From: a virus
Taxonomy: Duplodnaviria > Caudoviricetes
Virus record (IMG/VR): IMGVR_UViG_3300002220_000035
Location: 5,499 to 69,498 of that record
Length of the DNA: 64,000 nt
Direction: 5' to 3' (one strand)
In this document: one piece after another, positions 1 to 64,000 of the stretch
Numbering within the stretch: position 1 is the stretch's first letter
Layout of the letters: every line of letters begins with the position of its first letter
Position numbers and translations under genes: made by a program
Notes under the pieces: generated by a model
What the model was told of the DNA's origin: nothing
Databases searched by the model: none
Seen by the model: only the letters and a program-made list of their open reading frames with translations

Positions 1-936
1 CCGGACTCGGACGGCCCGTTCCCGAGCATCATCATTGTGCGGGACCCGACCACGCCAAAACCATCAGGAAAGCCGGGATGTCTCCCGATAATCAACCTCA
101 TCACCAACTACAATTATGCGGATAAGGCATGGAACCAGAAGATGAACCGGATCGCATCGCCGATCCTGATGCTGCAGATCACCAGTGCCCTGACCACAAA
201 GATCGAGGAGTATGCGAAGAACGTTGTCCAGAAGTGGGGCAAGGACACGGGGTTCCTTCTCACGAAAGACATGATGCCGGTGGATCCACACCTGGTAGAA
301 TCAACCACCGCAGAGGAACGGCTCGCCTGGCTCAAGAAACTGGTCGATGGGTTCTACAACCCCGCCACGTTTGTGAAGAAAGACGGCAACTCGATCGGAG
401 GATCTGACAGCGGGGCTACAAGCCTGGTGAACAAGAGGACCGTTTCGACCCTATCCCAGCTGGAAAGCGGTCTCGGAGAAAAAGCCCTACAGATATGGCT
501 TGATGTAAATGGGTATGTCGGGTATTCTGCAGAAGTCCGGTACCCGCGCCCGGAGACACAGGACGACACGCAAACCCTTGCCGAGATCACCGAGGCCAAC
601 AAGAACGGCCAGATCTCCCGTGCCGAGGCCCGGCAGAAATACCCGAACCTGGACCTGCCGGAACTCACTCCTGAAGAAGAGGCCAAGATGGATGCAGAAT
701 TTACCGCCCGCAAGCCGGCGCCAATTCAGTTCGGAGGATTCGGAGGGCAGCAGTCCCAGGAACCTGACGGCAATCCCCCGGGCAGTCCGATCGGCAACCT
801 GCAGCAGCGACCGCTTCACACCGAATCAACGCAGGCCTTCCGTGAGACCGAGGCCTCGCTCATCGCGGCCCGAAAGAAGTTCGCAACGGAAATCCTGGAC
901 GGCCTTGAGAAAACATACCCGATGAAAGAGGCATAA
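1..936 (+). CDS. Portal protein, 5'-truncated by the window edge
   Basis: Frame open from base 1; FYNPATFVKKDGNSIGGS aligns with FFTPAGLIQKDGGTLIGGS of the provirus 2 portal that follows TerL. Confidence 0.8.
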   Translation, partial: PDSDGPFPSIIIVRDPTTPKPSGKPGCLPIINLITNYNYADKAWNQKMNRIASPILMLQITSALTTKIEEYAKNVVQKWGKDTGFLLTKDMMPVDPHLVESTTAEERLAWLKKLVDGFYNPATFVKKDGNSIGGSDSGATSLVNKRTVSTLSQLESGLGEKALQIWLDVNGYVGYSAEVRYPRPETQDDTQTLAEITEANKNGQISRAEARQKYPNLDLPELTPEEEAKMDAEFTARKPAPIQFGGFGGQQSQEPDGNPPGSPIGNLQQRPLHTESTQAFRETEASLIAARKKFATEILDGLEKTYPMKEA

Positions 937-937
937 C

Positions 938-1573
938 GTGGTCCCACCACCGGAAGCACTTGACCACATCATCTCATTCGCAGCGGAGTCCCTGAAGACC
1001 GACACGATCAAGGCCCTGACCGAAGGGGCCGTCATGTCGAGTATCGAAGGGCAGGAATATGCCGCATCGGGCGTAGGGGCCAGCTTCAATTTCAATCTCG
1101 TCAACTCATACGCGATCCGAAAGGCCCGGGAATATCGGGACCTCCTTGTCAACAAAGGCGGGTCCATGATCAATGGTGAGTTCAAACCATGGCTCGACGA
1201 CATGATCGCAACGGATCGGCAGGCTGTCACAGATATCGTGACAAAAGGCATCGAATCCGGAAAGCCATTGCGGGATCTCCGCAAGGACCTCGATCAGGTC
1301 TTTGTCCAGGGCGAGCACAACAGCGCTCTGGTCGCATACCAGGAAACCCGACGGCTGCTGAACGATGGAACGAAGCAGAGATGGTCGGACGAGGGTATCC
1401 GGCAGGCCATCTTCCACCACCTTGATCCGCAGCTGGACCCGCGGCCCGAGCATCAGGCCATGAATGGCCGAGTCGTGGAGATCGATGATCCTGATATACA
1501 GGCGATGCTGAACGATTACAACTGTCACTGTTGGCTGGAGCCCATTATTGCCGGCACACCCGGAGGTGACTGA
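938..1573 (+). CDS. Head morphogenesis/minor head protein (SPP1 gp7/Mu gpF-like)
   Basis: Follows portal; C-terminal RPEH..MNG...YNCHCWLEP motif typical of the family. Confidence 0.8.
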   Translation: MVPPPEALDHIISFAAESLKTDTIKALTEGAVMSSIEGQEYAASGVGASFNFNLVNSYAIRKAREYRDLLVNKGGSMINGEFKPWLDDMIATDRQAVTDIVTKGIESGKPLRDLRKDLDQVFVQGEHNSALVAYQETRRLLNDGTKQRWSDEGIRQAIFHHLDPQLDPRPEHQAMNGRVVEIDDPDIQAMLNDYNCHCWLEPIIAGTPGGD

Positions 1574-1788
1574 TGTTCGAGGTCCCCCTTGGTGATAAGG
1601 AGAAATTGTATATTGCACAGTTTCCCGAGCTCTCGCATGGGGAAGTTGCTCGAAGTCTCCGGCAACTCTATAAAAAAATCAATAATGGCAAGCGATCCCG
1701 CATATGCGTGTACCTGTTCCGGCAGACCGAAGAGTACCGGAAATTGCAAAAAAAGATAGAGAAGAACCAGAAATCACCACTCTTTTAA
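1573..1788 (+). CDS. Small HTH-like protein, homolog of 43803-44099
   Basis: PLGDKEKLYI...VARSL...INNGKRS vs PLAPEEKEYI...IAYDL...INGGFRK; same gene position in both viruses. Confidence 0.55.
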   Translation: MFEVPLGDKEKLYIAQFPELSHGEVARSLRQLYKKINNGKRSRICVYLFRQTEEYRKLQKKIEKNQKSPLF

Positions 1789-1829
1789 GCAAAATACCCG
1801 TAATAATCACTCCGTTTGCGAATTCGTGG

Positions 1830-1838
1830 TTATATAAA
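1830..1838 (+). promoter_or_regulatory. Archaeal TATA box of the capsid operon
   Basis: TTATATAAA about 26-34 nt upstream of ATG 1864. Confidence 0.65.
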
Positions 1839-1863
1839 AGGGACTCGAACGCCAATATGTACA

Positions 1864-2910
1864 ATGCCTGAAAGCAGCGACATTACCAGCCCAATTGACA
1901 ACGAAGGCACCTTTTCTCATTCGTCGCATGATGTAGACCTCCAGAGGCTCGACATCAACCTGCCCTATCCCGGCACTGCTTCAGGCAAACTGAAGTACGC
2001 AATCGACAATTTTGCCGGGACGGAAAGCGATTGGGACAAGGCCCTCGCGGTCTATGTGCCTAAAGGCGTGCCGATTCAGCACGTCGACCATGCTGCATTC
2101 GCCCGTGATCCTCATGGTGAGGCGCGGCGGCTTGGGTTCCGGATCGCCGGTCACCACGAAAACACAAGGGTGATCGTAGGATCCGGAGAACCACGGCTAT
2201 CCTCGAAAGCGGTTTTCACCGACCCGGAAGTTGACAAGTACGCCCGCGAGGGTGTACTGTCAATCTCCACGGGCCTGGATGCAATGATCTTACCGGAAGG
2301 TTCAATCGCCGGGAAGGCCCGGCCGAACCACGTCCTGTATTTCCATCGCAACGAGAAGACCGTTTCAGGATCCCCCGCAACCCCGAACGATCTCGGGGCT
2401 CGCGTGAACAACTTATCGGAGAACAACATGGCAGACGATGACGTCAAGGGGCTCACCCAGTCCGTCAAGGACCTGGTCGGCCTCCACAAGGAAAACCCGC
2501 TGCAGAAGACCGTGGACAATCTCACGGCAGAATCGGCAGCGAAGGATGCACAGATTACCGCTCTGAAGACAGAGAACGAGGCCCTGAAGACCGCAAAGAC
2601 GGCCCTGGACAACCTCATGGCAGAGCAGGCAACAAAGGCGAAGGATGCCGAATGGCAGGAAGTCAAGAACCTCCACCAGCCGGGCCTTTTCCACAAGGAG
2701 AAGGAAGCCGTCGAGCGTGCAGCCTACGATGCGAACCCCGCAAGGTGGCTCATGGCCCATGTCGGCAACCTCCAGACCGTCAAGGCAAAACCCGCACAGG
2801 GAGCTGCAGCGGTAGGGAATCTCGATGACGAGACCACACCCTTCGATGTAGGGGCTGCCCGAGGCAAGCTGAACCCGAAGACCGGGGAGTTTGAAGGAGG
2901 TGCACAGTAA
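1864..2910 (+). CDS. Capsid maturation protease/scaffold fusion
   Basis: Upstream of capsid genes; LSISTG...PNHVLYF matches LSHSSG...PNHILEF in 44596-46212; coiled-coil C-terminal half. Confidence 0.65.
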   Translation: MPESSDITSPIDNEGTFSHSSHDVDLQRLDINLPYPGTASGKLKYAIDNFAGTESDWDKALAVYVPKGVPIQHVDHAAFARDPHGEARRLGFRIAGHHENTRVIVGSGEPRLSSKAVFTDPEVDKYAREGVLSISTGLDAMILPEGSIAGKARPNHVLYFHRNEKTVSGSPATPNDLGARVNNLSENNMADDDVKGLTQSVKDLVGLHKENPLQKTVDNLTAESAAKDAQITALKTENEALKTAKTALDNLMAEQATKAKDAEWQEVKNLHQPGLFHKEKEAVERAAYDANPARWLMAHVGNLQTVKAKPAQGAAAVGNLDDETTPFDVGAARGKLNPKTGEFEGGAQ

Positions 2911-3389
2911 TGGCATCCGACAAGCTCTTCCGGAAACCCCTGCTCGATGTCGTCCAGGGAGATCTCCTCGGCCCGATGTTCGGGATTGTGGGTGCGAATG
3001 CAACTGCAGCCAAGATGATCCCGGGCACGGTTGTGTGTTTCGATACCAACGACAATGAAGTCAAGGAATGCGGAGCACAGGACGTCTCCGGTAACACCGC
3101 GGCCCCGCTCGGGATTCTCGGTTATGAGGCCTCGCCGCTGGCATTCAAGCCGGCAACCAGGGACACAGCATATGCCCTCGGGGATCATGTGGCAATCCAC
3201 AACACTCCGGGCATGCGGTTCCGTGGACGACTCGCGACCGGGCAGACGGTTGTCCCCGGCACCAAGCTCAAGGTAGCAGCTGACGGTCTCTTCACACCGG
3301 TGACCGCAGTGACGGACGCTTACTTTGCGTCTGCAATTGAAGGACTCACTTCCAGCGGTACTACCGCTTGCTGGATGGAGTGGGTATAA
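2910..3389 (+). CDS. Capsid cement/decoration protein
   Basis: Small Gly/Ala/Thr-rich beta-type protein between scaffold and major capsid protein. Confidence 0.55.
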   Translation: MASDKLFRKPLLDVVQGDLLGPMFGIVGANATAAKMIPGTVVCFDTNDNEVKECGAQDVSGNTAAPLGILGYEASPLAFKPATRDTAYALGDHVAIHNTPGMRFRGRLATGQTVVPGTKLKVAADGLFTPVTAVTDAYFASAIEGLTSSGTTACWMEWV

Positions 3390-3391
3390 TC

Positions 3392-4276
3392 ATGTCAAAC
3401 GAACTCTACCTCCTACAGCGCCAGTTCGACAAATCCATTGTCCCGGTCCTGCGCGAAACTCCGAGCGGCATGTCGCTCCTGCCTCTGAACACCGATTACC
3501 GCGGGCTCGGCAAATCTTCGGTCCGTATCGCCGGGTATAAGACCCGGTCCGGTGCCAAGATCGGCTTCGAGATCATGAAAACCGCAGGTGATGGCGTAGA
3601 CCTGGACGGCTTCGACACTAAGATTGCAGTCATCCAGGATGATGCAACCATCAAGCGGACCGACTGGGAAGCATATGTCGAGAACGGCATCCCCATCAGC
3701 AGCGATATTGCCCTCGACATGATGGGCAACGTCCAGGCTGTCATCGACGACCTGATCTATCAGGGATACGTTGGCGACGGCACGGTCTACGATATCAAGG
3801 GTCTCTACCAGGTTGCAGGCACCGCAACAACCGGCGCCGTCACCAGCACGTTCGGCAACCTGCTGATCTCGGTCAACACCGCGATCGCCAACCTCGAAAC
3901 CGCAGGCATCTATTCCCCGGGATGGGTCTGTGCACTGAACCCGGCGAACTATGCCGAGTCCGCATCGCAGATCAACTCCGGCGTCGTCGAAATGTCCGAA
4001 GTCCTCAAGGCGCTCGGCTCCGGCGGGCGTGTTGTCAAGAACAGCCGTGTCACGGCCAACTATGGCCTCGTGTTCCCGGCCCCGCTCGATGTCAACCGCA
4101 AGTTCTTCGATATCGTGGAGACGGTCCCGCCCATGCATGACGTCTACTTCAAGGACAACAGCAAGACGTCCGACATCGGGGTCAGGCTCATCACCCGCAT
4201 TGGTCTCCGGTTCAAGCACCAGAGCTCGTCCGGCACCGGTACCGATATCGCGGTCAGCAAAATCTCTGGTCTGTGA
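3392..4276 (+). CDS. Major capsid protein, HK97 fold, encapsulin/Linocin-M18-like
   Basis: 294 aa, position, DDLIYQG.....IKGL motif typical of encapsulin-like capsid proteins. Confidence 0.75.
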   Translation: MSNELYLLQRQFDKSIVPVLRETPSGMSLLPLNTDYRGLGKSSVRIAGYKTRSGAKIGFEIMKTAGDGVDLDGFDTKIAVIQDDATIKRTDWEAYVENGIPISSDIALDMMGNVQAVIDDLIYQGYVGDGTVYDIKGLYQVAGTATTGAVTSTFGNLLISVNTAIANLETAGIYSPGWVCALNPANYAESASQINSGVVEMSEVLKALGSGGRVVKNSRVTANYGLVFPAPLDVNRKFFDIVETVPPMHDVYFKDNSKTSDIGVRLITRIGLRFKHQSSSGTGTDIAVSKISGL

Positions 4277-4288
4277 GGTAGATCCCTC

Positions 4289-4513
4289 ATGACCAAATTA
4301 ATTTGCAAGGTCCAGCGGCTCTTCCTCAAAGAATCGGAACGTCCCCCCATTAAGGAAGGGGAGGTTTTTGAGGTCGATGAGAAGACCGCTGAACAGTACG
4401 TCCTCGGTGGAATCGCTAAACCCGTTTCGGCGGAGGAACCCCGCGCCAAGCCGCAGACAGAGACCCCTCCAGAGGAGACCGAAAAGACCGATACCGGAAA
4501 GAAGAAGCGGTGA
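4289..4513 (+). CDS. Small capsid-adjacent protein
   Basis: GEVFEVDEKTAEQYVLGGIAKPV motif common just downstream of capsid genes. Confidence 0.55.
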   Translation: MTKLICKVQRLFLKESERPPIKEGEVFEVDEKTAEQYVLGGIAKPVSAEEPRAKPQTETPPEETEKTDTGKKKR

Positions 4514-4516
4514 GCA

Positions 4517-5116
4517 ATGGCAGACGCCATCCCGCAGCCCCTCAACTTCGTGATGCCGGACGGCACAACCCGGCGATGGGACCCGGCGAACGAGCCGAAG
4601 CCATCATGGATCGGTAACGACAGCCGGGACCATTTCCTCTACAACTGTTATTCTCACCCCCTGGGAAAATTCTTCCAGGATGTGATCAAGGGCCGGATCG
4701 TTTCGATGATCCGGTGGGTCCATGATAGCGGGATCCCGCGGTATGACAAGGAAGCCTTTGTTTTCGATGACCCGCGGCTGCAGCTGCTGAACCAGATTAT
4801 TACCGATGCAATCGAGGAACAGATTCAGGATTCTGACAAGGACCGGAAGCAGAAGATCCTCTCGGACTGCAGGGACATAGGTCTCTTCATGCTGAAAGAG
4901 GACATCTTCTATCGCCCACGCATCCTGCAGGCAATTGTCTCAGCGTCAAAAAAGGTTATCGAGAACGAAGCCAGCCTAACGAGTCTCACGGACACCGAGG
5001 CCCGCAACCTCGCGCAGTTCGGATGCCTCGATGGCAAGTCACACCCGGAAGATTTCTCCGACCTCCCAATGGAAGAGCGGATGAAACTACCGAAGCACTG
5101 GACGGGGTTACCATGA
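4517..5116 (+). CDS. Hypothetical protein in neck module
   Basis: 199-aa ORF tightly coupled to its neighbours. Confidence 0.6.
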   Translation: MADAIPQPLNFVMPDGTTRRWDPANEPKPSWIGNDSRDHFLYNCYSHPLGKFFQDVIKGRIVSMIRWVHDSGIPRYDKEAFVFDDPRLQLLNQIITDAIEEQIQDSDKDRKQKILSDCRDIGLFMLKEDIFYRPRILQAIVSASKKVIENEASLTSLTDTEARNLAQFGCLDGKSHPEDFSDLPMEERMKLPKHWTGLP

Positions 5117-5568
5117 CGACCTTCGACACTGATGCAAACGTCAAGACCGAGGTCCAGGACATCAGCACATACACGATCGGGACCACAGGCACGATTACTG
5201 ACACAACATTTGGGATCTTCCTTACCAAGGCAAAAGCCCGGGTCACTCTTGACGACCCCGGGTTCACTCTGCAGCAATGCACCGAGGCCGTTGCCCTTCT
5301 CATCTGTCACCAGATCGCCCGGAAGAAAGGCCAGACTGGGAAAACCAGCTTATCGATTGGGAAATATTCCTACTCGAAGAAGCTGGCGAGCGGCCTGACT
5401 TCCTGGATGGACGACTACCTGGCAGCGGTCGCAGCGGTCCGGGGCGCGGAGATCGATGTTGATCAGATCAGTACGGCTGGCATCACCCGCGACGATGCGA
5501 ATATGAACGGTCTCGGGCTCGACCAGAGCATCCCCTACGATATCAACGACGAGGAACGAAATGGCTGA
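5113..5568 (+). CDS. Head-tail adaptor
   Basis: Position; C-terminal TRDDA...LDQ shared with 48515-48958 (RRSDA...LDQ). Confidence 0.6.
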   Translation: MTTFDTDANVKTEVQDISTYTIGTTGTITDTTFGIFLTKAKARVTLDDPGFTLQQCTEAVALLICHQIARKKGQTGKTSLSIGKYSYSKKLASGLTSWMDDYLAAVAAVRGAEIDVDQISTAGITRDDANMNGLGLDQSIPYDINDEERNG

Positions 5569-5815
5569 AGAATACGTGACCGCAGGAGAATGCAAACTTC
5601 GCGGAGAACTCTACAATGAGAAACTCAAGTCTCTCGATTGTGAGATTGAAGGAATCAAAGAACAGCAGCGGGGAATCCGCGAGGACATCAAAGGTGTCCG
5701 GGACCTCCAGATAACCATCCTGTACGCCATCATAGGACTTGCCGGAGCCTCCGTACTGACCCTCATTGGAGTTGTTGCGGGGCGTGCGATCGATTTCGGG
5801 GTGTTCTTCCCATGA
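5561..5815 (+). CDS. Coiled-coil plus single transmembrane protein (XhlA-like)
   Basis: Heptad-like N-terminus and hydrophobic C-terminal helix; counterpart at 49512-49934. Confidence 0.55.
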   Translation: MAEEYVTAGECKLRGELYNEKLKSLDCEIEGIKEQQRGIREDIKGVRDLQITILYAIIGLAGASVLTLIGVVAGRAIDFGVFFP

Positions 5816-5827
5816 TCAGGAGGTCTG

Positions 5828-6151
5828 ATGGGCGAACTTGATGAGGTCCTCAACCAGAGCGTGACGATCGAGCCGTTCGTATCCCAGGATGTGAACGGGG
5901 ATTTCACGTACGGTACCGGTGTCGCATACAAAGCCATGGTCCAGCGCCGGATCAAGATTGTCCGCACAATGCAGGGGGTCGAGGCCGTGAGCACTGCCTC
6001 AATCCTTATGGATGGCACTGTATCAGCAGCCCTCAACCCCTTCGGAAGGGATCGAATCACACTGCCTGATGGTACCCAACCCCTCATCATGGCGATCGAG
6101 GACGGGCAGGATGACCAGGGCAACGTGATCTATGTGGAGGTCAGCACCTGA
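5828..6151 (+). CDS. Head-closure (stopper) protein
   Basis: About 107-aa beta-rich protein in the neck position. Confidence 0.6.
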   Translation: MGELDEVLNQSVTIEPFVSQDVNGDFTYGTGVAYKAMVQRRIKIVRTMQGVEAVSTASILMDGTVSAALNPFGRDRITLPDGTQPLIMAIEDGQDDQGNVIYVEVST

Positions 6152-6675
6152 TGACCTTCGAGATCTCGTCCGATGTCACAGCCGGCCTCGCCCAGATGGA
6201 GAGGTGGAACCTTGGCGGTGCTAAGGTGGAGCTCTCCGGCACCAAGGAAGTGATGGAGAACCTCTCTCACATCCTGGTCGTCGCGGAGGACCGTGCCATG
6301 GCCAGGCTGAAAGTGAACTGCGAGCGTATCCTTGCAGAATCCCAGAAGGAAGTCCCTGTCGATATGACCTACGAGACCCGGTACACCAACAAGTACACCT
6401 TCAAGGGGATCCAGCTGACAAAGACCCAGAGGATCAAGCGTCGCGGCAGGATGAAAGGAGGTCTTCTCAAGTCCACCGGAACGGTTGAAGACGGTGCCGA
6501 CGGCCAATCATTTCAGATCGGCTACAACACACCCTACGCACACCGGCAGCATGAGGACCTGACGTACCGGCATACCCGTCCAGGAGCGAAGGCCAAGTAT
6601 CTGGAGGACCCCGCCATGCGGATCGCCCCGACCATTGCTGCGGATATCGCCGACGCACTCAAGGGGTTCCTATGA
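6151..6675 (+). CDS. HK97 gp10-like neck/tail-completion protein
   Basis: PVD....G.L.S.G...IGYNTPYAHRQHE...H..PGAKAKYL motif. Confidence 0.75.
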   Translation: MTFEISSDVTAGLAQMERWNLGGAKVELSGTKEVMENLSHILVVAEDRAMARLKVNCERILAESQKEVPVDMTYETRYTNKYTFKGIQLTKTQRIKRRGRMKGGLLKSTGTVEDGADGQSFQIGYNTPYAHRQHEDLTYRHTRPGAKAKYLEDPAMRIAPTIAADIADALKGFL

Positions 6676-7088
6676 CCGCAGAGTCGGATATCGCAGTCTA
6701 CCTGGTAGCGAAGGGGCGGGGAACCCTGCCAGCTGCAGGCCCGCCGGTTGTCGTGGGCACAATCTTCGTCAACGAGAAGCCCGCTTCCCCGGACGCCGTG
6801 ATCTGCATCTTCGGATACGCGGGCCAGGCGCCGGAATGGACCAACACCAACAAGTATGACAAACCAAGCGTCCAGGTCCTGGTCCGCGGTGGGAAGAACG
6901 CTGCAGGAGCTGCACGGACATTCATCGAAACCCTCTACAAGGATCTGGATGGAGTGACCAACACGACCATCAATGGCACGTACTACCAGCGGATCGAGGC
7001 GGCCACCTCCGGCCCCTCCCCGTTGGGAAAAGATGAGCTCGGACGTATGGAATACGTCTGGAATTTCTACACATCAAAAACGAGGTAA
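6672..7088 (+). CDS. Tail terminator (minor capsid family)
   Basis: P.VQVLVRG...LGKDELGRMEY.WNF motif. Confidence 0.7.
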   Translation: MTAESDIAVYLVAKGRGTLPAAGPPVVVGTIFVNEKPASPDAVICIFGYAGQAPEWTNTNKYDKPSVQVLVRGGKNAAGAARTFIETLYKDLDGVTNTTINGTYYQRIEAATSGPSPLGKDELGRMEYVWNFYTSKTR

Positions 7089-7093
7089 AAAAC

Positions 7094-7852
7094 ATGGGAG
7101 AACAGGCTGAATCAGCGGCAGGCTACCACGTAATCTGGGGAACCGGTTACATTGGGGAATGCCCTGACCTAAAAATTCCGGATAAGACCCGGAACATGAT
7201 CGAGAACTCCACTCATGACGCCCTTGCGGCGAATGGTGGCCAGGAGACACAGAGCCCGGGAACCATCACTCTCGGGAAGGGCAGCGTCAAGATCTACTAT
7301 ATTGGATCCACCGTCCACGACTCACTCGAAACGGATTTCGATGCAAAAACAGAACGGACTATCTACTTCATCCGTCCCTCCAACGGGGCGCTTGCGGGAA
7401 CCTGCAGGAAGGGAACCGCGATCATCTCAAAGATGGCCGAACCTGTGGACAAAAAAGGACTGATCACCTGGGAAGCGGAAGTAACCATGACTTCGGGTCT
7501 GACCACCATCAAGACCCCGGCAACCGGCCTGTCCACGCCGTTCTTCGTTGTCAGCGATGATGACACCCCTACCCCGAACACGATCACGCCGGTACCTGCA
7601 GCAGCCGCTGCGGTGTATGCCTACGAGGTGGAGCTCTACAGCGACACGGCAACGTTCACGATCACTCCGACCTTCACAGCAGGAACCTGTTATGTGAACG
7701 GGACCTCCGTGGCGACCGGTGTCGCATCCGGTGCCATCACCGCGCCAGCAGCAGGGAAGAAGATGTACCTCCCGGTCGTGCTCTTCGAGACCTCAAAGAC
7801 ACCGAAGATATACCTGCTCATCTGCAAGAAGGGGCCGGTTGCACACCCGTGA
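7094..7852 (+). CDS. Major tail tube protein with C-terminal Ig/cadherin-like domain
   Basis: Position before chaperone and tape measure; Thr/Pro-rich linker followed by a beta-sandwich-like tail. Confidence 0.7.
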   Translation: MGEQAESAAGYHVIWGTGYIGECPDLKIPDKTRNMIENSTHDALAANGGQETQSPGTITLGKGSVKIYYIGSTVHDSLETDFDAKTERTIYFIRPSNGALAGTCRKGTAIISKMAEPVDKKGLITWEAEVTMTSGLTTIKTPATGLSTPFFVVSDDDTPTPNTITPVPAAAAAVYAYEVELYSDTATFTITPTFTAGTCYVNGTSVATGVASGAITAPAAGKKMYLPVVLFETSKTPKIYLLICKKGPVAHP

Positions 7853-7860
7853 GGTGACCC

Positions 7861-8235
7861 ATGACCGACCGATCCGTTCCGATTCAGCTGGACAAACTCC
7901 GGCACCTCCGGTTCACGTTCAACGATATCGCCGACATGCAGGCGGTATCCCCCGGGATTTTTGACAAGGACCTTACCGATTTCTCGGTTGTCCGGACCTA
8001 CCTATGGGGCGGTCTCAGGCATGAAGACAAGGACCTGCAGCCGTGGCCGGCGGGAGAGAAGAAGATCGGCGAGATTATCGAGACTCTCCTCGATGAAGAA
8101 CGGATCACCGTTGCGGACATTGTCCGGAAATGCAACGAGGCGATGGCCGTATCCATGACCATGACCTCCATCCGGAAATCGAACGCCGAGAGGAAAAAGA
8201 CAGAGGGTGAGGCAGGCACCCCCGCAAAAAACTAG
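7861..8235 (+). CDS. Tail assembly chaperone (lambda gpG-like)
   Basis: Between tail tube and tape measure; ends in slippery A AAA AAC TAG. Confidence 0.75.
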   Translation: MTDRSVPIQLDKLRHLRFTFNDIADMQAVSPGIFDKDLTDFSVVRTYLWGGLRHEDKDLQPWPAGEKKIGEIIETLLDEERITVADIVRKCNEAMAVSMTMTSIRKSNAERKKTEGEAGTPAKN

Positions 8236-8269
8236 CGGGCGAGTGGGTCGCCGCGATCGAACCGCTCGC
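8226..8269 (+). other. -1 programmed frameshift signal (slippery heptamer plus stem-loop)
   Basis: A AAA AAC at 8226-8232; stem GCGAGTGG (8239-46)/CCGCTCGC (8262-69); -1 frame open to 8576. Confidence 0.75.
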
Positions 8270-8576
8270 GTATGGGATCTGCAGGATGACACCAGAGCAG
8301 CTCTGGAACAGCACACCTGCAGAATTCCATGCAGTCCTCGCGGCACGAGTCGAGGACCGGGGAAAGCACGACAAGAACATCCTGGAATGCCTGGACACGA
8401 TGAATGCAAAACTCTGCGAGATCGTCGTCAAGGCACCCTACATCAAGGACCCGATAGACCGGGACCCCTCGGAGTTCCATGTCATGGAAAAAGAAAGTGA
8501 GGAACCGCCCCTGGACATGACCCCGGAAGGTATCCAGGAACGGGCATTTACGAGTTTCCAGAAGGTGAGTGGTTGA
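8232..8576 (+). CDS. gpGT-like frameshift extension of the tail chaperone
   Basis: -1 frame reads LAGEWVAAIEPLAYGICRMTPEQLWNSTPAEF, a typical T-extension motif. Confidence 0.7.
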   Translation, partial: LAGEWVAAIEPLAYGICRMTPEQLWNSTPAEFHAVLAARVEDRGKHDKNILECLDTMNAKLCEIVVKAPYIKDPIDRDPSEFHVMEKESEEPPLDMTPEGIQERAFTSFQKVSG

Positions 8577-8577
8577 A

Positions 8578-10065
8578 ATGGTAGAAGCAGGCAGTATCTG
8601 GATTCGGCTCGGCCTCGACCCGAGCGAGCTCCGATTCGGTCTCGACAAGGCCAAATACGGACTCCTCGAGTGGCGGGGGCAGGTCAACGAGAACAGCATG
8701 GAGATGGCGAAGTGGGGCGCTGCAATTGCCGCAGAAGCAGCCCCGGCAGTCGCCCTCGGTGCAGCCATCTATGACGCCACCACCAAGGCCGGGGCATTCG
8801 GAAAAGCCGTAAAGGACAACGCCCGGGACCTCGGCCTGACAACCGATGAGTACCAGCAGTGGAGCCATGCTGTTACCGTTTCCGGGGGGAACAACCAGGC
8901 ATTCACGGAGTCCGTCCGGATGATGACCGTGAGGATGAAAGAAGCCCTGGATCCGACATCGGAGATCGGCAAACAGTTCGCGGATCTTGGGGTGAAAGTC
9001 ACCGACTCGAACGGGAACATGAGGAACACGAACGAGGTCCTCCTGGACACGTTCACTGCCATCAACAAGCTTCCGGAAGGGTTTGCCCGCAACCAGGCGC
9101 AGATGATCATCTTCGGAAAAGGCTTCTCGAATATCTCTGATCTCGCGGGTATGAGCCGGGAACAGATCCAGGGACTTCTTGACCAGGCGCCGGTCATTGA
9201 CAGCGACAAGATCGCGAAGATGGATGCATTCAACGATAAGCTCGCCCTGGTCAACGAACAGTGGACCCTGATGTATGCCGAGCTCGGGACTGAACTGATC
9301 CCGGTGGTCGAAGAACTCCTGCCGCTCATCCAGGACTACGGGATCCCCGCGGTTGCCGAGCTCGCAACGGTCCTGGAATATGCCGGCCGCGGTTTTCACA
9401 TCGTTGGTTCCGAGGCGAAGGCAGCCTATGAGATCATCAACAATCACGATCTCGATGCTGCAAAGAAAGAGATGGAGGACCTTGCCTCTTGGATAGATGC
9501 AACCAGGACCGATGATGCGAACAAACTGTCGGGATATACCGAGGGTGCCTTCTGGGACAGCGTGAACAAGAAGTGGGTGAAGCCCACGAAGTCAGGAGGC
9601 AAGGCCCCGGAGGTCGTGGACAAGAATGCCGAGCAGGCCGAGAAGGACCGGGTAACCGCCCTTGTCGATGCCTGGAAGGAATATCAGGATGGTATCAAGA
9701 AGGTCCAGGAAGAGACGAAAAAACTGCAGGACATCAACAAGGACTTCACCCGCGAGATGTCGACCCTGAATCCGCGAGATGTGAGTGCAGCCCGGAACCT
9801 GATCATCAAGCACAACTATGCGGTCCAGGACCAGCAGGCCGCGTCGATTGCAGCGACCCAGGGCCTGAGTGCATCGGCAACCGAGTTCAACGCGATCCGG
9901 GCGGGCATGCCCCTGGACAAGGTCATGGGAACCAAGGAATACACCGAGGCCCAGGCAAAGAAATCCGGCGATCTTATCATCAACATCGAAGGCAAGCAGC
10001 TCGCCAGGATTCCAGGAGTAGCGACAACCTCTGGCGAGCGCTCTCTCATGCAGGCGGGATTTTGA
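8578..10065 (+). CDS. Tape measure protein
   Basis: Ala-rich helical protein after the chaperone; homologous to 52439-53953 (RGFHI.G, DRVTAL.DA). Confidence 0.85.
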   Translation: MVEAGSIWIRLGLDPSELRFGLDKAKYGLLEWRGQVNENSMEMAKWGAAIAAEAAPAVALGAAIYDATTKAGAFGKAVKDNARDLGLTTDEYQQWSHAVTVSGGNNQAFTESVRMMTVRMKEALDPTSEIGKQFADLGVKVTDSNGNMRNTNEVLLDTFTAINKLPEGFARNQAQMIIFGKGFSNISDLAGMSREQIQGLLDQAPVIDSDKIAKMDAFNDKLALVNEQWTLMYAELGTELIPVVEELLPLIQDYGIPAVAELATVLEYAGRGFHIVGSEAKAAYEIINNHDLDAAKKEMEDLASWIDATRTDDANKLSGYTEGAFWDSVNKKWVKPTKSGGKAPEVVDKNAEQAEKDRVTALVDAWKEYQDGIKKVQEETKKLQDINKDFTREMSTLNPRDVSAARNLIIKHNYAVQDQQAASIAATQGLSASATEFNAIRAGMPLDKVMGTKEYTEAQAKKSGDLIINIEGKQLARIPGVATTSGERSLMQAGF

Positions 10066-10406
10066 TGGTCGCCTGCACATTCAACGGAGTAACGGTCCAC
10101 TCGCGCAGCGTGGAGTCGGAGAGCGCCAAGGGGGCCTATACTTACGAGGTGATCCTGCTCTGCCGGACCGGCACATACTCGGACATCACCAGCCTCGAGG
10201 CCCTGCAGGGACACATAGGGACCCAGCTGCTGGCATCCGGGAAGACAAGGATCCAGACCACCGGGGGAACCAAGGCAACCCTGATCCTCAACGGTGTCAC
10301 TCATTTGAACTGCTACATCGCCGATCTTACGCACCGCGAGGTCCCGAACGCGCTGCCATTCGACCGGTGGGAATACACTGTGAAATTCATCCAGGAGACC
10401 ATATGA
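10065..10406 (+). CDS. Distal tail (Dit-like) protein
   Basis: Follows tape measure with TGATG overlap; shares NCYI motif with 53950-54294. Confidence 0.6.
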   Translation: MVACTFNGVTVHSRSVESESAKGAYTYEVILLCRTGTYSDITSLEALQGHIGTQLLASGKTRIQTTGGTKATLILNGVTHLNCYIADLTHREVPNALPFDRWEYTVKFIQETI

Positions 10407-10966
10407 GACCAGATCGAGATTTACTCTACAACAGACCGCCGCTCCCTGTACCGGGCATGTCCCGGTTTGAACTCATCCATGAGGATTCCGAGGGCAATGT
10501 ACTGAGTTATGACTGCGATTACGGCACGGGCGTAGCAATCCGGGCGGGTATCGGCCCGCACCAGATAGACAGTGATATCCCCTTCATGCCCCCGTTAGGG
10601 CCCCTGGGTGGAGCCCTCATCATCATCCCGACCGTAGGCCATGCGAAATTCGCAACCGATATCGGTGCCCTGACCGGCTGGACCATGGCGATCGGGATCG
10701 GGACTGGAGCGGAAGCGGCTGGAAATACGGCTCTCTCAAGCGAGATCACCACCTACGGGGGCGCTGCAGCATCAGTGACACCGACCGTGCTCACGAATGT
10801 GGTCACATGGACGCATCAGTGGACGTTCACAACCGGCGCGAACTTCGCCGTCATAGAGGCCGGAGTGAAGAAGGACACGATCCTCATGATGCGTCACCTG
10901 TACTCTGTGGCGAAGAATGTAGTGACATCGGATAAGCTAACCGCAACTCTGACTGATACCCTGTAA
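10403..10966 (+). CDS. Baseplate/tail-collar protein
   Basis: MAIG.G...A.NTAL..E...EAG motif shared with 54585-55001. Confidence 0.55.
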   Translation: MRPDRDLLYNRPPLPVPGMSRFELIHEDSEGNVLSYDCDYGTGVAIRAGIGPHQIDSDIPFMPPLGPLGGALIIIPTVGHAKFATDIGALTGWTMAIGIGTGAEAAGNTALSSEITTYGGAAASVTPTVLTNVVTWTHQWTFTTGANFAVIEAGVKKDTILMMRHLYSVAKNVVTSDKLTATLTDTL

Positions 10967-10977
10967 GGAGGACGAGA

Positions 10978-11364
10978 ATGACATTAACAAAAGGAACCCC
11001 ATCAGCAATTCTTTCGAACAAGACCGCTGCCGCTGCTGGCGCGACCACGCTCACAGACTGCACCTCAATAGACACCGATGCCAGTACAACCCTGGCACTT
11101 GAAGTGAAGGTTACATACGGAAGCTCGGCGACGCTCGCAGGGACCGTCAAGGTCTTCGCATCTTATGACGACACCAACTTCGATACCGATCCTGTCGAGC
11201 AGTTCGATCTCCCATTCACTACGAACACCACTAAATCCCAGACGTTCCTTCTGACACCCGCCCCGAGATACATGAAGGTGCAGGTAGTGAATAACGAGAC
11301 GGCAGAAGCAAACAAGGATATGACCGCTGTCTATGTCTATATGCACAAACAGGATGTATCGTAG
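10978..11364 (+). CDS. Putative tail structural protein
   Basis: Thr-rich beta protein with a good RBS in the baseplate module. Confidence 0.55.
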   Translation: MTLTKGTPSAILSNKTAAAAGATTLTDCTSIDTDASTTLALEVKVTYGSSATLAGTVKVFASYDDTNFDTDPVEQFDLPFTTNTTKSQTFLLTPAPRYMKVQVVNNETAEANKDMTAVYVYMHKQDVS

Positions 11365-11375
11365 GAGGCTCTGAG

Positions 11376-14300
11376 ATGGGCCTTTACGGCACATGGAAGT
11401 ATCGGGCGAATGTCAGGATCGCTAACCCTACTTCGGTCGCGAACTACCAGCACAAACTCACTCTTTCATGGCTGCCCGGCATGCGGGATGACTTTCGCGA
11501 TATCCGGTTTACAGCTCTGGAAGGAATCAACTGCTCTTACTGGATTGAGTCATTTACTTCGAAGGTTTCCGCAGTAATTTGGATAAAAGTCCCGCCGGCC
11601 AATCAGAGATATATCACCCTCTTCTATGGCAACGGAAGAGTATCTAGCGCGAGCAGCGGCACGGCGACATTTGTATTCTTCGATGACTTCACCGGAGCGG
11701 CATTAGATACTGGCAAATGGACGAACACAGGATGCAGTGGCACGCGGACGATTTCCGGCGGGCTGATGAATGACGTTACGACAAACAGGAACATCATCAA
11801 TGGCATCACGGACACTAACGATGCGACGGTAGTCACTTCCGGGAGATTCCGAGAGAACTCCAGAACCGGGGCAGACACAGGGGTTAGATTCGGCATCAAG
11901 ACGAATGGCACGTCTGGGGGGGCAAAGTTGTGCATGAGATCTGGCCAAATCGCTCCCCTGAACGAGGGAGTGGCATGGGGGAGCAACCTCCAGACATATA
12001 ATGCCTCAGAATGGTATATCTTTGAGATCCGTCACAACTACACCAATACCTTCTATTATCGCGTCGGGCACTCAGGATCATGGAGCTCAATGGCGATGAA
12101 TCCCGGCGGGACTCATCTCTGTGTTGATGCCATGGTAGCATCCGGCGGGTCTCTGAATTTAGACACAGACTGGGTCTTCCAACGCAAATACGCCGCCACA
12201 GAACCGACGCTCACCACTGTCTCCCATAAACCCAATCTTTCTACCAAATGGAATTATGTAGTCGGTGCTCCGACCGGAGAAACCTATGCTTTCGATCCCG
12301 TAAATATCGATCATGGGATGATTGCAGATTTAGGGGTCTTCGAGTATGACATAGGAGTGGTAAATGTCCCTCAGGGAATGAGTCCTGCAGTCGGTATCGT
12401 CGAATATGACCTTGCGACATACAATATTTTCCATCCTATATACCCGACAGCTTCGTGGGCCCAAATAATCGATCCGGTCGTTGATAGCGGGTATCTTATC
12501 GGGGTCACGGTCTCCCAGAGTATGGACGATGCCATGGCCGAGGCCGTCTTCGAATACGACGGCAATGAGATCGGGAACTATTTTTCAGGAGACTACATGA
12601 CACAGATCCATGTCAACATCCCTGACCATCTCGGGGTAAGCAACTGTGTCTTTGTCGGAATCATACCCTCCTCCCATGCGGTCTATGACGTGGCAAAAGA
12701 TAAGATGACCATGAGGGCGGTTGATTACGGACTGTTCCTGACAAAACAGACAATGGAAATCAAGGATCTCTCGCTCTTACCTCCGGACGACCAGGCTGCC
12801 GAGGGATCTAACGTTGCAAAAGAGCTCCATTACGATGGAAAAATCAAGAATTTTCAGATTGGGATGACCGTAACTGGTCAGATAAGCGCCGCAACGGGAA
12901 CGATCGTCTCATTGGTATCAACAACCGCCCAGATGATGACACTCTACCCGGCCACGGGAAAATTCATCGACGACGAGATCCTGCGGGTCGGGGGTGTTGA
13001 TTATGCTGTGGCAGATGGCCGATCAATCGATATCCCCTATACGCCCTATTATGCCACCGTCTATCCGGAGGATTGGGTCCGGGCGATCCTTGGTGGCGAT
13101 AACTGGATGCGAACCACCGGGATCGAACCGTGTTACCTAGAAAATTCCGGGGGATATTGGGATACTGCCATCTGTCCTGCAGTCCCGTTCATGTTTGGCA
13201 GCTTGGAGAAAAAACGGGATGCCTTGAAACGGATGGCGGCGTATATGAGCTATCTCTGGCATGTCAAACCGCGAAACCTCGGGAATGGGAATTATGTCCA
13301 GTCCGGGTATTTTATCCGACAGACCTCAATTGATACCCTCCTCGGCCTCCCGGCAGCGGCCACCATCGCCGGGCCAGATAATTTCGCAGGGCCAATCACG
13401 CTGGACCAGGATGGGGAACTTCAGGTCGATGTTGTCAAGGTCAGATGCCAGACACTGGAAGGATATTGGAAAGAGGCAATCCGGTCGAACAGTTATTACG
13501 ACGCCGGAGAGGGACCTTATCGAGAATTTGCAGATGAGCCGAAAGATATCTGTACCCAGTTAGATCTCGATGCATACGCCGCTGATATGTACAACATGTA
13601 TTCTGCCCGTACCTGTTCATGGTCTGCCACGCTCCTTCAAAGGTCGGATCTCCAGCTTTACCAGCTCCTGAACATTTCCGGAATGGGGATAGAAGTACCT
13701 GACGGAATTTATCGAATTATCAAGATTTCCCACGAATTCGGTTGCGCGAAGAATCTCACGCACATTACATTCATGCTGAGTTCATCCTTCTCAACGCTCC
13801 TGAAATATGGTATGACATACAAGGACAGCATATCAAAGGTCCAACAGATTGTCGAAGGGCTGGAAAACCGGAAACCTCAAATTGAGCTTGCGACCGTGAC
13901 CGCCACCGATGGATGGACGATCACCTATACGACCGAAGCCGGGAATGCTGGAAAGGGTAGAGATAGCACCTCCACCCCGGCAATAGCCGGGGCGATCCCG
14001 GTCGGGGCAAAGGTCCAGATCCAGAACAGCCGGGGGGGTATTATTTGCATCCCTATTGTAGCGGCATCCGGATCGAGCACTGATCTCCTTGTCGTAGGTG
14101 TTCCTACTATCGTCAGTGCAACCGTTGATCCCGCCGATCATAATTATTGGTTCCTGACGTGGATAGCTGGAACGAATAATCAGACCGTCAGTGTAAATTA
14201 TCAGACAACCGGATATCCTTCCGCCCCCGGTGTGGTGCTCCCCTATGGAAACCCTGCGAGTTGCAGATCGGTAAAATACCCCCTCGTGACACACTCTGCC

Positions 14301-14849
14301 CGTATAAGATTTTCAGGACCTAACACCGGTTATTACATCAAATTATGGGGTGAAAAAAACGGGGTATATAGCGCGACCGGTGCAACTGCAACCATCACAT
14401 CAGGGGCAGATGTTACCGTGGGAGACATTGAGGAGCCGGAACCGATAGGAGTGATTGACTACCCGATATCAGGCTTCTTCACAGGTTTTGAGACGTTGTC
14501 GGATCAGGTTTATCCGGTTGCCACTCTTAGTGCTTTCTCTTATAATGGCACGGACAATATCTACATCGGAGGCCCGCCGACGTATACCCCAGACTATTAT
14601 GGGGATGCCCGCGACGGATGGGGCAATCAGCCAACCCCGAGGTATATGATGGTGGATCAGTCGCTCGTAATCCGTACAGTCCATGATACTATCACAGTCG
14701 GGGGTTTGGGATATTTCGGATGGTTCGCCCCGGTTAATATCAAGAGCATCCTGGCCACGGGATTGAATACCATCACAATTGAGCTACATCACGGAGTGCC
14801 GGGATATTACGGGGTATCTGCGTTATGGGTGAGGACCTATTACCTGTGA
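11376..14849 (+). CDS. Large tail-tip/baseplate hub with N-terminal DUF2341-like and lectin-like receptor-binding region
   Basis: DFRDIRFT...YWIE...IWIKVP...YGN...TFVFFDDF N-terminus; central part homologous to 55799-58087 (PDHLGV). Confidence 0.7.
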   Translation: MGLYGTWKYRANVRIANPTSVANYQHKLTLSWLPGMRDDFRDIRFTALEGINCSYWIESFTSKVSAVIWIKVPPANQRYITLFYGNGRVSSASSGTATFVFFDDFTGAALDTGKWTNTGCSGTRTISGGLMNDVTTNRNIINGITDTNDATVVTSGRFRENSRTGADTGVRFGIKTNGTSGGAKLCMRSGQIAPLNEGVAWGSNLQTYNASEWYIFEIRHNYTNTFYYRVGHSGSWSSMAMNPGGTHLCVDAMVASGGSLNLDTDWVFQRKYAATEPTLTTVSHKPNLSTKWNYVVGAPTGETYAFDPVNIDHGMIADLGVFEYDIGVVNVPQGMSPAVGIVEYDLATYNIFHPIYPTASWAQIIDPVVDSGYLIGVTVSQSMDDAMAEAVFEYDGNEIGNYFSGDYMTQIHVNIPDHLGVSNCVFVGIIPSSHAVYDVAKDKMTMRAVDYGLFLTKQTMEIKDLSLLPPDDQAAEGSNVAKELHYDGKIKNFQIGMTVTGQISAATGTIVSLVSTTAQMMTLYPATGKFIDDEILRVGGVDYAVADGRSIDIPYTPYYATVYPEDWVRAILGGDNWMRTTGIEPCYLENSGGYWDTAICPAVPFMFGSLEKKRDALKRMAAYMSYLWHVKPRNLGNGNYVQSGYFIRQTSIDTLLGLPAAATIAGPDNFAGPITLDQDGELQVDVVKVRCQTLEGYWKEAIRSNSYYDAGEGPYREFADEPKDICTQLDLDAYAADMYNMYSARTCSWSATLLQRSDLQLYQLLNISGMGIEVPDGIYRIIKISHEFGCAKNLTHITFMLSSSFSTLLKYGMTYKDSISKVQQIVEGLENRKPQIELATVTATDGWTITYTTEAGNAGKGRDSTSTPAIAGAIPVGAKVQIQNSRGGIICIPIVAASGSSTDLLVVGVPTIVSATVDPADHNYWFLTWIAGTNNQTVSVNYQTTGYPSAPGVVLPYGNPASCRSVKYPLVTHSARIRFSGPNTGYYIKLWGEKNGVYSATGATATITSGADVTVGDIEEPEPIGVIDYPISGFFTGFETLSDQVYPVATLSAFSYNGTDNIYIGGPPTYTPDYYGDARDGWGNQPTPRYMMVDQSLVIRTVHDTITVGGLGYFGWFAPVNIKSILATGLNTITIELHHGVPGYYGVSALWVRTYYL

Positions 14850-14869
14850 CCTCTTTTTTCAGGCATACG

Positions 14870-14884
14870 ATTATCCCCTCAGAA
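14870..14884 (+). promoter_or_regulatory. Conserved 15-bp motif ATTATCCCCTCAGAA upstream of lipoprotein cargo
   Basis: Identical copy at 59631-59645 at nearly the same distance from the ATG. Confidence 0.5.
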
Positions 14885-14900
14885 AAATTATTGAAATAAT

Positions 14901-15506
14901 ATGCAAAAGTGGCAACTCGCTGCTGTCTTTCTTGGAATCGCAATTATAACCTCCCTTACCTGCGGGTGTATGAGCCAGGCATCACTGCAGCAACCGATCC
15001 CGACCGCCACTGCAACGATTCCCCCGCCATCTGTGACAGTGAAAGAAACGACCCGACCAGTGGCCTGCCACATGGAGGGAGAGGCGAAAGTCTGCTTGTA
15101 TACTGACATGACCCCGCCCCCCCTCGTCACCGCGATGAAGAAGACGGTAACAGTCCCAACCCCGGAGGAGATCCCCCAGATGGACAGACTCCCGGAAGAG
15201 ATTTCCGGATCCATTGCACAGCCAATCACTCTCACCGGGGTCGGGAATCAGATCGTCTGGTTCGAGACACAGGCACCAGGTGTCGTGAATTTCAAAATGA
15301 GATATAGTGCCGGATTAGGCGAGGTAAAAAACTGCGAGGAAAAGAAATTCGAGGTTTCTCTAGCAGGGAAATCAGTCGATACAAAATTATATTCCGGTGG
15401 ATCGGGGAGTACGCAGAACCCCGTCAGGACGTTTAATCTCCTTTCACCAAGTCGATATTCGCTCTCGGTGAAAGGTTGCTGGGGTTGGCAGATTACCGTC
15501 TCATAA
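14901..15506 (+). CDS. Archaeal lipoprotein (cargo)
   Basis: Signal peptide with LTCGC lipobox and Pro/Thr linker; N-terminus shared with 59661-60197. Confidence 0.75.
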   Translation: MQKWQLAAVFLGIAIITSLTCGCMSQASLQQPIPTATATIPPPSVTVKETTRPVACHMEGEAKVCLYTDMTPPPLVTAMKKTVTVPTPEEIPQMDRLPEEISGSIAQPITLTGVGNQIVWFETQAPGVVNFKMRYSAGLGEVKNCEEKKFEVSLAGKSVDTKLYSGGSGSTQNPVRTFNLLSPSRYSLSVKGCWGWQITVS

Positions 15507-15519
15507 GGAGTGTCACCAC

Positions 15520-15918
15520 ATGCAAAAATCCGGATATTTCCTTCTTCTCCTGGTTTGTTTAATTGCGATCACGGTTGCGGGGTGTTCGGGACCGGCAACA
15601 ATACCGGCGTCCGGTTCACCGGCCGTGACCATCTCTGAATCCCCCGATCCGATAATCGGCTCCTGGATGACGATCGGAGACTCCACACTTTACTATGTCT
15701 TCAGGCCACAAGGTTATTTTTCATCTGGTGAACTGAAGAGCCCGGGATTAACCCTTGTTGGGAAGTGGGAAAGAGTCAAGGAGAATGAGTATCTTATCAC
15801 GATCGACGGTGCAGCGCCAATGACCATTATCTACGTCCCGAACGGCGATTATATTTACGACAACATCATGCCGGCAGTGCACGCAACGAGATATGCAGTG
15901 ACACCGTCGAGTAAATAA
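15520..15918 (+). CDS. Archaeal lipoprotein with lipocalin-like domain (cargo)
   Basis: VAGC lipobox; DPIIGSW...GKW motif. Confidence 0.7.
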   Translation: MQKSGYFLLLLVCLIAITVAGCSGPATIPASGSPAVTISESPDPIIGSWMTIGDSTLYYVFRPQGYFSSGELKSPGLTLVGKWERVKENEYLITIDGAAPMTIIYVPNGDYIYDNIMPAVHATRYAVTPSSK

Positions 15919-15931
15919 TTTTTTAAAAACG

Positions 15932-15953
15932 ATGCGAGGGATGGGATTCGAAC
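15932..15953 (-). repeat. att core copy 1 (3' 22 bp of tRNA-Leu)
   Basis: ATGCGAGGGATGGGATTCGAAC, identical at 62075-62096 and 63980-64000. Confidence 0.9.
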
Positions 15954-16017
15954 CCAAGAACTCCTACGAGATTAGGCCCTCAACCTAACGCCTTTGACCT
16001 GGCTTGGCTACCCTCGC
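15933..16017 (-). tRNA. tRNA-Leu (GAG), archaeal, CCA not encoded
   Basis: GCGAGGG/CCCTCGC acceptor stem, TTAGG-TTGAGGG-CCTAA anticodon arm, long variable arm, GGTTCGAATCC T-arm. Confidence 0.95.
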
Positions 16018-16077
16018 ATGGGTAACTGAGGAAATGCACCGCGATGCAGCGACAACCCTTGGATCAAGACCCTCAAC

Positions 16078-16104
16078 ATAGTGCAAAACATAGGCACTAT
16101 ATAT
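16078..16104. promoter_or_regulatory. Inverted repeat overlapping a TATA-like box upstream of int
   Basis: ATAGTGC-N9-GCACTAT running into CTATATAT about 22-30 nt before ATG 16126. Confidence 0.45.
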
Positions 16105-16125
16105 GAGCGAAAACCACTCAGGATC

Positions 16126-17253
16126 ATGGGTGTGCTGGACAAATATCGGAAAATCGACCCGGTTAATAAAAAATATTTTACTGATTATCTGCGGTACCTG
16201 CAGCTGCGGAATATCAAATCCACGACGATCGATACTAAGTTCTGGAAAATTTATGGATTCCTCCTCTGGTCGGAGTTCAGGGATGCAAAGGAGGTCCTGC
16301 CGGAGGACCTGGAGAATTTTTACCTGCACCGCAAGGAAACGAAGAGTCCTGTCACGGCTTACGGGGACCTCCAGGAGCTTGAGATCTTCTTCCGCTGGCT
16401 CCTGCCGGATCGGAAGGTAATCACCTTCAAACCGCAACGGCCCCGCGTGGAGATCTCACCCGAGAAGATCCCGCAGGCCCAGGATATCCGGGATATCCTC
16501 GCAGTATGCCAGACGCAGCGGGACCGTGCCCTGGTTGCAACATACTGGAACTCTGGCGGCCGTCTCAGCGAGCTCCTGGATGCCAATGTTGGAAACGTCC
16601 AGTTCGACCGGTACGGTGCGATTATCTCAGTGGATGGAAAAACAGGTAAACGGCAGATCCGGTTGGTCTCCGCGGTCCCGGACCTGCAACTCTGGCTGAG
16701 CCGGTTCCACCCCTACAAGAACGACCCGAATGCCCCGTTATTCGTTACCTCCCGCGAGAGAGGGTCTGGCAAATACGTCCGGCTGAATGCCAGGACCGTG
16801 CAGAACCTGTTCAAGCGCCTGGGTGTCCGGGCGGGCCTCTCGGGAAAGGGAAAGAAGACGAACCCGCATGCATACCGTCACGGATGCGCCACCAACAGGG
16901 CCAAGGACATGACCGAGGCCGAACTGCGGGAATACTTCGGATGGTCGAAAGGATCCACCATGGCCTCGGTGTACGTGCACCTCTCGGGCCGGGATATCGA
17001 CAACAAGGTCCTCGCGATCGATGGAGTAAAGCTCGAGGAAGACCAGGACCCGGACCCGATGCTGCCCCTGGAGTGCCCGCGCTGCAGCCGCAGGAACGCC
17101 CCGGACGCGATCTTGTGCGACCGCTGCAGCATGGCTCTGACTGATGAGGCTCTAAAATTTATGGATGGTGTCCAGGCCCTTCGAAATGATCCCGAAACTC
17201 TCATCGAGTTTGGCGAGTGGCTGATGAAAAAGAACAAAGCCGGCAAGACCTGA
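16126..17253 (+). CDS. int: Tyrosine integrase with C-terminal zinc ribbon
   Basis: Catalytic set R (GGRLSEL), K (GKTGKR), HxxR (HAYRHG), W (GWS), Y (VYVHL); adjacent to att/tRNA. Confidence 0.95.
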   Translation: MGVLDKYRKIDPVNKKYFTDYLRYLQLRNIKSTTIDTKFWKIYGFLLWSEFRDAKEVLPEDLENFYLHRKETKSPVTAYGDLQELEIFFRWLLPDRKVITFKPQRPRVEISPEKIPQAQDIRDILAVCQTQRDRALVATYWNSGGRLSELLDANVGNVQFDRYGAIISVDGKTGKRQIRLVSAVPDLQLWLSRFHPYKNDPNAPLFVTSRERGSGKYVRLNARTVQNLFKRLGVRAGLSGKGKKTNPHAYRHGCATNRAKDMTEAELREYFGWSKGSTMASVYVHLSGRDIDNKVLAIDGVKLEEDQDPDPMLPLECPRCSRRNAPDAILCDRCSMALTDEALKFMDGVQALRNDPETLIEFGEWLMKKNKAGKT

Positions 17254-18006
17254 AAGGGGCTCCCCCCTCGCAATCTCCCGGACGCTTCCCGCCGCTGGCG
17301 CACGGCTGCCATCATGGATCGACCGTGCCGAATGTGATCGGCACCGTCTTCCTGATGGCATGCAGCGCCTGCAGGCTGTCCGCTATCGAATCTGGCCGGT
17401 GCGGCCAGACTCGCGGGAGATATGCAGGTACCCGCCACCCATCCGCCCCTCTCGCCCTGTCCTTCGGACAGCGCGATTCACCCCGCCCCGGATGATGGGT
17501 ATAACCCGGAAGTTAAGGGTTGATCTCCGGGGTAATGGTCAGACAATCCGACCAGAAAATATTTTATCTGATATATCCTTCGTTCCATAATCGCATGTAT
17601 CTTAAACGACTCATCTTTACGGGGTTTAGTGTGGAAGGGCCCGCATCGACAGAGCCGCCTATCAAGAAGATACGTCGGGATTAATTCGCTCCCGCCCGGA
17701 GGTCCGGGCAGGATCTCGGGGTTTATACATTGTTGGAGGCAGTTGGAGAGGTCACCTGCCGTCAGTAGTGAAGATAAGGGAAGGGATGAGCACGACTAGA
17801 AACATCACTTTCGCAATGCATGGAACACAGAATATTATTCATAGAAAATTAAGGAAAACACGGGTGAGTATGAATGTATGACAGGAACAAACACCCCTTA
17901 TTCCCTATTAAAAAGGATCTCCTAGAGGCAGTAAAAAAACAGGATTCATCACCGTTCATCGAATTCCTGATTGAAAAAATGCAGGGAGAAGAGAGAGAGG
18001 ACAAAT

Positions 18007-18387
18007 CTATTTCTTCTTATGCTTCTCAAGCCAATCCGCGTATTCCCGCATCACATCTGGATCTGTCTTGAATTTATTGATATAATCCTTGAAATTCCGC
18101 ATCTCTTCAGCTGCAGCCTGGTTTAATGGTTGCCCGCACCCCCCGCAGTAATTCGTGAAGGGTTCATTGATTTTCATACAGAGCGGGCATTGGTACGGTA
18201 ACAGGGGGGCCTCACGGTTCTCATCAAAATGAGATCCGAGAATCGTGATCATTACCTGACTCGTTTTACAATGATGCTTGTTTGCATCTTTAACGATCGG
18301 GTTCCAGATCTTCGCAGGGACCCTTAACGTTTTGAATTTATGCTCCCCCTCTTTTATCAACCCATCATCATCGGTCATAATCACCAA
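18007..18387 (-). CDS. Ribbon-helix-helix regulator with integrase-like Zn-ribbon tail (candidate repressor)
   Basis: KTLRVP beta-strand plus two helices; C-terminus PLLPYQCPLC...CGGC...DP..REYADWL. Confidence 0.65.
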   Translation of the reverse strand: MVIMTDDDGLIKEGEHKFKTLRVPAKIWNPIVKDANKHHCKTSQVMITILGSHFDENREAPLLPYQCPLCMKINEPFTNYCGGCGQPLNQAAAEEMRNFKDYINKFKTDPDVMREYADWLEKHKKK

Positions 18388-18506
18388 CTGCTTTTGAGTT
18401 ACAATTTAATAAATATTTCCTCACTCGTTAAAATGTGTTAAAAAATTGATAAGTTTTATATACTATTGATACAGAATACCACATTATAACCAAAAGAGGT
18501 GAAAAA
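18388..18506. promoter_or_regulatory. AT-rich divergent promoter (genetic switch)
   Basis: Between divergent small regulators; TTTTATATA; ATTGATA repeated at 18445 and 18465; GTTAAAA at 18427 and 18437. Confidence 0.55.
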
Positions 18507-18704
18507 GTGGACAAAACAAACATGGACGGAACCGAGTGTGTCCGGATCCGGGTCGAACCTAACGATCCCCTGTATCCTGACATCAAGTTCCTGCAGAAGT
18601 GGTACCGCAACCCCGAGATGGTGCGGGAAGCAATCCGCAGACTTGCCACAGCACGCAGGGCAGAAGAGTTCCAGATCAGTCAACCCACCAAGGCGAGCGC
18701 ATGA
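18507..18704 (+). CDS. Small RHH-like DNA-binding protein (Cro-like position)
   Basis: VRIRVE...EMVREAIRRL; first gene of the early operon. Confidence 0.5.
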   Translation: MDKTNMDGTECVRIRVEPNDPLYPDIKFLQKWYRNPEMVREAIRRLATARRAEEFQISQPTKASA

Positions 18705-19084
18705 GCGGGATACTTCTAACTGGAACTGATGAACAGATCGAAGCCTTCGAGAGGGAGGACCCGAAATTCTGCCAGTTTCTGAAGGAGACGGGCAGGTTGG
18801 TACAGAAAGATGAACGCAAAGGTGAACAACATGAAAAAGATAACCGAAAACCATGATGGCAGCTCCACTCCCGCCGTGCAAAGCCAAGAGGGGAAGACTG
18901 CCGGTACAGTATCCGATTCTGAACAAGTGAAAGTTTCCCTGCCATGGATCTGCCAGCAGGGTTGCGGGAAGGCCCCGGCAACCTGCAGGAAGACCGTGCC
19001 GGAATGCGAGCATGCATTGTTCATGCAGAACGAGTCCGAGCGGTTCGCCCCATGTTACCGGCGCCGAAGCGGGAGGGCCCGAGT

Positions 19085-19423
19085 ATGAACGAAGGCTGCA
19101 ATGAATGCCGGTTCGACTCTATGCTCGGATGCACCTATCACAAACCCTGCGATGCGGAATCGGCCCCACCCATTCCGGGATGTCCGTCGAAGAAGACGAA
19201 GATCGACAAAGAGTGCTATACTGTCTGCAAAGGCCCCCGGTCCTGTATTGCTGAGGAGGCCACGCCGATCCTCACCGGTGCCACAGCAGAGTGCGAGCTC
19301 CCGGATAAGAGCAAGTGCCGGTGTTGGCCGACAGAGCATGCCGGCAGGGGTGCGTGCGGCAAAGTCCTGACCAATCCGTTCAGCCCGGTAAAAAACCCGG
19401 CATCTGATTTTGTGGGGTCCTGA
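19085..19423 (+). CDS. Cys-rich hypothetical protein
   Basis: About 12 Cys in 112 aa; translationally coupled start. Confidence 0.55.
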   Translation: MNEGCNECRFDSMLGCTYHKPCDAESAPPIPGCPSKKTKIDKECYTVCKGPRSCIAEEATPILTGATAECELPDKSKCRCWPTEHAGRGACGKVLTNPFSPVKNPASDFVGS

Positions 19424-19425
19424 TC

Positions 19426-19845
19426 ATGGCCGATACAGCACCCGCGTCCGGCGCTATCTACCGCCCGCCGGCCTATGCACTCCTTGAGCAGGACCTGAAA
19501 GATATCGCGATCCTGGTTGATGATGCAGGGATCCCCCGCACGCAGGCCACGGTCCTGATCGCCCTGCACAGGTATGCAAAGGGCAACGTCACGAGCCGTT
19601 GGATCGAACGGGTCGCGGACCTCCGGCAGCCGGAAGTCTCGATCGCCATGGCCGCATTCAAGGTCGCAGGCCTCATCGCTGTGACCGAAGAGAAAGCCCC
19701 ATCGAAAGGCCGCCCGGTGGCCGTCTATCATGTCAAGGGCGATATCGCCCAATACGTCAAGGACAGGATCAGCACACGCCTGGCCGAACTCAACAAGGGC
19801 GTCATGGCCGTGAACCGCATCTTCGCCAAGGAGGCAGCGGCATGA
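19426..19845 (+). CDS. Winged-helix transcriptional regulator (COG4738-like, methanogen type)
   Basis: SRWIERVADLRQPEVSIAM...KGRPVAVY motif. Confidence 0.8.
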   Translation: MADTAPASGAIYRPPAYALLEQDLKDIAILVDDAGIPRTQATVLIALHRYAKGNVTSRWIERVADLRQPEVSIAMAAFKVAGLIAVTEEKAPSKGRPVAVYHVKGDIAQYVKDRISTRLAELNKGVMAVNRIFAKEAAA

Positions 19846-19993
19846 TCCCCGGCTTCTCCATTACTGAAGAGCCGAACCCCCGGTACTGTGCCGCGAGGGC
19901 CTGCCGGTGCGGGATCCCCCGACACCCGGGTCATGATGATGCATGGCAGATTGCACCTGAGGGATGCGCCGCGTGCGTCTCGGAGGGATCGTC

Positions 19994-20380
19994 ATGAAAT
20001 GCAGGATCCTCCCACTCATCGAGAGCGAGATCAACAACTTCCTCGCAACACCCGGTATCAGGATCGCGTCGAAGCACGTCGGACAGAATATCGAGAGGGT
20101 CGGGGAAATCTCGTCAGGAACTGCCGTTATCGGTATCTTCTACGACACCCCCGAAGACGATGCGGCATTCAAGGATCGCATCCTCATCGAGCAGCACAAC
20201 CAGATGGAGCGGCTCCTGGATATCGCCCGGGAAGTCAAGAAGGACGACCGGTATGCGGCCCTCAAGAACAACACGCAGCGGGAGATCTTCCTGTTCACCC
20301 GGTACAATATCCCGGCCAACGATGCGGGAAAAGTGGCCGAGCTCCTGAAACCGGAGATGGCGCCGGTCCTTGGAGCGTGA
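19994..20380 (+). CDS. Hypothetical protein
   Basis: RBS GGAGG; overlaps upstream stop. Confidence 0.6.
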   Translation: MKCRILPLIESEINNFLATPGIRIASKHVGQNIERVGEISSGTAVIGIFYDTPEDDAAFKDRILIEQHNQMERLLDIAREVKKDDRYAALKNNTQREIFLFTRYNIPANDAGKVAELLKPEMAPVLGA

Positions 20381-20385
20381 GTGCC

Positions 20386-21519
20386 ATGACCGAAGATAAG
20401 CGATTCACAAAGCCCTGCGACCGCTGCGGCAAGACGATCGGATTCCGCAAAGAAGGCGGGAGAACCGTCCCCATCAATGAGGATGGCAGCCAGCATTACT
20501 GCCTGAATAAAGACGCCCTGCAACAGCCAAAGGAAGATTCCCGCATCGGCATATACGGCGGAATTACCCGGGGCCGGATCAGCCTCACGCTGAAGAACAG
20601 GGGCATCATGATGACCGAGGCCACGGTCGACCTGCTCAAGTGCCTCACCGATCCAAATGCCACGATCAAGACGGGCATGAAGATCAAGGTCATCTTCGGT
20701 AAAGACGGCAAGGCCGAGAAGGCGGAGATCTGCCCGGATCAGCTGGCCCCGAAAGATCCGCATACGGATAATGGCACCCACGTCCACGAGCCGGTACCGC
20801 CGCAGGGGGATAAGGCAGATTGCACGTCCCAAGGAACCCCTACGGAAGCTCAGGCAACGGCAAAACCCGCCCCGGCTGAAAATGACATCTGGATGGCCGA
20901 GCGGGACGAGTTCTGCAACCTCCTGACCTCAACCGGCCGGGAAGGTATGCCGGACCTCCTCCAATATCTCGTTGAAAAAACGGACTTCTTCATCGCTCCC
21001 TCCTCCGCCAAGTATCACGACGCCCGGGACGGGGGCCTGCTGCACCACAGCCTGAAGGTCTATCATAACCTCGTGACGCTCTCCAAGACATTCGAATGTG
21101 AGACGTCTCAGGACAGCTCCCTGATCATCATCGGCCTGCTGCACGATCTCTGCAAGGCGAACTTTTACAAACTGACCAAGAAGGCGCTGCCCCGCAAGGA
21201 TGACAAGGGCGAGCTCGTCCTCGACACTTACGGAAAAAAGATCTGGGACGATACCCTGGTCTATGACATCGAGGACCAGTTCCCGCTCGGCCACGGGGAG
21301 AAGTCCGTGATCCTGATTCAGCGCTACATCCAGCTCACGGACGAGGAGATCATGGCGATCCGGTGGCACATGGGGGCATACGACGATGTGAAGCAGTCGT
21401 ACGGGGGCAACATTGCCCTCACCAATGCCTCGGAGAAATACCCGATCACGGTCCTGACGCACATCGCGGACCTGTCGGCATCGTTCCTTGAAGTAAGGGC
21501 GCCGGTTGGGGGTGCCTGA
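20386..21519 (+). CDS. HD-domain phosphohydrolase with N-terminal Zn ribbon
   Basis: APSSAKYH...GGLLHHS...LLHDLCK...GHGEKS...AIRWHMG. Confidence 0.85.
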   Translation: MTEDKRFTKPCDRCGKTIGFRKEGGRTVPINEDGSQHYCLNKDALQQPKEDSRIGIYGGITRGRISLTLKNRGIMMTEATVDLLKCLTDPNATIKTGMKIKVIFGKDGKAEKAEICPDQLAPKDPHTDNGTHVHEPVPPQGDKADCTSQGTPTEAQATAKPAPAENDIWMAERDEFCNLLTSTGREGMPDLLQYLVEKTDFFIAPSSAKYHDARDGGLLHHSLKVYHNLVTLSKTFECETSQDSSLIIIGLLHDLCKANFYKLTKKALPRKDDKGELVLDTYGKKIWDDTLVYDIEDQFPLGHGEKSVILIQRYIQLTDEEIMAIRWHMGAYDDVKQSYGGNIALTNASEKYPITVLTHIADLSASFLEVRAPVGGA

Positions 21520-21520
21520 G

Positions 21521-21925
21521 ATGCCCCGCCCCCCCTCCAAGGAAACGCAGATCAAGAACCTCACCAAGGAACTGAACCTCGCCCGGGGCACTATCCAGGA
21601 CAACAGGGCCAGGATCGGTGATCTAGAGAAGCGACTGGCATCAGAAACCGAGAGGGTCGCGACTCTCGGAGGCCGGCTCCAGGATAATGATCGCTTGCAG
21701 CAGGAGATCGTCAGGCTCAAGGCCGAACTGAATTATGTGAAATCCCGCTGGAAGATTATCGAGGATGATCTCTGCCTGAAGTTCAGGGAGGAATGCGAGA
21801 AAAACGGGGCACTGATCCGGGTCATCCGTGGTCACGAGGCCCTGCTGGAGAAGATGCACCGGGCGGCCGTTGAACTCGACACTCAGAACATGACCCTCCG
21901 GAAGGCGCTCAAGGCGGTGCTGTGA
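21521..21925 (+). CDS. Coiled-coil protein
   Basis: Heptad pattern throughout. Confidence 0.6.
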   Translation: MPRPPSKETQIKNLTKELNLARGTIQDNRARIGDLEKRLASETERVATLGGRLQDNDRLQQEIVRLKAELNYVKSRWKIIEDDLCLKFREECEKNGALIRVIRGHEALLEKMHRAAVELDTQNMTLRKALKAVL

Positions 21926-22190
21926 TGTGCAGCGGTTGCGCTCCTGGAGATAGCGACGATTTTGAGGATGACCGTGAACGCTGCCCCGGGGAGATCCCCT
22001 GCGTCTTCTGCCTTGCGCACTTCATGCCCCAATATGGCTCCGCCGTTCAATTTTATCAGGAGATGCCGGACTTTTGCGGGGACCGGCCACTGGAAGAGAT
22101 GCGCCGGTACCTCTACCGCAACGTTGCGGCTGAATATCGGAAAATCTCGGACCTCGTTAGGCATCTCCCAAATATTCCCGGGTGGTCGTA

Positions 22191-22556
22191 ATGGATCCCG
22201 AAAAAAGGACCGGTGCAAACTGCATATTCGGACATCACCAGGCAGGTCCACTTAATTCGATTTATTCCCATTGCAAAATGCAGGTCTGTCCAATTCAATG
22301 CACCCCAGTGACCGAAACTGAATGTAATTACCATCGTACCCTCGTGGAGATGGTCCTTCTTCTGAGTGGACCGGTGCCGGATTGGCAGATGTTCCATACC
22401 TGGGCCTTGGTGGATGAACTCGCGAAACGGGATGGCGTCGAAGATATCCGAGTAAACCCCAATGAGGGTTTCGTTGCTGCAAACTGTGGCAGCGACCATC
22501 AGACTATGCTTCAAGAACGTGGTGGACCCGCTCGCATCCTGGTGGTGATCGACTGA
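22191..22556 (+). CDS. Protein with BC1881-like C-terminal domain
   Basis: LVDELAKRDGVEDIRVNP...GPARILVVID. Confidence 0.55.
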   Translation: MDPEKRTGANCIFGHHQAGPLNSIYSHCKMQVCPIQCTPVTETECNYHRTLVEMVLLLSGPVPDWQMFHTWALVDELAKRDGVEDIRVNPNEGFVAANCGSDHQTMLQERGGPARILVVID

Positions 22557-22713
22557 TGCCCCCATTCAGACGTCCGATTAAGGAGTATTCCATTGAGGGA
22601 GCAAATTCCATGGCAGGTGGCGGATTCGATATCTGCATCCGGCTAGAGCACATGTCATCCGAACAAGTCATCCAACTTGAAAATTTTTTCAAGTCTCAGG
22701 AGTGGATGTCCTG

Positions 22714-22962
22714 ATGCCCCCCCAGCTGCAGCAACAGGTCCCCGTCCCAACGGCTGCCAACTTCCACGCCCATCAACTCGTGTGGTGGAAGGAGCCAGGC
22801 CGGGACGCCAAGCATGGCGACAAAGCCGCATGGGTCATCTCGATCAACCAGGACCTCGACCAGGTCCTGATCGGGTTCTATCAGGAACCCACTTCGAACC
22901 GCGAGGAAAGGACCGAGATCGTCTCTCCCCGCACACTCAGGCCACGGCAGGGGGCGAGGTGA
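22714..22962 (+). CDS. Small SH3/KOW-like hypothetical protein
   Basis: Beta-rich pattern; TGATG coupling. Confidence 0.45.
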   Translation: MPPQLQQQVPVPTAANFHAHQLVWWKEPGRDAKHGDKAAWVISINQDLDQVLIGFYQEPTSNREERTEIVSPRTLRPRQGAR

Positions 22963-23273
22963 TGTCGATCGACATAATCCCCTCTGAAGAGGAGTATAAC
23001 AAAAACCCCGTGTCGACTGCATCCTGGCAGCATGTATATGGCCGCTATGTCTGCTCAACCTGCCATCAGCACTTTAAACCCGGAGATGCCTATACCTCCG
23101 ATAACCATGGCGGGTTCCGGCACGTGGACAAAGCTCAGTGCACGGATACCGCCGACATCAACCTTTTCTTTCACCGTTCCGTGAATCCGAAAGATGTCAT
23201 TACCATCAAAAAGGATGGCACGGTCCTGCTCAACGGGGCCCTGCAGGGCGACTGCCAGATGGAGTTGATGTGA
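22962..23273 (+). CDS. Zn-binding hypothetical protein
   Basis: CSTC...H....C motif; coupled start. Confidence 0.5.
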   Translation: MSIDIIPSEEEYNKNPVSTASWQHVYGRYVCSTCHQHFKPGDAYTSDNHGGFRHVDKAQCTDTADINLFFHRSVNPKDVITIKKDGTVLLNGALQGDCQMELM

Positions 23274-23647
23274 TGTCCCTCATCGGCCCCGGGACCTCTT
23301 ACCCTGATACCGATGCCGAGGAAGCCGCCAACGAGCAGGCCTGCATCGAGGCCCGTAAGGCGGCAGGGGTCCCGAATCCCGAGAATATCGATATCGACTG
23401 CGAAGGGGAATGCCCGATCCGCCTGATCAGTTGTCCCTTCGGCATTCCGAAGAGGGGGTGATGGGTTGACTTCCAGTTCCGAGTCCATCATCGAAGAACT
23501 CTGCAACGATCATGGGATCACTACGGTTGTCGTCCGGTGTCCCTGTGCCTGTAATGCGAATAGCCTGACCGGTCATCCGGTCAAAAACTGCCCTTACTGT
23601 CATGGCGAGGGTGGGATCCAGTATGGAATTGACGAGGTCGAGTTTTC

Positions 23648-24700
23648 ATGATCAAGGATTACAAAGTCACCCGCGAGATGTCCATCCATGGTACTGTTGC
23701 CGATATCGAGCTCGGTGTTGTTGCGGGAAGTGTAGATTCGAAAGATGCTATACTAGTCGCTGAAGAGTTCGACCGGTTCATCGCCCGTATCAGCGGTACT
23801 AAGGCACCATCACGGCATAGTGAGACCCGTGGCCTTACCTGGGAAGATAACGAGGAGGATGTGATCGAGAAGGCGCCGGACTGGAGGACCGCGTGGGCTG
23901 AGTACCAGAAGCAATTCCCCAAATCCCCCCGGGTCAAGAATGCGGTCCGGAAAAAATGGTGGTCGATGCACCCGATGGGAGAAGTGCAGAAGACGAACCC
24001 GCTACTGCAGCAGGCAGCCCCTGCGGAGATCCCAGGGACCTCCCCTATTCCAAAGGAAGTGGTGGCCGTGTCTGAGAAGACGGCGCCGGGAAAGAAGAAG
24101 GGCAATCACGCAAAGAACTTCGACGCGGACCGATGGACTACAGAGGAAAGGCAACCGGTCCAGGATGCAGATAACCGGGAGGATGCCATCGCCAGTTACC
24201 GGGAGAAATATCCCGAGTCTACGAGATCAGATGATGCGATCGGCCGTCAGTTTTACGAGTTGCAGCCAGACAAGCGAAGCCCCGAAGCGCTCTGGACGGA
24301 TGCAGAGAACCAACCAATCCTGACTGCGGATTCTGTCGAAGAGGCCATCGCAAAATATCAGGAGCTGTTCCCGGAGTCGAAACGAACTATCCCCGCTATA
24401 AAACGGGAATGGTATGAACTCCGCCCGGAAAAACGAGGGGAAATACCTACCGGGAGGAAGAAGGGAAGCACCAACAACGCTCCTTTGAAAGGCACTGCAC
24501 GGGAAAAATACAAGATCCCGTTCTCGACCAAACAGGACCAGAAGGGATACAACCACGCCGTCTATATCTGCACGAAATACGACAAGCCGTATGCAGAGGC
24601 TGTGAAACTCGAAGCTGCGGATCTGGCAGCGAAGAAGCAGAAAAAGGCGGAGAAAGTCGTCGAGGTAAAACAGAAACCTTCCAAGAAGGCCCCGGGGTGA
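23648..24700 (+). CDS. Protein with three Myb/SANT-like repeats
   Basis: Repeats W(E/T)..E...........Y...(F/Y)P.S.R...A....(W/F). Confidence 0.65.
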   Translation: MIKDYKVTREMSIHGTVADIELGVVAGSVDSKDAILVAEEFDRFIARISGTKAPSRHSETRGLTWEDNEEDVIEKAPDWRTAWAEYQKQFPKSPRVKNAVRKKWWSMHPMGEVQKTNPLLQQAAPAEIPGTSPIPKEVVAVSEKTAPGKKKGNHAKNFDADRWTTEERQPVQDADNREDAIASYREKYPESTRSDDAIGRQFYELQPDKRSPEALWTDAENQPILTADSVEEAIAKYQELFPESKRTIPAIKREWYELRPEKRGEIPTGRKKGSTNNAPLKGTAREKYKIPFSTKQDQKGYNHAVYICTKYDKPYAEAVKLEAADLAAKKQKKAEKVVEVKQKPSKKAPG

Positions 24701-24949
24701 TCGCCATGGGCACCAACAAAAGCAACCAACGCCCCTCGGTAGCCGAGCGGCAGCGGGCCCGGAAGGTAATGAAGGCCCTGCTGCAGGATACCAAGATCAA
24801 AAGGCAGACACAGGCCGAGACCTTCGAGGCCCTCAAACAACATTACCAGGGGAATATACCCCCGGCCCTGATCTGGGATCAGATGGCGGATCGCAGGATC
24901 GCAGCGAGCACCATGACACGAGGGGCGGAGCTTGCACGGAGCTGACATC

Positions 24950-26524
24950 ATGGAAGCACTCCAGGCGCAACCCCAAACCTCCGCCGAGCTCGCCGCAAAG
25001 TTCGGGATATCGGACCGGCACGTCCGCAGGGTCCTCAGGGAATTGGGATCCAAGGTGATCGCTCGCAGGACCGGTCGTCAAATCAGGTACTCAGCTGCTG
25101 CAGCGGCGGCGGAGGAGAAGGAGGAGGCGGCTGCTTCTTCTACTACTACTATTACAGGGCCGGCAACGATCGCGGACAAAAGCGGACATACAATAGCGGA
25201 CATGTCCGCCATGTCCGCAATCGATAACGGACATTCAGGCGGCGCAATAGCGGACATTCAGGAAAATAGCGGACATGATTGCGGACATGGGAAACCTCCG
25301 ATCTCGAAGCAGCGGTACCGGAATCACAAACGGGACAGCAATAGCCGTGGTCAGGCCCACTTTCCGCCCCCATACGGCCCCGGACCCGACCCTTGCGAGG
25401 ACAGGGAGACGCCCCTGTGTCCGCTGTCGTATGCGGAATTCGAGCGGGACCGCATCCAGTTCGTGCTCCTTGACCGGAAGTTCCGGGACCTCCTGCTGCA
25501 GCGGGCAACCGCGGACAATTGGGAAACCCGGCACGTCCGGGGCCTTGTCTGGATCTACCCGCGGGGGGACCTCTCCCTGCAGGTCGGGAGGGACACCGTC
25601 ACGTTCTACAGCAACGAGCCGGGCGACCTCTCAGGAATAGCCGGATGGATCCGGAGGGAATTCTCCGGGGAGTATGAAGACATCGAGTCCCTGGCGGCCC
25701 GCATCAAAAACCCTGCGGACCTGAGTGGAGAGGAGCTGACCGTGGTCATAAAGCACCCGGACACTGTGGCCGCGATCCGGTCGCACGTCCAGCTGATGGC
25801 GGACCATGGAGTGTACATGCTGCCCTGCCCGAACGAGAACACCCCTGGCCTGAAGATTTACGAGCCGAAAGCGGGCGGGACCATGCGGGTGGAATTCATC
25901 ATCCACAACCATGCCCAGGGCATTGCCGGCCTCAACATGCGGGCGGCCCTGATGAACAACATGCCGAGAATCCACCAGAGCCACGGCCTGTTCTGGGAAT
26001 TCATCCAGAAATATTACAGCCACATGCACCACCCCCTGATGATCGATACCGGGGGACACGACTTCCTGCAGGCCCTGGACAAGATCGTGACCCAGACCAC
26101 GGCCATGGTCGAGAAGATCGCAGACCGCATCCCGGTTCCGACCCGGCAGGCCACCCTAGAGGAGGACCGGTTCAAGGAGATCGAGAAAGCGATCGAGCAG
26201 TTCAAGGCCGGCATCGAACTCGAGGACATTGTCCGGGAATTCCGGCAGACCCTGAAACTCGAGGAGCAGGCCACCCGGGTCTTCCTCGCAGCCTGGTCGG
26301 TCTGGATGAAACGGAACTTCCGCGGCAGGGTCCTCAAGGAGGATGTGGCGAGCCTGCTGCTGCGTGCAAACGAGCCGCTCTCAGTGACCGAGATAGCGGA
26401 GGCCATCGTGAAACTCAAGGCCGTGAAACTACTGGAGAACGATCCCCGGCTGGAGATACGGTTCTCGGCAGGTGGCGCTGCCCTGGCCCGCAAACTGACG
26501 GCGAAGCGGGAGGGAGTACAGTGA
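24950..26524 (+). CDS. wHTH protein, candidate replication initiator
   Basis: N-terminal wHTH (TSAELAAKFGISDRHVRRVL), internal iteron array, C-terminal wHTH-like region. Confidence 0.6.
   Translation: MEALQAQPQTSAELAAKFGISDRHVRRVLRELGSKVIARRTGRQIRYSAAAAAAEEKEEAAASSTTTITGPATIADKSGHTIADMSAMSAIDNGHSGGAIADIQENSGHDCGHGKPPISKQRYRNHKRDSNSRGQAHFPPPYGPGPDPCEDRETPLCPLSYAEFERDRIQFVLLDRKFRDLLLQRATADNWETRHVRGLVWIYPRGDLSLQVGRDTVTFYSNEPGDLSGIAGWIRREFSGEYEDIESLAARIKNPADLSGEELTVVIKHPDTVAAIRSHVQLMADHGVYMLPCPNENTPGLKIYEPKAGGTMRVEFIIHNHAQGIAGLNMRAALMNNMPRIHQSHGLFWEFIQKYYSHMHHPLMIDTGGHDFLQALDKIVTQTTAMVEKIADRIPVPTRQATLEEDRFKEIEKAIEQFKAGIELEDIVREFRQTLKLEEQATRVFLAAWSVWMKRNFRGRVLKEDVASLLLRANEPLSVTEIAEAIVKLKAVKLLENDPRLEIRFSAGGAALARKLTAKREGVQ
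25172..25287. repeat. Iteron-like array (GCGGACA x6, one imperfect copy, two inverted), candidate origin
   Basis: Copies at 25172, 25182, 25196, 25250, 25269, 25281; ACGGACA at 25227; TGTCCGC at 25203 and 25212. Confidence 0.75.
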
Positions 26525-26718
26525 CGGAACAGAAATTGAAAATCCACATCACCGAGGCCCCGACCGCGGCGCCCGGCAAGAAGATTTGCACGCGATGCAA
26601 CAAGGAGAAACCCGAAGAGGACTTTTCGCGGTCCGGTGGCGGCAGTGCCCGGCGAATGCCGTACTGCAAAGAATGCGATAAAGCGATCAAGAAGACCCGC
26701 AAGGGGGCGAAGACGTGA
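26521..26718 (+). CDS. Small Zn-finger protein
   Basis: KICTRCNKEKPEEDF...YCKEC motif. Confidence 0.6.
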   Translation: MTEQKLKIHITEAPTAAPGKKICTRCNKEKPEEDFSRSGGGSARRMPYCKECDKAIKKTRKGAKT

Positions 26719-27107
26719 CCAGGCATACTTCCAGCGGCAAGAAGGCCAAGGGGCGGATCCTGCAGCAAGAGATCCGCGAGGATCTGATCCGGGAGTTCGG
26801 GATCAACGAGTTCGACATCCAGAGCACCGCTATGGGACATAGTGGCTGCGACATTTACCTCTCGCAGGCTGCCCGGGACGTGTTTCCATTCGGAGTCGAG
26901 GCCAAGAACCGGGAGACCACTGATATCTGGGCCTGGCTGAAGCAGTGCAACACGAACGCTGATGATGCGGGGCTGAAACCGCTGCTGATATTCCGCCGCA
27001 ACCGGAGCCAGCCGTATGCTATCCTGAGCTGGATGGACTTCTGCCATATCTGGAGCGAGGTCCTCGCGCTGCGGGCGAAGGTAGAACAGCTGGAGCGTGA
27101 CCTATGA
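26715..27107 (+). CDS. Holliday-junction resolvase (viral PD-(D/E)xK type)
   Basis: GCDIY...GVEAKNRE...PLLIFRRNRS. Confidence 0.8.
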   Translation: MTRHTSSGKKAKGRILQQEIREDLIREFGINEFDIQSTAMGHSGCDIYLSQAARDVFPFGVEAKNRETTDIWAWLKQCNTNADDAGLKPLLIFRRNRSQPYAILSWMDFCHIWSEVLALRAKVEQLERDL

Positions 27108-30100
27108 CCGCCAACGAGTTCTGCAGCCTCCAGCATTGCCGGAACTATGGCTGCAGCAAGCTCGACCGGGACAAGGACCTCTGCACCCGGGTCAAACCCC
27201 CGAGAAAACCGTCAACGATCCGGAGAGGCACCGATTGCGATATCCAGACGGCGCGCTGGTCGGTCAAGGATTGCCGGGCGAAGAAATGTCCTGAGCTCAG
27301 GAAAGATACCCGCGGCCCGTACCCGGAAGAGGGGCAGGAACGATGCCAAATGTTCGGGGAGGATCACAGTATCATGCCTGGGACCCTCACCCACTGCATC
27401 CAGGATCTGGACAATATGCAGCCAAAGGACTTCTTCCGTCATATTCCTCTTCCCGCGATACTTGGTGAAAAGGAAGAGGCTGGTTCCTGGCATCCCAGAA
27501 AATCACCGGGTATTAAGAACTGTCCGGACCTCTGCCCGTACAAACTCATCGAAGAGGTAGCCGGATCCGGAAAGCGGAAAATCAAGAGGGGGACGTGCGC
27601 ATTCTGCGGAGAAACACTCGGTGGCGGCTGCGGAGTCTGCCATACCACGATCCTGGACGCGGTACCCGAAGATCAGCAACATCAGATCGCGATCATCACC
27701 GTTGCGATTAGGCGCATGGAGAAATATCCCCCGTCAGCCGAACAATGCTGCCGAACCTGCTGCCCGGACGGCATCCATCGTTGCAAGAAAGGAGATACTG
27801 CATGCCTGCTCATCAAGGTCCCTTTCACGGACCTGAAGGTCTGCCCACTCTGGCGGATCCCCGCGAAGCTGCTTCCGGCACCGGTTGCGCAGATTCCGGA
27901 GAAACCGGAAAAATCCAAGGACTCAGGACAGAAGGAGAAAACCTCTTCCAGGAAGTCGTCACAAAAGGAAAAACCAACCGAGCCCGAGGATCCCCCTCTC
28001 CAAGACACGAGAAGATCCGGGCGATGGTTCATCTGCCGTGTCTGTGAGCACGACGAAATCGCACAGAACCTCTGCAAGCTCGAAACGCTGATCCCTCCGG
28101 TCGGATGCACGGCCATCTCGCAGGAAGGGGACCAGCCACCGGACGCCCCGATGGCAGCCTGGGAACCATGGAATGGCAAGGCCGAACCCCGCCGGGAACC
28201 GAAGAAGAAACCCGCAGTCACGGGCGGTAATGCAACCCTTTTCGACTTCGATCCCATTGATGGCGATACTCATGTACCCTGCAGCGGCCCGGAGGTCGGG
28301 GCCTGCAAGGACTGCGATGAGCCGGAGTGCCAGGACAAACCGAAGAAGACCCGGAAGGCAAAGCCGAAACCCACAGCAGAACCTGCGGATCCTCCGGTGA
28401 AAAGGATCCGGCCACCTTGCAGCGAACAAAAGCAATGCACTGAGGAGGACAGAAAGAAGTGCGAAAAACTCGGGACGGACCGGTACGTCACATGCCATTT
28501 CATTGAGGAAAAGGCACACCCATCACCTGACGATCCCCGCGATAACATTCACACGACATCGAAAACCTGTCAGGAATGTGAGAAATTCGGATCATGTCTG
28601 CGGCACGATCCCTATGCCGGCTGCCTGGATGCAGTGAAGGCCATCATCAAGGCCCGGGAGGAGCGGGATTCGGGAGAGCAGGGCCGTCACCCGGCCGGCC
28701 CCGGTGGCCCGCAGACCGGTACCTGCGGTACCTGTGGCCATCACAAGGGCCGGAAGACCTTTCATGAGAGCTGCCCGCGGCTCGGTGAGCTGCTGTTCAA
28801 GGGTGGCACTAAGTCCGCCAAGGTCCTGATGGAGGAGACCGCGAGAGACCCGTGCGAGCACTGGATCTCGAAAGCCGAGCGGATCCCCAACATCACCTGG
28901 TGCAGCACGATCCGGAATTGCCCCGCCCTGAGCTGGGAGGATGGCATCTGCACGAAGACCGGCAAGAAACTCACCGATCAGAACTACTGCCCGACGCAGC
29001 ACCTTATCGAGGAGAAACCGGCCATAAAACCCGCAAAGGAGCGTAAGAAACAAGCCTGCGTTGTCCAGGATGAAGAAAAACCCCGGTCAAAACCGAAGAA
29101 AGATACCCCCGAATGGTTCGCAGCCCTCACCGAGGCAAAGCGGAAAAACAATCCTCACTGGCTCTGGGAAGTCTGGAAGAACGATCCCGCAAAGGGTCAA
29201 TGGCTGTATGAAGGCACACAGACGCACGACGAGGCCATCTCCCTAAAGGAACGAATCGAAGAGACAAGGCCAGCGGGCTCAAAGGTCACGTTCTATATCG
29301 AGAAGAGACCCGATCCGGACTATGATCCCGACGACGTCGTCGGGCCTTGTAAGAACTGCAAAATCGAATGCCTGGACGACAACAACGGCTGTCAGGAATA
29401 TGAGGAACACTCGGCCAAGATGGATGGCGAGCCCGTTGAGGATACCGAAGGATGGCCCGTTTGCATCATCTCCTGCGGGAAGGCCAAGATCTGGGACAAT
29501 CATGGGAAGAAGAAACCCAAGGCCCGCGTTTACGCCCAGGACGCATACACCGGCCCCCTCTTCACTTCAGCGAAGAATTACGCAGAGCAACGGCACCCGG
29601 GCCCCTGGTATATCCTCTCGGATAAGTACGGCCGAGGAGATCGAGAATTACGATGTATCGCCCGAAGACATCAAGGACGATCCGGAATTTTTCGAAATGG
29701 TCCATCAGCAGGCGCGATCGGACCCGGAACTTACGAGGGCGAAGAAGATCATCCTCATAGCCGGGAAGATTCACCAGAACATCATCGAGCGGATTTTCCC
29801 GGGAGTGGAAATCGAGAACCCGGTCCAGGGCCTCACCCAGGGAGAGCGGATGAAGGTCCTTAGGGATCTTATCTCGGTGAAAAGTATGATCAAGAAGCCG
29901 GAAAAGGAATATCCGGAAGACCAACGTCGGGGAGGCGGGCGCCCCTCGATCGCGAGGTGTCCGGATACCTGCCGGCAGAAGGCGATCGTGGACGAAAGAA
30001 AGCAGGGAGGGGACCGTGATCAGGGCCGGTGCAAAGAGACCGGCCAGAAACTGCGGGAGATGAAAGTCTGCCCCCACGATCCGGTGAAGAAAAGCGCGAG

Positions 30101-30120
30101 CAAGAAGTCGAAAAGAACAG
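27104..30120 (+). pseudogene. Giant Cys-rich multi-Zn-finger protein with a DUF6884-like domain, split by a frameshift near 29630
   Basis: Frame 27104-29863 ends ...ISCGKAK...YTGPLF...WYILSDKYG; the domain continues in the +1 frame (EEIENYD...IAGK...PVQGLTQGERM). Confidence 0.6.
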
Positions 30121-30147
30121 GAAAAACTCGGGACCTACTGCGCCGTC

Positions 30148-30840
30148 ATGAGCGCCATGGTCCAGGAATGCAGGCTGAAGATCACCAAGGATGGATTTGT
30201 TGCCCGGGCCGTGGACACAGCGAACGTGGCCCTGGTCCAGGCAATCCTGCCGCCCACCTCGTTCAAGGAGTTCACTATCGAACCCTGCGAGGTCGGCATG
30301 GACGTCCAGAAATGGAAAGGCGCGATCGGCGTCATGAAACCCGACGATATGGTATCAATCGACGCCCCGAAAAACGGCCGGATCACCATCTCAGGCGGCG
30401 GGTATGACTACAAGATCAGCCCGCTGGACTGCAACACCATCCGAAAGGACCCGAACGTCCCCGGGTTCCAGCTACCCTGCACCCTGTCCATCAACGGCAA
30501 GGAATTCGCAGAGGCCATCAAGGCCCTGTCGATTATCAGCGACAAGATCCGGCTCAGCATCAAGGGTAAAACGCTGGAGCTGAGTGCAGAAGGCGACACC
30601 GACGACCTGCGGAAAGAGATCGAAGGCACGATCCCGGACAACAAGAAGAACGAGGTCACGGCCATCTCTCTGTTCTCACTGGATTATATGCGGGAAATGA
30701 CGAGGGGCCCGATGAAGAACGCAGAGAACGTGACGATCTCGCTCGGCATCGATCACCCGGTCCGGTTCGATTTCGAAGTGATGGGGAATACCGCATCGTA
30801 TGTCACGGCCCCGCGCATCGAAACAGGGGGACCAAAATAA
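30148..30840 (+). CDS. pcn: DNA sliding clamp PCNA (start region apparently damaged)
   Basis: ECRL...AVDTANVALV...YVTAPRIE; in-frame upstream QEKLGTYCAV resembles the first helix but has no start codon. Confidence 0.88.
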   Translation: MSAMVQECRLKITKDGFVARAVDTANVALVQAILPPTSFKEFTIEPCEVGMDVQKWKGAIGVMKPDDMVSIDAPKNGRITISGGGYDYKISPLDCNTIRKDPNVPGFQLPCTLSINGKEFAEAIKALSIISDKIRLSIKGKTLELSAEGDTDDLRKEIEGTIPDNKKNEVTAISLFSLDYMREMTRGPMKNAENVTISLGIDHPVRFDFEVMGNTASYVTAPRIETGGPK

Positions 30841-31133
30841 TGTCCGGCCTCGCGGTCAAGGTATCTATCAAGCAGGAGGACGACGCCGAATACGGCCTTA
30901 TCTGGAAAGCCGAGGTCAAAGACTGGAACCTCTCCGCCCAGGGTGACAGCCTGGAAGAGGTCTTCTCCGTCATGGAGCGGAAGATCATCACGTACCTGCA
31001 GGAGACCTTCGGCAGCAAGCGGAAGATCTCCGTGAGCGTTGGCCTTGCCAGTGCCCGGGTCGAGTTCGAGATCAACGTTGCAAAAGACCGGACCCTCAAC
31101 GAGTTTGAGAAGGAGAAGGAGGCGAAACGGTGA
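30840..31133 (+). CDS. HicB-like protein (no adjacent HicA)
   Basis: WKAEVKD...SAQGDSLEE motif. Confidence 0.55.
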   Translation: MSGLAVKVSIKQEDDAEYGLIWKAEVKDWNLSAQGDSLEEVFSVMERKIITYLQETFGSKRKISVSVGLASARVEFEINVAKDRTLNEFEKEKEAKR

Positions 31134-31555
31134 CGGAAACAGCGGCCGTCAAACAGCAGATCATCCTCACTACTCGCGGACAGGTTATCGATTTTCTGAA
31201 AACCCGGCCAGATGTCGATATCGAGATTCGGTGGACCTGCCCGGAATGCGAGGCCCTGAATGTGGGGGCGTACCATTCCCACACAACCCTCTGCTGGAAC
31301 TGCGGGAAATACGCCTATCCCCGGCTTTACCTCTCCCGCAAAGGCGTGAAAAAGTCGATGCTCGCAACTGCAGCAGCTGAGGAAAGGCGCCATTGGATCA
31401 TTGGACGGCTTAAGGAAATAGATGGGGAAATCCAAGGCCACCATGACGAGATCTTCATGCTCGATATGGAGATCAACGAACTGAACAAGGAACTGCAGGA
31501 CATCAATTATGCAGGATATCCGCAGACCGCCCCGGGGGTGGAACCGTGCGCATAA
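31130..31555 (+). CDS. Zn-ribbon plus coiled-coil protein
   Basis: CPEC...CWNC followed by heptads. Confidence 0.55.
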   Translation: MTETAAVKQQIILTTRGQVIDFLKTRPDVDIEIRWTCPECEALNVGAYHSHTTLCWNCGKYAYPRLYLSRKGVKKSMLATAAAEERRHWIIGRLKEIDGEIQGHHDEIFMLDMEINELNKELQDINYAGYPQTAPGVEPCA

Positions 31556-32322
31556 TCTACGAGCCCAAAGGCCGGGCCCGGGAGTATGCCGAGCTCGCCG
31601 TCTCCCTGTATCGTGGCTGCAGCCATGGGTGCGTGTATTGCTTCGCCCCGGGCAGTACCAACACCAAGCGGGATGCCTTCCTGAAACCCTATGTCCGGAA
31701 GAACGCTCTGCAGCTGCTGGAAAAGGACGCCATCGATATGCATACGGCGGGAGACAAACGCGAGGTCCTGCTCAGCTTCACAACCGATCCTTATCAGCCG
31801 CTCGATGAAGAGATGCAGCTGACCCGGAAGGCGATCGAGATCCTGATCAGTTACGGCATCCACTTCACGGTCCTCACCAAGGGCGGGGAGCGCAGCACCA
31901 GAGATTTCGATCTGATGGCATCCCGCCCGGACCTATGCCGGTATGGAACCACTCTCACTTTCGACAATTCCGCGGACAGCCGGGAATTTGAGCCGGATGC
32001 TGCCCCGCCATATCAGCGGATCCTGGCTCTCACCGGTGCAAATCTGAAAGGAATCCGGACGTGGGTCTCACTGGAGCCCGTCATCCATCCGGAACAGACG
32101 ATCCGGCTGATCCAGATGACGCTCGATGTTCGTAACAAAAAACCCGGGATCGTTGACGAATTCCGCATCGGTAAGATCAACCACGTCGAAAGTGATATCA
32201 CCGATGCCGAATGGCGAAAGTTCGTCCAGGATGCGAAGACCCTGCTCGATGGGTATCACTGCCGGTACATCTTCAAGAAGGACCTGCAGCCGTACCTGCA
32301 GGCAGCGGGGGTGCCGGCATGA
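31546..32322 (+). CDS. Radical SAM protein (spore-photoproduct-lyase-like family)
   Basis: YRGCSHGCVYCFA (CxxxCxxC); FTTDPYQP; VLTKG; SLEPVI. Confidence 0.88.
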   Translation: MRIIYEPKGRAREYAELAVSLYRGCSHGCVYCFAPGSTNTKRDAFLKPYVRKNALQLLEKDAIDMHTAGDKREVLLSFTTDPYQPLDEEMQLTRKAIEILISYGIHFTVLTKGGERSTRDFDLMASRPDLCRYGTTLTFDNSADSREFEPDAAPPYQRILALTGANLKGIRTWVSLEPVIHPEQTIRLIQMTLDVRNKKPGIVDEFRIGKINHVESDITDAEWRKFVQDAKTLLDGYHCRYIFKKDLQPYLQAAGVPA

Positions 32323-32473
32323 TCCTCCACTTCGAGCGAGAATCCTTCTGCATCGAGATCGCCCTTTTCGAGCACTGGAGATATGGCGGTGCTGATACCG
32401 CATGGACCGCGTTCCTGGTGGCGGTCGGGGATTATGTTTTTGAGTGGAGCATGCAGTGCCGGAAGGTGTGGCG

Positions 32474-32986
32474 ATGACCCACAAGATCATCACCGTATGG
32501 ACCGGCCGGGGCGAATCTCACGGCCGTGCGCATGCGGGCCTCCCGTACGCGAAGACCGAGACCCACTTCGATCGCTCGGTTGCTGACATCAAAGGCCTGC
32601 TGCGGAAATTCAAGTGTGATAAGATCGTCGATTTTTCCCAGACCGCCACGCTCGACAAGATCGGCAAGGTCGAGCTCACCACGATCGGGTTCGAGAAGGA
32701 CGGCCTGCAGTACCGGATCGACTTCCCGATCACGTTCACCGAGAACTCGCAGGAGAAACGACTCAACATGGACGTCAGCGGCCGGATCATCTACAACCGC
32801 ATCAAGGCCCAGCTCACGGACCTGGAGATCGGTTACCTCACATTCCATGAGGCGATGTTCGCGAACCTCGCGATCCCGTCCCCGGAGGGCTCGAAGACTA
32901 TCATGGAAGTCGTCCAGGACCAGCTGCCAGCCATCAAGCGGGGATCCTTCAGCCTGCTGCAGCTGATGGAGGGAGGCCGGTCATGA
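32474..32986 (+). CDS. Conserved viral hypothetical protein
   Basis: YAKT.T..DRS..DIK.LL...RI...IKAQL pattern seen in phage proteins; coupled start. Confidence 0.55.
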   Translation: MTHKIITVWTGRGESHGRAHAGLPYAKTETHFDRSVADIKGLLRKFKCDKIVDFSQTATLDKIGKVELTTIGFEKDGLQYRIDFPITFTENSQEKRLNMDVSGRIIYNRIKAQLTDLEIGYLTFHEAMFANLAIPSPEGSKTIMEVVQDQLPAIKRGSFSLLQLMEGGRS

Positions 32987-33200
32987 AACCCGATCCGGTC
33001 CACTGCGTAGTCTGCGGCACGGCCCTTCCTGAGATGACCCGGGCCGAAGCCCTGGCGAAAGGCGCTGCTGCAGAGGTCCAGGTGGATGACGGCCCGAAGC
33101 GATTTTACTACCGCTGCATCGGGAGACATACGAACGAGGAATTCCTGAAGGCGATCGGGCTGGTCCCGAAGTTCGTCCGGGCGAGCAAGGCAGGTGAGCC

Positions 33201-34025
33201 ATGAGCGATGGATGCACCTGCGAGAAGTGTATCGAGATGTGCCGGACCTATCCCTGCATGCCGCTCCCGGAGGAGGCCCGGAAATTGATTCTGGGTGGGT
33301 ATGGCGGATCCCTGATGCTTGATACCCTGAATTGGGGGAAAGGGGAATACGGGAAGATACTCGCCCTCCGGCCGGCCATGGTCGGGCATGAACACGATCT
33401 TGCTCCGATGGAGATTGCCAAAGCCCCCTGTGTCTTTCTCAGGAATAACCGGTGCAATCTCCACATCCTCGATCTCAAACCCTACGAGGGCCGGTCCTGC
33501 CGCCATGATACCATGAAAGAGCAGGAAGAGGGGATGATGGCAACCTTGAAAGCGGCATGGAACACCGAAGCCGGCCAGGGCATCGCGAGGGATTGGATCC
33601 GGCAGTTCTATACCGGAGATCTGAAATGGACCGATCCGGCAGTCCTGGCTGGAGGCGATCGTGTCCAGCAGGATGACCTCCCACCCATCGGTACCTGTCC
33701 GGATGGGAAGGTAAACGGAGGGGAGATTGCCTGCACTCGTGAAATGGGAAAATGCAATTATCAGGGGTTTGTTCCCGATAAGTCCTTCGGATTTGAGATA
33801 GTCTGTGGCCGGGAAACCGCCGCCCTTGCCGTGGCAGAGCAGCCGGCAGAGCCATTCGAGAAAATAGTGTGGCGGGCCCTTATCGCAACACAGCAGCTGG
33901 TGGCGGGATGCCCGGCAGATTGTGAGGAAAGCTCCTGCTCGTGTGATAAGGATCCCGGAGAAATGCCTCCGGAATGCAAGGAGAATTTCATGCTGTCGAT
34001 GGTTGACCCGGAGGACTCATGGTGA
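33201..34025 (+). CDS. YkgJ/CxxCxxCC-like Fe-S or Zn cluster protein
   Basis: CEKCIEMC...CVFLRNNRC..H...KPYEGRSC. Confidence 0.7.
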   Translation: MSDGCTCEKCIEMCRTYPCMPLPEEARKLILGGYGGSLMLDTLNWGKGEYGKILALRPAMVGHEHDLAPMEIAKAPCVFLRNNRCNLHILDLKPYEGRSCRHDTMKEQEEGMMATLKAAWNTEAGQGIARDWIRQFYTGDLKWTDPAVLAGGDRVQQDDLPPIGTCPDGKVNGGEIACTREMGKCNYQGFVPDKSFGFEIVCGRETAALAVAEQPAEPFEKIVWRALIATQQLVAGCPADCEESSCSCDKDPGEMPPECKENFMLSMVDPEDSW

Positions 34026-34436
34026 AAACCGCTCTCGCCCCCTGCCCCTACTACGACCGCACGAAATACGACTGCGGAAAAACTGCCGTATGCCCGCTCA
34101 AGATCATCCAGGGATCCGCGAACTGCTCGGACCTGACCCAGACAGATATTGTGATGGTCCAGGCATGGGTGGAAGGACGTGCGCTCAGTCGGGAAGAGGT
34201 GGAACTGTGAGTGAAGAAACCGAATATATATGGGGTAGATCACGCAGTAAGAAGGCAAAATATGTCCATCTCTATATCAATGGAGAGGCGGCATGCGGAC
34301 AAGGACCGCGGATGGATCTACAGAATGAAAACTGGACATCCGAGGATCCGCAGACCTGTCCGCATTGCAAGGAATATGAAGCTTGGCTGAAAAAAGGATT
34401 CCATCGGGTCCCATCCGGCGACCCAGAATCTAAAAT

Positions 34437-34853
34437 TTAATACCAATTTTCATATCGCCGATTTCGTTGTTCTTCCCGATTCTTAAGGTAGATTTTCAAT
34501 ATTATTCCCACAAGGACAGCAATCAAGGCAATGACCATATCAGTCACCACAGATGGAGCTATTTGCATTAAAGGACCTGCTAGTAATGCAATCATGAGGA
34601 AATCGCCACATAAGAAACCGATTGAAAAAGATAGTGGGAATAAATAACCGACGACGATATTTATGATAATCAAACCGATCGTCAACATGGCAATTGATGA
34701 TGCATAAGTTGACATAACCGATGCGCTTTCTGGAGAAGTTGCAAGAGGTTTAAGCGCCTTCATGATGAGATCACCGGCGAAGAATGTTAATCCGATCGAC
34801 AGTTCACCTACACCGGCAACAAAGCCGGCTATAGCCTTTCCGATGTCATCCAT
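34437..34853 (-). CDS. AT-richer multi-pass membrane protein (moron)
   Basis: 3-4 hydrophobic helices; opposite strand to flanking operons. Confidence 0.7.
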   Translation of the reverse strand: MDDIGKAIAGFVAGVGELSIGLTFFAGDLIMKALKPLATSPESASVMSTYASSIAMLTIGLIIINIVVGYLFPLSFSIGFLCGDFLMIALLAGPLMQIAPSVVTDMVIALIAVLVGIILKIYLKNREEQRNRRYENWY

Positions 34854-34887
34854 GTGATAGTATAGTGTAAAGGTAATCATCAATTTT

Positions 34888-34934
34888 ACCGTCCATCACC
34901 CCCCCACACCGTCCCATATCGTTCAGCACCGTCC
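34888..34934. repeat. Three ACCGTCC direct repeats at exact 20-bp spacing
   Basis: 34888, 34908, 34928, in the intergenic region before the late operon. Confidence 0.7.
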
Positions 34935-35023
34935 TTAACCCAGTTTGTTGTTTATCCCCGCTCTCCGTGCACTCTTTTCACATAATAACGCCCCGGCAAG
35001 GTCCGGGGAGGATGTATTTTGAC

Positions 35024-35662
35024 ATGTCAGACTGTAATTCATGCGAACCACCCACGACCCCGGCGGTTGATACTGCCCCGGTCGATGCACCGATCGACCC
35101 ATCAGTGGCCGGAGTGAACAAGGAAAGCATCCCGGATCCCCGTATTCACCCGGCGGATCTCCCCTTCCCAGATGGCGTATCTCTCACCATCCCGAAGATC
35201 TGGATGCACTCGCTCGTTGGGAGCCCGTTCAATTCCCTGACCAACCCCTCAGAGGATGAACCCGTGATCCGGATGTCCAAGAGCCAGCTCGAAGCATACG
35301 GAGCCGGCGGGCAGGACCTGATCAACATGCTGTTCAAGGCCCTGGGCCTGGACAAGATCAAGGAGAAGGTAAGCGCCGTCTATGCCGTCGCATGGGACCC
35401 GGACAGATTCCCCACAGCCCCGCTCCTCTCCCAGGGCGACCTCCCGACAGGCCGCAAGACCTGGGAACGACGCACCGAGTACCTGCCCGACTACATCTAC
35501 ATGCGGGATATCGGGGATCACGATCTTGTGATCGCGGCCCAGCTCCGGATCATCACCCAGACCGGCAGGATCCTTCCGTCCGGTGACTTCAACAGCTGGA
35601 CCGAGTTCCCGCATATCGGCCCGATCGTGATCCGGAAGATCAGGATCATCATGGAGGCTTGA
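35024..35662 (+). CDS. Hypothetical protein
   Basis: Long ORF starting the rightward late cluster. Confidence 0.6.
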   Translation: MSDCNSCEPPTTPAVDTAPVDAPIDPSVAGVNKESIPDPRIHPADLPFPDGVSLTIPKIWMHSLVGSPFNSLTNPSEDEPVIRMSKSQLEAYGAGGQDLINMLFKALGLDKIKEKVSAVYAVAWDPDRFPTAPLLSQGDLPTGRKTWERRTEYLPDYIYMRDIGDHDLVIAAQLRIITQTGRILPSGDFNSWTEFPHIGPIVIRKIRIIMEA

Positions 35663-35807
35663 TGGCGCTCTACCAGCTCAAGGTCCCCGAAACCGTCGAT
35701 GCCATCCTTCTACCCGACGGAAATTACTTTTTCGTGAGGGATGGGAAGGAAGTCCGGGTCCCGATGAAGGACTTCGAGGCGAAGTACGTCCCTTTACCCA
35801 AGCAGGG

Positions 35808-36569
35808 GTGACCGGACCCCATGAACCGCAGCGAACGCAGGGCAAAGGAACGGAAAATCAAGGGGTACAACCCGGCTTGCCGGCCACGGACCCCGCACCC
35901 GTTCAGGGGACAGTGATATGGCCTGCCTCCCCTACCGTCGAGCAAATCATATCAGTAATGGCGGCCTCCTCCACACCGCCCGCCACCTATTCGCCCGTTT
36001 CCGTTACTGGCTACGGGGAATCATCCGGGAGGTGCTCGGTGTCTGATCGTCCCACCATCATCGCAACATCAGTACCTGATGCCGCAGAGGGCCATTGGGA
36101 TGGCGATTTCTGGGTGGAATCCAACGGGTACCGTGTCTCGAGAAAATGGTGCGACCTGCTCCCGGGATATTACGGACCCTGTCGGAAAGATCCTGATAAT
36201 GGTCTTGGACATGTCGAATTCCAGAACCGCATCAACGAGATCATCGCCAAGGTCACCGGAATAACCGGCATCGCCGATTGTTCTTCAGAGATCCATGCAG
36301 CCCAGGCCGGAGGATATGTCGGGTATCTCTATCTTACAACCTCCAGCGATATCCCCCCCGTCCCCGTCTTCTGGTGCACCGGCCCGACCGCAGACAACGA
36401 CAGCCATTATTTCCTGACGGGCCTCATTGCCGGACGCGCCGGGCGGAAGATCGACGACGCCGCCAGCAAGATCAACTGGACCCCGGTTCTCGTTGCCATC
36501 GTTGGCGGCCTGACTGCCGGGACCGCGTACGGACAGCAAATCCTCGACATCCTCAAAGGTATCTTCTGA
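35808..36569 (+). CDS. Hypothetical protein with C-terminal membrane anchor
   Basis: WTPVLVAIVGGLTAG hydrophobic tail. Confidence 0.6.
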   Translation: MTGPHEPQRTQGKGTENQGVQPGLPATDPAPVQGTVIWPASPTVEQIISVMAASSTPPATYSPVSVTGYGESSGRCSVSDRPTIIATSVPDAAEGHWDGDFWVESNGYRVSRKWCDLLPGYYGPCRKDPDNGLGHVEFQNRINEIIAKVTGITGIADCSSEIHAAQAGGYVGYLYLTTSSDIPPVPVFWCTGPTADNDSHYFLTGLIAGRAGRKIDDAASKINWTPVLVAIVGGLTAGTAYGQQILDILKGIF

Positions 36570-36986
36570 TGGATACCACCGGGGCAGCGTTCGATTCCTC
36601 GAATGGAGGAACAGGACCTCTGGCATATCCGGCAAGGTCCGCGAAGCCCGCAAGGGTGCGGTTCATCCCGCCCTGCCCCATCTCCCTGCAATCCCGGACT
36701 CCCTTGGTTGTTCGCCTATTGTCCAGGTGGTTGTGGGGATTCTATCACAATTCAAAGCATGCCCGGGAGCTACCTCGGAGGCTCACAGAAACCCTCCGCC
36801 GGGCTTCACCCTGCCGAATGAGAGAGGAACAATGCACAGGCCCGATAGGAAGAAAATGCATCGCAAACGCACCCGAAACGCACCCGACGAAACGTGATCT
36901 TCAACACCCTGTATCATCCCGGTATCTCCTTCACAGATAATTGACCAATATCGTCCTCTTGAGGCAGGGACCCGCAAGGGAACAGC

Positions 36987-37062
36987 AGCAGGGTAGGGAA
37001 GCCAGGCCCATCCCGCGAGCCCCATAAGCTCGAGACCGGCGGTTCGAATCCGCCCCCCGCTA
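36987..37062 (+). tRNA. Virus-encoded tRNA-Met(CAT), initiator-like, atypical
   Basis: AGCAGGG/CCCCGCT acceptor (A1-U72, one mismatch), GGGA/TCCC D-stem, CGAGC-CCCATAA-GCTCG anticodon arm, GGCGG-TTCGAAT-CCGCC T-arm. Confidence 0.85.
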
Positions 37063-37066
37063 TTCC

Positions 37067-37240
37067 ATGGAAAACGATAACGAGCAATACCGCGACAGAC
37101 ACCCTCCAGGTATCCGCCTCCGGACCCTGATCCGGCCCGGCACCTGGAGCCGGCTCCCACTCGCTGAGAAGATCATGGTCGTGCAGCTGGTCCTGTCCGT
37201 GGGAACGTTCCTGCTGCTGATCAAGCTGGTGTTCGGATGA
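37067..37240 (+). CDS. Small single-TM protein
   Basis: 57 aa, C-terminal IMVVQLVLSVGTFLLLIKLVFG; overlaps next ATG. Confidence 0.55.
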   Translation: MENDNEQYRDRHPPGIRLRTLIRPGTWSRLPLAEKIMVVQLVLSVGTFLLLIKLVFG

Positions 37241-37587
37241 AAGCCCTTATCGCATTCCCGGGCGGCTGGTCCCACATCGACCAGGTAAAGATCAAGCGCG
37301 TAAGGGCCCGGGCAGATGTCGTCGAACTCTATACGCACGATGACCGGTGGACTCACCAGGACCCGTTCACCCGGATGAGCTGCCTGTCGATCCTCTCGAA
37401 GATTGCCGGCATGGAATGCAGCGTCATCATGGCATGGAAGTCCGGCCGGGCACTCATGTATGGCGTCGCACTCCCGGATCCTGTAGAGGCCCCGGGGGAG
37501 TCAGGGGCCCTGATGCTGCATGACAAGATCCAGTTCCCCGCGGACTACTTCGAGGTCATCGATAGCGGATTCATGGAGGCGCGATGA
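37237..37587 (+). CDS. Hypothetical protein
   Basis: Coupled ORF. Confidence 0.5.
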   Translation: MKALIAFPGGWSHIDQVKIKRVRARADVVELYTHDDRWTHQDPFTRMSCLSILSKIAGMECSVIMAWKSGRALMYGVALPDPVEAPGESGALMLHDKIQFPADYFEVIDSGFMEAR

Positions 37588-37591
37588 TCTC

Positions 37592-38839
37592 ATGAAAAAG
37601 AAAGAACTGCAGGAAGTCCCGATCGCGAACCTCATCCCGTACCCGAAAAAGATCCATAAAACGGAAAAAGCAGTCCCGGATATCGTCACATCCTTGGAAA
37701 AATACGATTATGTCAAGATCTCCGTTGTTGTCGATGAAAATATGGAGATCATCTGCGGCCAGGGTGTCATCCAGGCGATGCAGAAGCTCGGCTGGACCGC
37801 AGTCCCACAGGTCACTCAAATAATCGGCATGCCCGAGATCCTGAAACGCGAATACCGGATTGCAGATAACCAGACCGGTACCCGCTCAAGATGGGACCTC
37901 GAAAACCTCCTGCAGGAGATCGATGAAATCAAGATCGAAGACAAGGACTTCGAGATCAAGGACCTCGCCATCACTCAGCGGGAACTTGACCAGATGATCC
38001 ATGATGTCGAGATAGCGAAGAACGTCCATGACGATGACTTCGATCCCGAGAAGATCCGACCGACAGACATCCAGTATGGGGACCTCTTCGAGCTCGGGCC
38101 CCACCAGCTCCTCTGCGGAGACTCAACAAAGCTCGAGGACCTGCAGCGGCTCATGGGCGGCGCCCTTGCAGCGATGGAACTCACGGATCCGCCGTACAAT
38201 GTCGATTACCAGGGCAAGACCAAGCAGCAGCTGAAGATCAAGAACGATCATATGGCGGCCTCCGACTTCTACCAGTTTCTCCTCAAGGCATACCAGGCCA
38301 TGTATGCCACAATGAAACCCGGAGCCCCGATCTATGTCTGTCATGCCGATACGGAAACAATCGCATTCCGGCAATCGTTCATGGAAGCCGGATTCCAGCT
38401 TAAGCAGTGCATCATCTGGGTGAAGGACCAGTTCGTGCTCGGCCGGCAGGACTACCACTGGCGACATGAGCCCATCCTGGAAGGCGTCAAGGACAGCAAG
38501 GATCACGAGCCGGTCCTCTACGGCTGGAAAGATGGCGCCGCCCACCGTTGGCTCGGAGGTCGCTGCCAGGATACAGTCTGGGAAGTCCCGAAACCGAAAC
38601 GGAACGCCGAACACCCGACTATGAAACCCATCCCCCTGATGGCCCGGGCGATCCTGAACTCCTCGATTGAAGGCGATATCGTCCAGGACGCCTTCGGGGG
38701 CCTCGGGGCCACGCTGATGGCATGCGAACAGACCGGCCGGGTCTGCTACACTAACGAGCTGGATCCGCACTATTGCCAGGGCATCATCGACAGGTGGGAA
38801 CAGGCAACCGGCAAAACTGCGAGGAAAATCAAGGCATGA
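37592..38839 (+). CDS. ParB-like domain fused to a beta-class N4-C/N6-A DNA methyltransferase
   Basis: VVVDEN..I..G.G...RIADN N-terminus; TDPPY; HPTMKP; DAFGGLG. Confidence 0.9.
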   Translation: MKKKELQEVPIANLIPYPKKIHKTEKAVPDIVTSLEKYDYVKISVVVDENMEIICGQGVIQAMQKLGWTAVPQVTQIIGMPEILKREYRIADNQTGTRSRWDLENLLQEIDEIKIEDKDFEIKDLAITQRELDQMIHDVEIAKNVHDDDFDPEKIRPTDIQYGDLFELGPHQLLCGDSTKLEDLQRLMGGALAAMELTDPPYNVDYQGKTKQQLKIKNDHMAASDFYQFLLKAYQAMYATMKPGAPIYVCHADTETIAFRQSFMEAGFQLKQCIIWVKDQFVLGRQDYHWRHEPILEGVKDSKDHEPVLYGWKDGAAHRWLGGRCQDTVWEVPKPKRNAEHPTMKPIPLMARAILNSSIEGDIVQDAFGGLGATLMACEQTGRVCYTNELDPHYCQGIIDRWEQATGKTARKIKA

Positions 38840-39231
38840 GACAGCTCGAGACCAACCCGGATATCGACATAAAGATCTCTCTCGCAAAAGCAGGACATTC
38901 CGCGCACTGGAATTTCGATAAAGGCCGGCATGGGATCACACTCAACATCCCCCTGAACTGGCAGGAGGGGATCGCCCCGGTCGAAGAACACTACCGGAAC
39001 CACCCCGAGATGGATCTCGATGAGGACCGTATCCTGGGATTCCTTGACGAAATGGACGCCTCGTTCATGGCAGAACTCATCTGTATCGAGCGGAGACGGC
39101 AGGGCCTCCGGATGAAGCACGACCGCTGCGAACCCTGCTGTCTCTCAAGGATTGTCTTCTTCATAATGAACCACTGCCATCACCGGTTAATCTATCCGCT
39201 TCCGGATAAATGGGAGGCCGCGAAAGCATGA
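38836..39231 (+). CDS. Hypothetical protein
   Basis: Coupled between MTase and TerS. Confidence 0.55.
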   Translation: MRQLETNPDIDIKISLAKAGHSAHWNFDKGRHGITLNIPLNWQEGIAPVEEHYRNHPEMDLDEDRILGFLDEMDASFMAELICIERRRQGLRMKHDRCEPCCLSRIVFFIMNHCHHRLIYPLPDKWEAAKA

Positions 39232-39818
39232 AGGCAGCCGCGAAGAAGTCCGGGAAGAAGGCAAAGGTCCCGGCCAAGAAAAATAAAAAAGAGGTGATAA
39301 AAAAGAATGTGCCGGTAAAAACCCCAAAGAAACCAGGCAGGTCGACCAAATACGACCCGGACACCCACCCACTCATGGCATGGGTCCTTGCGGTCCTGGG
39401 AAAGACCAACAAGGAGATCGCAGCCGAGCTTACGATCTCGACCAGAACCCTCCACGAATGGGGCAAAAAGGATCCAGAATTTCTAAGCACGGTTAAGCGG
39501 GGCAAAGCCATCGCCAATGCCCGGGTCGTAAAGGCCCTCTATTCGCGTTGTATAGGGGGCCCGAATACCGAGAAGAAGGTCACTCAGAACCCCGACGGGA
39601 CGCTCCGCAAGGAGGTTACTGAGAAGTTGATCCTGCCGGACGTGGCCGCGATCGCGCTCTGGTTACCAAACCGCGATCCGCAGAACTGGAAGAATAAAGC
39701 GAGTCTTGAACACACCGGGGCCGACGGTGCCCCGCTGGAATCGACGATTATAATACTCCCTGACAATGGCAGAGACAAAAAAGCAAAAGCCGGCGCGAAT
39801 CACGGCGCGAATCATTAA
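39228..39818 (+). CDS. terS: Terminase small subunit
   Basis: GRSTKY...HTH...PDVAAIALWL.NR.P..W motif upstream of TerL. Confidence 0.85.
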   Translation: MKAAAKKSGKKAKVPAKKNKKEVIKKNVPVKTPKKPGRSTKYDPDTHPLMAWVLAVLGKTNKEIAAELTISTRTLHEWGKKDPEFLSTVKRGKAIANARVVKALYSRCIGGPNTEKKVTQNPDGTLRKEVTEKLILPDVAAIALWLPNRDPQNWKNKASLEHTGADGAPLESTIIILPDNGRDKKAKAGANHGANH

Positions 39819-41298
39819 AGCCCAGCCGGGACCACAGGAAAAATTCCTATCCTCACCTGCGGATATCGTTATTTACGGAGGTGCAGCCGGCGGTGGCAAG
39901 ACGTTCGGCCTGCTCATCGATCCTCTCCGCCATATCACAACAGTCCCGGGGTTCGGAGCCGTCATCTTCCGGAGGGAGACCCCGCAGATCACCAATGAGG
40001 GCGGCCTCCTGGATGAAAGCCGGGATATCTATCCATCTCAAGGAGCCGAGGTAAGGGAATCTCCGAAGATCGACTGGACATTCCCGCCGTTCAACAACCG
40101 GATCCACTTCGATCACCTGCAGTACGAGAAGACCTGCCAGGCCTTTGATGGGGCCCAGATCTGTTATATCGGATTCGACCAGCTCGAGCATTTCACCGAA
40201 TATCAGTTCTTCTACATGATGAGCCGGAACAGGTCCACCTGCGGGATCCGCCCATGCATCAGGGCGACCGCCAACCCGGACGCAGATTCCTGGCTCGTCA
40301 AAGGCCAAGGTGGGAAAGGCGAGTGGGGAACGGGATTCATCTCGTGGTGGATCGACCCGAAGACCGGGTACCCAATCGAGAGCAGGTCCGGAGTGATCCG
40401 GTGGTTCATCCGTGACAATGACATGCTCGTCTGGGCAGACACTGCCGAGGAACTGAAAGAGAAATACCCCGGCAGGCAGCCAAAGAGTGTCACGTTCATC
40501 CCGGCCAAGCTCAGCGATAACCCGATCCTTGAAACCATCAATCCCGAATATCGTGGCAACCTGCAGGCGCTGTCATACGTGGAACAGGAACGGCTGCTCG
40601 CGGGCAACTGGAAGATCCGTATGGAGGCCGGCACGGTCTTCAAGCGAGAGTGGTTTGACGTATTGGATGACAAAGACATCCCGAAGGGGGGTGCCACTGT
40701 GCGATATTGGGATATGGCAGCCACCCGGAAGAGTAAGAAAAGTAGAGAACCCGACTGGACTTCCGGGTTCAAAATGTGTACTGTCGGAGGTATGTACTAC
40801 ATCCTCGACGTTTACCGTATCCGGGACAATCCGGGGGAAACAGAGGCCGCTCGTAAACGTATCACAGCACAGGATGGCCCTGATGTCAAGGTCAGGGAAG
40901 AGCAGGAAGGCGGGGCCAGCGGCAAGACGGTTATCTTCCTGAACGCCCGCGATCAGTTCCGAGGGTCGGATTATATGGGGGTACCCTCATCCGGCTCAAA
41001 GCAGGCCCGGGCGGTCCCGGCATCCAGGGCAGCATATAACGGCCTGATCAAGGTCCGCCGTGCCCCCTGGAACGATCTGTTTTTCGCAGAGATTGAAGTG
41101 TTTCCCGACGGCAAACACGACGATATCCCCGACTCATTTTCGGGGGCGTTCAACGAACTGGCAAAGGGCCTCCGGGATCCTACGAACGAACCGACCGCAG
41201 AAGAAGCCGTCGCCACCGCAATACAGTCAGACGATTTCGGTATGGGCTCCGATGATTCCTCCTTCTTTGGGGATGACGAGCTCGGAGACTTATTCTGA
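39766..41298 (+). CDS. terL: Terminase large subunit
   Basis: YGGAAGGGKT Walker A; ATANP; YWDMA; HDDIPDS. Confidence 0.95.
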   Translation: MAETKKQKPARITARIIKAQPGPQEKFLSSPADIVIYGGAAGGGKTFGLLIDPLRHITTVPGFGAVIFRRETPQITNEGGLLDESRDIYPSQGAEVRESPKIDWTFPPFNNRIHFDHLQYEKTCQAFDGAQICYIGFDQLEHFTEYQFFYMMSRNRSTCGIRPCIRATANPDADSWLVKGQGGKGEWGTGFISWWIDPKTGYPIESRSGVIRWFIRDNDMLVWADTAEELKEKYPGRQPKSVTFIPAKLSDNPILETINPEYRGNLQALSYVEQERLLAGNWKIRMEAGTVFKREWFDVLDDKDIPKGGATVRYWDMAATRKSKKSREPDWTSGFKMCTVGGMYYILDVYRIRDNPGETEAARKRITAQDGPDVKVREEQEGGASGKTVIFLNARDQFRGSDYMGVPSSGSKQARAVPASRAAYNGLIKVRRAPWNDLFFAEIEVFPDGKHDDIPDSFSGAFNELAKGLRDPTNEPTAEEAVATAIQSDDFGMGSDDSSFFGDDELGDLF

Positions 41299-41309
41299 AC
41301 GGAGGGAAA

Positions 41310-42704
41310 ATGGCAACAAAAAAATCCGACAAACCAGAGGAGGGCACGACCTACTACTTCGCGCCCGGGGGCACATCATTCAAGGCCCCGAAAATGGACG
41401 TCAATTCGATCAGCAAAATCATCGAGAACAAGACTATCGAGGAGGGCCTTACCAAACAGCAGCGAATCCTCTTCCAACACGACCCGAAGGTTTCGGTCAA
41501 GAACCTCAAGACCAAAGAGGTGGATCCGGACCTGACTTCGATCATCGACGATATGGTTCAGGAAGACAGCATTGCGCTGAACTTCGCGATCCAGCGGGCA
41601 TGGCGTGACACTGCCGAGTGGGGTCCCGCCCTCTATAACCCGTACTGGGATTACGAGGGATCCGAGTTCCGCATGAAGAAACTCAAGCGGCTGGAACCGT
41701 GGGGTTTCGCCAACAGGGGCACGTCCGTCTCATACGTTTACAACAAGATTCTGCCGGGCATCATGGTCAACGACAAGACACAGGAGCCCGAATACTGGCA
41801 GACAAACGAGAAGGGCAAAATCATCCAGCTTAGGAACGTGGAGGTCCTCACGGACCCGATCAAGAGTGGTATCGGTGGCAGCCCCGCGATCGTGCCGATT
41901 TTTCCATTCGTGAAAATGCTCACATACTCCTGGATGCGGCAGATGCAGAAGGTCAACCAGTACGGCAGCGGTGGCATCTGGTTCCTGAAAGTCATGGATC
42001 CGACCGGTGATGACAAGAAGTTCGCCCAGAACCTCATGAACAACGTCTCATCTATCAACCGGTACCAGCTCCGGCCCAACATGACCATCGAGCGCCTCGG
42101 CATCACTGAGAGCGGGTCCGCGCTAGAGACCATCACCCAGCTCGGCATGGAGATCCGGCAGTTCTTCACCCCCGCCGGCCTGATCCAGAAAGACGGAGGA
42201 ACTCTGATCGGCGGATCCTCCGGGCCCGAATACGATCTCTATATGTCCTTCATCGCAGGCACGCACCGCTGGCTGGAGGCATACATCCGGAGGTTACTCA
42301 CCCCGTATCTGGTTTACAACAATTATTATGACAAGGGATTCCGCATTGTTGCCGAGATCCCCGCCCCGACTGTCGACAAGTCCGAACTCTACGTCAAGAT
42401 CCACGACAGCGGCAGCAGGGAAGGTACCTTACTACCGAACGAGAAGCGGGCCCTGCTCAGGGCGGCCCTCCCGCAACAGGCCGGTATCGATATCTCGGAT
42501 CTCGATGACAAAGGTATCGCGGACCTCCTCGCATACACGCAGCAGTCGAAACCGCAACAGTTCAACCCACAGCTGCAGAAGGCCGAGGCCGTGGCAAAGG
42601 TCATCGCCGCCAATCCCCTGGACCCATACGCTCCCTTCAAAGGCGGGAAGAGCCAGGTGCAGAAAGTCATCCAGGCAACGCTCGGGATCGAGGAAGGGGT
42701 ATAA
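41310..42704 (+). CDS. Portal protein
   Basis: 464 aa directly after TerL; homologous to 1-936. Confidence 0.85.
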   Translation: MATKKSDKPEEGTTYYFAPGGTSFKAPKMDVNSISKIIENKTIEEGLTKQQRILFQHDPKVSVKNLKTKEVDPDLTSIIDDMVQEDSIALNFAIQRAWRDTAEWGPALYNPYWDYEGSEFRMKKLKRLEPWGFANRGTSVSYVYNKILPGIMVNDKTQEPEYWQTNEKGKIIQLRNVEVLTDPIKSGIGGSPAIVPIFPFVKMLTYSWMRQMQKVNQYGSGGIWFLKVMDPTGDDKKFAQNLMNNVSSINRYQLRPNMTIERLGITESGSALETITQLGMEIRQFFTPAGLIQKDGGTLIGGSSGPEYDLYMSFIAGTHRWLEAYIRRLLTPYLVYNNYYDKGFRIVAEIPAPTVDKSELYVKIHDSGSREGTLLPNEKRALLRAALPQQAGIDISDLDDKGIADLLAYTQQSKPQQFNPQLQKAEAVAKVIAANPLDPYAPFKGGKSQVQKVIQATLGIEEGV

Positions 42705-42967
42705 TGGTCTTCATCGAGGGGGCATGGGTCGATCCATGGGTGGATATATTCCCATGGGATCCCCGTTGGGACGAATACTTCTGCTGCCCGGAGGCTCTCG
42801 GCTTCTATAAGCAGGTCCACTCCGATCGGGATCATAATCCCATGAACTGGATAACCTGCCATTGCGGGAAGGCCAACATGCGCGAAATCCCCTTCCGGGA
42901 AGAGGATTTCCGCGCAATCCCCCGCCCTAACTGGTGCCCCTTGAGATCGAGGAGCCCCCCGGAATGA
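42704..42967 (+). CDS. Small Trp/Cys-rich hypothetical protein
   Basis: Coupled ORF ending RPNWCPL. Confidence 0.5.
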   Translation: MVFIEGAWVDPWVDIFPWDPRWDEYFCCPEALGFYKQVHSDRDHNPMNWITCHCGKANMREIPFREEDFRAIPRPNWCPLRSRSPPE

Positions 42968-43806
42968 CCTCCTCCGCCCTCGATCATCTTTCCAAAGAGC
43001 TGCAGGCCGACCCCACGCAGGCAGAGACCCGGGTCGCGGGATATGAAGAGCAACTCGCAGGACTCTTCGAGAATTACAAGAAGGCCCTCCTCCAGGAACT
43101 CACCCGGGATGCAGATGCGGTCAAGCTCCAGAAGGCCACGTCCGCAAGAACCTATACGATCGACATCGGGGCATTCTCAAAGAAGATGGAGAAACTCACC
43201 CGGGAAGAACTGATCGAGCCGGCCTCCGAGATCATCTGGGACGAGACAAAAGGGGCATATCTCCACGGCAAGAAACACGGGGATATCCAGCTCAGGCCAT
43301 TCGGGATCCTGCTCGGTGCCCCACTCAATATCCGGCAGGTAGAATGGAGAAAACTTAAGATCCTGATCGAGAAGGATAAGGGCGAATTCAAGGGCATCAC
43401 GGACGCCACCAACCAGCGGATCCGCAGTATCATCGCGGATGGGGTCCTGAACGAGACCAAGTACGGGGAGATCACCCGGGGTATCGTCAAGGCCGTTGAT
43501 GGCGTGGGTATCTCCCGGGCCTTGACCATGGTCCGCACCGAGACCATGAAAGCGGTGAACCTGGGTGTCAAGGACCAGTATGATGCAGCCGGTATCGAGG
43601 AATATGAACGGGTCGAAGCCATCGATGAGCGGACCTGCACGGAATTTGAGATCGATATCGGCAGCCGCCACTTCACCGGCTGCGGAGAACTCGACGGGCA
43701 GATATTCACCCGGGAAGAAGCCGATCAGGTCGATGCAAAGATGCATCCCAATTGTCGCGGTACGTGGATCCCCCACATCAGGGTACCGGAGGTATCTGCA
43801 GAGTGA
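42964..43806 (+). CDS. Head morphogenesis protein (SPP1 gp7/Mu gpF-like)
   Basis: RALTMVRTET...DERTC...C..LDG...HPNCRGT. Confidence 0.9.
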   Translation: MTSSALDHLSKELQADPTQAETRVAGYEEQLAGLFENYKKALLQELTRDADAVKLQKATSARTYTIDIGAFSKKMEKLTREELIEPASEIIWDETKGAYLHGKKHGDIQLRPFGILLGAPLNIRQVEWRKLKILIEKDKGEFKGITDATNQRIRSIIADGVLNETKYGEITRGIVKAVDGVGISRALTMVRTETMKAVNLGVKDQYDAAGIEEYERVEAIDERTCTEFEIDIGSRHFTGCGELDGQIFTREEADQVDAKMHPNCRGTWIPHIRVPEVSAE

Positions 43807-44099
43807 CGTCCGGTACTCCCCTCGCGCCCGAGGAGAAGGAATACATCCTGGAGCATCTCAAGGACGGCCCTGCACGCATCGCGTACGATCTCGGGCAGGA
43901 ATTCAAGAGTATCAACGGAGGATTCCGAAAGAGGGATACGGTCAAGAAGTTCATCCGCCGCGCCCGGAGGACCGGCGCCCCGCTGATCCTTGAACTCCCG
44001 GCCTTTGTGCTGGAAATGGCGCGGGAAAAAGGGATATCGCAGGACCAGATGAGTTTTATTGCAATGCGGGCGATTTTGCAGAAAGTGAAGGCGGGTTAA
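43803..44099 (+). CDS. Small HTH-like protein, homolog of 1573-1788
   Basis: Shared motif and position. Confidence 0.55.
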   Translation: MTSGTPLAPEEKEYILEHLKDGPARIAYDLGQEFKSINGGFRKRDTVKKFIRRARRTGAPLILELPAFVLEMAREKGISQDQMSFIAMRAILQKVKAG

Positions 44100-44205
44100 T
44101 TCCCTCCCGTTCCCATTGTTCCGTCCCACAGACTGGGCAAACAGCTACCGCAGCCGTCGGCGCCCCGAACTGATGTCTGCATTTTTCGCATGTAATTATA
44201 TCCAT
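44056..44205 (-). CDS. Small Zn-ribbon protein
   Basis: MDIITCEKCRH...CPVCG; ATG overlaps the upstream stop. Confidence 0.5.
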   Translation of the reverse strand: MDIITCEKCRHQFGAPTAAVAVCPVCGTEQWEREGINPPSLSAKSPALQ

Positions 44206-44351
44206 TACCCGCACCGCCTCCGGTATTCTTGCAGCTCCTTAAGCAGCCGCTGGATCAGGTTGTCGTCCGTTTCCCTGCCGTGCCGTTCCTCTTCGAGCAG
44301 GGCCTTCGTTCCTTTCTTCAACCGGATACTGGAAACCTCATCTTCAGTCAT
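44205..44351 (-). CDS. Small RHH-like protein
   Basis: SSIRLKKGTKALL...ETDDNLIQRLL. Confidence 0.6.
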   Translation of the reverse strand: MTEDEVSSIRLKKGTKALLEEERHGRETDDNLIQRLLKELQEYRRRCG

Positions 44352-44360
44352 AAAAATACC

Positions 44361-44510
44361 TTAAATTTTAATCGTATATGGAATTACCTCATCACCATCA
44401 AGCGCCAGGAAGTCCGCCACCTCCTCATTAGTGAGGACCGCATCGACGATCTCACCCGCCCGGACGATAATCCAGACCTCTTTCTCCAACCCCCGAGGTT
44501 TGTTTTCCAT
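44361..44510 (-). CDS. Small hypothetical protein
   Basis: 49 aa, first gene of an antisense mini-operon. Confidence 0.45.
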   Translation of the reverse strand: MENKPRGLEKEVWIIVRAGEIVDAVLTNEEVADFLALDGDEVIPYTIKI

Positions 44511-44595
44511 GATCGTATATTGTATATACGCCATATATGGTTTTGGGTGGGGGATTTGAGTTGTCCCTATATTGCAATTCCGCACCAATAGTACT

Positions 44596-46212
44596 ATGCC
44601 CATCGGCTCTTTTACGCAACAGACGGACCTCGCGGGCGGAAAAGTCCACCTCAACAAGGCCGTTAAAGCGTGTCCGAACGGCAAGTGCCGACTCGGCCCG
44701 ACCGTTCACTGTTCTAAAACAACCGCCGAATCGCACAAGGCGATCCTGCATGGGCTTGATCGGAAAGTAGGCAAACTCTTCTTCGGAAAGGAACCGTTCG
44801 AACCGACAGTCAACTCCTGGAACACCACGCCCCTTGTCTTCGCCCAGATCCACCCGGAACCCCGGGAACTCGGGGTCAGGGTAGGTGCGAAGTACTTCGG
44901 ACAGGATCCGGGATTCACGCAGGATGAACTGGACCGCATCAACGGCGCGATCATTGGCGAAGCCAGCGATCCGTTCATCGAGGATACAGGCCACCCGAAA
45001 CTGATCGTGACCAAGAACTACACCGACGAGACCGCGATCCGGATGTTCGGGCAGGGCCTCATCACTGAGGACCAGCTCATGAAGTCCCAGGAAGCGGTCC
45101 CGATCGCGCTCAAACTTCTTGCAGAGGGCAGGCTCTCGCATTCCTCGGGCCTCATCTGTCCCGATGATGGCGAGAAGCTGACCGGCACCGTGATCCCGAA
45201 CCACATCCTCGAATTCGAGGAGACCGAACGGGACCAGCCACTTGACCGCATGGCGGTGGTACTGAGCAAAAATGAGGTAGACGATGTGAAAGGCAATTCG
45301 CACACCAACATCGGGAAAGTCATGTCAACGAAGAACCAGGCGCGCCTGAAGGAAATCCTTGATGGCATCCATTCATTCTTCGAAAGCATGGCTGGCGGGG
45401 TCGATACGCCCGCAGAAACGGACTCGAAGAAAAACAGTGGGACCATCGTGAAACAAGGGACAATGAACGAGCCGGACGGCGAGTCTCTTGAAGGACAGAT
45501 CGAACTCGTCCGGCAGAGCCTCTCGAAAGAGATCGGCCTGAAGTACCCGAACGGGGAAGACCGGCCCGTATGGACCGTCATGACCCTACCGGACAAGGTG
45601 ATCTGGCAACACCCGGACACCATGCAGTACTACGCGACCGGTTACACCATCGGTGATGATGGAGCGATCGCGTTCTCGGACCCTGTTGAAGTCGAGCAGG
45701 CTTACGTCGTGAAGGAAGCGAACAACGTCTTCCTCAATATGACTGCAGAGGACCTTGACGCCATCGTCAAGAGGAATAAGAAACAGGAACCAAAAATGGC
45801 ACCAACACCTGAAGAGGTTGCAGCAGCAGCTGCACAGAAACAGAAGGACGACGCCATCACGGCAAAGGACGCACAGATCGCCCAGCTCCAGAAGGAGCGG
45901 GACGACCTAGCAGCCGAGAAGGCGCAGGTACAGAAGTCGAAATTCGACGCGGAATGGGAAGATCTGAAAAAGAACGTGATCCCACCCGGCGAGATCAAGG
46001 ACCCCGCAGACGAGGTCAAGCTCCAGAAGATGAGCATAGAGGAACCCCTCAAGTTTGCGGCAAAAGTCGCATCCTGGAAGAACGCCCCGCAGAAAGGCGA
46101 AGAGGGATCGGCCCATGTGAGCGGCCCCGATGCAAAGAAAAACGAGGCTGCGGAAATCGACCGCGTCCTGAAGGCGACCTCCGGCCGGGCGGTACCCGGG
46201 ACACTCCACTGA
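44596..46212 (+). CDS. Capsid maturation protease/scaffold fusion
   Basis: Homologous to 1864-2910; coiled-coil C-terminus. Confidence 0.7.
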   Translation: MPIGSFTQQTDLAGGKVHLNKAVKACPNGKCRLGPTVHCSKTTAESHKAILHGLDRKVGKLFFGKEPFEPTVNSWNTTPLVFAQIHPEPRELGVRVGAKYFGQDPGFTQDELDRINGAIIGEASDPFIEDTGHPKLIVTKNYTDETAIRMFGQGLITEDQLMKSQEAVPIALKLLAEGRLSHSSGLICPDDGEKLTGTVIPNHILEFEETERDQPLDRMAVVLSKNEVDDVKGNSHTNIGKVMSTKNQARLKEILDGIHSFFESMAGGVDTPAETDSKKNSGTIVKQGTMNEPDGESLEGQIELVRQSLSKEIGLKYPNGEDRPVWTVMTLPDKVIWQHPDTMQYYATGYTIGDDGAIAFSDPVEVEQAYVVKEANNVFLNMTAEDLDAIVKRNKKQEPKMAPTPEEVAAAAAQKQKDDAITAKDAQIAQLQKERDDLAAEKAQVQKSKFDAEWEDLKKNVIPPGEIKDPADEVKLQKMSIEEPLKFAAKVASWKNAPQKGEEGSAHVSGPDAKKNEAAEIDRVLKATSGRAVPGTLH

Positions 46213-46227
46213 GGAGGCTAAAGGAAA

Positions 46228-46866
46228 ATGACGGATAATCAGTCAACTATCGCCGGGAACTACAAAGGGACCGGCCCGACCATTGAGTGCATCCTCGATG
46301 AAGGTGCACCGACTGTTTCGGATGGCGCATTCGGGCCTGAAGGATTAACAATGAGGGTTGCAATCAACCCCTCTGTATCCAGTCTCGAAGAGGGACAGGC
46401 CATCGCGCTTTCGAACGATGTGCTGAACACTTTCGTGGGAACGGAAGGGATGCCGATCGTGGAACGGGCTGTGAATGGCGAGGTCCTTGTTTTCGGCACC
46501 ATCGTTTCCAAACCCAAGTGGAACACCGAGCCGCCCACAACGGCATCTGCGGCATCACTCACGCTGAGGCTCGCTGGTAAGTATTACCGCACGGCCCTGG
46601 TCGAATTCCACATCCCGGGAAAGATCGTCGCTGCACAGGTCATGTGCGACGGCACCCATGCTTGCGTGCCCGGTGTCGGGGCAACTCTCCAGGCAAACAT
46701 CACCAAGATGTACACCAGTGGAAACGACGGGTACTTCTTCGACAGCGTAACCAGCGGAGGTACCGGTGTGATCCCGCTCCACTATGCGCCTGCAGGAACC
46801 GATGGTGATCTCTACACGGTGCTCTGCCTCGTGTATGGACTGCTGACCGCAGCAACGGGGGCCTGA
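46228..46866 (+). CDS. Capsid cement/decoration protein
   Basis: Position between scaffold and capsid. Confidence 0.55.
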   Translation: MTDNQSTIAGNYKGTGPTIECILDEGAPTVSDGAFGPEGLTMRVAINPSVSSLEEGQAIALSNDVLNTFVGTEGMPIVERAVNGEVLVFGTIVSKPKWNTEPPTTASAASLTLRLAGKYYRTALVEFHIPGKIVAAQVMCDGTHACVPGVGATLQANITKMYTSGNDGYFFDSVTSGGTGVIPLHYAPAGTDGDLYTVLCLVYGLLTAATGA

Positions 46867-47837
46867 TGACCATGGAAGGCAATCTTGACTTCTATCTCCA
46901 GCAGGGAACCGCACTCCGTTTGATCTATCAGCGGGCCGAACCGTTCCTGATCTGGTCGCAGTTTGTTGAGCCCGTCAAGGACGACCATGCGGCATTCATC
47001 TACCGCTACGACAATGTCGGGAAGGATTCCGATCCCAAGAAGAAACAGCCGGCCCACATCCAGATCGGCGGAGACTTCCCTGAGATCGACATGAGCCGTC
47101 CCACCATCGGGTCGGGCATGACTGAAAGCAAGGGTTTCTCAGTCCGTATTCCCCGGAACATCATCCGGGAAGAGGCCCCGGGTATCAGTGAAGTTCAGAA
47201 GGCATATAGATTTGCCGGTTTCTGGATGGCCCGGTATCTCAACAACAACATCCTCACGGCCATGAAAGCCGGATTCGCAACGGCAACGATGACCCCCACA
47301 AAACCATGGCAGGGAACCGGATCGGAAGGCGCAACCCCGGTCGACGACATGATCGTTCTCGAATCTGAATTCGATCGCGAAGATTATGCCTTCTCGATGA
47401 CGGATGCATTCGTTCACAAAAACAGCTGGTATGGGATGAAACGCTACCTGACCAGCGTCGATGTCAATGAAGCAAAACAGCGCCTGATGTACGGTGTCCC
47501 GTCCATCAAGAAGGACCAGATCACTATCCCGGTTGTCGACAGCGATCTCTGGAAGGTCAAGTCGGGCCTGACTCTAGGCAGTTTCCTCGGCCTTGACCGG
47601 AACAACAAGGGCGTCGAGCTCCACTACTACATCGACCCGAAGTTCTCCAAGGAAGAGGTCCAGTATGAGGCCATCGTCGACGGTCAGAAACAGACCGTTA
47701 CCGCCGTCAACCTTGGATTCCACTTCGAACAGCTTGAGGACCCGAAGACCCACGATACGATCCTCAAGTTCTGGGACGAGAGCAAGCCTGTCGTGACCCA
47801 GTCATACGCCGGTCTCTACAAGAGCACCGGTTTCTGA
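46866..47837 (+). CDS. Major capsid protein (HK97 fold)
   Basis: 323 aa, position, GGDFPEI and GFSVRIP patterns. Confidence 0.75.
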   Translation: MTMEGNLDFYLQQGTALRLIYQRAEPFLIWSQFVEPVKDDHAAFIYRYDNVGKDSDPKKKQPAHIQIGGDFPEIDMSRPTIGSGMTESKGFSVRIPRNIIREEAPGISEVQKAYRFAGFWMARYLNNNILTAMKAGFATATMTPTKPWQGTGSEGATPVDDMIVLESEFDREDYAFSMTDAFVHKNSWYGMKRYLTSVDVNEAKQRLMYGVPSIKKDQITIPVVDSDLWKVKSGLTLGSFLGLDRNNKGVELHYYIDPKFSKEEVQYEAIVDGQKQTVTAVNLGFHFEQLEDPKTHDTILKFWDESKPVVTQSYAGLYKSTGF

Positions 47838-47895
47838 TCACCCCTCTTTTTTGAGGGACTCTATCTCCAGTACAAAAAAATCAGGAGGAAAACAA

Positions 47896-48351
47896 GTGAC
47901 TGAAATTACAGCAAAAGGGTTCCGTGAAATGGCGGGATCTCTTGCCCAGAAGATCGCCTCGTTCCTGTCAAGTCTCGACGGGGCAAATCTCGGGACCGTT
48001 GTCAATGCAAACGTGATCGCAGGTGTTGACGGGATTATCCGAGTGGATATCGCGGACGCATCCGCAGATACCGATGTCATCATGACCCACAAGGTCCGTG
48101 TCATCGATGCGTGGTTCGTCAACACCGGGATCGCGGCTTCGGCCTCGGCTGATACGATCACATTCAAGAACGGCACGAATGCCATCACGGACACGATTGC
48201 GAAGACGGCGACGGTCAATGCGGTGAAACGGGCAGGTACAATAAACCCAACCTACCATGAGATCGCAGCTGGCGGGACGCTCCGCATCACGGCAGTCAAA
48301 AGTACCAATGCAGCTGTGACGGCCTATGTCTGTGTGATCCGGGTCGCGTGA
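47896..48351 (+). CDS. Putative virion accessory protein
   Basis: GGAGG RBS, Ala/Thr-rich beta protein after MCP. Confidence 0.55.
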   Translation: MTEITAKGFREMAGSLAQKIASFLSSLDGANLGTVVNANVIAGVDGIIRVDIADASADTDVIMTHKVRVIDAWFVNTGIAASASADTITFKNGTNAITDTIAKTATVNAVKRAGTINPTYHEIAAGGTLRITAVKSTNAAVTAYVCVIRVA

Positions 48352-48514
48352 GGTGAGTTCTCATGGTGAATGAGAACTGCGATATCTACGCAACCGCAGC
48401 AACCGCACAGACCGCGGTCAAAGCCATCGACGACACAAAGTTCCAGGCACTGGTCCCCTTCATGGAAGCAGGCCGGCAGAAGTTCATGGTGATTTACAAG
48501 ACGTGAGGTAATCG

Positions 48515-48958
48515 ATGGCCTACTGCACCGCAGCGAATGTGAAAGTTTATACCGGTACCACTGTACTGGATGCGGATCTCACCGCGATGATCTCCGATTC
48601 AGATGACGAGATCAACCAGTTTTTCCTCACCCGTGGCGGCCTGACGCCGAGTGCAACAGCTGCAAAGGCAGCATCAATTCTCCTCACGCGATCGAGGGTC
48701 GCTGAACGGTTCCACAACACCGGGGAAAACCCGACCGCATGGTCCTCGGGGGATTACTCACAGAGCGGTGTCGCCGATCAGGGGAGTCTGGCGATATCCC
48801 TCCGCAACCAGGCATTCGACAAACTACGTGAAGAACTCGGTCGCCTGCAGACAGGATATACCGATTCCGAGAGCACCCGGCGCAGCGATGCCATTGTGGA
48901 TGACTTCAAACTCGACCAGGGAGACCTGCCGGAGTCCTTCCAGGAGCTGACATCATGA
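48515..48958 (+). CDS. Head-tail adaptor
   Basis: MAYCTAANVK N-terminus typical of adaptors. Confidence 0.75.
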   Translation: MAYCTAANVKVYTGTTVLDADLTAMISDSDDEINQFFLTRGGLTPSATAAKAASILLTRSRVAERFHNTGENPTAWSSGDYSQSGVADQGSLAISLRNQAFDKLREELGRLQTGYTDSESTRRSDAIVDDFKLDQGDLPESFQELTS

Positions 48959-49515
48959 TGGGCATGGCCCACACCTGCACGATCAAGCGCCGGTACCGGC
49001 AGAAGAACCTCTCGTTCACCTCAGGGACCGGAACTGCTGCAGTGGGTCAGACCGTAACGGGCGGGACCTCGCATGCCACCGCTGTCATCGTGGCGATCGC
49101 GGCAGCCTCCCTCCGGGTCCAGGACCTTGTAGGGACCTTCACCGCGGGGGAAACCCTCACCACGACAACCTGGTCGGGCACTTTCGGCGCATCAACGGAT
49201 GCCGCCAAGACCGGCGGCGGGTATTACTTCTACTGGGCAACCGACCAGGCCGCGGTGGCCTGCAGGTTCTATGAAGGCGGGGGCGGCAAAGGGATCGTGA
49301 TCCTCATGCCAGGGGGGGCCGTGCTGCAGCCGCTCAAGTGCATGCTGCCCGCAACGGTCAACATCACGAAAGATACCGCTGCCGAGTACCTCATCACGAC
49401 TACCGAGACGCAGCATGCCGGCACATATTCCATCTCGAAATTTTATCCCCGGACCGGTGCCGCCAACACCAACCACTTCGAGGCAGAACTCACCAAGGAG
49501 GAGATCACCCTATGA
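48955..49515 (+). CDS. Head-closure protein with inserted domain
   Basis: MAHTCTIKR...ACRF...HFEAEL; position. Confidence 0.55.
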   Translation: MMGMAHTCTIKRRYRQKNLSFTSGTGTAAVGQTVTGGTSHATAVIVAIAAASLRVQDLVGTFTAGETLTTTTWSGTFGASTDAAKTGGGYYFYWATDQAAVACRFYEGGGGKGIVILMPGGAVLQPLKCMLPATVNITKDTAAEYLITTTETQHAGTYSISKFYPRTGAANTNHFEAELTKEEITL

Positions 49516-49934
49516 ACGAAGATGCGGTCCTGCTGGCGATCGGAGGCCTCCGGGTGGCCATGGAACAGACCGATAAGCGAATCGACCGGATGGAGGGCAG
49601 CCTCGGCCGAGAGATCCGCGATCTCAAGAACTCTCTCGAGAAGGGGGACGAGAACTGCAGGGGTTGCCGTAAGGAAATCGAAAAGAAAATCGAATCCGAG
49701 ATCGATGCACAAGCCATCATCTTCAACAGCCGGATCGACGGGCAGGACGAGAAGATCAAACCTCTTGTAAGCCAGCATGACGGGGAGAAAGCAGTCGGTT
49801 CATGGATCGACAACGGCCTCGGCCGGGTGGGAAACATCCTCGGGATCGTATCCATCGTGATTGTGGTGACGTCCGCGATAATGACGTTCATCACCTGGGT
49901 TTGGCCATTGCTGCAGAAACTCCGTGGGGGCTGA
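49512..49934 (+). CDS. Coiled-coil plus TM protein
   Basis: Counterpart of 5561-5815. Confidence 0.55.
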   Translation: MNEDAVLLAIGGLRVAMEQTDKRIDRMEGSLGREIRDLKNSLEKGDENCRGCRKEIEKKIESEIDAQAIIFNSRIDGQDEKIKPLVSQHDGEKAVGSWIDNGLGRVGNILGIVSIVIVVTSAIMTFITWVWPLLQKLRGG

Positions 49935-49935
49935 C

Positions 49936-50427
49936 ATGACCCGGATCCTCACTGTTGACGAGCTCATCACCAAGCTCAGGAACGTCCAGAAGGCAGCAAT
50001 GCCCGCCACCAAGAAAGGCATGCGCCAGGCCCTCTACAACGTCAAGGGCGGGGCGGTCCGGAACTGTGATCCCGGCTCCTCCCCTTATCCAAAGGCCCCC
50101 TACTCCGATGATAATGACCCGCACCGGGATCCCGTCCATATGCGGGACTCCATGGGAACGCGGGTCGAGGTCAGCGGGAACAGTGTCCGGGGCATCATCG
50201 GGAATACCAAGTCCTATTCTCACTGGGTCCATGACGGTACAAAGAAGATGCCGGCCCGGCCCTTCCTGACGGACGCCATCAAGGAGAAGCAGCTCGAGAC
50301 GCGGGCAATCCTCTCCAATGCGATCGAGATCGGGGTCCTGCAGGCATGGGGAGGAGATCTCTTCGCAGGCGGACTTGGTCAGCAGACCGGGAACGTCCCG
50401 ACCATGATGGATGAAGGTGAGGAATGA
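49936..50427 (+). CDS. HK97 gp10-like protein
   Basis: YSHWVHDGTKKMPARPFL. Confidence 0.85.
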   Translation: MTRILTVDELITKLRNVQKAAMPATKKGMRQALYNVKGGAVRNCDPGSSPYPKAPYSDDNDPHRDPVHMRDSMGTRVEVSGNSVRGIIGNTKSYSHWVHDGTKKMPARPFLTDAIKEKQLETRAILSNAIEIGVLQAWGGDLFAGGLGQQTGNVPTMMDEGEE

Positions 50428-50873
50428 CGATCGCGGCCATCATCCTGGATATCCGCACGCTCCTGGATGGCGATGCAACCTTGCAGGGCCCCACTATGCT
50501 CGGCGCTGCAGGCCACGTCTTCCCGGGATGGCGCACGGACGACATGGTCCTCCCGTGCCTCACCGTCACCGAGAACAACGAGAGCAGCACACGCCGCCCC
50601 ACTTATGCCACGAGCCTGCACCGGGACAATTCCCCGACCATCCAGATCGATTTCTGGACCTCCGTGGACGACCCGGACGCACCGACAACCGATGTAGAAG
50701 TGGACCTCATCTGCGACCGCATCGATGAGTTGCTCTTCAAACCCGGAAATGTAGCGAACACCAGAAGCTGGAGGAGGTCAACGACCAGCCCATTATCACC
50801 CGACCCGGACGCACCCCGGGAGATGCACAAGGCGCTCCGGTACACGTTCGAGTATAGCGTGATTGACACCTAA
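50424..50873 (+). CDS. Tail terminator
   Basis: LPCLTV...IQIDFW...IDELL; position. Confidence 0.65.
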   Translation: MTIAAIILDIRTLLDGDATLQGPTMLGAAGHVFPGWRTDDMVLPCLTVTENNESSTRRPTYATSLHRDNSPTIQIDFWTSVDDPDAPTTDVEVDLICDRIDELLFKPGNVANTRSWRRSTTSPLSPDPDAPREMHKALRYTFEYSVIDT

Positions 50874-50891
50874 AAAGGAGGTTAAAAATAC

Positions 50892-51677
50892 ATGGTAACA
50901 ATCGACAATTTCGGAGAATTGCAGGGTATCGATGGGTATCTCGTCGTCGATGGGGTTCCCATATACGACATCCTTTATGATACAAAATGGGCTCGTGGGG
51001 ATGTAGCCCATGATTGTGCATCTGGTTTCTCGGATGTCTATTTACCGGGAAAATTCACGGTAAAGACCACGATCAAGAAGGCGATGAGACACTCGGAAGC
51101 CCCGATGCTCATCGGATACTCCCTGAACGACACGCCCATTACTGGTACGGCCGGTACCCTGCTCGCCACATCGCACGTCCTGGATGCCACCGACAACTAC
51201 GAGGATATGACGACCCCCACGATCGCCACCCCGTCACGGATCCGGTACACCCTGCAGACAAACGCGATCACCGTTGCCGGCACCATCACCATTATCGGGG
51301 AGGATGCGGACGGGAATGCACTCAGCGAGATCATTGAGGTCCCTGCATCCGCAATCGGTGCTACGTTCACCTCTCAGCACGTCTACAAGAAAGTCCACGG
51401 CCATACTATCAGGGCCATCGACTCAACAAGCGATCTCGGGACATTTGCGGTGACGTCCATCACCGGGAACACTTCCTACACGGTAGGGAACCCAAAGATA
51501 TTCGATCTTGTGGGCGGGGTTGAGAAAGACGGTAAGAGTATCATCGTCACTCATCCTGACTGTTGGTTCAGCAGTGGCGGTCTCACATGGGATTCTTCAG
51601 AGAAAATCCTTGATGTCAGTATTGACGTCTCGATGCATAAACCGAGCGAACTCCAGGTAGACGTGGTCACTGCATGA
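50892..51677 (+). CDS. Major tail tube protein
   Basis: Strong RBS; precedes chaperone and tape measure; no sheath gene. Confidence 0.65.
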   Translation: MVTIDNFGELQGIDGYLVVDGVPIYDILYDTKWARGDVAHDCASGFSDVYLPGKFTVKTTIKKAMRHSEAPMLIGYSLNDTPITGTAGTLLATSHVLDATDNYEDMTTPTIATPSRIRYTLQTNAITVAGTITIIGEDADGNALSEIIEVPASAIGATFTSQHVYKKVHGHTIRAIDSTSDLGTFAVTSITGNTSYTVGNPKIFDLVGGVEKDGKSIIVTHPDCWFSSGGLTWDSSEKILDVSIDVSMHKPSELQVDVVTA

Positions 51678-52324
51678 GCGGCGCTAAGAAAGATCCGAAA
51701 GGCAAGGTTGCGGAGCTCAAGCAGATCCTCGTAAAGGGGGCCCCGAACCGGCAAAAGTTCGTCAAGAAGTGTCAGGACCTCGACATCCAGAATGCCGACA
51801 CGATCGCGATGCTGCAGCGGCGGGTCCAGGCAAAACGGTTCGAGCCCCTGATGTTGCCCGGGGGGGACGTGGTCCACATCCGGGTCACCCTCTCCCGCGA
51901 AGAGGAAAATCACCTTGAGGATCTGCGCAGGGAATTCGTAGCCATCCGGAAACTTTCCCCGGAAGAGGAGGAACGCCAGGATGCCCTCAATGCCGAGATC
52001 GCGACCATGACAATGAAGACCCCGGAGTCTATCCGGCGGGTCCGCGAGATCACGCGGGAACTCGAAGTCATGAACACCCTCTCGGACGAGAAACAGGCCC
52101 GGCTCCGCGAGATCGATTATGACATCGTCGCAACCATCACCCAGGACCCGAACCTCACGAAGGAATGGCTGCTCGCCAATCCCGATGCATTCTCTCAGGA
52201 CGATCTCTTCTGGATCATCGCAGGATTCAGGGCACAGGAAGCGAAGGCCGCAACACAGCGGCAGGAGATGATCGCCCAGGCGCGATTATTTCGCGGAGAC
52301 ACAGACCGGGCAGAACTACGGTGA
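51674..52324 (+). CDS. Tail assembly chaperone
   Basis: Helical protein between tail tube and tape measure. Confidence 0.65.
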   Translation: MSGAKKDPKGKVAELKQILVKGAPNRQKFVKKCQDLDIQNADTIAMLQRRVQAKRFEPLMLPGGDVVHIRVTLSREEENHLEDLRREFVAIRKLSPEEEERQDALNAEIATMTMKTPESIRRVREITRELEVMNTLSDEKQARLREIDYDIVATITQDPNLTKEWLLANPDAFSQDDLFWIIAGFRAQEAKAATQRQEMIAQARLFRGDTDRAELR

Positions 52325-52436
52325 TTTCCTGCACTTCTGCGGGTTCAAATCGCCCAAAGAGTATGGGGACCTCGATCCGGTCGATCGCGGATTCCTGATG
52401 TCATGGTATAACGCGAAAATGAAAAGAGGAGGGTGA
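52289..52436 (+). other. Candidate +1 frameshift site (TTT CGC) and startless chaperone extension
   Basis: +1 frame open 52272-52436 without an early start codon; encodes FAETQTGQNYGDFLHFCGFKSPKEYGDLDPVDRGFLMSWYNAKMKRGG. Confidence 0.55.
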
Positions 52437-52438
52437 AG

Positions 52439-53953
52439 ATGGGAATCGGTGGCAGTATGGGCGCGATGTCCGACTTCGATATCGCCTACGGCATCGTGGC
52501 GGTCGATAAGACCGCAGACGGCGTGAACAGCGCAGTCAGCACCACGCAGTCCGGCACGAAATCGATCGCTGAACAGTTCTTCTTCATGTCTCAGGCCGTC
52601 AATCAGGCCATCGCATACATCAACCAGGGCTTCGATGCTACCATCGGTGCGGCTCTCAGCTGGGCGGACAACATCAAAAAGATGTCCGATGTGACCGGCA
52701 TGTCCACGGACGAGATCCAGCGGCTTCGGGCAGCAGGGCTTGAGACAGGTGTTGCCCTGGACTCCATCACTACATCGGCCCGCATGATGACGCAGCGGCT
52801 CGGGGATGCCGGTCCAGCCGGTCAGGCGCTGCGGGACCGGCTCAAGGAGCTCGGGGTGTCCACAGTGGACGCCAACGGCAACATGCGGGGCACCTATGCC
52901 ATCATCATGGACGTCATCAAGGCCCTGCACAACATCAACGACCCCATGGCACGGAACAACCTCGCGGTCGATACGCTCGGGCGCGGGTGGGCGGGTATGG
53001 CCCCTATGATTCGCGACTATGAGGAGGCTGCCGCAGCCGCCTCTTCGGCAACGATCGTCAGCGAAGACGAGATCGACAAGGCCCATGATATCGGCATCGA
53101 GATCGACAAGCTGAACGCGAAGCTCGGGAAGACCGGTCGTTCCGTTGGAATGGAACTCCTCCCCGCTACGGAGGAATGGGTTGAACTCATCGGGGGAGCT
53201 CTCTCAGGAGATTCTCCCGTTATGGGATTCTTCACGTTCCTGAATGACACGCTCGTCATGTCCGCCCGTGGTTTCCATATCCTGGGGCAAGAATCGGTCG
53301 CGACCTGGCAGATCCTGAATCGGGATTTCGAAGGTGCCAAGAAGACCATGACGGAGCTCGCTCAGTGGGTGCAGGCCAAGCAGACCGAGGACGCGCTCAA
53401 GAAGTCCGGTTACTTCGAGGGAGCCGTTTACATCAACGGTGCCTGGGTAGACCCCGAAGATCTTAAGGACAAAACCGCGAAGGCCCCTCAGGAAGGTCTG
53501 GATTCCGAGGAAGATAGGGTCACGGCCCTCACCGATGCCTACAAGGACGAACAGGCTGCGGTCAAGAAACTCAACGACGAGAAAAATAAGATGTTCGAGG
53601 ACGAGCGCTCGTACTACGAGGACATCCTCGAAGCCGGCGGGGATTATTCGAAGATCCGTAGTCTTACCTCGGCACGCAAAAAGAGCCAACGTACCAGCAG
53701 GGCCACGATCGCAGAGGACCAGACAGCAGTTGACGAGGCCGCCGCCCGGTACAATGAGATTAAAGCCGGGGTCCCGCTCGCCCAGGTCAAGGGAACCTCC
53801 CAGTACGACACGGCCCAGGCGCAAGCCGGAAATTACATCAACATCGGGACCGTGAACCTCTCGGAAAAATACACCTACACGGACTTCAAACGCGACCTTG
53901 AAAAAGACCTCTCCCAGCAGCGCAACCTCAAGGCGGTGAAATCCCTCCAATGA
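52439..53953 (+). CDS. Tape measure protein
   Basis: Helical Ala-rich protein; homolog of 8578-10065. Confidence 0.88.
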   Translation: MGIGGSMGAMSDFDIAYGIVAVDKTADGVNSAVSTTQSGTKSIAEQFFFMSQAVNQAIAYINQGFDATIGAALSWADNIKKMSDVTGMSTDEIQRLRAAGLETGVALDSITTSARMMTQRLGDAGPAGQALRDRLKELGVSTVDANGNMRGTYAIIMDVIKALHNINDPMARNNLAVDTLGRGWAGMAPMIRDYEEAAAAASSATIVSEDEIDKAHDIGIEIDKLNAKLGKTGRSVGMELLPATEEWVELIGGALSGDSPVMGFFTFLNDTLVMSARGFHILGQESVATWQILNRDFEGAKKTMTELAQWVQAKQTEDALKKSGYFEGAVYINGAWVDPEDLKDKTAKAPQEGLDSEEDRVTALTDAYKDEQAAVKKLNDEKNKMFEDERSYYEDILEAGGDYSKIRSLTSARKKSQRTSRATIAEDQTAVDEAAARYNEIKAGVPLAQVKGTSQYDTAQAQAGNYINIGTVNLSEKYTYTDFKRDLEKDLSQQRNLKAVKSLQ

Positions 53954-54294
53954 CGTCAACATTCGGATCGGTCGAACTCGTCGAGGCGGGAAAATTCGAG
54001 GGCAAGTTCCCGACTCTTACCAAGACGAAAGTCCTGCATGGTGGCAAAGTCTCCGTTCAATCCTCGGTCAATTACGGGGTGGACATCACCGTTCGATGCC
54101 GTGGGTCATGGGCGGACGTAACAGCACTTCTCGGCAAGATCGGATCGCCTGATACCCTGACCTTTGAAGGGACTGCTTTCACGAACTGCTACATCTCCGG
54201 TGAACCAGAGGTTAAGGAGTCTGAAGGGCGTGACATTGTGACAGGCGCGGTCACGTACGATTACAAGGTAAATTTCGTGAGGAAAACTGTATGA
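53950..54294 (+). CDS. Distal tail (Dit-like) protein
   Basis: Follows tape measure; homolog of 10065-10406. Confidence 0.6.
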   Translation: MTSTFGSVELVEAGKFEGKFPTLTKTKVLHGGKVSVQSSVNYGVDITVRCRGSWADVTALLGKIGSPDTLTFEGTAFTNCYISGEPEVKESEGRDIVTGAVTYDYKVNFVRKTV

Positions 54295-54584
54295 ACAACG
54301 ACGGAAGGATTCGGACACACGCAGAAATGGGCGTCGTCCTGAGAGATAAGGACGGCAATCCGGTTGAGGTAAAACCGGAGGAGAGAGATCATGGGACTGA
54401 GAACGTTACTTAAGACCGTGTGGTTCCGGCTCACAGGAAGAAAACGAGGAACCGCTGAGATGAAGGTCATCCGCAGGGATGTGGATGGCCGGGTAATGCA
54501 GGAGGACTATGTAAAAACGAATGTCACATTCCGGCTTGATGCCGATGGCCAGCCGATGGACATCCGAACGGAGGACGAGACATA

Positions 54585-55001
54585 ATGAAACTGAAGTCGT
54601 TTATCAGGGCGTTCCTTGCCCTTGTCACGGTGACGTACACCGGCATGGAATACCAGGCCCGTTACACGAACCAGAGCACGGTCGGATCGTGGAAATGGAT
54701 GGCCATCGGAAAAGGTACTACTGCCGAGGATGCAAACCATACCGCACTCGTAAATGAGTGTACGGAAAGCGGGATGATCCGGGCACTGGCGATCCTCTCA
54801 TATGAATCGTCGTATAAGAGCGTATGGACCGTAACCTACACCAACAACACCGGATCAACGGTTGCCGTCGAAGAAGCGGGGATCTTCGACCAGCTCGCCA
54901 TCGGAGGGCATATGCTCATGCGGGGCCTGATGCCTGCCACTTACAACGTCGCCGCCGCCCAGACCCTTGAAGTGACCATGAAACTCGCGCAGGCAGTGTG
55001 A
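54585..55001 (+). CDS. Baseplate/tail-collar protein
   Basis: MAIGKG...TAL.NE...EAGIF. Confidence 0.6.
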   Translation: MKLKSFIRAFLALVTVTYTGMEYQARYTNQSTVGSWKWMAIGKGTTAEDANHTALVNECTESGMIRALAILSYESSYKSVWTVTYTNNTGSTVAVEEAGIFDQLAIGGHMLMRGLMPATYNVAAAQTLEVTMKLAQAV

Positions 55002-55789
55002 TCATGACAATCTCTACACTGGACGACTACATTGTCGCGGTCAAACAAAAACCTGACATTTTCAAATCGGCATCGAGAACTGCGGTCGCAGCGACACCGT
55101 TCACTGTCTTCGACCTTGCGGGCAGCCCTGGCCCGGGGGTACTGTCTCCGGGTAATACCGCGAACGGCATTGTTCCAACTGATGCTAGCGATGGATATCC
55201 AAGAATCGAGGCGCTGACAGGTACCGGATACCTCTCGCGGGTCATGTATTCGAACTCGGTAGCCTGTAACATACACGTCTATGACCGGATATTCTGCGCC
55301 GGGGCATATGCGTTTAACGCCGATACGACTCTCGCATCACAACCAAGTTTCGCTGCAAGAGTTCCGGGTTCGTTTTACGCCGGTCTTGAACTGTGGGTTG
55401 AGGCGGTAACAGCGCACACGGGAATCCTGTCCGTCCAGATTAACTATCTCGACCAGGACGGCAACGCTGGAGATACGGGGGTCTTCTCGCTCACAACGGC
55501 GCATATTGTCGGTCGTGCGACAAGAATCCCACTGGCTGCAGGGGATTGCGGTATCCAGCAGATCACCCGGGTTCGCGGGACCGTAGCGACTGCCGGAACA
55601 TGGAATGTCATGGTTCTGCGTCAACTCTGGGAAGGACGTATCCAGGTTGCGAACGAGATTCGTGTCGATGACCTGCTTAAGACCGGGATGCCCCAGGTCT
55701 ACGCAGACAGTGCCCTGTATGCCATGATAGAGCCGGACTCGACGGCGACGGGTTCGCCATACATACGAATGGAAATTGCGGACAAGTAG
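54998..55789 (+). CDS. Putative tail structural protein
   Basis: 263-aa beta-rich ORF in the tail-tip module. Confidence 0.6.
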   Translation: MIMTISTLDDYIVAVKQKPDIFKSASRTAVAATPFTVFDLAGSPGPGVLSPGNTANGIVPTDASDGYPRIEALTGTGYLSRVMYSNSVACNIHVYDRIFCAGAYAFNADTTLASQPSFAARVPGSFYAGLELWVEAVTAHTGILSVQINYLDQDGNAGDTGVFSLTTAHIVGRATRIPLAAGDCGIQQITRVRGTVATAGTWNVMVLRQLWEGRIQVANEIRVDDLLKTGMPQVYADSALYAMIEPDSTATGSPYIRMEIADK

Positions 55790-55798
55790 GCGGCCACC

Positions 55799-58087
55799 AT
55801 GGCCGCGAATCTTTGGAGACATTGTCTCAGCAACCGGCTTAAGTCAGGAGATCTCCTGCGAAAAGATCGCAACTCCTGTTCGAGTGACATAGCGGAGGGG
55901 TTCTTTGAGGGAGGAAAAACCATCTCCCTCCCATCAGCGACAATCAGAATTACTCCCAGTGTGATCTACATCAAGGGCGTCAACGAAGCAGTGGCCCTCG
56001 ATACCGCCACGATCATCATCTCCCCCGACCCGTTTTGGGTATCGGATGCCATGAAAGGGACGATCAGGATGGTGCCGGGGCTCATCTACATCAAGGGCAT
56101 CAACGAGGCCGTGGTCCTCGATACCGCCACGATCCGGATGATAACCCCCGAACTGTCACCGCCGGAACTCCCGAAGATTACATTATGGGCACAGATCACG
56201 ATCGAAGGATCGCTCCATTGCGGCCCTGCCCCACCCCCGCACCAGTATCATGGATCCGTGTTCCGCAGGTGCCCGTCGGACCGGCTCGACTCATCGATGC
56301 TTGTCAGGCGGTTCATGACCGATAACCCCTCGTTGCGTCCGGTAGCCTCGGAATATTTCGAACCGGGGCAGGGTGTCATTCTCGACACGGCAACCCTCCA
56401 TCTCACAGGGAGCATGTCATATGCGGGAATTGACGCGAATGTCACGCTGGAAGGTACGATCAGGATGGTTCCGCAGACCCCCACCCTCGCTGCGGGTATT
56501 GTGATGGAGGGCACGATCTATCTGGTCCCTCTCAACCCCACAGTCCGGATCTTCCTGCCGCCATCCGGGGGCGATATCGAAACAGGCCTTCCTCAGCTCT
56601 GCACGAATATTGAGATCTCCCAATCCCTGCAGAACAAAGTGGCGCTTGGATCGTTCGACTTCGAGCTCGCTGAGACGGGCGGGTATTACAGCGGGATCTA
56701 TTTCAGCGATGTCGTGGTGAGCCTGCCGGACCATCTCGGGGTCATGCATCCTGTTTTTGTGGGTTTCTTCCACTCTACAGATGCAAACTATGGAGAGGCC
56801 GACTATCACGAGAATTTCCCCGCGTATGATCCCATCTGGAATCTCGGGATGGCAAACCTCAACGATGCCGACCGCATGATCCTCTCAGCAGAGAGCCAGG
56901 CCTCACAAACACGGTTCCGGCAATATTTCGTTTTCGCCGAATTACAAAACGGATGGCCGAAAGTCGGAGACATCATCCAGGGGGGGACCACTGGAGACTT
57001 CGGTAAAATCGTCTACGTCAAGAATTACGGACTTCCATGTTTCGAAGTCGAGAATCCCCACCACGGCGATCCCCTGAACACCTCAGAGGGTTACTTCACC
57101 GACGGGGAGGTCCTCGAAGTCGGAGGGGTGCAGCTCTGTTACGCTGACGGGAACTCGATCGATGTCTCCGAGGAAATAACCTCGACTCCGCGAACTATCG
57201 GCGATTGGGTGAGGGCCGTCCTTGGAGCTGAGAACTGGCAGGAGGAGACGAAGGTCGAGCCCTTTAATATCATCGATCCTGGTGTGTCTCCAGTCGACTT
57301 CATTTTTGATGAGGGATCGAGTATCATCGCGGCCATCGAGAGAGTGGCAAAACGGATGTCCTATGTATTCCTTGGACGTCTGCGGGGGGATCCCGGGTCT
57401 GCTATCTTCTCGGGGTACTTCATCCCGCAGGGCGACATTGATACACAACTCGGCCTTCCGACCCCGGTGACCTTCGCACTTGGGAATGAGTACGTCCTGA
57501 GACCGATCAAGATGACCATGAAGGGCGATCAGAAATATAATCGCGTCACGATCAAATGCCAGGGCTTCGATCTCACCTGGTTCAAGGCCGTGCTCGGCGG
57601 CAATGAGAAACCCATCAAGGACTATTTTGAGATCAATCCCGATCTCGCCACACAGGCCGAGTGCAATACCCGGTGTGCAGACGTCTATAATTACTATCGT
57701 AAGATGGTCACGACCTGGAACATGACGATCCTCAAGCGCCAGGACCTCCAGTACCTGCAGAAACTCATCTTTTCCGGGTATGGAACCGAGATCCCGGACG
57801 ACACGTATCGGATCGTTGCAATAAAACGCAGGTATGCCGAAGGTGGCAGCATCAACGAGGTGGATGTATCGGTCGTCCTGGATGCTGATTTCGCCTTGTA
57901 CCTGAACCTCTCCAGGGTCTTCACGGACGCAGGGACGGAGATGGCCGCGATGGCCCGGTCCGAACTTCTCAAGATGGGCGCGAACGAGACCGGCATCGTG
58001 ACTGCGGTTGATGAGATCACGGGAAAGGTTACGCTCATTACTTCGGGTGGACAGGTCCGGACCGGCGCGGAGGGAGACAATACTTGA
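55799..58087 (+). CDS. Tail-tip/baseplate hub protein
   Basis: C-terminal two-thirds homologous to 11376-14849; N-terminal repeats (IYIKG.NEAV.LDTATI). Confidence 0.7.
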   Translation: MAANLWRHCLSNRLKSGDLLRKDRNSCSSDIAEGFFEGGKTISLPSATIRITPSVIYIKGVNEAVALDTATIIISPDPFWVSDAMKGTIRMVPGLIYIKGINEAVVLDTATIRMITPELSPPELPKITLWAQITIEGSLHCGPAPPPHQYHGSVFRRCPSDRLDSSMLVRRFMTDNPSLRPVASEYFEPGQGVILDTATLHLTGSMSYAGIDANVTLEGTIRMVPQTPTLAAGIVMEGTIYLVPLNPTVRIFLPPSGGDIETGLPQLCTNIEISQSLQNKVALGSFDFELAETGGYYSGIYFSDVVVSLPDHLGVMHPVFVGFFHSTDANYGEADYHENFPAYDPIWNLGMANLNDADRMILSAESQASQTRFRQYFVFAELQNGWPKVGDIIQGGTTGDFGKIVYVKNYGLPCFEVENPHHGDPLNTSEGYFTDGEVLEVGGVQLCYADGNSIDVSEEITSTPRTIGDWVRAVLGAENWQEETKVEPFNIIDPGVSPVDFIFDEGSSIIAAIERVAKRMSYVFLGRLRGDPGSAIFSGYFIPQGDIDTQLGLPTPVTFALGNEYVLRPIKMTMKGDQKYNRVTIKCQGFDLTWFKAVLGGNEKPIKDYFEINPDLATQAECNTRCADVYNYYRKMVTTWNMTILKRQDLQYLQKLIFSGYGTEIPDDTYRIVAIKRRYAEGGSINEVDVSVVLDADFALYLNLSRVFTDAGTEMAAMARSELLKMGANETGIVTAVDEITGKVTLITSGGQVRTGAEGDNT

Positions 58088-59622
58088 CGAATGAATCCGG
58101 AAAGCCCACGCTGAGGTTCACTGATTCTTCAGGCAAGGGTATAGCGATGCCACTAAATAAAGTGGTTGCGGGAACTCCTGTAGTACGTTCGACCGATCTT
58201 TCAGGAAAGAGTGTTATTTTTCCAGCTTCGAAAGTTGAGGTTGGCCAGAAAGTTATCCGCCTTACCGATATATCGGGGAAGGGCATCGTAGTGGCAGCGG
58301 ACGGAGGTTCTAATATCCCATTCAGCGATGATGTCGACCCGTGCCGGGCGTTCACGGTGATTGAAGACCCTGATCGCCCGGGCGCGTTTCTTCTGACGTG
58401 GTTACCCGGTCTCAATAACGATGAGGTCGAATTCGACTTCAATTGTGACTTCCGGTATTATCCGAAGTCTCCGAGGTCTGGTGAGAAATTCGCTACGTGG
58501 CCGGTGCAATATGACGAAGAGGGAGAAATGCTGCCCGGCACCGTGACAAGAAGACCCATACGGCTTTTCCAATGGCATTATTTCTCGATATGGGGAAAAC
58601 GGCAGGGGAAGTATTCTAAAATCGCGCTGCACGTGAAGGCGTTCGTCACGATGGCCGGCATCCTCGGAAAACTCAGAATGTGGATATTCGGTTATCAGGG
58701 GAATCTCCTGCCAGAGGGTGACTTCGAGAGGGGAATCGAACAGTTCTCCAGCCAAATCAGCGATATCGGCTCACACTGGACTATACAGGCCGGAGCCGCT
58801 TCCCTTGCAGAGAACATTTCTCACACGGGAAAAAATAGTTTCTATGGCAGGTATGGTTCGGTGTGCGCTAACGGTGGGCGTGAATTCGGCACCATCACGG
58901 TTCTCAAACCCACCATAGCAAGTATCTGGATGTGCATTTTACTCCCGGAAGGTCTAGAAGGAAGCGACGAATTTCAGGATAACCCGTGGCTGATATTCGC
59001 GCGGATTGGTTCAGGTGGTCAGGACGTTGATGACTACGTGAAGCCCTACTACTACGGGCAATGGAAAACCGGATATTGGTTCCGACTCTCGACGGCAATT
59101 CTACCGGTTCCCCCAAATTACCAACGGAGTTATTCTTTCTGGCTCGGTCATACCACTGCATACCCTCCATATGGAATCGGAGGCACAGTCGTCTACATGG
59201 ACGACGCATCGGTGAGATATGCAGAGGACCCCGAATCGTGGATGCTCACCGGGGAGAGCGACGTCCCCCCGAACGAGCTCTATGGTAGCGGGGTGAGGGT
59301 CTACATCAACAAGATCGGCCCCGCCGCAGGGGTCCCGTATGCCAATTACATCATCCACTTCTGGGATCCGGTGGCATATGCGGGATACATTGCCTTTAGA
59401 CTTATCGACCCCGACCATGGAATATTGGAAGTATGGGCGCATCTGACGGGTGAAGAATTGGACGACGATTACGAAGATTACACGAAGGGTTTACCACGGG
59501 AGATATACTTCGGGGATATCCAACTCTGCAATTCCACGAACACCCGGCTTTTCCGGGTTTATGATTATCACGGGTTCCTGCCAATCTCTCTTCTGTGGCC
59601 ACTTGGCGATATTATCGATTAG
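58084..59622 (+). CDS. Putative receptor-binding/tail fibre protein
   Basis: Last structural gene; N-terminal TD.SGK repeats; carbohydrate-binding-like N..P.GDFE motif. Confidence 0.55.
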   Translation: MTNESGKPTLRFTDSSGKGIAMPLNKVVAGTPVVRSTDLSGKSVIFPASKVEVGQKVIRLTDISGKGIVVAADGGSNIPFSDDVDPCRAFTVIEDPDRPGAFLLTWLPGLNNDEVEFDFNCDFRYYPKSPRSGEKFATWPVQYDEEGEMLPGTVTRRPIRLFQWHYFSIWGKRQGKYSKIALHVKAFVTMAGILGKLRMWIFGYQGNLLPEGDFERGIEQFSSQISDIGSHWTIQAGAASLAENISHTGKNSFYGRYGSVCANGGREFGTITVLKPTIASIWMCILLPEGLEGSDEFQDNPWLIFARIGSGGQDVDDYVKPYYYGQWKTGYWFRLSTAILPVPPNYQRSYSFWLGHTTAYPPYGIGGTVVYMDDASVRYAEDPESWMLTGESDVPPNELYGSGVRVYINKIGPAAGVPYANYIIHFWDPVAYAGYIAFRLIDPDHGILEVWAHLTGEELDDDYEDYTKGLPREIYFGDIQLCNSTNTRLFRVYDYHGFLPISLLWPLGDIID

Positions 59623-59630
59623 GAGAAACA

Positions 59631-59645
59631 ATTATCCCCTCAGAA
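59631..59645 (+). promoter_or_regulatory. Second copy of ATTATCCCCTCAGAA
   Basis: Identical to 14870-14884. Confidence 0.5.
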
Positions 59646-59660
59646 TATTATTAGTGGGAT

Positions 59661-60197
59661 ATGCAAAAGTGGCAAGTCGCTGCTCTGATCCTTGTCGGAA
59701 TTGCGATCGTACTTACCTGCGGATGTATGAGCCAGGCGGCACCTCAGCAGGTGACGCCAACGGCAACGGTCATCCAGACCGCAGCCCCCATTGTGACATC
59801 GGTTTCCCCGACCGCGATCATCACGACCCCGCCGATACCAACCACTATAGAAACCACGGAACCAACACCAGTACCGACCACAGACACATCAGCCGGTGCA
59901 CTGGACGCACCTGTGCACCTGAGTTCAAAACTTCCTCCTGAAGGAAAAATCGCCTTCACAACGGTCCGTCCTGGGGAGGTCAAAATCCGTGTGTATTGTC
60001 TGTCCCCCGCAAAGGCCGTATTGACTTCAGCGAGTATGGATCAGGTATTACTGCAGGCAAAGAGCAGCCCAGGATCATCGAAAGAGATAACAATCAACCT
60101 TATCACGCCACAGACATACTGGATCACTTTTTCAGGGTTCAACAAGGCAGATATCGGCACTCAGAAAATGTGGCAACTCGACGTGACCAATGCATAG
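59661..60197 (+). CDS. Archaeal lipoprotein (cargo)
   Basis: LTCGC lipobox and Thr/Pro linker; homolog of 14901-15506. Confidence 0.75.
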   Translation: MQKWQVAALILVGIAIVLTCGCMSQAAPQQVTPTATVIQTAAPIVTSVSPTAIITTPPIPTTIETTEPTPVPTTDTSAGALDAPVHLSSKLPPEGKIAFTTVRPGEVKIRVYCLSPAKAVLTSASMDQVLLQAKSSPGSSKEITINLITPQTYWITFSGFNKADIGTQKMWQLDVTNA

Positions 60198-60208
60198 GAC
60201 AAGAGAAA

Positions 60209-60529
60209 ATGTTCTGTATTCATTGTGGCACGGAGAATCCGAATAATGTTTTATATTGCAGAAATTGCGGTCGCTTTATTCCAAGAAAACAACTTGAAGA
60301 GATCCAAGATGAATATAAAATTAATGTTAGTATTTCCATCATCGTCGGCATTTGTACCGGTATAATATCTGGAATTTTCTCTTCAGCATTCAGTTCCACA
60401 TGGAAACCAGAATTATGGCAAGGTGTATTAATCACTCTATCGGTAATCGTGGCAATTGTTTTACTTATTTGGACCGCATTAAAAACTCTGGAAGACTCAT
60501 TAAAAAGGAGACTTAAACGAAATCTCTAG
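60209..60529 (+). CDS. Zn-ribbon plus two-TM membrane protein
   Basis: MFCIHCGTEN...YCRNCG followed by two hydrophobic helices. Confidence 0.7.
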   Translation: MFCIHCGTENPNNVLYCRNCGRFIPRKQLEEIQDEYKINVSISIIVGICTGIISGIFSSAFSSTWKPELWQGVLITLSVIVAIVLLIWTALKTLEDSLKRRLKRNL

Positions 60530-60576
60530 CTAATCAAATGAAAAAATTAATCGTCTTAAAATATTCTTAGCAACAT

Positions 60577-61854
60577 ATGAAATTTCCTGCATTCTGCGCA
60601 CTTGTAATAATCTTCCTGCTTTTAGTATCGGGATGCAGTTCACCCCCACCGCAATCCTCCACGAATATCGAAAACAACCTGCCGCTTCCGTCTACTCCCA
60701 CAATCACCACTCCTTTGATGACCTCGCAACCGTCAACAGGTACACCCTCCAGCGGGGAGATGACAGTATCTTTCATCGATGTCGGGCAGGGAGATTCCGA
60801 GCTTATCCAGTTCCCTTCGGGGAAAACTATGCTCATCGATGCCGGCCCCACAGATGCCGGATCAACGGTCTCGAACTACCTCAGGAGCCGGGGGATATCC
60901 ACGATCGATATGGTCGTGGCAACACATCCGCATGAGGATCATATCGGAGGGATGTCAACAGTTCTGAATGGATTCACCGTGAAGCAGTTCGTTGATAGTG
61001 GATATCCTCACACGACCAGCACCTACGAGAATATGCTCATTCTTATAGATAAGAAAAACATCCCGTTCCGGACTGTTGCAAAAGGGGATACAATCAGCCT
61101 GGATCCCTCAGTCTCGATTACCGTTCTTAATCCCCCATTATTATTTTCCGACGAGATAAACGAGAACTCAGTAGTTCTTAAAATCGTTTATGGAAAAGTC
61201 ACATTCCTTTTCATGGGTGACGCCAGCAGTATTACAGATCATGCCGACATCCTGAAAGTACCGCACCACGGTAGTAACACCGGCGCATCCTCATTATTAC
61301 AGATAGACCCCGCGGTCAGCATTATCGAGGTTGGTGCAGGGAACTCTTACGGACATCCGACAGCGACAACGCTTCAGCGCCTGCAGCAGACTGGTTCAGG
61401 TATATACCGCACCGACAGGGATGGAACAATCATTGTCACCTCAAATGGTGAAACCTATTCAGCGAGTCAGACGAAAACCGCAGGGACCACCTCCACGACC
61501 GTAATCCCAATAATTGCAAAAGCACAGTATACAACTGTGACGACAACCACGGTCAGCGGAACGACCTCCTGCGATTGTTCATCCAACCGGTATAATTGTG
61601 CAGATTTTGCGTCAAAAACAAAAGCTCAATCGTGTTATGATTATTGTATTAATCAAGGAAAAGGCGATGTTCATGGACTTGATGGAGATAACGATGGTCT
61701 GGCATGTGAAAGTGGGACATCAGGATCATCCTCTACAACGTACAAAACTACTTCGTCAAGTGGGAGCGGGAGTTGTCCCGCCGGTAAATGTTGGGTGAAT
61801 GGTTATTATAGAAAATCCGGAACATATGTAAAGGGTTACTGTCGGAGTTGTTAA
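60577..61854 (+). CDS. ComEC/Rec2-like metallo-beta-lactamase-fold nuclease lipoprotein with Excalibur-like domain
   Basis: FIDVGQGDS, THPHEDHIGG, KVPHHGS, YGHP, YRTD..G; LDGDNDGLACE. Confidence 0.88.
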   Translation: MKFPAFCALVIIFLLLVSGCSSPPPQSSTNIENNLPLPSTPTITTPLMTSQPSTGTPSSGEMTVSFIDVGQGDSELIQFPSGKTMLIDAGPTDAGSTVSNYLRSRGISTIDMVVATHPHEDHIGGMSTVLNGFTVKQFVDSGYPHTTSTYENMLILIDKKNIPFRTVAKGDTISLDPSVSITVLNPPLLFSDEINENSVVLKIVYGKVTFLFMGDASSITDHADILKVPHHGSNTGASSLLQIDPAVSIIEVGAGNSYGHPTATTLQRLQQTGSGIYRTDRDGTIIVTSNGETYSASQTKTAGTTSTTVIPIIAKAQYTTVTTTTVSGTTSCDCSSNRYNCADFASKTKAQSCYDYCINQGKGDVHGLDGDNDGLACESGTSGSSSTTYKTTSSSGSGSCPAGKCWVNGYYRKSGTYVKGYCRSC

Positions 61855-62072
61855 TTTTGAAAGCTACAATTGACCGTATAGAAGGGAATCTTGCAATCCT
61901 GATCACACAGGACGAAAAGCCAATAACATTTAATCTCCCTGTACCGTTCCTGGGAGATGCACGGGAGGGAGATATTGTCGATATCACTATCACCCAAGAT
62001 ACCGGGAGCACGCAGACTACCAGAGAACGTGTATCCTCAATGATTGAGAAACTGAAAAAGAAATCGAACTAA
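61848..62072 (+). CDS. DUF3006-like small protein
   Basis: IDRIEGNLAIL...LP.....EGDIV; usual partner of ComEC-like genes. Confidence 0.75.
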   Translation: MLILKATIDRIEGNLAILITQDEKPITFNLPVPFLGDAREGDIVDITITQDTGSTQTTRERVSSMIEKLKKKSN

Positions 62073-62074
62073 AA

Positions 62075-62096
62075 ATGCGAGGGATGGGATTCGAAC
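62075..62096 (-). repeat. att core copy 2
   Basis: 22-bp identity with the tRNA-Leu 3' end. Confidence 0.9.
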
Positions 62097-62097
62097 G

Positions 62098-62127
62098 ATG
62101 TGGCAGCTCGACGTGACCAACGCCTAA
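62098..62127 (+). pseudogene. 3'-terminal fragment (MWQLDVTNA*) of a homolog of the 59661-60197 lipoprotein gene
   Basis: 26/30 nt identical to 60168-60197; all four differences at third codon positions. Confidence 0.8.
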
Positions 62128-62221
62128 CTAGGCCATGAATGTTATGCGATGATGTAATGTGAATAACTTTTTTGACCGAAACGATTAAGCTCCCCCAATA
62201 CATAACGTCAATCAGAAGTAA

Positions 62222-63199
62222 ATGGAGGCAGTAGAGATGGTTGAAAAAGATGGAGAGTCAAAAAATACGCTTCAAAGAAAATATAAAGCGGACCTAGCGT
62301 ATTTTAAATTCCGTCCAAAAGACTATCCGACACCCGATGAGGCGAGTGGATTGTATGAAGATCATTCCTATAAAGGAATCAATCTTGATACAATTTATTT
62401 TGAAGACTGCATTTCTGGTATGGAAAAACTTCCCGCTGAATGCGTGGATCTTGGAATTGCGGATCCCCCATTCGGGATTGATTTTTCCGGGAAAGGAAGT
62501 GTCTACAATAGAGATCGGGATCTGGTAATTAATTCCTATCAGGAGATAGATGCAGATTATGGGGCATTCACAAAAGATTGGATGACCGCTCTTCAACGTA
62601 TCATGAAACCCCATGCGTCAGCATATGTATTCAGTGGGTGGAATCATCTGGAAGATGTTTTACGGGCTGCCCGATTGGCTGGTCTCAGTACGATCAACCA
62701 TGCCATCTGGAAATATCAGTTTGGGGTATTCACCAAGAAGAAATTCGTCACAAGCCATTATCATGTTCTTCTTCTCGCAAAAAACTCGAATAAATACTAC
62801 TTCAATAAAATGGAGCACTATCCTCTCGACGTTTGGGATATCAAACGGAAATACAAAAAAGGAGAGAAAAAGAATGCTACAACTCTGCCAACTGATGTGA
62901 TACGAAGATGCATTGAGTTCAGTTCAAGACCAGGTGATCTTGTTTTCGATCCCTTCATGGGGATGGCAACTACTGCCGTTGTTGCGAAAGGTGTCTGGCG
63001 CCATTATCTCGGATTTGAACTTAACACCAATTTGGCACCGGTTATCGATGAAAGGATTGATGGCGTTTCATTAGGGCAAGATTATATTACCATAGAAGAT
63101 AGACTAAGAAAAATTGAGGAAGAAGGCCGTACAAAATATAAATCTGCGTACCGGGCGTTTTTGCGAGAATCAGAGGTGAAACAAATTGCCAAGTCCTAA
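62222..63199 (+). CDS. Beta-class N4-C/N6-A DNA methyltransferase
   Basis: IADPPF...VFDPFMGMATT. Confidence 0.92.
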   Translation: MEAVEMVEKDGESKNTLQRKYKADLAYFKFRPKDYPTPDEASGLYEDHSYKGINLDTIYFEDCISGMEKLPAECVDLGIADPPFGIDFSGKGSVYNRDRDLVINSYQEIDADYGAFTKDWMTALQRIMKPHASAYVFSGWNHLEDVLRAARLAGLSTINHAIWKYQFGVFTKKKFVTSHYHVLLLAKNSNKYYFNKMEHYPLDVWDIKRKYKKGEKKNATTLPTDVIRRCIEFSSRPGDLVFDPFMGMATTAVVAKGVWRHYLGFELNTNLAPVIDERIDGVSLGQDYITIEDRLRKIEEEGRTKYKSAYRAFLRESEVKQIAKS

Positions 63200-63941
63200 A
63201 GAAGAAGCAGTCATCATTATTGATGCACTGTTCGATGAAGTCGGAGCCACCGGGGGATACTCCCCCCACGGGGATGTTCCTGGTATCGACGGGCGAGAGG
63301 CCCTTATTGAAATGAAGGAGGCTGGATTTCCCGGGTGGGGTGAAGTTGAATGGGCTGGATATTATCTGAAATTCCTTCTACAGAAAACTTGCAGTGATCA
63401 ATTATCAGGAATGGTTAAACCTCTTGATCTTGAGCATAAACGACATTTTATCAAAGGACAGTTTGTCTGGGATGCCCGATTAAGTTCTGATGAAATGAGT
63501 GCTGTGGCTTTGGGCGCAGTGAACGAATACGCCGATATTATCGAAGCGAATGGGGGTATCGGAGTATTGGTTGCGGATGCAGCAGTAATTAAGGATGATT
63601 CCGGGGATTTCAAGCGATTCCAAAGCGAAATGAAAGGGGAAGTCAGCGATTATGAGATCCGAGCGGAGGTTGAGGGGAAACCCCCACAACCCCGTAAAGA
63701 AGCATTCATGATCCGTAAAGTATATGCCTATTTTTTTACCCTTGCAGATCTCAAAGAAGGTGTGAAAAACCGGTGGGCTAAAGATAATTTCCAGCGCACT
63801 ATGAAAAATTCTAATGACCAGCCACGAGGGGGGAAATATATGATTAAAATTGATTCTGTCCCTCGTAAACATCTCCTATTTGTAAAAAATTTCAATGAAG
63901 ATCTTACTGAATTTAAGAAAGAGTTTCCGGAATTCTCTTAA
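63186..63941 (+). CDS. Putative type II restriction endonuclease
   Basis: Overlaps the MTase by 14 nt; size and EWAGYY...WD.R pattern fit; catalytic motif not clearly canonical. Confidence 0.55.
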   Translation: MPSPKEEAVIIIDALFDEVGATGGYSPHGDVPGIDGREALIEMKEAGFPGWGEVEWAGYYLKFLLQKTCSDQLSGMVKPLDLEHKRHFIKGQFVWDARLSSDEMSAVALGAVNEYADIIEANGGIGVLVADAAVIKDDSGDFKRFQSEMKGEVSDYEIRAEVEGKPPQPRKEAFMIRKVYAYFFTLADLKEGVKNRWAKDNFQRTMKNSNDQPRGGKYMIKIDSVPRKHLLFVKNFNEDLTEFKKEFPEFS

Positions 63942-63979
63942 TCCTTCATTATTTTTGTTTGATCTTTCTGAAAAACAGA

Positions 63980-64000
63980 ATGCGAGGGATGGGATTCGAA
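63980..64000 (-). repeat. att core copy 3 (truncated by the window edge; possibly the 3' end of the host tRNA-Leu)
   Basis: ATGCGAGGGATGGGATTCGAA. Confidence 0.88.

Follow-up and report, generated by a model that had tools for sequence, protein, structure and literature searches.

We consider it quite probable that the window, a 64,000-nt stretch of a 69,498-bp viral record with which it shares its right end, is chimeric, a fragment of one virus (V1) being joined to a second virus (V2), and that V2 integrates into a host tRNA-Leu gene at its anticodon loop, so that this gene is split and replaced by the viral copy. V2 is a ~48-kb circularly closed head-tail virus of Methanoregulaceae methanogens, located at window positions 15932-63979. 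Its true genome is now given, and a likely chimeric viral record is corrected.

Composition of the record

No recognisable host DNA was found anywhere in the record, which is likely a chimeric viral entry and no provirus array in a host. On both sides of the tRNA the DNA is that of head-tail viruses, and the right block carries both TerL and int. In our reading, the record is a 21-kb fragment of V1, joined within an identical 93-bp tRNA segment to one full turn of V2. Its main parts are the following:

1..15931, + strand: V1 fragment with late and tail genes, collinear with the right third of V2 at ~72% nucleotide identity
14901-15506: V1 lipoprotein gene, followed by a 132-aa ORF that closes the V1 block
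15932..16024: 93-bp segment identical in the V1 and V2 contexts, where V1 switches to V2
16019..62074, + strand: V2 body, with int, replication genes, tRNA-Met, TerL, tail genes, lipoprotein, MBL-fold and DUF3006 genes
36987-37062: V2 tRNA-Met
39766-41298: V2 TerL
59661-60197: V2 lipoprotein gene
60577-61854: V2 MBL-fold protein gene
61858-62073: V2 DUF3006 ORF

The record extends 5.5 kb further left of the window, and the int and early region of V1 are absent. The V1 end is identical to contig L007 over 9,700 of 9,700 nt, but L007 continues into a different int and its identity run ends at 16024; L030 is identical for 11,322 nt. Public runs were searched as Logan contigs assembled at k=31; these end at the tRNA and are unable to bridge the 93-bp repeat, and the loose ends of public contigs are concentrated at 15924-15932 and 16017/16024. 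In run X2, the 93-bp segment has a depth of 15,417, compared to 130 for V1 and 29 for V2. The join of V1 to V2 through this shared segment is probably a product of the assembler.

A real V1-tRNA-V2 molecule, either a hetero-concatemer or a tandem pair created by homologous recombination within the 93-bp segment, seems unlikely. Such a pair would be episomal or lie in a chromosome beyond the record, and would leave the integration module unchanged. It would agree with the repeat relic described below, which shows a past end-to-end joining of related viruses followed by deletion. The intact anticodon loop in the viral tRNA copies could also offer secondary targets, and contigs are unable to prove the absence of such molecules. 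However, the switch lies exactly inside the identical repeat. To the right of this switch stands the spacer of V2, unlike the one following the same V1 end in L007. Moreover, sample ERZ27315067, which holds both viruses and was assembled at k=141, separates them: the identical V1 end continues into another spacer and an int of 89% nucleotide identity, and the V2 end leads into int2. The depths of V1 and V2 are uncoupled across runs (130 vs 29, 3.2 vs 8.8 and 0 vs 9.2), and the record stops upon re-entering the repeat.

Closure of V2 and the three tRNA repeats

The right end of the window is organized as follows:

62075..62096: 22-bp relic of a former tRNA copy of V2, from the T loop to the discriminator; exact repeat, no att site
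62098..62127, + strand: last 10 codons of a lipoprotein homolog (MWQLDVTNA, stop), left edge of the third-virus DNA
62222..63941, + strand: cargo pair of 42% GC (methyltransferase and overlapping ORF), fixed in V2
62222-63199, + strand: N6/N4 DNA methyltransferase (PF01555, 6e-29)
63186-63941, + strand: 251-aa ORF overlapping the methyltransferase, with no Pfam or NCBIfam match
63980..64000, - strand: first 21 nt of the tRNA-Leu gene as from 15932 on, the wrap-around of V2; the record ends here, re-entering the repeat

The 22-mer ATGCGAGGGATGGGATTCGAAC, the 3' end of the tRNA, occurs exactly at 15932 and 62075 (0.01 matches expected by chance; 0 of 100 shuffles with at least two matches). Its first 21 nt reappear at 63980-64000, cut by the end of both window and record. 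These three repeats, reported by the first-pass annotation, are thus borne out, as is the different T-rich tract following every copy on the tRNA strand.

Four independent assemblies from four samples (L030, L031, L032 and L034) run from the cargo end through the full tRNA and the spacer into int2 at 100% identity, connecting position 64000 back to 15953. The tRNA had been expected to continue past 64000; it does so, by CCAAGAAC in Logan contigs, but this continuation is the wrap of the V2 circle. The closed unit measures ~48.05 kb, the R-M segment included. The two ends of a MEGAHIT contig (k141_566822; 48,225 bp) overlap exactly over 141 nt across the tRNA, which fits a circle, a concatemer or a terminally redundant linear molecule alike.

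The three copies represent the 3' end of the present tRNA (15932), the wrap of the circle (63980) and the relic of an older tRNA copy (62075). This relic probably stems from fusion of V2 to the cargo end of a third related virus, comprising the lipoprotein tail, the methylase and the ORF. The lipoprotein remnant at 62098..62127 matches the V2 lipoprotein gene in 22 of 23 nt (60168-60190), with an identical peptide. The methyltransferase/ORF cargo is present in every V2 contig seen. Interpretation of this segment (E3) as an att-flanked, mobilizable cassette of a T-loop-specific integrase was dropped, since a lipoprotein gene tail of 10 codons forms its left edge. A single loose end at 15932 bore the pre-relic flank of V2, representing either a variant lacking E3 or a double-placed contig with both repeats.

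The accretion model describes how tandem island arrays and cis-mobilizable remnants come to lie at tRNA genes. The window resembles them in its direct repeats of a tRNA 3' end and in the cargo-only segment between two of these. It differs in that host DNA at the outer ends and att-bounded units are both missing, one repeat being the circle wrap and another a deletion relic beside a truncated gene. The first-pass annotation had read the repeats as three att cores of a stacked array with crossover at the tRNA 3' end, a 46.1-kb circle arising from the 15932 and 62075 cores, and each integration adding an extra tRNA-Leu and target. The repeats themselves speak for this reading, and so does a more distant relative of the integrase (G041, 43% identity), where a classical 29-nt 3'-end repeat is found and the tRNA is rebuilt. 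It is nevertheless very improbable. The join lies inside a repeat in a record without host DNA, the V1 end leads into another int at k=141, and the closed unit includes the segment between the second and third copies. The second copy is followed by the truncated gene tail, with no element end, and in complete relatives the tRNA 3' end occurs just once. In addition, all six integrated examples with two junctions cross over at the anticodon loop and split the host gene there; it is replaced by the viral copy, and none is added. The label “two proviruses” was an interpretation and no observation.

Integration module and split host tRNA-Leu genes

The module of V2 runs from the late/cargo end through an opposite-strand tRNA-Leu, a ~45-nt spacer, an 8-bp core and the int promoter to the tyrosine integrase:

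15933..16017, - strand: complete virus-borne tRNA-Leu(GAG) (ARAGORN; Rfam RF00005, 49.7 bits)
16025..16069: spacer between tRNA and attP core, with the conserved motif GCGATGCAGCG...AACCCTTG..CAAG
16070..16077: predicted 8-bp attP core CCCTCAAC, corresponding to the anticodon loop and one stem base on the tRNA strand
16097..16105, + strand: putative int TATA box, read from the sequence, ~26 nt upstream of the ATG (leaderless transcript)
16126..17253, + strand: int2, tyrosine integrase of 375 aa (Pfam PF00589, 6.6e-16; SAM-like N domain)

The tRNA-Leu is complete, its 5' end lies 108 nt from the int ATG at 16126 and no host DNA is found upstream, confirming the initial description. It is identical in 85 of 85 positions to the sole full tRNA-Leu(GAG) found in host genome G053, and no TATA box is present within 30 nt of its 5' end. 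The attP core, ~50 bp beyond the tRNA and ~50 nt upstream of the ATG, is flanked by bases that mimic the anticodon stem (16065-16083), and three flanking positions of this loop mimic do not agree with the tRNA. Homologous spacers, 44-62 nt in length, are found in L004, L007 and L010, at the right junctions of L009, G053 and G123, and in G154 and G155; the V2 spacer has no exact match in IMG/VR. The int TATA box is conserved in L004, L005, L007, L009 and L010. The match of int2 to the NCBIfam XerA-like model is below the cutoff. There are 450 homologs of int2, the named ones belonging to Methanoregula and Methanosarcinales, and an IMG/VR scan yielded no close relatives.

A site-specific V1/V2 hybrid att at the loop mimic was also considered and dropped, as the spacer left of the mimic is that of V2 and not that of V1. 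The 93-bp identity and the difference between the L007 and V2 spacers exclude a site-specific joint at this position. No loose end was seen at 16070-16077 in the k=31 Logan contigs of the public runs; as contigs drop rare forms, this result has no bearing on integration of V2 in those samples.

Two complete viral genomes with terminal repeats have the same layout: G001 (39,271 bp, 127-nt repeat) and G155 (36,147 bp), both 100% complete. Each contains a single internal module in which a full tRNA-Leu is followed by the spacer, the loop mimic and int, with the tRNA 3' end in one copy only. The proposal of a whole tRNA-Leu at the viral attP and int, recurring in related viral contigs, is in agreement with these genomes and with the closure of V2 through its tRNA.

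In genomes carrying integrated relatives, a tRNA-Leu 3' fragment is located within ~100 nt upstream of int in 13 of 13 loci. Both junctions were recovered in six genomes, in the order host 3' half, core, int ... full tRNA, spacer of 44-62 nt, core, host 5' half and host TATA box. In these six loci, both junctions are inside the tRNA-Leu gene, and host sequence switches to element sequence at the anticodon-loop motif. For the elements in G104 and G076, a search over 60 kb did not reveal the far end. The anticodon and acceptor stems of the host halves match each other and differ from the element copy, and rejoining the halves in silico gave an ARAGORN-valid tRNA-Leu in five of the six genomes; for G053 the script took a 5' half that was not the right one, and complementarity was judged by eye. 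ARAGORN detected no tRNA at attL or at the orphan 5' half. Element and target are both of Leu isotype in all six, with the same anticodon in five; the junction loops of G053 differ (GAG vs CAG). The int frame is open in most integrated copies (~370-440 aa without stops).

The CAG lineage offers a full attB/attP/attL/attR set. The halves in G123 combine to the intact tRNA-Leu(CAG) of G003, which has the same promoter and represents the empty site. Only GGCCCTGAACCT is common to attP (G155), attR (G154, G123), attL (G123) and attB (G003). The core measures 8 bp in G027, 12 bp in the CAG lineage and 17 bp in L009, and attP homology extends 0-7 nt past the loop; the host 5' half is followed by the spacer and not by a 3' half. 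As attP and attB share only ~8-17 bp, the host tRNA gene is not rebuilt.

Integrated copies were found for relatives of V2 and not for V2 itself. From these relatives, with ints 41-60% identical, the crossover of V2 is placed at 16070-16077, the core presumably being CCCTNAAC in the anticodon loop rather than the 22-bp repeat. The integrase would cross over in the loop of the host tRNA-Leu gene, as seen in the relatives, leaving the host 3' half beside int and bringing the host 5' half and promoter directly upstream of the element tRNA. The latter would be transcribed from the captured promoter and trimmed by RNase P. A single gene for each Leu anticodon is typical of the genomes, so that the element copy is the only full copy; it would replace the sole isoacceptor gene and make the host dependent on the element. 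A tRNA-Leu(UAG) covering CUN codons might weaken this dependence.

Phage tRNAs often serve translation, and V2 carries a tRNA-Met elsewhere. The tRNA-Leu could likewise be ordinary cargo for codon supply or defence evasion, situated near attP by chance, with the host tRNA normally rebuilt. This is highly unlikely, considering that the order of tRNA, spacer, mimic and int is kept across ints 41-60% identical and three anticodons matching the target isotype, and that six genomes visibly lack a rebuilt host gene.

Relation to known tRNA-targeting systems

In tRNA-dependent lysogeny, known from the actinobacteriophages Fionnbharth (K4), Cluster L and Gaia and possibly from Lactobacillus prophage Lj965 (Guerrero-Bustamante & Hatfull, mBio 2024, PMC10865867), a tyrosine integrase also recombines attP with an attB overlapping a host tRNA gene (here PF00589, 13/13 loci). 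As there, the host tRNA is not rebuilt in the relatives and presumably not by V2, the element supplies an isotype-matched tRNA (Leu in all cases), and the integrase has close relatives that integrate in the classical, rebuilding way. The Fionnbharth tRNA is located away from attP, overlaps with a gene and possesses a demonstrated promoter of its own (PMC10865867), whereas here 44-62 nt separate the element tRNA from the attP core, and the tRNA comes to stand immediately after the promoter and the orphaned 5' half of the host gene. The hosts here are archaea, and the carriers include small elements of 4-21 kb besides viruses of 36-48 kb. In the phages the element tRNA is needed for lysogen survival; here such a dependence may follow from the genomes usually having one gene per anticodon. 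Of 23 papers that use the term, none is archaeal by title. On sequence grounds, the system is an archaeal, attP-adjacent variant of a lysogeny so far described only for bacteriophages, which adds archaeal viruses and small integrative elements to the actinobacteriophages known for it.

In classical integration, attP carries the tRNA contiguously from the crossover to the 3' end, and the gene is regenerated under its own promoter (Williams 2002). According to a review (PMC8371274), the cuts made by the SSV1 integrase border the anticodon loop. Classical anticodon-loop integration also uses a tyrosine recombinase, the 7-nt loop and the stem serving as overlap and core-type sites. It displaces only a 3' fragment and rebuilds the gene, whereas here the homology of attP stops shortly after the loop, the two host halves are left orphaned and a whole tRNA gene is supplied separately. 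The SSV-type “suicidal” and pTN3-type integrases (PMC8371274) are likewise archaeal tyrosine integrases targeting tRNA genes; in the SSV type, attP is inside int, which is split, while here attP is upstream and integration leaves int intact. Disruption of archaeal tRNA genes by mobile elements has been modelled (Sugahara et al. 2012, PMC3293823); these models and split tRNA genes share with our case a 5' fragment apart from a full gene, a recombinase-bearing element and a break at the anticodon loop. Unlike in those models, the full att set, the element and the empty site are seen here and the halves are presumably dead; unlike for split tRNA genes, no trans-joining or intron gain is implied.

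The compact tRNA/spacer/loop mimic/int architecture is distinct and recognisable by sequence alone, and the attP-tRNA-int cassette could become an integration vector for methanogens. Programs mapping islands or proviruses by a rebuilt tRNA and a 3' fragment will misplace the ends of such elements and misread orphan 5' halves.

Host tRNA-Leu genes in Methanoregulaceae appear to have been repeatedly replaced by mobile-element copies, which bears on tRNA gene evolution and on the origin of anticodon-loop-split tRNA halves. The chances seem about even that viruses and small elements serially replace the single-copy CUN tRNA-Leu genes of these hosts, cutting the loop, separating the halves and placing their own copy behind the host promoter, the foreign tRNA being kept as the only copy after decay of the element. 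If true, this would provide an addiction-like hold on the host and a natural way for archaeal tRNA genes to become split or fragmented, and possibly a way to anticodon switching. In G053, all three loci are doublets of a 5' half and a full tRNA, two of them without an integrase nearby. Element-borne tRNA copies keep the cloverleaf, with compensatory changes in 11 of 25 pairs and none broken. A U49-U65 mismatch in the T stem was considered as a sign of a hybrid tRNA and dropped, since host tRNA-Leu genes have the same mismatch.

Repeats and the tRNA-Leu gene in the window

The sequence observations of the first-pass annotation (the repeats, a complete tRNA-Leu and its distance to the integrase gene) are all present in the window. 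The 22-mer ATGCGAGGGATGGGATTCGAAC, the reverse complement of the tRNA from the T loop to the discriminator, is found in exact copies at 15932 and 62075 (0.01 expected by chance), and the final bases of the window are the first 21 nt of a third copy. The source is an IMG/VR virus record of 69,498 bp, classed as linear, and the window takes up its bases 5499-69498. Since the window end is the record end, the record itself breaks off within this third copy. The tRNA gene lies at the first repeat:

15933-16017, minus strand: complete tRNA-Leu(GAG)

The tyrosine integrase gene (int2) starts 108 nt away from the 5' end of this tRNA-Leu, with a TATA box ~26 nt upstream of its ATG. No TATA box belonging to the tRNA-Leu itself was found near its 5' end in the window sequence. 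The tRNA (15933-16017) has a U-U at the outermost pair of the T stem. This pair was considered as a sign of a hybrid gene and ruled out, because host tRNA-Leu genes of the family carry the same feature, which is thus native to the family.

Closure of V2 and its join to V1

V2, the virus to the right of the tRNA, carries int2, a large terminase, a tRNA-Met and tail genes. V1, the virus fragment to the left, is collinear with the right third of V2 at ~72% nucleotide identity. No host gene was found in the V1 or V2 blocks of the window. In contigs from four samples (L030, L031, L032 and L034), the end of a 251-aa ORF is followed by the full tRNA-Leu, the same spacer and int2, with 100% identity to the window on either side of the join; position 64000 therefore leads into 15953. 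In short public contigs, the third repeat is extended by CCAAGAAC, which is tRNA sequence. The MEGAHIT contig k141_566822 (48,225 bp) has the same 141 nt at both ends, covering the tRNA and the end of the cargo segment that follows the 62075 repeat, and this terminal overlap is a circular-assembly signature. V2 is a closed circle of 48,048 bp (15932-63979), restriction-modification (R-M) segment included.

The contig L007 is identical to V1 over 9,700 of 9,700 nt, and the identity runs on through the tRNA up to window position 16024. Beyond this point, L007 has another spacer and a different integrase gene, int', just 89% identical at the nucleotide level. One k=141 assembly contains both L007 and L030 and resolves the 93-bp repeat: V1 leads to int', and int2 follows V2. 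The path in the window record is the crossed one, from V1 to int2, and the record stops when the repeat recurs. The two viruses occur together in hydrocarbon (tailings) samples. Depth in public runs is 15,417 over the tRNA segment, versus 130 for V1 and 29 for V2, and the depths of V1 and V2 are independent of each other across runs. An assembly chimera is the probable origin of the V1-V2 join; a real recombinant molecule is unlikely. The stacked provirus array that had been proposed is not sustained, given the missing host gene, the closure of V2 on itself and the passage of V1 into int' in the k=141 assembly.

Crossover site and fate of the host tRNA-Leu

Two relatives are complete viral genomes with one internal tRNA-Leu each:

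G001, 39,271 bp: complete viral relative, 127-nt terminal repeat
G155, 36,147 bp: complete viral relative, terminal repeat

Both have the order tRNA-Leu, ~45-nt spacer, anticodon-loop copy, TATA box and int, and the layout of the contigs L004 and L007 matches. The earlier idea of a complete virus-borne tRNA-Leu at attP is borne out in the closed V2 unit and in these four relatives alike.

Integrated homologs of int (41-60% identity) occur in 31 of the 151 sampled genomes, the family including a Methanoregula MAG, and a tRNA-Leu 3' portion lies no more than ~100 nt upstream of int in all 13 loci fetched. Both element ends are visible in six genomes (L009, G003, G053, G123, G027 and G094). At the left junction, the order is host DNA, tRNA 3' half, anticodon loop and int; at the right one, it is element end, complete tRNA-Leu, a spacer of 44-62 nt, anticodon loop, tRNA 5' half and host TATA box. 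The host halves are mutually complementary (anticodon stems CCGGA/TCCGG, CCAGG/CCTGG and CAAGG/CCTTG, for example), and their differences from the element's tRNA copy are paired changes. Rejoined in silico, the halves were called tRNA-Leu in five of the six genomes; for G053, where the script had chosen an incorrect 5' half, complementarity was judged by eye. The combined halves of G123 equal the intact tRNA-Leu(CAG) of G003, promoter included, and the G003 gene serves as the empty site. In this CAG lineage, only GGCCCTGAACCT is common to attB (G003), attP (G155), attL (G123) and attR (G123, G154). The matching core in the window is CCCTCAAC at 16070-16077, and the attP core of V2 is predicted, by match to the integrated relatives, to be CCCTNAAC, as distinct from the 22-mer.

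The first-pass annotation had recombination between the 22-bp repeats, each integration adding a tRNA copy. The mechanism supported here is another one: the crossover falls at the anticodon loop in the six two-junction genomes, the host gene is split, and it is replaced by the element's copy instead of gaining an extra one. Once integrated, the viral tRNA would depend on the host tRNA promoter for transcription, its leader being the orphan half and the spacer. A more distant integrase (43% identity; G041, C12; L077, L089 and L090) lies beside a classical 29-nt repeat of the tRNA 3' end, with a rebuilt tRNA-Leu(CAA) 40 kb from the int-side repeat. Since this genome rebuilds its tRNA and the closer relatives split theirs, both modes occur in one integrase family, as they do in mycobacteriophages.

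Among eight element copies, compensatory double changes are present in 11 of 25 helix pairs and no pair is broken; judged by sequence, these copies are real genes. Genomes usually have one gene per anticodon (GAG, CAG, UAG), so once a locus is occupied, the element copy would be the one remaining intact gene. The genome G053, complete in a single 2.82-Mb contig, has doublets at each of its three CUN tRNA-Leu loci (CAG, UAG and GAG; L068, L094-L098):

G053:C1, near 1319846-1319968: orphan 5' half and full tRNA
G053:C1, near 1449860-1449975: orphan 5' half and full tRNA
G053:C1, near 1979035-1979163: orphan 5' half and full tRNA

The two parts are 90-105 nt apart. An integrase remains at the CAG locus only. 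The full GAG copy matches the viral tRNA of the window at 85 of 85 positions, and no integrase was found within 60 kb of it. The GAG locus appears to be a scar, at which a foreign copy has turned host gene.

In the 13.7-kb element L068 of G053, the middle anticodon base is not the same in the two junction loops (attL, CCCTCAA; attR, CCCTGAA); this element may have entered a tRNA-Leu with an anticodon other than that of the supplied copy, a possible isoacceptor switch. In G003, tRNA-Leu(GAG) and tRNA-Leu(CAG) (L024, C24:226-311; L026, C33:1499-1584) have 3' flanks that are identical over at least 70 bp. At the GAG gene there is then a 47-nt stretch ending in a decayed motif resembling a tRNA 5' end, just before the conserved host promoter, and this flank may be an old replacement scar. 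In the metagenome contig L014 (4765-7321), a 60%-identical int adjoins, back to back, a divergent second integrase and a Prim-Pol gene; two elements may be neighbours here at a single tRNA-Leu site.

The closest known system is tRNA-dependent lysogeny, shown experimentally for mycobacteriophages (PMC10865867). The short common core and the tRNA that is not rebuilt match that system, as would complementation of the loss by an element tRNA of the same isotype (PMC10865867). The differences here are the archaeal hosts, a tRNA that belongs to the att module, positioned to capture the host promoter, and the use of this module by small elements as well as viruses. A review of archaeal tyrosine recombinases describes rebuilding modes only (PMC8371274). 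Among 23 papers found to use the term 'tRNA-dependent lysogeny', none has an archaeal title, and a literature search for Methanoregula proviruses found nothing relevant.

The middle repeat and the cargo of V2

Directly after the 62075 repeat come the final ten codons and stop of a homolog of the V2 lipoprotein gene, followed by a DNA methylase, the 251-aa ORF and the full tRNA. The repeat is probably a relic. In the simplest history, V2 and a third relative would formerly have been joined head to tail, and the stretch from within the tRNA of V2 to the end of the third virus's lipoprotein gene would have been deleted. What V2 kept would then be the cargo and tRNA of its neighbour and, from its own former tRNA copy, 22 nt.

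The 251-aa ORF (63186-63941, plus strand) shares 14 nt with the end of the N6/N4 methylase gene. Pfam and NCBIfam searches gave zero matches, and its product may be a restriction endonuclease from a new family. The low-GC cargo slot (45% GC) encodes, at 60577-61854 (plus strand), an MBL-fold protein of 425 aa that also has an Excalibur domain. Weak similarity links this protein with ComEC/Rec2 and with MBL proteins from anti-phage systems, and precomputed hits include a faint anti-Pycsar Apyc1 flag. In the V1-like virus L004 (IMG/VR 3300035379_000053; 10693-11595), the ~900 bp before the tRNA are unlike V1, with a membrane ORF encoded there. Immediately 3' of the tRNA, 14 nt resemble the end of the V2 R-M segment (window 63966-63979), which suggests that a short arm or tRNA trailer may be conserved beside a swappable cargo slot.

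Follow-up and report, generated by a model that had tools for sequence, protein, structure and literature searches.

A zinc-ribbon and helical-hairpin tail common to the tyrosine integrase and a convergent probable regulator of a Methanoregula provirus

Introduction

In phages P2 and 186, one small protein (Cox and Apl, respectively) flips the lysis-lysogeny switch and doubles as the excisionase. Cox and Apl bind and bend DNA at att sites and promoters, and neither has a domain in common with its integrase. Among regulators of the ribbon-helix-helix (RHH) type, Mnt of phage P22 is a repressor with a C-terminal oligomerization domain, and F55 is encoded by the archaeal virus SSV1.

Large serine integrases carry a zinc-ribbon domain with an embedded coiled coil, which is bound by the recombination directionality factor (RDF) (bioRxiv 10.1101/2025.01.03.631226; PMC11795197). 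In the tyrosine recombinase XerA, the alpha-N helix constitutes a molecular switch (PMC3646895). All archaeal integrases characterized so far integrate and excise without a directionality factor, according to a 2021 review of archaeal tyrosine recombinases in which zinc is never mentioned (PMC8371274); this raises the question of how an archaeal provirus decides whether to stay or to leave. The activity of the SNJ2 integrase is modulated by the accessory proteins Orf2 and Orf3 (PMC5861418; PMC8371274), and this is the only archaeal integrase for which such small co-encoded modulators were noted in the 2021 review (PMC8371274).

Here we describe a provirus in which the integrase and a small convergent protein end in the same module. 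The locus lies in a 64,000-nt stretch of viral DNA (hereafter, the window), to which all coordinates refer. An earlier note on this DNA had presented the arrangement as undescribed, and our literature search returned no paper on it.

Results

The integrase carries a tethered C-terminal module

The int ORF spans positions 16081..17253 (+ strand), with a probable start at ATG 16126 as judged from homologues. Its core (16126..17019, +), delimited with Pfam, PHROG, AF2 and Foldseek, comprises a SAM-like N-domain and a tyrosine-recombinase catalytic domain and ends in a helix after the catalytic Tyr. Pfam assigned it to Phage_integrase (PF00589; 58.9 bits against a cut-off of 27.1, E=7e-16) and matched Phage_int_SAM_4 (2.4e-5), while PHROG_1 (integrase) matched at 1e-23. 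The AF2 model (mean pLDDT 85) has the two-domain XerA/Cre-like fold and retrieved XerA (5hxy), Cre, XerH and lambda Int in Foldseek with probability 1.00 and E values down to 5e-12. The catalytic Arg...His-x-x-Arg...Tyr set occupies invariant columns in 19 family members, where the Arg of QRDRA, the Arg of H-A-[YF]-R-H and the Tyr of Y-V-H-L-S never vary. The protein is a tyrosine recombinase and does not belong to the ZD-CC class of large serine integrases.

A flexible linker rich in acidic residues and Pro (17020..17064, +; AF2 pLDDT ~54, below 50 at residues 305-309) tethers the tail module to this core. The module begins with a Cys4 zinc ribbon (CPRC...CDRC; 17065..17147, +), defined by alignment, Pfam and AF2, whose Cys residues are invariant in the 19 integrases, whose Pfam matches (DZR/DZR_2) are sub-threshold and in which AF2 places short strands between residues 315 and 337. 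It ends with a helix-DP-helix hairpin and a Lys-rich end (17148..17253, +, stop codon included), outlined by the AF2 helices 340-354 and 356-373 and by alignment with the regulator tail.

The att site adjoining int is a tRNA-Leu(GAG) gene (15931..16018, -; ARAGORN, Rfam), the 3' part of which is repeated at 62068-62095 and 63973-64000 (direct repeat family D3). The same tRNA is found just upstream of int in loci L005-L009. An exact 50-nt tRNA-Leu match in Methanoregula/Methanoregulaceae genomes identifies the host and marks the element as a Methanoregula provirus. Searching five Methanoregula genomes for integrases at the matching tRNA-Leu revealed empty sites.

A probable regulator faces the early operon

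The ORF convergent to int (18007..18387, -) has a probable start at ATG 18378 and encodes a 123-aa protein (18007-18378). Between it and the rightward early genes lies an AT-rich divergent control region (18379..18506), read directly from the sequence, which contains two copies of ATTGATA whose starts are 24 bp apart, as well as promoter-like matches on both strands, the consensus used for the latter being bacterial only. The earlier note had described the small protein as an RHH protein and candidate repressor. Its leftward position facing the rightward early operon supports a regulator, whereas support for the RHH fold is moderate. The probable RHH DNA-binding domain (18220..18339, -) was recognized with AF2, which models helices 22-35 and 38-50 and leaves the preceding strand region unmodelled, and with the Atlas, where the structural neighbours are Arc, CopG (RHH_1), HicB and MazE-like proteins at TM 0.65-0.72. 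None of the seven family members matches a Pfam RHH model, and no PDB sequence match to the regulator was obtained. Proteins at the equivalent position (P0014, P0015 and the L009 partner) gave weak RHH_3/Arc/NikA/CcdA matches.

Collections of viral, metagenome and genome contigs were scanned without uncovering any locus of this family beyond the seven sequences considered here. Mean pairwise identity among them is 65.5% in the C-terminal module and 60.6% in the N-domain, the module being therefore at least as conserved. As far as the RDF class is concerned, the window regulator is known by its position (convergent, beside int) and its shared domain.

A micro-ORF with a conserved core of ~40 aa (17874..18071, +) converges on the regulator gene and overlaps its 3' end. 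L005, L024 and L026 have homologues at the corresponding place (blastp E values from 5e-10 to 3e-4); Pfam and PHROG gave no match. Its suspected kinship by eye with an early 51-aa ORF was dismissed, BLASTP producing no alignment. Likewise, the 620-bp gap at 17254-17873 yielded neither a ncRNA (Rfam sub-threshold, 26 bits against 44) nor a terminator-like site.

The two tails are homologous

The last ~70 residues of the integrase and of the regulator align by BLASTP over Int 310-390 and small protein 46-125, with 24/81 identities (30%) and E=2e-12. Both tail sequences quoted in the earlier note are present in the DNA as written, and the match that it had read in them held up: the zinc ribbon P-x-L-P-x2-CPxC-x3-N-x-P-x4-CxxC-x3-L and the last helix DP-x4-E-[FY]-x2-WL-x-K each have the same spacing in the two proteins, the helix between them being four residues longer in the regulator. 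In the latter, the module (CPLC...CGGC ribbon, helix-DP-helix and Lys-rich end; 18007..18210, -, stop codon included) was delimited with BLASTP, AF2 and homologues. The AF2 models, both monomers, show each tail as a Cys4 zinc ribbon with short paired strands followed by helix-DP-helix; in the regulator (pLDDT 79-87) the ribbon covers residues 61-84 and the helices 87-105 and 107-121. Its Cys, DP, EY and WL residues are invariant across the seven homologues.

The two CxxC knuckles form a CPxC-x11-CxxC pattern with invariant Cys in both proteins. Matches to known ribbons are weak: RanBP2/NZF fingers superpose with rmsd 0.6-1.4 over 23-26 residues, Pfam DZR scores 16.4-19.9 bits for the two window proteins against a curated cut-off of 27.3, and all seven regulator-family members match zinc-ribbon models below or near threshold (best E=1e-5). 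Foldseek, VIA-align wide and PDB profile searches for a known fold of the whole module returned only generic small zinc fingers. The resemblance persists when the ribbon is removed, since the last 38 residues score 62 in local alignment, whereas shuffled sequences average 19 and 0/2000 of them reach 62. In the 69.5-kb virus record, the int and regulator genes are the only two matches to either tail. Altogether, these comparisons support a homologous module, a resemblance due neither to chance nor to a merely generic zinc ribbon. Through common descent, each tail is a copy of a single small, autonomous domain made of a Cys4 zinc ribbon, a helix-DP-helix hairpin and a Lys-rich end. A recent local inverted duplication of the int 3' end was discarded as the source of the regulator tail: the two 3' ends retain no inverted repeat at the DNA level, and the tail does not group with its cognate. 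An old inverted duplication may nonetheless be its origin.

Neither family shows variation at any of the four Cys, and Cys4 zinc sites serve as redox switches in some proteins; to our knowledge, archaeal viruses have no RecA/LexA-type induction route. On these grounds the ribbon might be a redox or zinc sensor, whose oxidation in a strict anaerobe would unfold the module in Int and regulator simultaneously, with release of repression and altered integrase behaviour; this would correspond to the one inducing signal suggested in the earlier note. However, hundreds of integrases of unrelated elements have this ribbon as well, as do thousands of generic zinc-ribbon proteins found in a profile search of 1.84 billion proteins. 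A structural zinc site thus fits better, and we regard the sensor as highly improbable.

The hairpin is inherited separately from the integrase body

Alignment by blastn shows that window positions 8138-17147 correspond to L006 1-9022 with 98.5% identity over 9 kb, and that the similarity stops right after the ribbon, at int codon ~356 (17147..17148). Similarity to L007, L008 and L005 likewise stops at 17147-17149. Comparison of the window Int with P0011 gives 96, 92 and 33% identity for body, ribbon and tail, respectively, and the two integrases have different hairpins and different partner regulators. That divergence sets in exactly after the ribbon indicates that the terminal hairpin travels with the regulatory cassette, although the breakpoint can also be explained neutrally if similarity sufficient for crossover extends no further than the ribbon. 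Among integrases, identity is 26-37% in the hairpin as opposed to 60-65% in the body. Such fast evolution of the hairpin is more in line with a surface specific to a partner than with a conserved contact to host or DNA.

These data bear on whether the module binds nucleic acid. If it did so, at operator flanks, tRNA-like DNA or arm-type sites close to att, Int and regulator could act on the same DNA together or in competition, much like the arm-binding domain of lambda Int and Xis. Small RanBP2/NZF-like zinc ribbons are capable of such binding, and some of the weak structural matches are RNA-bound zinc fingers; the Lys-rich end is retained in both proteins, and AF2 shows no separate arm-binding domain in this integrase family. 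On the other hand, apart from the last few Lys residues, the net charge of the module as read from sequence is near zero, unlike that of a typical DNA-binding domain, and a search for arm-type or operator repeats common to the att-proximal regions, the int-regulator gap and the switch turned up only isolated 9-11-mers. Furthermore, the hairpin is hypervariable among integrases targeting the same tRNA-Leu(GAG) site and so does not set site choice. Nucleic-acid binding thus appears unlikely to be the role of the module.

The module is widespread and the pairing is rare

The 1.84-billion-protein search retrieved the full-length module almost exclusively from the C-termini of archaeal integrases and from the small-protein family described here. 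The possibility that it is just a generic methanogen zinc ribbon is therefore borne out for the ribbon alone and not for the whole module. Module matches are present in 182/301 Methanomicrobiales genomes, and most of the matches listed for this order lie in frames of 370-530 aa, the size of an integrase. Structural neighbours in the Atlas are archaeal integrase clusters, including some from other Methanobacteriota and from Nitrososphaerota, and automatic Pfam labels already mark a zinc ribbon on some of these integrases. A large group of archaeal integrases thus carry the module as their standard C-terminal tail. Matches in small ORFs at L079-L081, L083-L087 and L022, considered as further regulators, proved to be C-terminal pieces of frameshifted integrases, and L082, from the order-wide scan, gave no match on re-scan.

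The earlier note had proposed that the module lets the repressor bind and control the integrase, or lets both respond to one signal, and had suggested co-occurrence of int and RHH with the module as a check. The convergent int/RHH(-ribbon) layout does recur, in L005, L006-L009 and L042. Most integrases with the tail lack such a partner, however, including those of L010, L032, L033 and L037, which have the same WL-type hairpin, and the module is not a device special to this integrase and its repressor. Only the window and L005 show clear similarity between cognate tails; in L006 and L042 it is marginal, and in L008 and L009 there is none. A general co-variation of Int and partner tails was rejected on this account and is kept as no more than a lead: cognates beat 713/720 permutations of the six int/RHH pairs, with the signal coming from two related pairs (window and L005).

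An explanation to be weighed here is that the module is a self-contained oligomerization or stability domain, reused by methanogen mobile elements through domain shuffling, so that Int and regulator, each using its own copy, never meet and have only ancestry in common. Besides the many partnerless integrases, several observations agree with this. The regulator module groups, weakly (81/83), with the tails of other integrase subgroups and not with its neighbour's; in L024 the regulator and micro-ORF lie beside a lipoprotein gene with no integrase adjacent; and in L075-L078 proteins combining RHH and zinc ribbon are found in chromosomal contexts, beside hydrolase/methyltransferase genes, with no integrase within ~5 kb. 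These same points speak against an obligate Int-regulator link. In L042, moreover, the integrase has no zinc ribbon and its convergent partner has one. Less easily accommodated are the retention by the regulator of the exact integrase-tail signature, down to EY-x2-WL-x-K, and the presence of paired WL hairpins, one on Int and one on the regulator, in each of two lineages whose integrase bodies are only ~60% identical. Inheritance of the hairpin together with the regulatory cassette is also at odds with it and, along with the recurring convergent layout, constitutes circumstantial evidence for coupling. Mere reuse of the domain is a serious possibility, to which we assign somewhat less than an even chance.

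Discussion

From the homology, domain layout, distribution and mosaic inheritance described above, the best explanation is a copied association domain, present on the integrase tail and on a provirus regulator; taken as a whole, we consider the chances of this explanation evenly balanced. The module would most likely be a protein-protein association domain, a role that we judge somewhat probable. In the integrase, hanging on its flexible linker behind the XerA/Cre-like core, it would connect protomers or provide an accessory contact within the recombination complex. In the rare regulator family, where the same domain is fused behind a probable RHH DNA-binding domain, it would assemble RHH dimers into larger oligomers at the divergent-switch operators, like the C-terminal domains of other RHH repressors. 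Since the regulator copy keeps the integrase-tail signature (DP-x4-E-[YF]-x2-WL-x-K), it could occupy the site normally bound by the integrase tail and would thereby tie repressor level to integrase activity. Direct contact between Int and regulator is plausible, though less likely than not. A stronger proposal, which we consider doubtful, is that the regulator is a tail mimic, docking at the integrase-tail site or pairing with the tail, so that repressor concentration sets the assembly of the active complex by mimicry and not by DNA bending. In a variant of the mimicry proposal, the Cys4 site may also sense oxidation as an induction signal in strict anaerobes.

These results provide two handles on the control of archaeal proviruses: an integrase tail domain that is found in most of the Methanomicrobiales genomes sampled and of which no description appeared in the literature searched, and a natural case of a switch regulator carrying that domain. 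The existence of natural swap variants, such as the window Int and P0011, makes the hypothesis cheap to test. Tail mimicry, if true, would make the regulator the first factor known to govern the directionality or activity of an archaeal integrase. Even without cross-talk, an integrase with a zinc-ribbon hairpin would be a useful marker of methanogen mobile elements, and RHH plus zinc ribbon a useful annotation as a regulator architecture.

As in XerA and Cre, the window Int has a two-domain recombinase fold with a helix after the catalytic Tyr. In recombinases of that type, the segment following this Tyr docks on the neighbouring protomer, and by analogy the extreme C-terminus of the window Int might control assembly and activity. 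Unlike XerA and Cre, Int has ~75 extra residues after that helix (linker, Cys4 zinc ribbon and helix-DP-helix), which are absent from the PDB recombinases matched.

The P2 Cox and 186 Apl systems couple the switch to the direction of recombination through one small switch-encoded DNA-binding protein, as the earlier note proposed for this locus. Cox and Apl promote the lytic state, whereas the window regulator sits in the repressor position. With regulators of the Mnt/F55 type, the small protein would have in common an N-terminal RHH domain (moderately supported), a C-terminal helical part joining dimers and a place at a viral switch; it departs from them in that its C-terminal part is a zinc ribbon and hairpin homologous to the integrase tail. 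Like SNJ2, the provirus has an archaeal integrase beside a small co-encoded protein, for which modulation is here a proposal. SNJ2 differs in its integrase family, in its haloarchaeal host and in having its accessory genes in the int operon, and no shared domain has been reported for it.

With large serine integrases, the window integrase has in common a C-terminal zinc ribbon plus a helical element. In those enzymes, the helical element, itself the target of a small phage protein, determines direction through its protein-protein contacts, which makes them a working analogy, of function only, for possible cross-talk between Int and regulator. The catalytic families are unrelated (serine there, tyrosine here); in the serine enzymes, DNA is bound by the ribbon domain, within which the coiled coil is embedded. 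Finally, the known RDFs of large serine integrases carry no copy of the integrase's own domain, whereas the window regulator does.

Results

Integrase and regulator end in homologous tails

The window covers the greater part of a virus record of 69.5 kb in IMG/VR. The tyrosine integrase gene, int (ORF 16081..17253, + strand), starts by comparison with its homologues at the Met encoded at 16126; the convergent regulator gene (ORF 18007..18387, - strand) starts, on the same grounds, at ATG 18378, yielding a 123-aa protein. In a BLASTP comparison between them, the two proteins share 30% identity across 81 columns (E=2e-12). When the last 38 residues were scored without the Zn ribbon, the alignment reached 62 against a shuffle mean of 19, a value attained by 0 of 2000 shuffles. 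Tail matches across the 69.5-kb record are confined to these two genes. These data bear out the shared tail module described in an earlier note, whose tail strings are exact in both sequences. Residue spacing agrees fully inside the ribbon and inside the last helix, the two motifs for which the note gave it; the helix linking them has four more residues in the regulator than in Int.

Family model, fold and catalytic residues identify Int as a tyrosine recombinase. Its core, XerA/Cre-like with a best Foldseek E of 5e-12, ends near residue 298; AF2 places beyond it a low-confidence linker (299-313), the ribbon (315-337) and two helices (340-354 and 356-373). The regulator model (pLDDT 79-87) has the same tail layout, with a ribbon (61-84) and two helices (87-105 and 107-121) after the RHH helices. 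The solved recombinases matched by Foldseek have no counterpart of the Int tail, and no solved structure resembling the whole module was found, the ribbon alone weakly matching generic RanBP2/NZF-like fingers.

The regulator N-domain has no Pfam match and no PDB sequence match. AF2 models it as two helices following an unmodelled strand, and its structural neighbours in the ESM Atlas are Arc, CopG, HicB and MazE-type RHH proteins (TM 0.65-0.72). The small protein is probably an RHH regulator.

Provirus setting

A tRNA-Leu(GAG) gene (15931-16018, - strand) lies 108 bp ahead of the int start, with further copies of its 3' part at 62068-62095 and 63973-64000; Int thus stands at the start of a provirus that spans about 46 kb and belongs to a tandem array. 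A 50-nt piece of this tRNA matches exactly in Methanoregula and Methanoregulaceae genomes. The matching sites in five of these (L027-L031) are unoccupied, with no integrase nearby. These genomes name the host lineage and supply empty attB sites for comparison.

The regulator is placed like a leftward switch regulator, since its minus-strand gene is followed by 128 bp of AT-rich DNA (18379-18506) and then by rightward early genes, among them those for a MarR-like wHTH protein and an HD-domain protein. It is from this position that we infer a repressor role. Two copies of ATTGATA in the AT-rich region, 24 bp apart start to start and flanking a TATA-like stretch, are candidates for the regulator's operators. 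By eye, the 65-aa ORF that comes first among the rightward genes (18507-18704) looks like strand-helix-helix; it has no family match.

A 620-bp gap 3' of int, with no Rfam family and no terminator-like site, separates it from a micro-ORF (17874-18071, +) kept in four related loci: the window, L005 (2541-2759, -), L024 (615-743, -) and L026 (971-1087, -). In all four it is encoded on the strand opposite the regulator, just beyond that gene and overlapping its 3' end; the micro-ORF's conserved core of about 30 residues includes an F-I-x-F motif. It has no family match; its place between int and the regulator gene, on the same strand as int, makes it a candidate for a small protein with an accessory or excision role. 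Each of the tandem proviruses has a lipoprotein gene at its att-proximal end, and the 5' ends of these genes are almost identical (14884-15010 and 59644-59767). A lipoprotein gene in L024 (864-1439) directly adjoins the micro-ORF and regulator with neither tRNA nor int between, which suggests a virus variant lacking an integration cassette at that place.

Distribution of the module

A profile built from five modules, run against 1.84 billion representative proteins with a cut-off of E<=1e-3, gave 3769 matches. With few exceptions, the best 150 cover only profile positions ~10-40 and belong to proteins of the multi-ribbon DZR type. In the set of sequences inspected, whole-module matches were limited to integrases or their C-terminal fragments (P0019, P0020, P0025, P0055, P0058, P0066, P0078, P0095, P0117, P0142, P0147) and the regulator clusters P0006 and P0018. 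The ribbon is retained in all the Int relatives from Methanoperedens, Methanolobus and Methanococcoides, whereas the helices after it vary. Five Methanoregula genomes have 1-8 module matches each, mostly in integrase-sized frames. Of 301 Methanomicrobiales genomes, 182 yielded a match at E<=1e-4; among the matches listed, the majority lie in frames of 370-530 aa and align to the profile in its module part only. In the Atlas, the module's structural neighbours are clusters of archaeal integrases, drawn from Methanobacteriota and Nitrososphaerota; in some clusters a quarter of the members already bear a Zn_Ribbon_1 label. Since profile, genome and Atlas searches agree, the Zn ribbon alone is generic, ribbon plus hairpin is a hallmark archaeal integrase tail, and DP-x4-E-[YF]-x2-WL-x-K marks one subset of integrase tails together with the window regulator family. 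The module is far commoner and less partner-bound than the earlier note supposed in tying it to an integrase/repressor pair.

Frameshifted or truncated integrases of the Int family are frequent in methanogen and Methanoperedens genomes (L022 3790-5084, -; L037 597-1758, +; L079, L080, L083-L087), leaving the tail as a separate small ORF easily mistaken for a stand-alone ribbon protein.

Pairing of integrase and regulator

Full-signature regulators have a convergent integrase beside them in the window and in L005, where Int also carries the WL hairpin. The L024 regulator has no integrase beside it, and L026 and the remaining contigs are too short to judge. Conversely, the WL-hairpin integrases of L010, L032, L033 and L037 lack such a partner. 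Thus, the co-occurrence that the earlier note proposed to check is real in a few elements and obligate in neither direction.

A looser parallel is found on a Methanoregulaceae chromosome (L042 2209-3859), where the integrase tail is long and helical but has no ribbon, and a convergent gene for a 111-aa RHH, Zn-ribbon and helix protein comes next; similarity between the two tails is marginal (score 31, p=0.04). Distant RHH-ribbon proteins also occur on short contigs without integrase (L073, L074) and in chromosomes (L075 4946-5317, L076 5020-5391, L077 4999-5340, L078 513-878, all -), with no integrase within ~5 kb and only the ribbon in common. The chromosomal proteins form a conserved Methanomicrobiales family of 113-123 aa, probably a cellular regulator family of the same architecture. 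Alpha/beta-hydrolase-like genes adjoin them in L075-L077, and L076 and L077 share a conserved 234-aa neighbour.

Origin of the regulator tail and exchange of the cassette

The seven regulator sequences (54-71% identical to the window copy) average 65.5% identity in the module as against 60.6% in the N-domain; being conserved at least as well, the module must be subject to selection. A tree of 35 modules places all seven in a single clade (96/97), which groups weakly (81/83) with tails of another integrase subgroup (P0055, P0147, P0066, P0095, P0142, L022) rather than with that of the adjoining Int. This grouping favours a single ancient capture, or else common ancestry, over a recent copy of the neighbouring Int tail; no DNA inverted repeat remains between the int and regulator 3' ends.

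Within the integrases, no part evolves faster than the hairpin (26-37% identity where bodies have 60-65%). Window positions 8138-17147 are 98.5% identical to contig L006 (1-9022) across 9 kb spanning structural genes, tRNA, int body and Zn ribbon. Identity falls to nothing at 17147, int codon ~356, and similarity returns only from 19425 (19425-19826 versus 3190-3588 of the related contig L007). The replaced block, ~2.3 kb in the window, comprises the Int hairpin, micro-ORF, regulator, switch and first early genes; its unrelated ~2-kb counterpart in L006/L007 has a different Int hairpin, an RHH partner without ribbon (P0014) and an HNH gene. In genetic terms, the final 35 residues of Int are thus part of the regulatory cassette. 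This swap between near-identical viruses resembles the immunity-region swaps of lambdoid phages.

Discussion

The module is tethered, compact and near neutral in charge except for its Lys-rich tip, and hypervariable across integrases that all target tRNA-Leu(GAG). A protein-protein surface specific to a partner would account for these properties better than site recognition or contact with a host factor. A nucleic-acid binder is unlikely, no shared DNA repeats having been found, and a redox or zinc sensor is very improbable. The C-terminal domains of RHH repressors typically join dimers, Mnt being the classic case. Assembly of tyrosine recombinases is controlled by C-terminal segments (PMC3646895). 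We lean towards the module being a self-association domain of common descent in Int and regulator. Whether the two also associate with each other is a more tentative matter: the regulator copy keeps the integrase-tail signature, which makes cross-association plausible, if rather doubtful; that there is no cross-talk between them has a slightly better chance. Tail homology is solid and support for the interaction circumstantial, and the cross-talk hypothesis is cheap to test.

A 2021 review of archaeal tyrosine recombinases leaves zinc unmentioned and states that all characterised archaeal integrases function without a directionality factor (PMC8371274). We found no description of the shared-tail arrangement in the literature. 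The locus joins a tyrosine integrase, whose tail domain is unstudied as far as our literature searches show, to a probable RHH regulator bearing a captured copy of that domain. The nearest working analogies are the large serine integrases, with their Zn-ribbon/coiled-coil and RDFs, for the Int-regulator pair, and P2 Cox and 186 Apl for the coupling of switch and excision. Unlike the window, none of these systems has a regulator bearing the integrase's own domain.

What the first reader, a model, noticed from the sequence alone, without database searches (positions are those of the whole stretch)
62075..64000. R-M cassette left behind by imprecise excision of a third related provirus
Seen: right after att core 2 lie exactly the last 10 codons of a homolog of the provirus 2 lipoprotein gene (26/30 nt identical; differences CAA/CAG, AAT/AAC, GCA/GCC, TAG/TAA are all silent). 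An MTase, a putative endonuclease and att core 3 follow. The junction falls at the tRNA T-loop end of the core. Inference: this is a diverged sister virus, not a recent duplication. It lost everything from att to the lipoprotein gene, perhaps through integrase action at a secondary site, and kept only its R-M cargo. This is a possible route by which proviruses deposit defence genes at a tRNA locus.
Basis: partly seen in the sequence, partly recalled or inferred. Interest (0 to 1): 0.72.

Follow-up and report, generated by a model that had tools for sequence, protein, structure and literature searches.

The report
Restriction-modification relic between viral attachment sites
A 1.9-kb stretch holding an intact DNA methylase/restriction enzyme pair sits between two copies of a tRNA-Leu attachment site beside an archaeal provirus. 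It starts with the last ten codons of a sister virus's gene, so it is most likely the leftover end of another virus, a known kind of relic that is rarely seen this clearly in archaea.

Summary
A 22-nt block matching the 3' end of tRNA-Leu(GAG) occurs three times, at 15932, 62075 and 63980. One base after copy 2 lie 30 nt that match the end of the provirus-2 gene 59661-60197 at 26/30. All four differences are silent: chance match about 3e-7 per window, all-silent pattern P about 0.0005-0.002. An intact beta-class MTase follows, then a 251-aa protein. That protein's model has the type II restriction-endonuclease fold, and its relatives lie next to an MTase in most of the roughly 60 loci fetched.

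The cassette very probably comes from the att-proximal cargo end of a sister virus. The route is open: deletion, or splitting of that virus by integration into a secondary site, or capture by provirus 2. Support for recombination at the T-loop is moderate. The same 22-nt block, cut at the same base, borders an integrase island in another genome, and one relative's gene has a core-like stretch at the matching position.

No related virus with this R-M pair in the slot was found, and the module also occurs in non-viral settings. The contig ends inside copy 3, so the right flank is unknown. This is a new member of a known kind (CIME-like relic, gene capture at tRNA sites).

The parts
15931..16018 (-). 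Intact tRNA-Leu(GAG). Its last 22 nt (15932-15953) are att core 1. It is followed by the provirus-2 integrase gene at 16081-17253.
   Evidence: ARAGORN. Integrase PF00589, E 7e-16. The tRNA is 88/88 identical to the copy on viral contig L070. It differs from a genomic copy (G344:C77) by one compensated pair in the anticodon stem.
59661..60197 (+). Provirus-2 secreted or lipoprotein-like gene ('lipo2', 178 aa). Its last 30 nt (60168-60197) are the counterpart of the relic.
   Evidence: ORF and translation. The only true homologue found is on viral contig L060 (58-62% aa identity, tail KMWAVDVTNA*).
60209..62072 (+). Provirus-2 cargo of 44% GC: a Zn-ribbon membrane protein, an MBL-fold/Excalibur lipoprotein and a DUF3006 protein. 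It ends 2 nt before core 2.
   Evidence: Pfam, NCBIfam, GC. The same genes are on L060 at 73-89% aa identity.
62075..62096 (.). att core 2: the 22-nt 3' end of tRNA-Leu, cut at the T-loop boundary with no tRNA body after it.
62098..62127 (+). Relic of the last 9 codons plus the stop codon of a lipo2-type gene from a sister virus.
   Evidence: 26/30 identity to 60168-60197, all differences silent.
62128..62174 (.). 47-nt spacer of unknown origin between the relic and the R-M module.
   Evidence: No significant match in any fetched locus. 8 of 10 nt match the lipo2 region at the same offset after the stop codon, which is not significant.
62175..63941 (+). R-M module of 42% GC: MTase 62222-63199 and endonuclease 63186-63941, overlapping by 14 nt.
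   Evidence: About 75% nt identity to L006, L005 and L004 over exactly this span. PF01555 and PADLOC MTase_II. Closest solved MTase is CcrM. The ENase model has pLDDT 89.7, and its top fold matches are type II REases. Both genes are full length against their homologues.
63942..63979 (.). 38-nt spacer ending in an A-rich tRNA trailer (AAAAACAGAA).
   Evidence: The last 10 nt are identical to the trailer of the genomic tRNA-Leu(GAG) in G344:C77 and close to those of viral contigs L068 and L070.
63980..64000 (.). att core 3: 21 of the 22 nt, cut off by the end of the contig.

Best explanation
The 1.9-kb unit (62075-64000) is the att-proximal end of a third virus, a sister of provirus 2 (called X here), integrated at the same tRNA-Leu(GAG) site. 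In this virus group the order is: last shared gene, then variable foreign-GC cargo, then the tRNA-Leu att, then the integrase. X carried, or later received, a type II R-M pair in that cargo slot.

A recombination event joined the T-loop edge of an att core to a site 30 nt before the stop codon of X's lipo2-type gene. The most likely form of this event is a deletion inside a tandem array. It removed the tRNA body, the integrase and about 45 kb of X. It left core 2, the 10-codon relic, the R-M pair and core 3.

The result is an integrase-less unit flanked by att sites, like a bacterial cis-mobilizable element (CIME). The R-M pair is intact. By inference, it still methylates and protects the host DNA and cuts unmethylated incoming DNA. 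Also by inference, it survived because losing an R-M pair kills the cell (post-segregational killing), so only deletions that spare it are seen.

Shown: the repeats, the relic, the silent-only divergence, the intact MTase and the REase-fold partner. Inferred: that X was a full virus, that the event was a deletion, that an integrase did it, and that the R-M pair is active.
For: Three cores, all in the same orientation. The relic matches at 26/30 with only silent changes. The relic begins one base after the core block.

The block ends at the T-loop, a known crossover sublocation for tRNA-targeting integrases (bioRxiv 10.1101/2020.11.02.365908). The identical 22-nt block, cut at the same base, borders an island carrying an integrase and a D5-type primase in 1 of 401 Methanomicrobiales genomes.

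In relative L060, the 23 nt just 5' of the tail match core 2 plus one base at 13/23, including TTCnAAnG at the junction. Only 29 of 26,496 positions in that locus score as high.

The cargo-slot layout is shared by eight relatives: L060, L063, L065-L068 and L070. The left flank of core 3 carries the tRNA trailer seen in relatives and in G344.

The R-M pair is real and intact: PF01555; REase fold with SwaI Z 9.1, SfiI 8.2, BcnI 7.7 and EcoRV 7.0; an MTase adjacent in most of the ~60 loci, in three gene orders.

The sequence decay to CIME to accretion is documented for ICEs (PMC5704250).
Against: No intact virus X was found, and no related virus has this R-M pair in the slot. The closest R-M relatives (69-79% aa for the ENase) lie on short, 39-40% GC contigs; one is next to a UvrD-type helicase, and others sit in Methanoculleus chromosomes.

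provirus 2's own gene shows no core-like site (9/23). Part of the 22/40 score against L060 lies outside the core and has no mechanistic meaning.

Relatives' attP carries 58-88 nt of the tRNA, and in L065 the identity block ends at the anticodon loop. So the crossover point of this integrase family is not settled.

The contig ends in core 3 and starts inside provirus 1, so neither outer flank is seen.
Confidence: 0.5

Rival explanations
1. Split provirus, not a deletion. Provirus X is still whole but interrupted. An incoming virus (provirus 2, later joined by provirus 1) integrated into a secondary att-like site inside X's lipo2-type gene. This pushed the tail and the R-M pair about 90 kb away from the rest of X, which would lie left of provirus 1, beyond the contig start.
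For: This route gives exactly the observed right junction: viral cargo end, core up to the T-loop, then the gene tail. It also predicts a complete core 1 plus a viral tRNA body between proviruses 1 and 2, as seen. L060 has a core-like site at the matching position. The G280 case looks like a core fragment joined to non-tRNA DNA.
Against: Primary att sites (full tRNA-Leu copies) were available, so use of a secondary site should be rare. No part of X is seen in the 21 kb of provirus 1 on the contig. The idea cannot be tested on this contig.
Confidence: 0.2
2. Capture rather than deposition. The cassette already travels with provirus 2. Its true outer att is core 3, and core 2 plus the relic are an internal scar of an earlier accretion, in which excision used the outer att sites and took a neighbour's relic along.
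For: The spacing allows it: 46.1 kb plus 1.9 kb is only 4% more DNA. The cargo next to att differs among close relatives, and in L060 more genes follow DUF3006 with no core. Gene capture by accretion is known for ICEs.
Against: Core 1 is preceded by provirus 1 cargo, not by the R-M pair. No viral contig with the tail pattern or this ENase exists in IMG/VR other than L060, which lacks the R-M pair.
Confidence: 0.12
3. The R-M module was never viral cargo. It moved on its own into an already decayed relic (tail plus att) in the chromosome, as mobile R-M units do. This can hold together with either route above.
For: The module has sharp borders (62175-63941) shared with L006, L005 and L004, where the flanks are unrelated and non-viral. 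Relatives also sit in low-GC islets of Methanoculleus, once beside a ParE toxin gene and tRNA-His. No relative virus carries it.
Against: The module fills the slot as other cargo does in relatives. It is only 47 nt from the relic and 38 nt from the trailer and core. A distant homologous ENase-MTase pair does occur in an archaeal head-tail virus.
Confidence: 0.2
4. Artefact or chance: a chimeric assembly at the 22-nt repeat, or a fortuitous 30-nt match.
For: The contig ends in the repeat, so the assembler did have trouble at this sequence.
Against: The chance expectation is 2.6e-7. The relic differs from lipo2 at four bases, so it is not a mis-join within the same gene. A molecule with the core next to the relic must exist whatever lies to its left.
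Confidence: 0.04

Closest known systems
Cis-mobilizable elements (CIMEs) and accretion with ICEs in Streptococcus (ICESt1/ICESt3 family; review PMC5704250, citing Pavlovic 2004 and Bellanger 2011)
   Same: A unit flanked by attL and attR that has lost its integrase and transfer or replication genes through decay of a related element. It lies in tandem with a functional element at the 3' end of a tRNA gene.
   Different: Here the parent is an archaeal head-tail virus, not a conjugative element. Only 1.9 kb with one R-M pair remains. The left att is cut at the T-loop. Mobilisation is untested.
Aberrant prophage excision as in lambda specialised transduction, and defective-prophage relics (from general knowledge, not tested here)
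   Same: Recombination at the wrong site removes most of a prophage and leaves one end in the chromosome.
   Different: The classic lambda events do not depend on Int. Here the break lies at the att core itself, which points to the integrase, but this is not shown.
Gene capture and integrated-element relics at tRNA genes in archaea (She et al. 2001-2004, from memory; thaumarchaeal integrated elements carrying R-M genes, PMC6563490)
   Same: Arrays of elements re-use one tRNA att site. Cryptic elements carry R-M genes.
   Different: Those captures were ascribed to integrase-gene partition or to simple decay. Here a coding relic of the parent virus marks the breakpoint to the base.
Defence hotspots next to att or cos in P2/P4-like prophages, and phage 'morons' (from memory)
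   Same: A fixed slot beside the attachment site holds swappable foreign-GC accessory or defence genes.
   Different: Among the relatives found, the slot holds acyltransferases and secreted proteins. An R-M pair is seen only in this relic.
Type IIP restriction endonucleases of the EcoRV/SwaI/SfiI/BcnI structural group, paired with beta-class MTases such as CcrM
   Same: Fold of the 251-aa protein (Z 7-9). Gene pairing with, and overlap of, a PF01555 MTase.
   Different: No sequence-level match to any Pfam, PADLOC, NCBIfam or PDB entry. The specificity is unknown. The expected Lys of the (D/E)XK motif is Arg or His in the close subfamily.

Membership tests
Type II restriction-modification system | DNA methyltransferase with an AdoMet-dependent N6/N4 catalytic domain | tested here: met
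   PF01555 at E 6.3e-29 over residues 75-272. PADLOC MTase_II at E 8e-50. DPPF motif present in the translation. CcrM is the closest solved chain.
Type II restriction-modification system | Partner protein with a restriction-endonuclease (PD-(D/E)XK) fold | tested here: met
   Model pLDDT 89.7, pTM 0.88. The VIA-align top 13 chains are all type II REases or MutH: SwaI Z 9.1 (rmsd 3.4, 148 aligned), SfiI Z 8.2, BcnI 7.7, EcoRV 7.0. Foldseek's top ~50 are almost all REases, but with weak E-values (3.5e-3 at best).
Type II restriction-modification system | Catalytic acidic and Lys residues in place | tested here: inconclusive
   E55 and D96 are invariant in 39 sequences, and D81 in the close subfamily. 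Position 98 is Lys in distant members but Arg or His in the close ones. Residues were not mapped onto a solved active site.
Type II restriction-modification system | Conserved adjacency of the two genes across lineages | tested here: met
   In most of the ~60 fetched loci that hold an ENase homologue, a PF01555-type MTase lies next to it, in M-R, R-M or divergent order. These include Methanoculleus, a Heimdallarchaeon and a Methanobacteriales virus.
Type II restriction-modification system | Sequence-specific cleavage blocked by the cognate methylation | not testable with these tools
   No specificity could be inferred. No palindrome is strikingly avoided in the proviruses.
CIME-like decayed integrative element | Flanked by direct repeats of the att site of a related functional element | tested here: met
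   Cores at 62075 and 63980, in the same orientation and identical to core 1 beside int2. Core 3 is cut by the contig end.
CIME-like decayed integrative element | No integrase, replication or structural genes of its own | tested here: met
   Only the MTase and ENase ORFs lie between the cores.
CIME-like decayed integrative element | Derived by deletion from a full element of the same family | tested here: inconclusive
   The 10-codon relic of a lipo2-type gene shows viral descent of the left end. No full-length parent was found, and a split-provirus origin is not excluded.
CIME-like decayed integrative element | Excises or moves in cis with a neighbouring element | not testable with these tools
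   This needs reads from the sample or an experiment.
T-loop class tRNA att site of tyrosine integrases | Identity block runs from the T-loop to the 3' end of the tRNA | tested here: met
   The block covers the last G of the 5' T-stem, the T-loop, the 3' T-stem, the 3' acceptor strand, the discriminator and one further base. The same block occurs at G280:C64:21151-21172 beside an integrase island.
T-loop class tRNA att site of tyrosine integrases | Strand exchange mapped to the T-loop for this integrase | not testable with these tools
   Relatives' attP holds 58-88 nt of the tRNA. L065's block ends at the anticodon loop, so another sublocation is possible for part of the family.

The most novel reading that the evidence does not exclude
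The relic is an intermediate in att-site accretion as a cargo-exchange route for archaeal head-tail viruses. Integrase-less cassettes flanked by att sites, left by one virus, are picked up by the next virus that integrates beside them and later excises using the outer att sites. This would explain why the slot next to att differs among close relatives. It would also make R-M and other defence genes shuttle between chromosome and virus without transposases.
Probability: 0.12. Interest if true: 0.6.

Novelty: new member of a known kind. Interest (0 to 1): 0.36.

Why it matters
The breakpoint of a provirus relic can be read here to the base, because a coding remnant of the parent virus survives beside an att core. 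That gives a concrete, testable case of defence genes being parked at a tRNA site in a methanogen, or picked up from one. Integrated elements in methanogens are little studied. The case also brings out an uncharacterised restriction-endonuclease family, with no Pfam, PADLOC or PDB sequence match, that is paired with CcrM-like MTases in archaea, metagenomes and at least one archaeal virus. The underlying principle (decay to an att-flanked relic, tandem accretion) is already established for bacterial ICEs. The value is therefore as an archaeal viral example, not as a new mechanism.

Tried and rejected
The seven other contigs that encode the identical ENase (P0001) could therefore not be read. 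They would have been the best way to see the right flank.
- Searches for an intact parent or any virus with the R-M pair in the slot all came up empty. The ENase profile found nothing in IMG/VR and int2 found nothing. lipo2 and a degenerate tail pattern found only contig L060/L061, which has the provirus-2 cargo and no R-M pair. The exact core found nine viral contigs, none with an R-M pair. The ENase had no plasmid match and only one distant match in GenBank phages.
- In 401 Methanomicrobiales genomes, lipo2 gave only hits to the signal peptide and linker. A DNA search with 59600-64000 gave MTase and MBL relatives but no cassette. G344 and G222 hold no provirus-2 late genes.
- The spacers 62128-62174 and 63942-63969 have no relatives.
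- Palindrome-avoidance analysis to guess the recognition site gave no clear signal.
- Rejected: attP lying inside the sister virus's gene. In that case the rest of the virus, not core 3, would follow the ENase.
- Rejected: chance.
- Rejected: a recent duplication of lipo2's own tail, because of the four differences.
- Not pursued: the idea that the core-like stretch inside the L060 gene is an ancient att scar. The stretch is under protein-level conservation, and lipo2 lacks the similarity.
- Earlier notes of this scan hold no look-alike of the cassette elsewhere.
Full report
SETTING. The window is the last 64 kb of a single 69,498-nt contig that the tools treat as a virus record. The contig, and so the window, ends 21 nt into the third att copy. 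ARAGORN finds an intact tRNA-Leu(GAG) at 15931-16018 on the minus strand. The gene at 16081-17253 is a tyrosine integrase (PF00589, E 7e-16). Left of the tRNA lies the end of provirus 1: a 201-aa and a 132-aa secreted-protein gene. Right of it, provirus 2 runs to 62074. My own evidence places near-identical tRNA-Leu(GAG) genes in two genomes drawn from the order of Methanoculleus palmolei.

- The 22-nt block ATGCGAGGGATGGGATTCGAAC occurs at 15932, 62075 and 63980 and nowhere else on the contig.
- One base after copy 2, positions 62098-62127 match the last 30 nt of ORF 59661-60197 at 26/30.
- Such a match is expected 2.6e-7 times per window. Four random substitutions leave the peptide and the stop codon unchanged in only 0.05-0.16% of simulations.
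- So the two copies diverged mostly while both were working genes. The relic therefore comes from a sister lineage and was truncated late.
- The same tail is conserved in the only true homologue found, on IMG/VR contig L060 (KMWAVDVTNA-stop).
- On the tRNA, the block spans the last base of the 5' T-stem, the T-loop, the 3' T-stem, the acceptor 3' strand, the discriminator and one trailer base. The junction therefore lies at the T-loop boundary, as stated.

THE TWO GENES ARE A REAL, INTACT R-M PAIR.
- ORF 62222-63199 is a beta-class N6/N4 MTase: PF01555 at E 6e-29, PADLOC MTase_II at E 8e-50, DPPF motif, and CcrM as the closest solved chain.
- ORF 63186-63941 overlaps it by 14 nt. It has no Pfam, PADLOC, NCBIfam or PDB sequence match.
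- It belongs to a small family. In most of the roughly 60 fetched loci, members of that family lie beside a PF01555-type MTase, in three different gene orders.
- An AlphaFold model built on 39 sequences (pLDDT 89.7) matches type II restriction enzymes almost exclusively: SwaI Z 9.1, SfiI 8.2, BcnI 7.7, NhoI 7.5, DpnI 7.3, BglI 7.1, EcoRV 7.0. Foldseek gives the same list with weak E-values.
- E55 and D96 are invariant. The Lys expected two residues after D96 is Arg or His in the close subfamily, so catalytic competence is likely but not proven.
- Both proteins are full length against their homologues.

THE CASSETTE SITS IN A CARGO SLOT.
- Viral contigs that share the core are relatives of proviruses 1 and 2. 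They show one layout: tail genes, then one to a few genes of lower GC, then an A-rich trailer, then tRNA-Leu (whole, or 58 nt of it), then the integrase.
- The slot holds an Acyl_transf_3 protein in L065, L067 and L070, an Excalibur lipoprotein in L063, and a lipo1 homologue in L066. In L060 it holds the same Zn-ribbon, MBL/Excalibur and DUF3006 genes as provirus 2.
- The R-M module has 42% GC and provirus-2 cargo 44%, against 56% for the rest of provirus 2.
- The left flank of core 3 ends in AAAAACAGAA. This is identical to the trailer of the genomic tRNA-Leu in G344:C77 and close to those of L068 and L070. The right end of the cassette therefore looks like a genuine viral or att junction.

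WHAT WAS NOT FOUND.
- No relative carries an R-M pair in the slot, and no intact parent exists in the collections searched.
- The module, with sharp borders at 62175 and 63941, is about 75% identical in DNA to three short metagenome contigs of 39-40% GC. There the neighbours are unrelated and non-viral; one is a UvrD-type helicase.
- More distant copies lie in low-GC islets of Methanoculleus chromosomes. One of these is beside a ParE toxin gene and the 3' end of tRNA-His, without an att repeat.
- A distant ENase-MTase pair does occur in a Methanobacteriales head-tail virus.

HOW THE JUNCTION AROSE. Two results point to site-specific recombination in the T-loop rather than a random break.
- First, among 401 genomes, the core followed by a non-tRNA base occurs once, at G280:C64:21151-21172. 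It is the same 22-nt block, cut at the same nucleotide, at the edge of an island with an integrase and a D5-type primase, on a contig without any tRNA.
- Second, in L060 the 23 nt just upstream of the tail match core 2 plus one base at 13/23, with TTCnAAnG abutting the junction. Only 29 of 26,496 positions in that locus score as high.
- Provirus 2's own gene shows nothing (9/23), so this second result is suggestive only.
- T-loop and anticodon-loop crossover sublocations are established for tRNA-targeting integrases. In L065 the identity block ends at the anticodon loop, so the exchange point of this family is not settled.

ROUTES THAT FIT THE DATA.
(a) Deletion within a tandem array, from the T-loop of the att between provirus 2 and X to the site in X's gene.
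(b) Integration of incoming virus(es) into that secondary site. This leaves X split, with its bulk beyond the left end of the contig. It predicts both junctions seen, including the complete core 1 followed by a viral-type tRNA body (about 0.2).
(c) The cassette already belongs to provirus 2, captured by accretion (about 0.12).
Independently of these routes, the R-M module may have entered the relic on its own (about 0.2). Retention of exactly the R-M pair is what one expects if its loss is lethal (post-segregational killing, from general knowledge). This is inference.

COMPARISON WITH WHAT IS KNOWN. [quoted passage not shown] Arrays at re-used att sites and R-M genes in cryptic integrated elements are also described for archaea (PMC6563490). 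The finding is thus a clear archaeal, viral example of a known process, with an unusually legible breakpoint, and not a new kind of system.

LIMITS. One tool (look-up of encoding contigs) was closed. Close copies of the window are withheld from the collections. The contig ends prevent any view of either outer flank. All statements about activity are inference.

Noticed in passing
window 63980-64000 (contig end): The contig stops 21 nt into the 22-nt att block, within one base of where core 2 and the G280 fragment diverge from the tRNA. This may be only an assembly break at a repeat, or it may mark several alternative right flanks in the sample.
   Followed up: partly
window 15931-16018; L070:11596-11682; L086 (G344:C77):15-99: The tRNA-Leu(GAG) next to int2 is 88/88 identical to the copy on an independent viral contig. 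It differs from a genomic copy by a compensated base pair in the anticodon stem (T-A versus C-G). This supports a virus-borne complete tRNA at attP.
   Followed up: partly
L087 (G222:C45):3394-3479 and L086 (G344:C77): Candidate host attB locus. tRNA-Leu(GAG) is flanked on its 5' side by a conserved 166-169-aa gene with no Pfam match. In G222 an LSm-like gene lies on the 3' side, so the site looks unoccupied there.
   Followed up: partly
G280:C64:21151-21172 (L102:9952-9973): An orphan 22-nt tRNA-Leu 3' fragment lies at the edge of an island that encodes an integrase, a second integrase fragment, a D5_N primase-helicase and a TPR protein whose C-terminus resembles provirus 1's 132-aa protein. 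There is no tRNA on the 31-kb contig. This may be a secondary-site integration.
   Followed up: partly
L062:10619-10661 and L068:86-126: A second copy of the 5' half of tRNA-Leu (41-43 nt) lies about 50 nt upstream of the complete tRNA on two viral contigs. This hints at recombination in the anticodon loop in part of this virus group.
   Followed up: no
L003:8000-12000 (Methanoculleus palmolei CP137641.1): An R-M pair of the same family plus a ParE-toxin gene forms a low-GC islet (about 50% against about 63%) abutting the 3' end of tRNA-His, with no detectable att repeat.
   Followed up: partly
L071:4260-6621 (BK063679.1, Caudoviricetes sp. vir323, host Methanobacteriales): A distant homologue of the ENase (24% identity), annotated as hypothetical, lies about 480 nt downstream of a DNA methyltransferase gene in a circular archaeal virus genome.
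   Followed up: partly
window 63186-63941 and alignment A2: The ENase defines an uncharacterised restriction-endonuclease family with no Pfam, PADLOC, NCBIfam or PDB sequence match. E55, W56, W95, D96, G126, K150, G151, S154, Y156 and K171 are invariant in 39 sequences.
   Followed up: partly
L060:12409-13270: In the closest relative of provirus 2, DUF3006 is not followed by an att core. Instead a 175-aa membrane-protein gene follows on the other strand, then an ORF at the contig end that looks like a transposase by eye (not tested).
   Followed up: no
window 60577-61854: The provirus-2 cargo protein is a secreted MBL-fold (ComEC-like) hydrolase with an Excalibur Ca-binding domain. It has weak NCBIfam hits to anti-phage MBL proteins (Avs1a, 6A-MBL) and is paired with DUF3006. 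It may be a nuclease-type accessory or defence gene.
   Followed up: no
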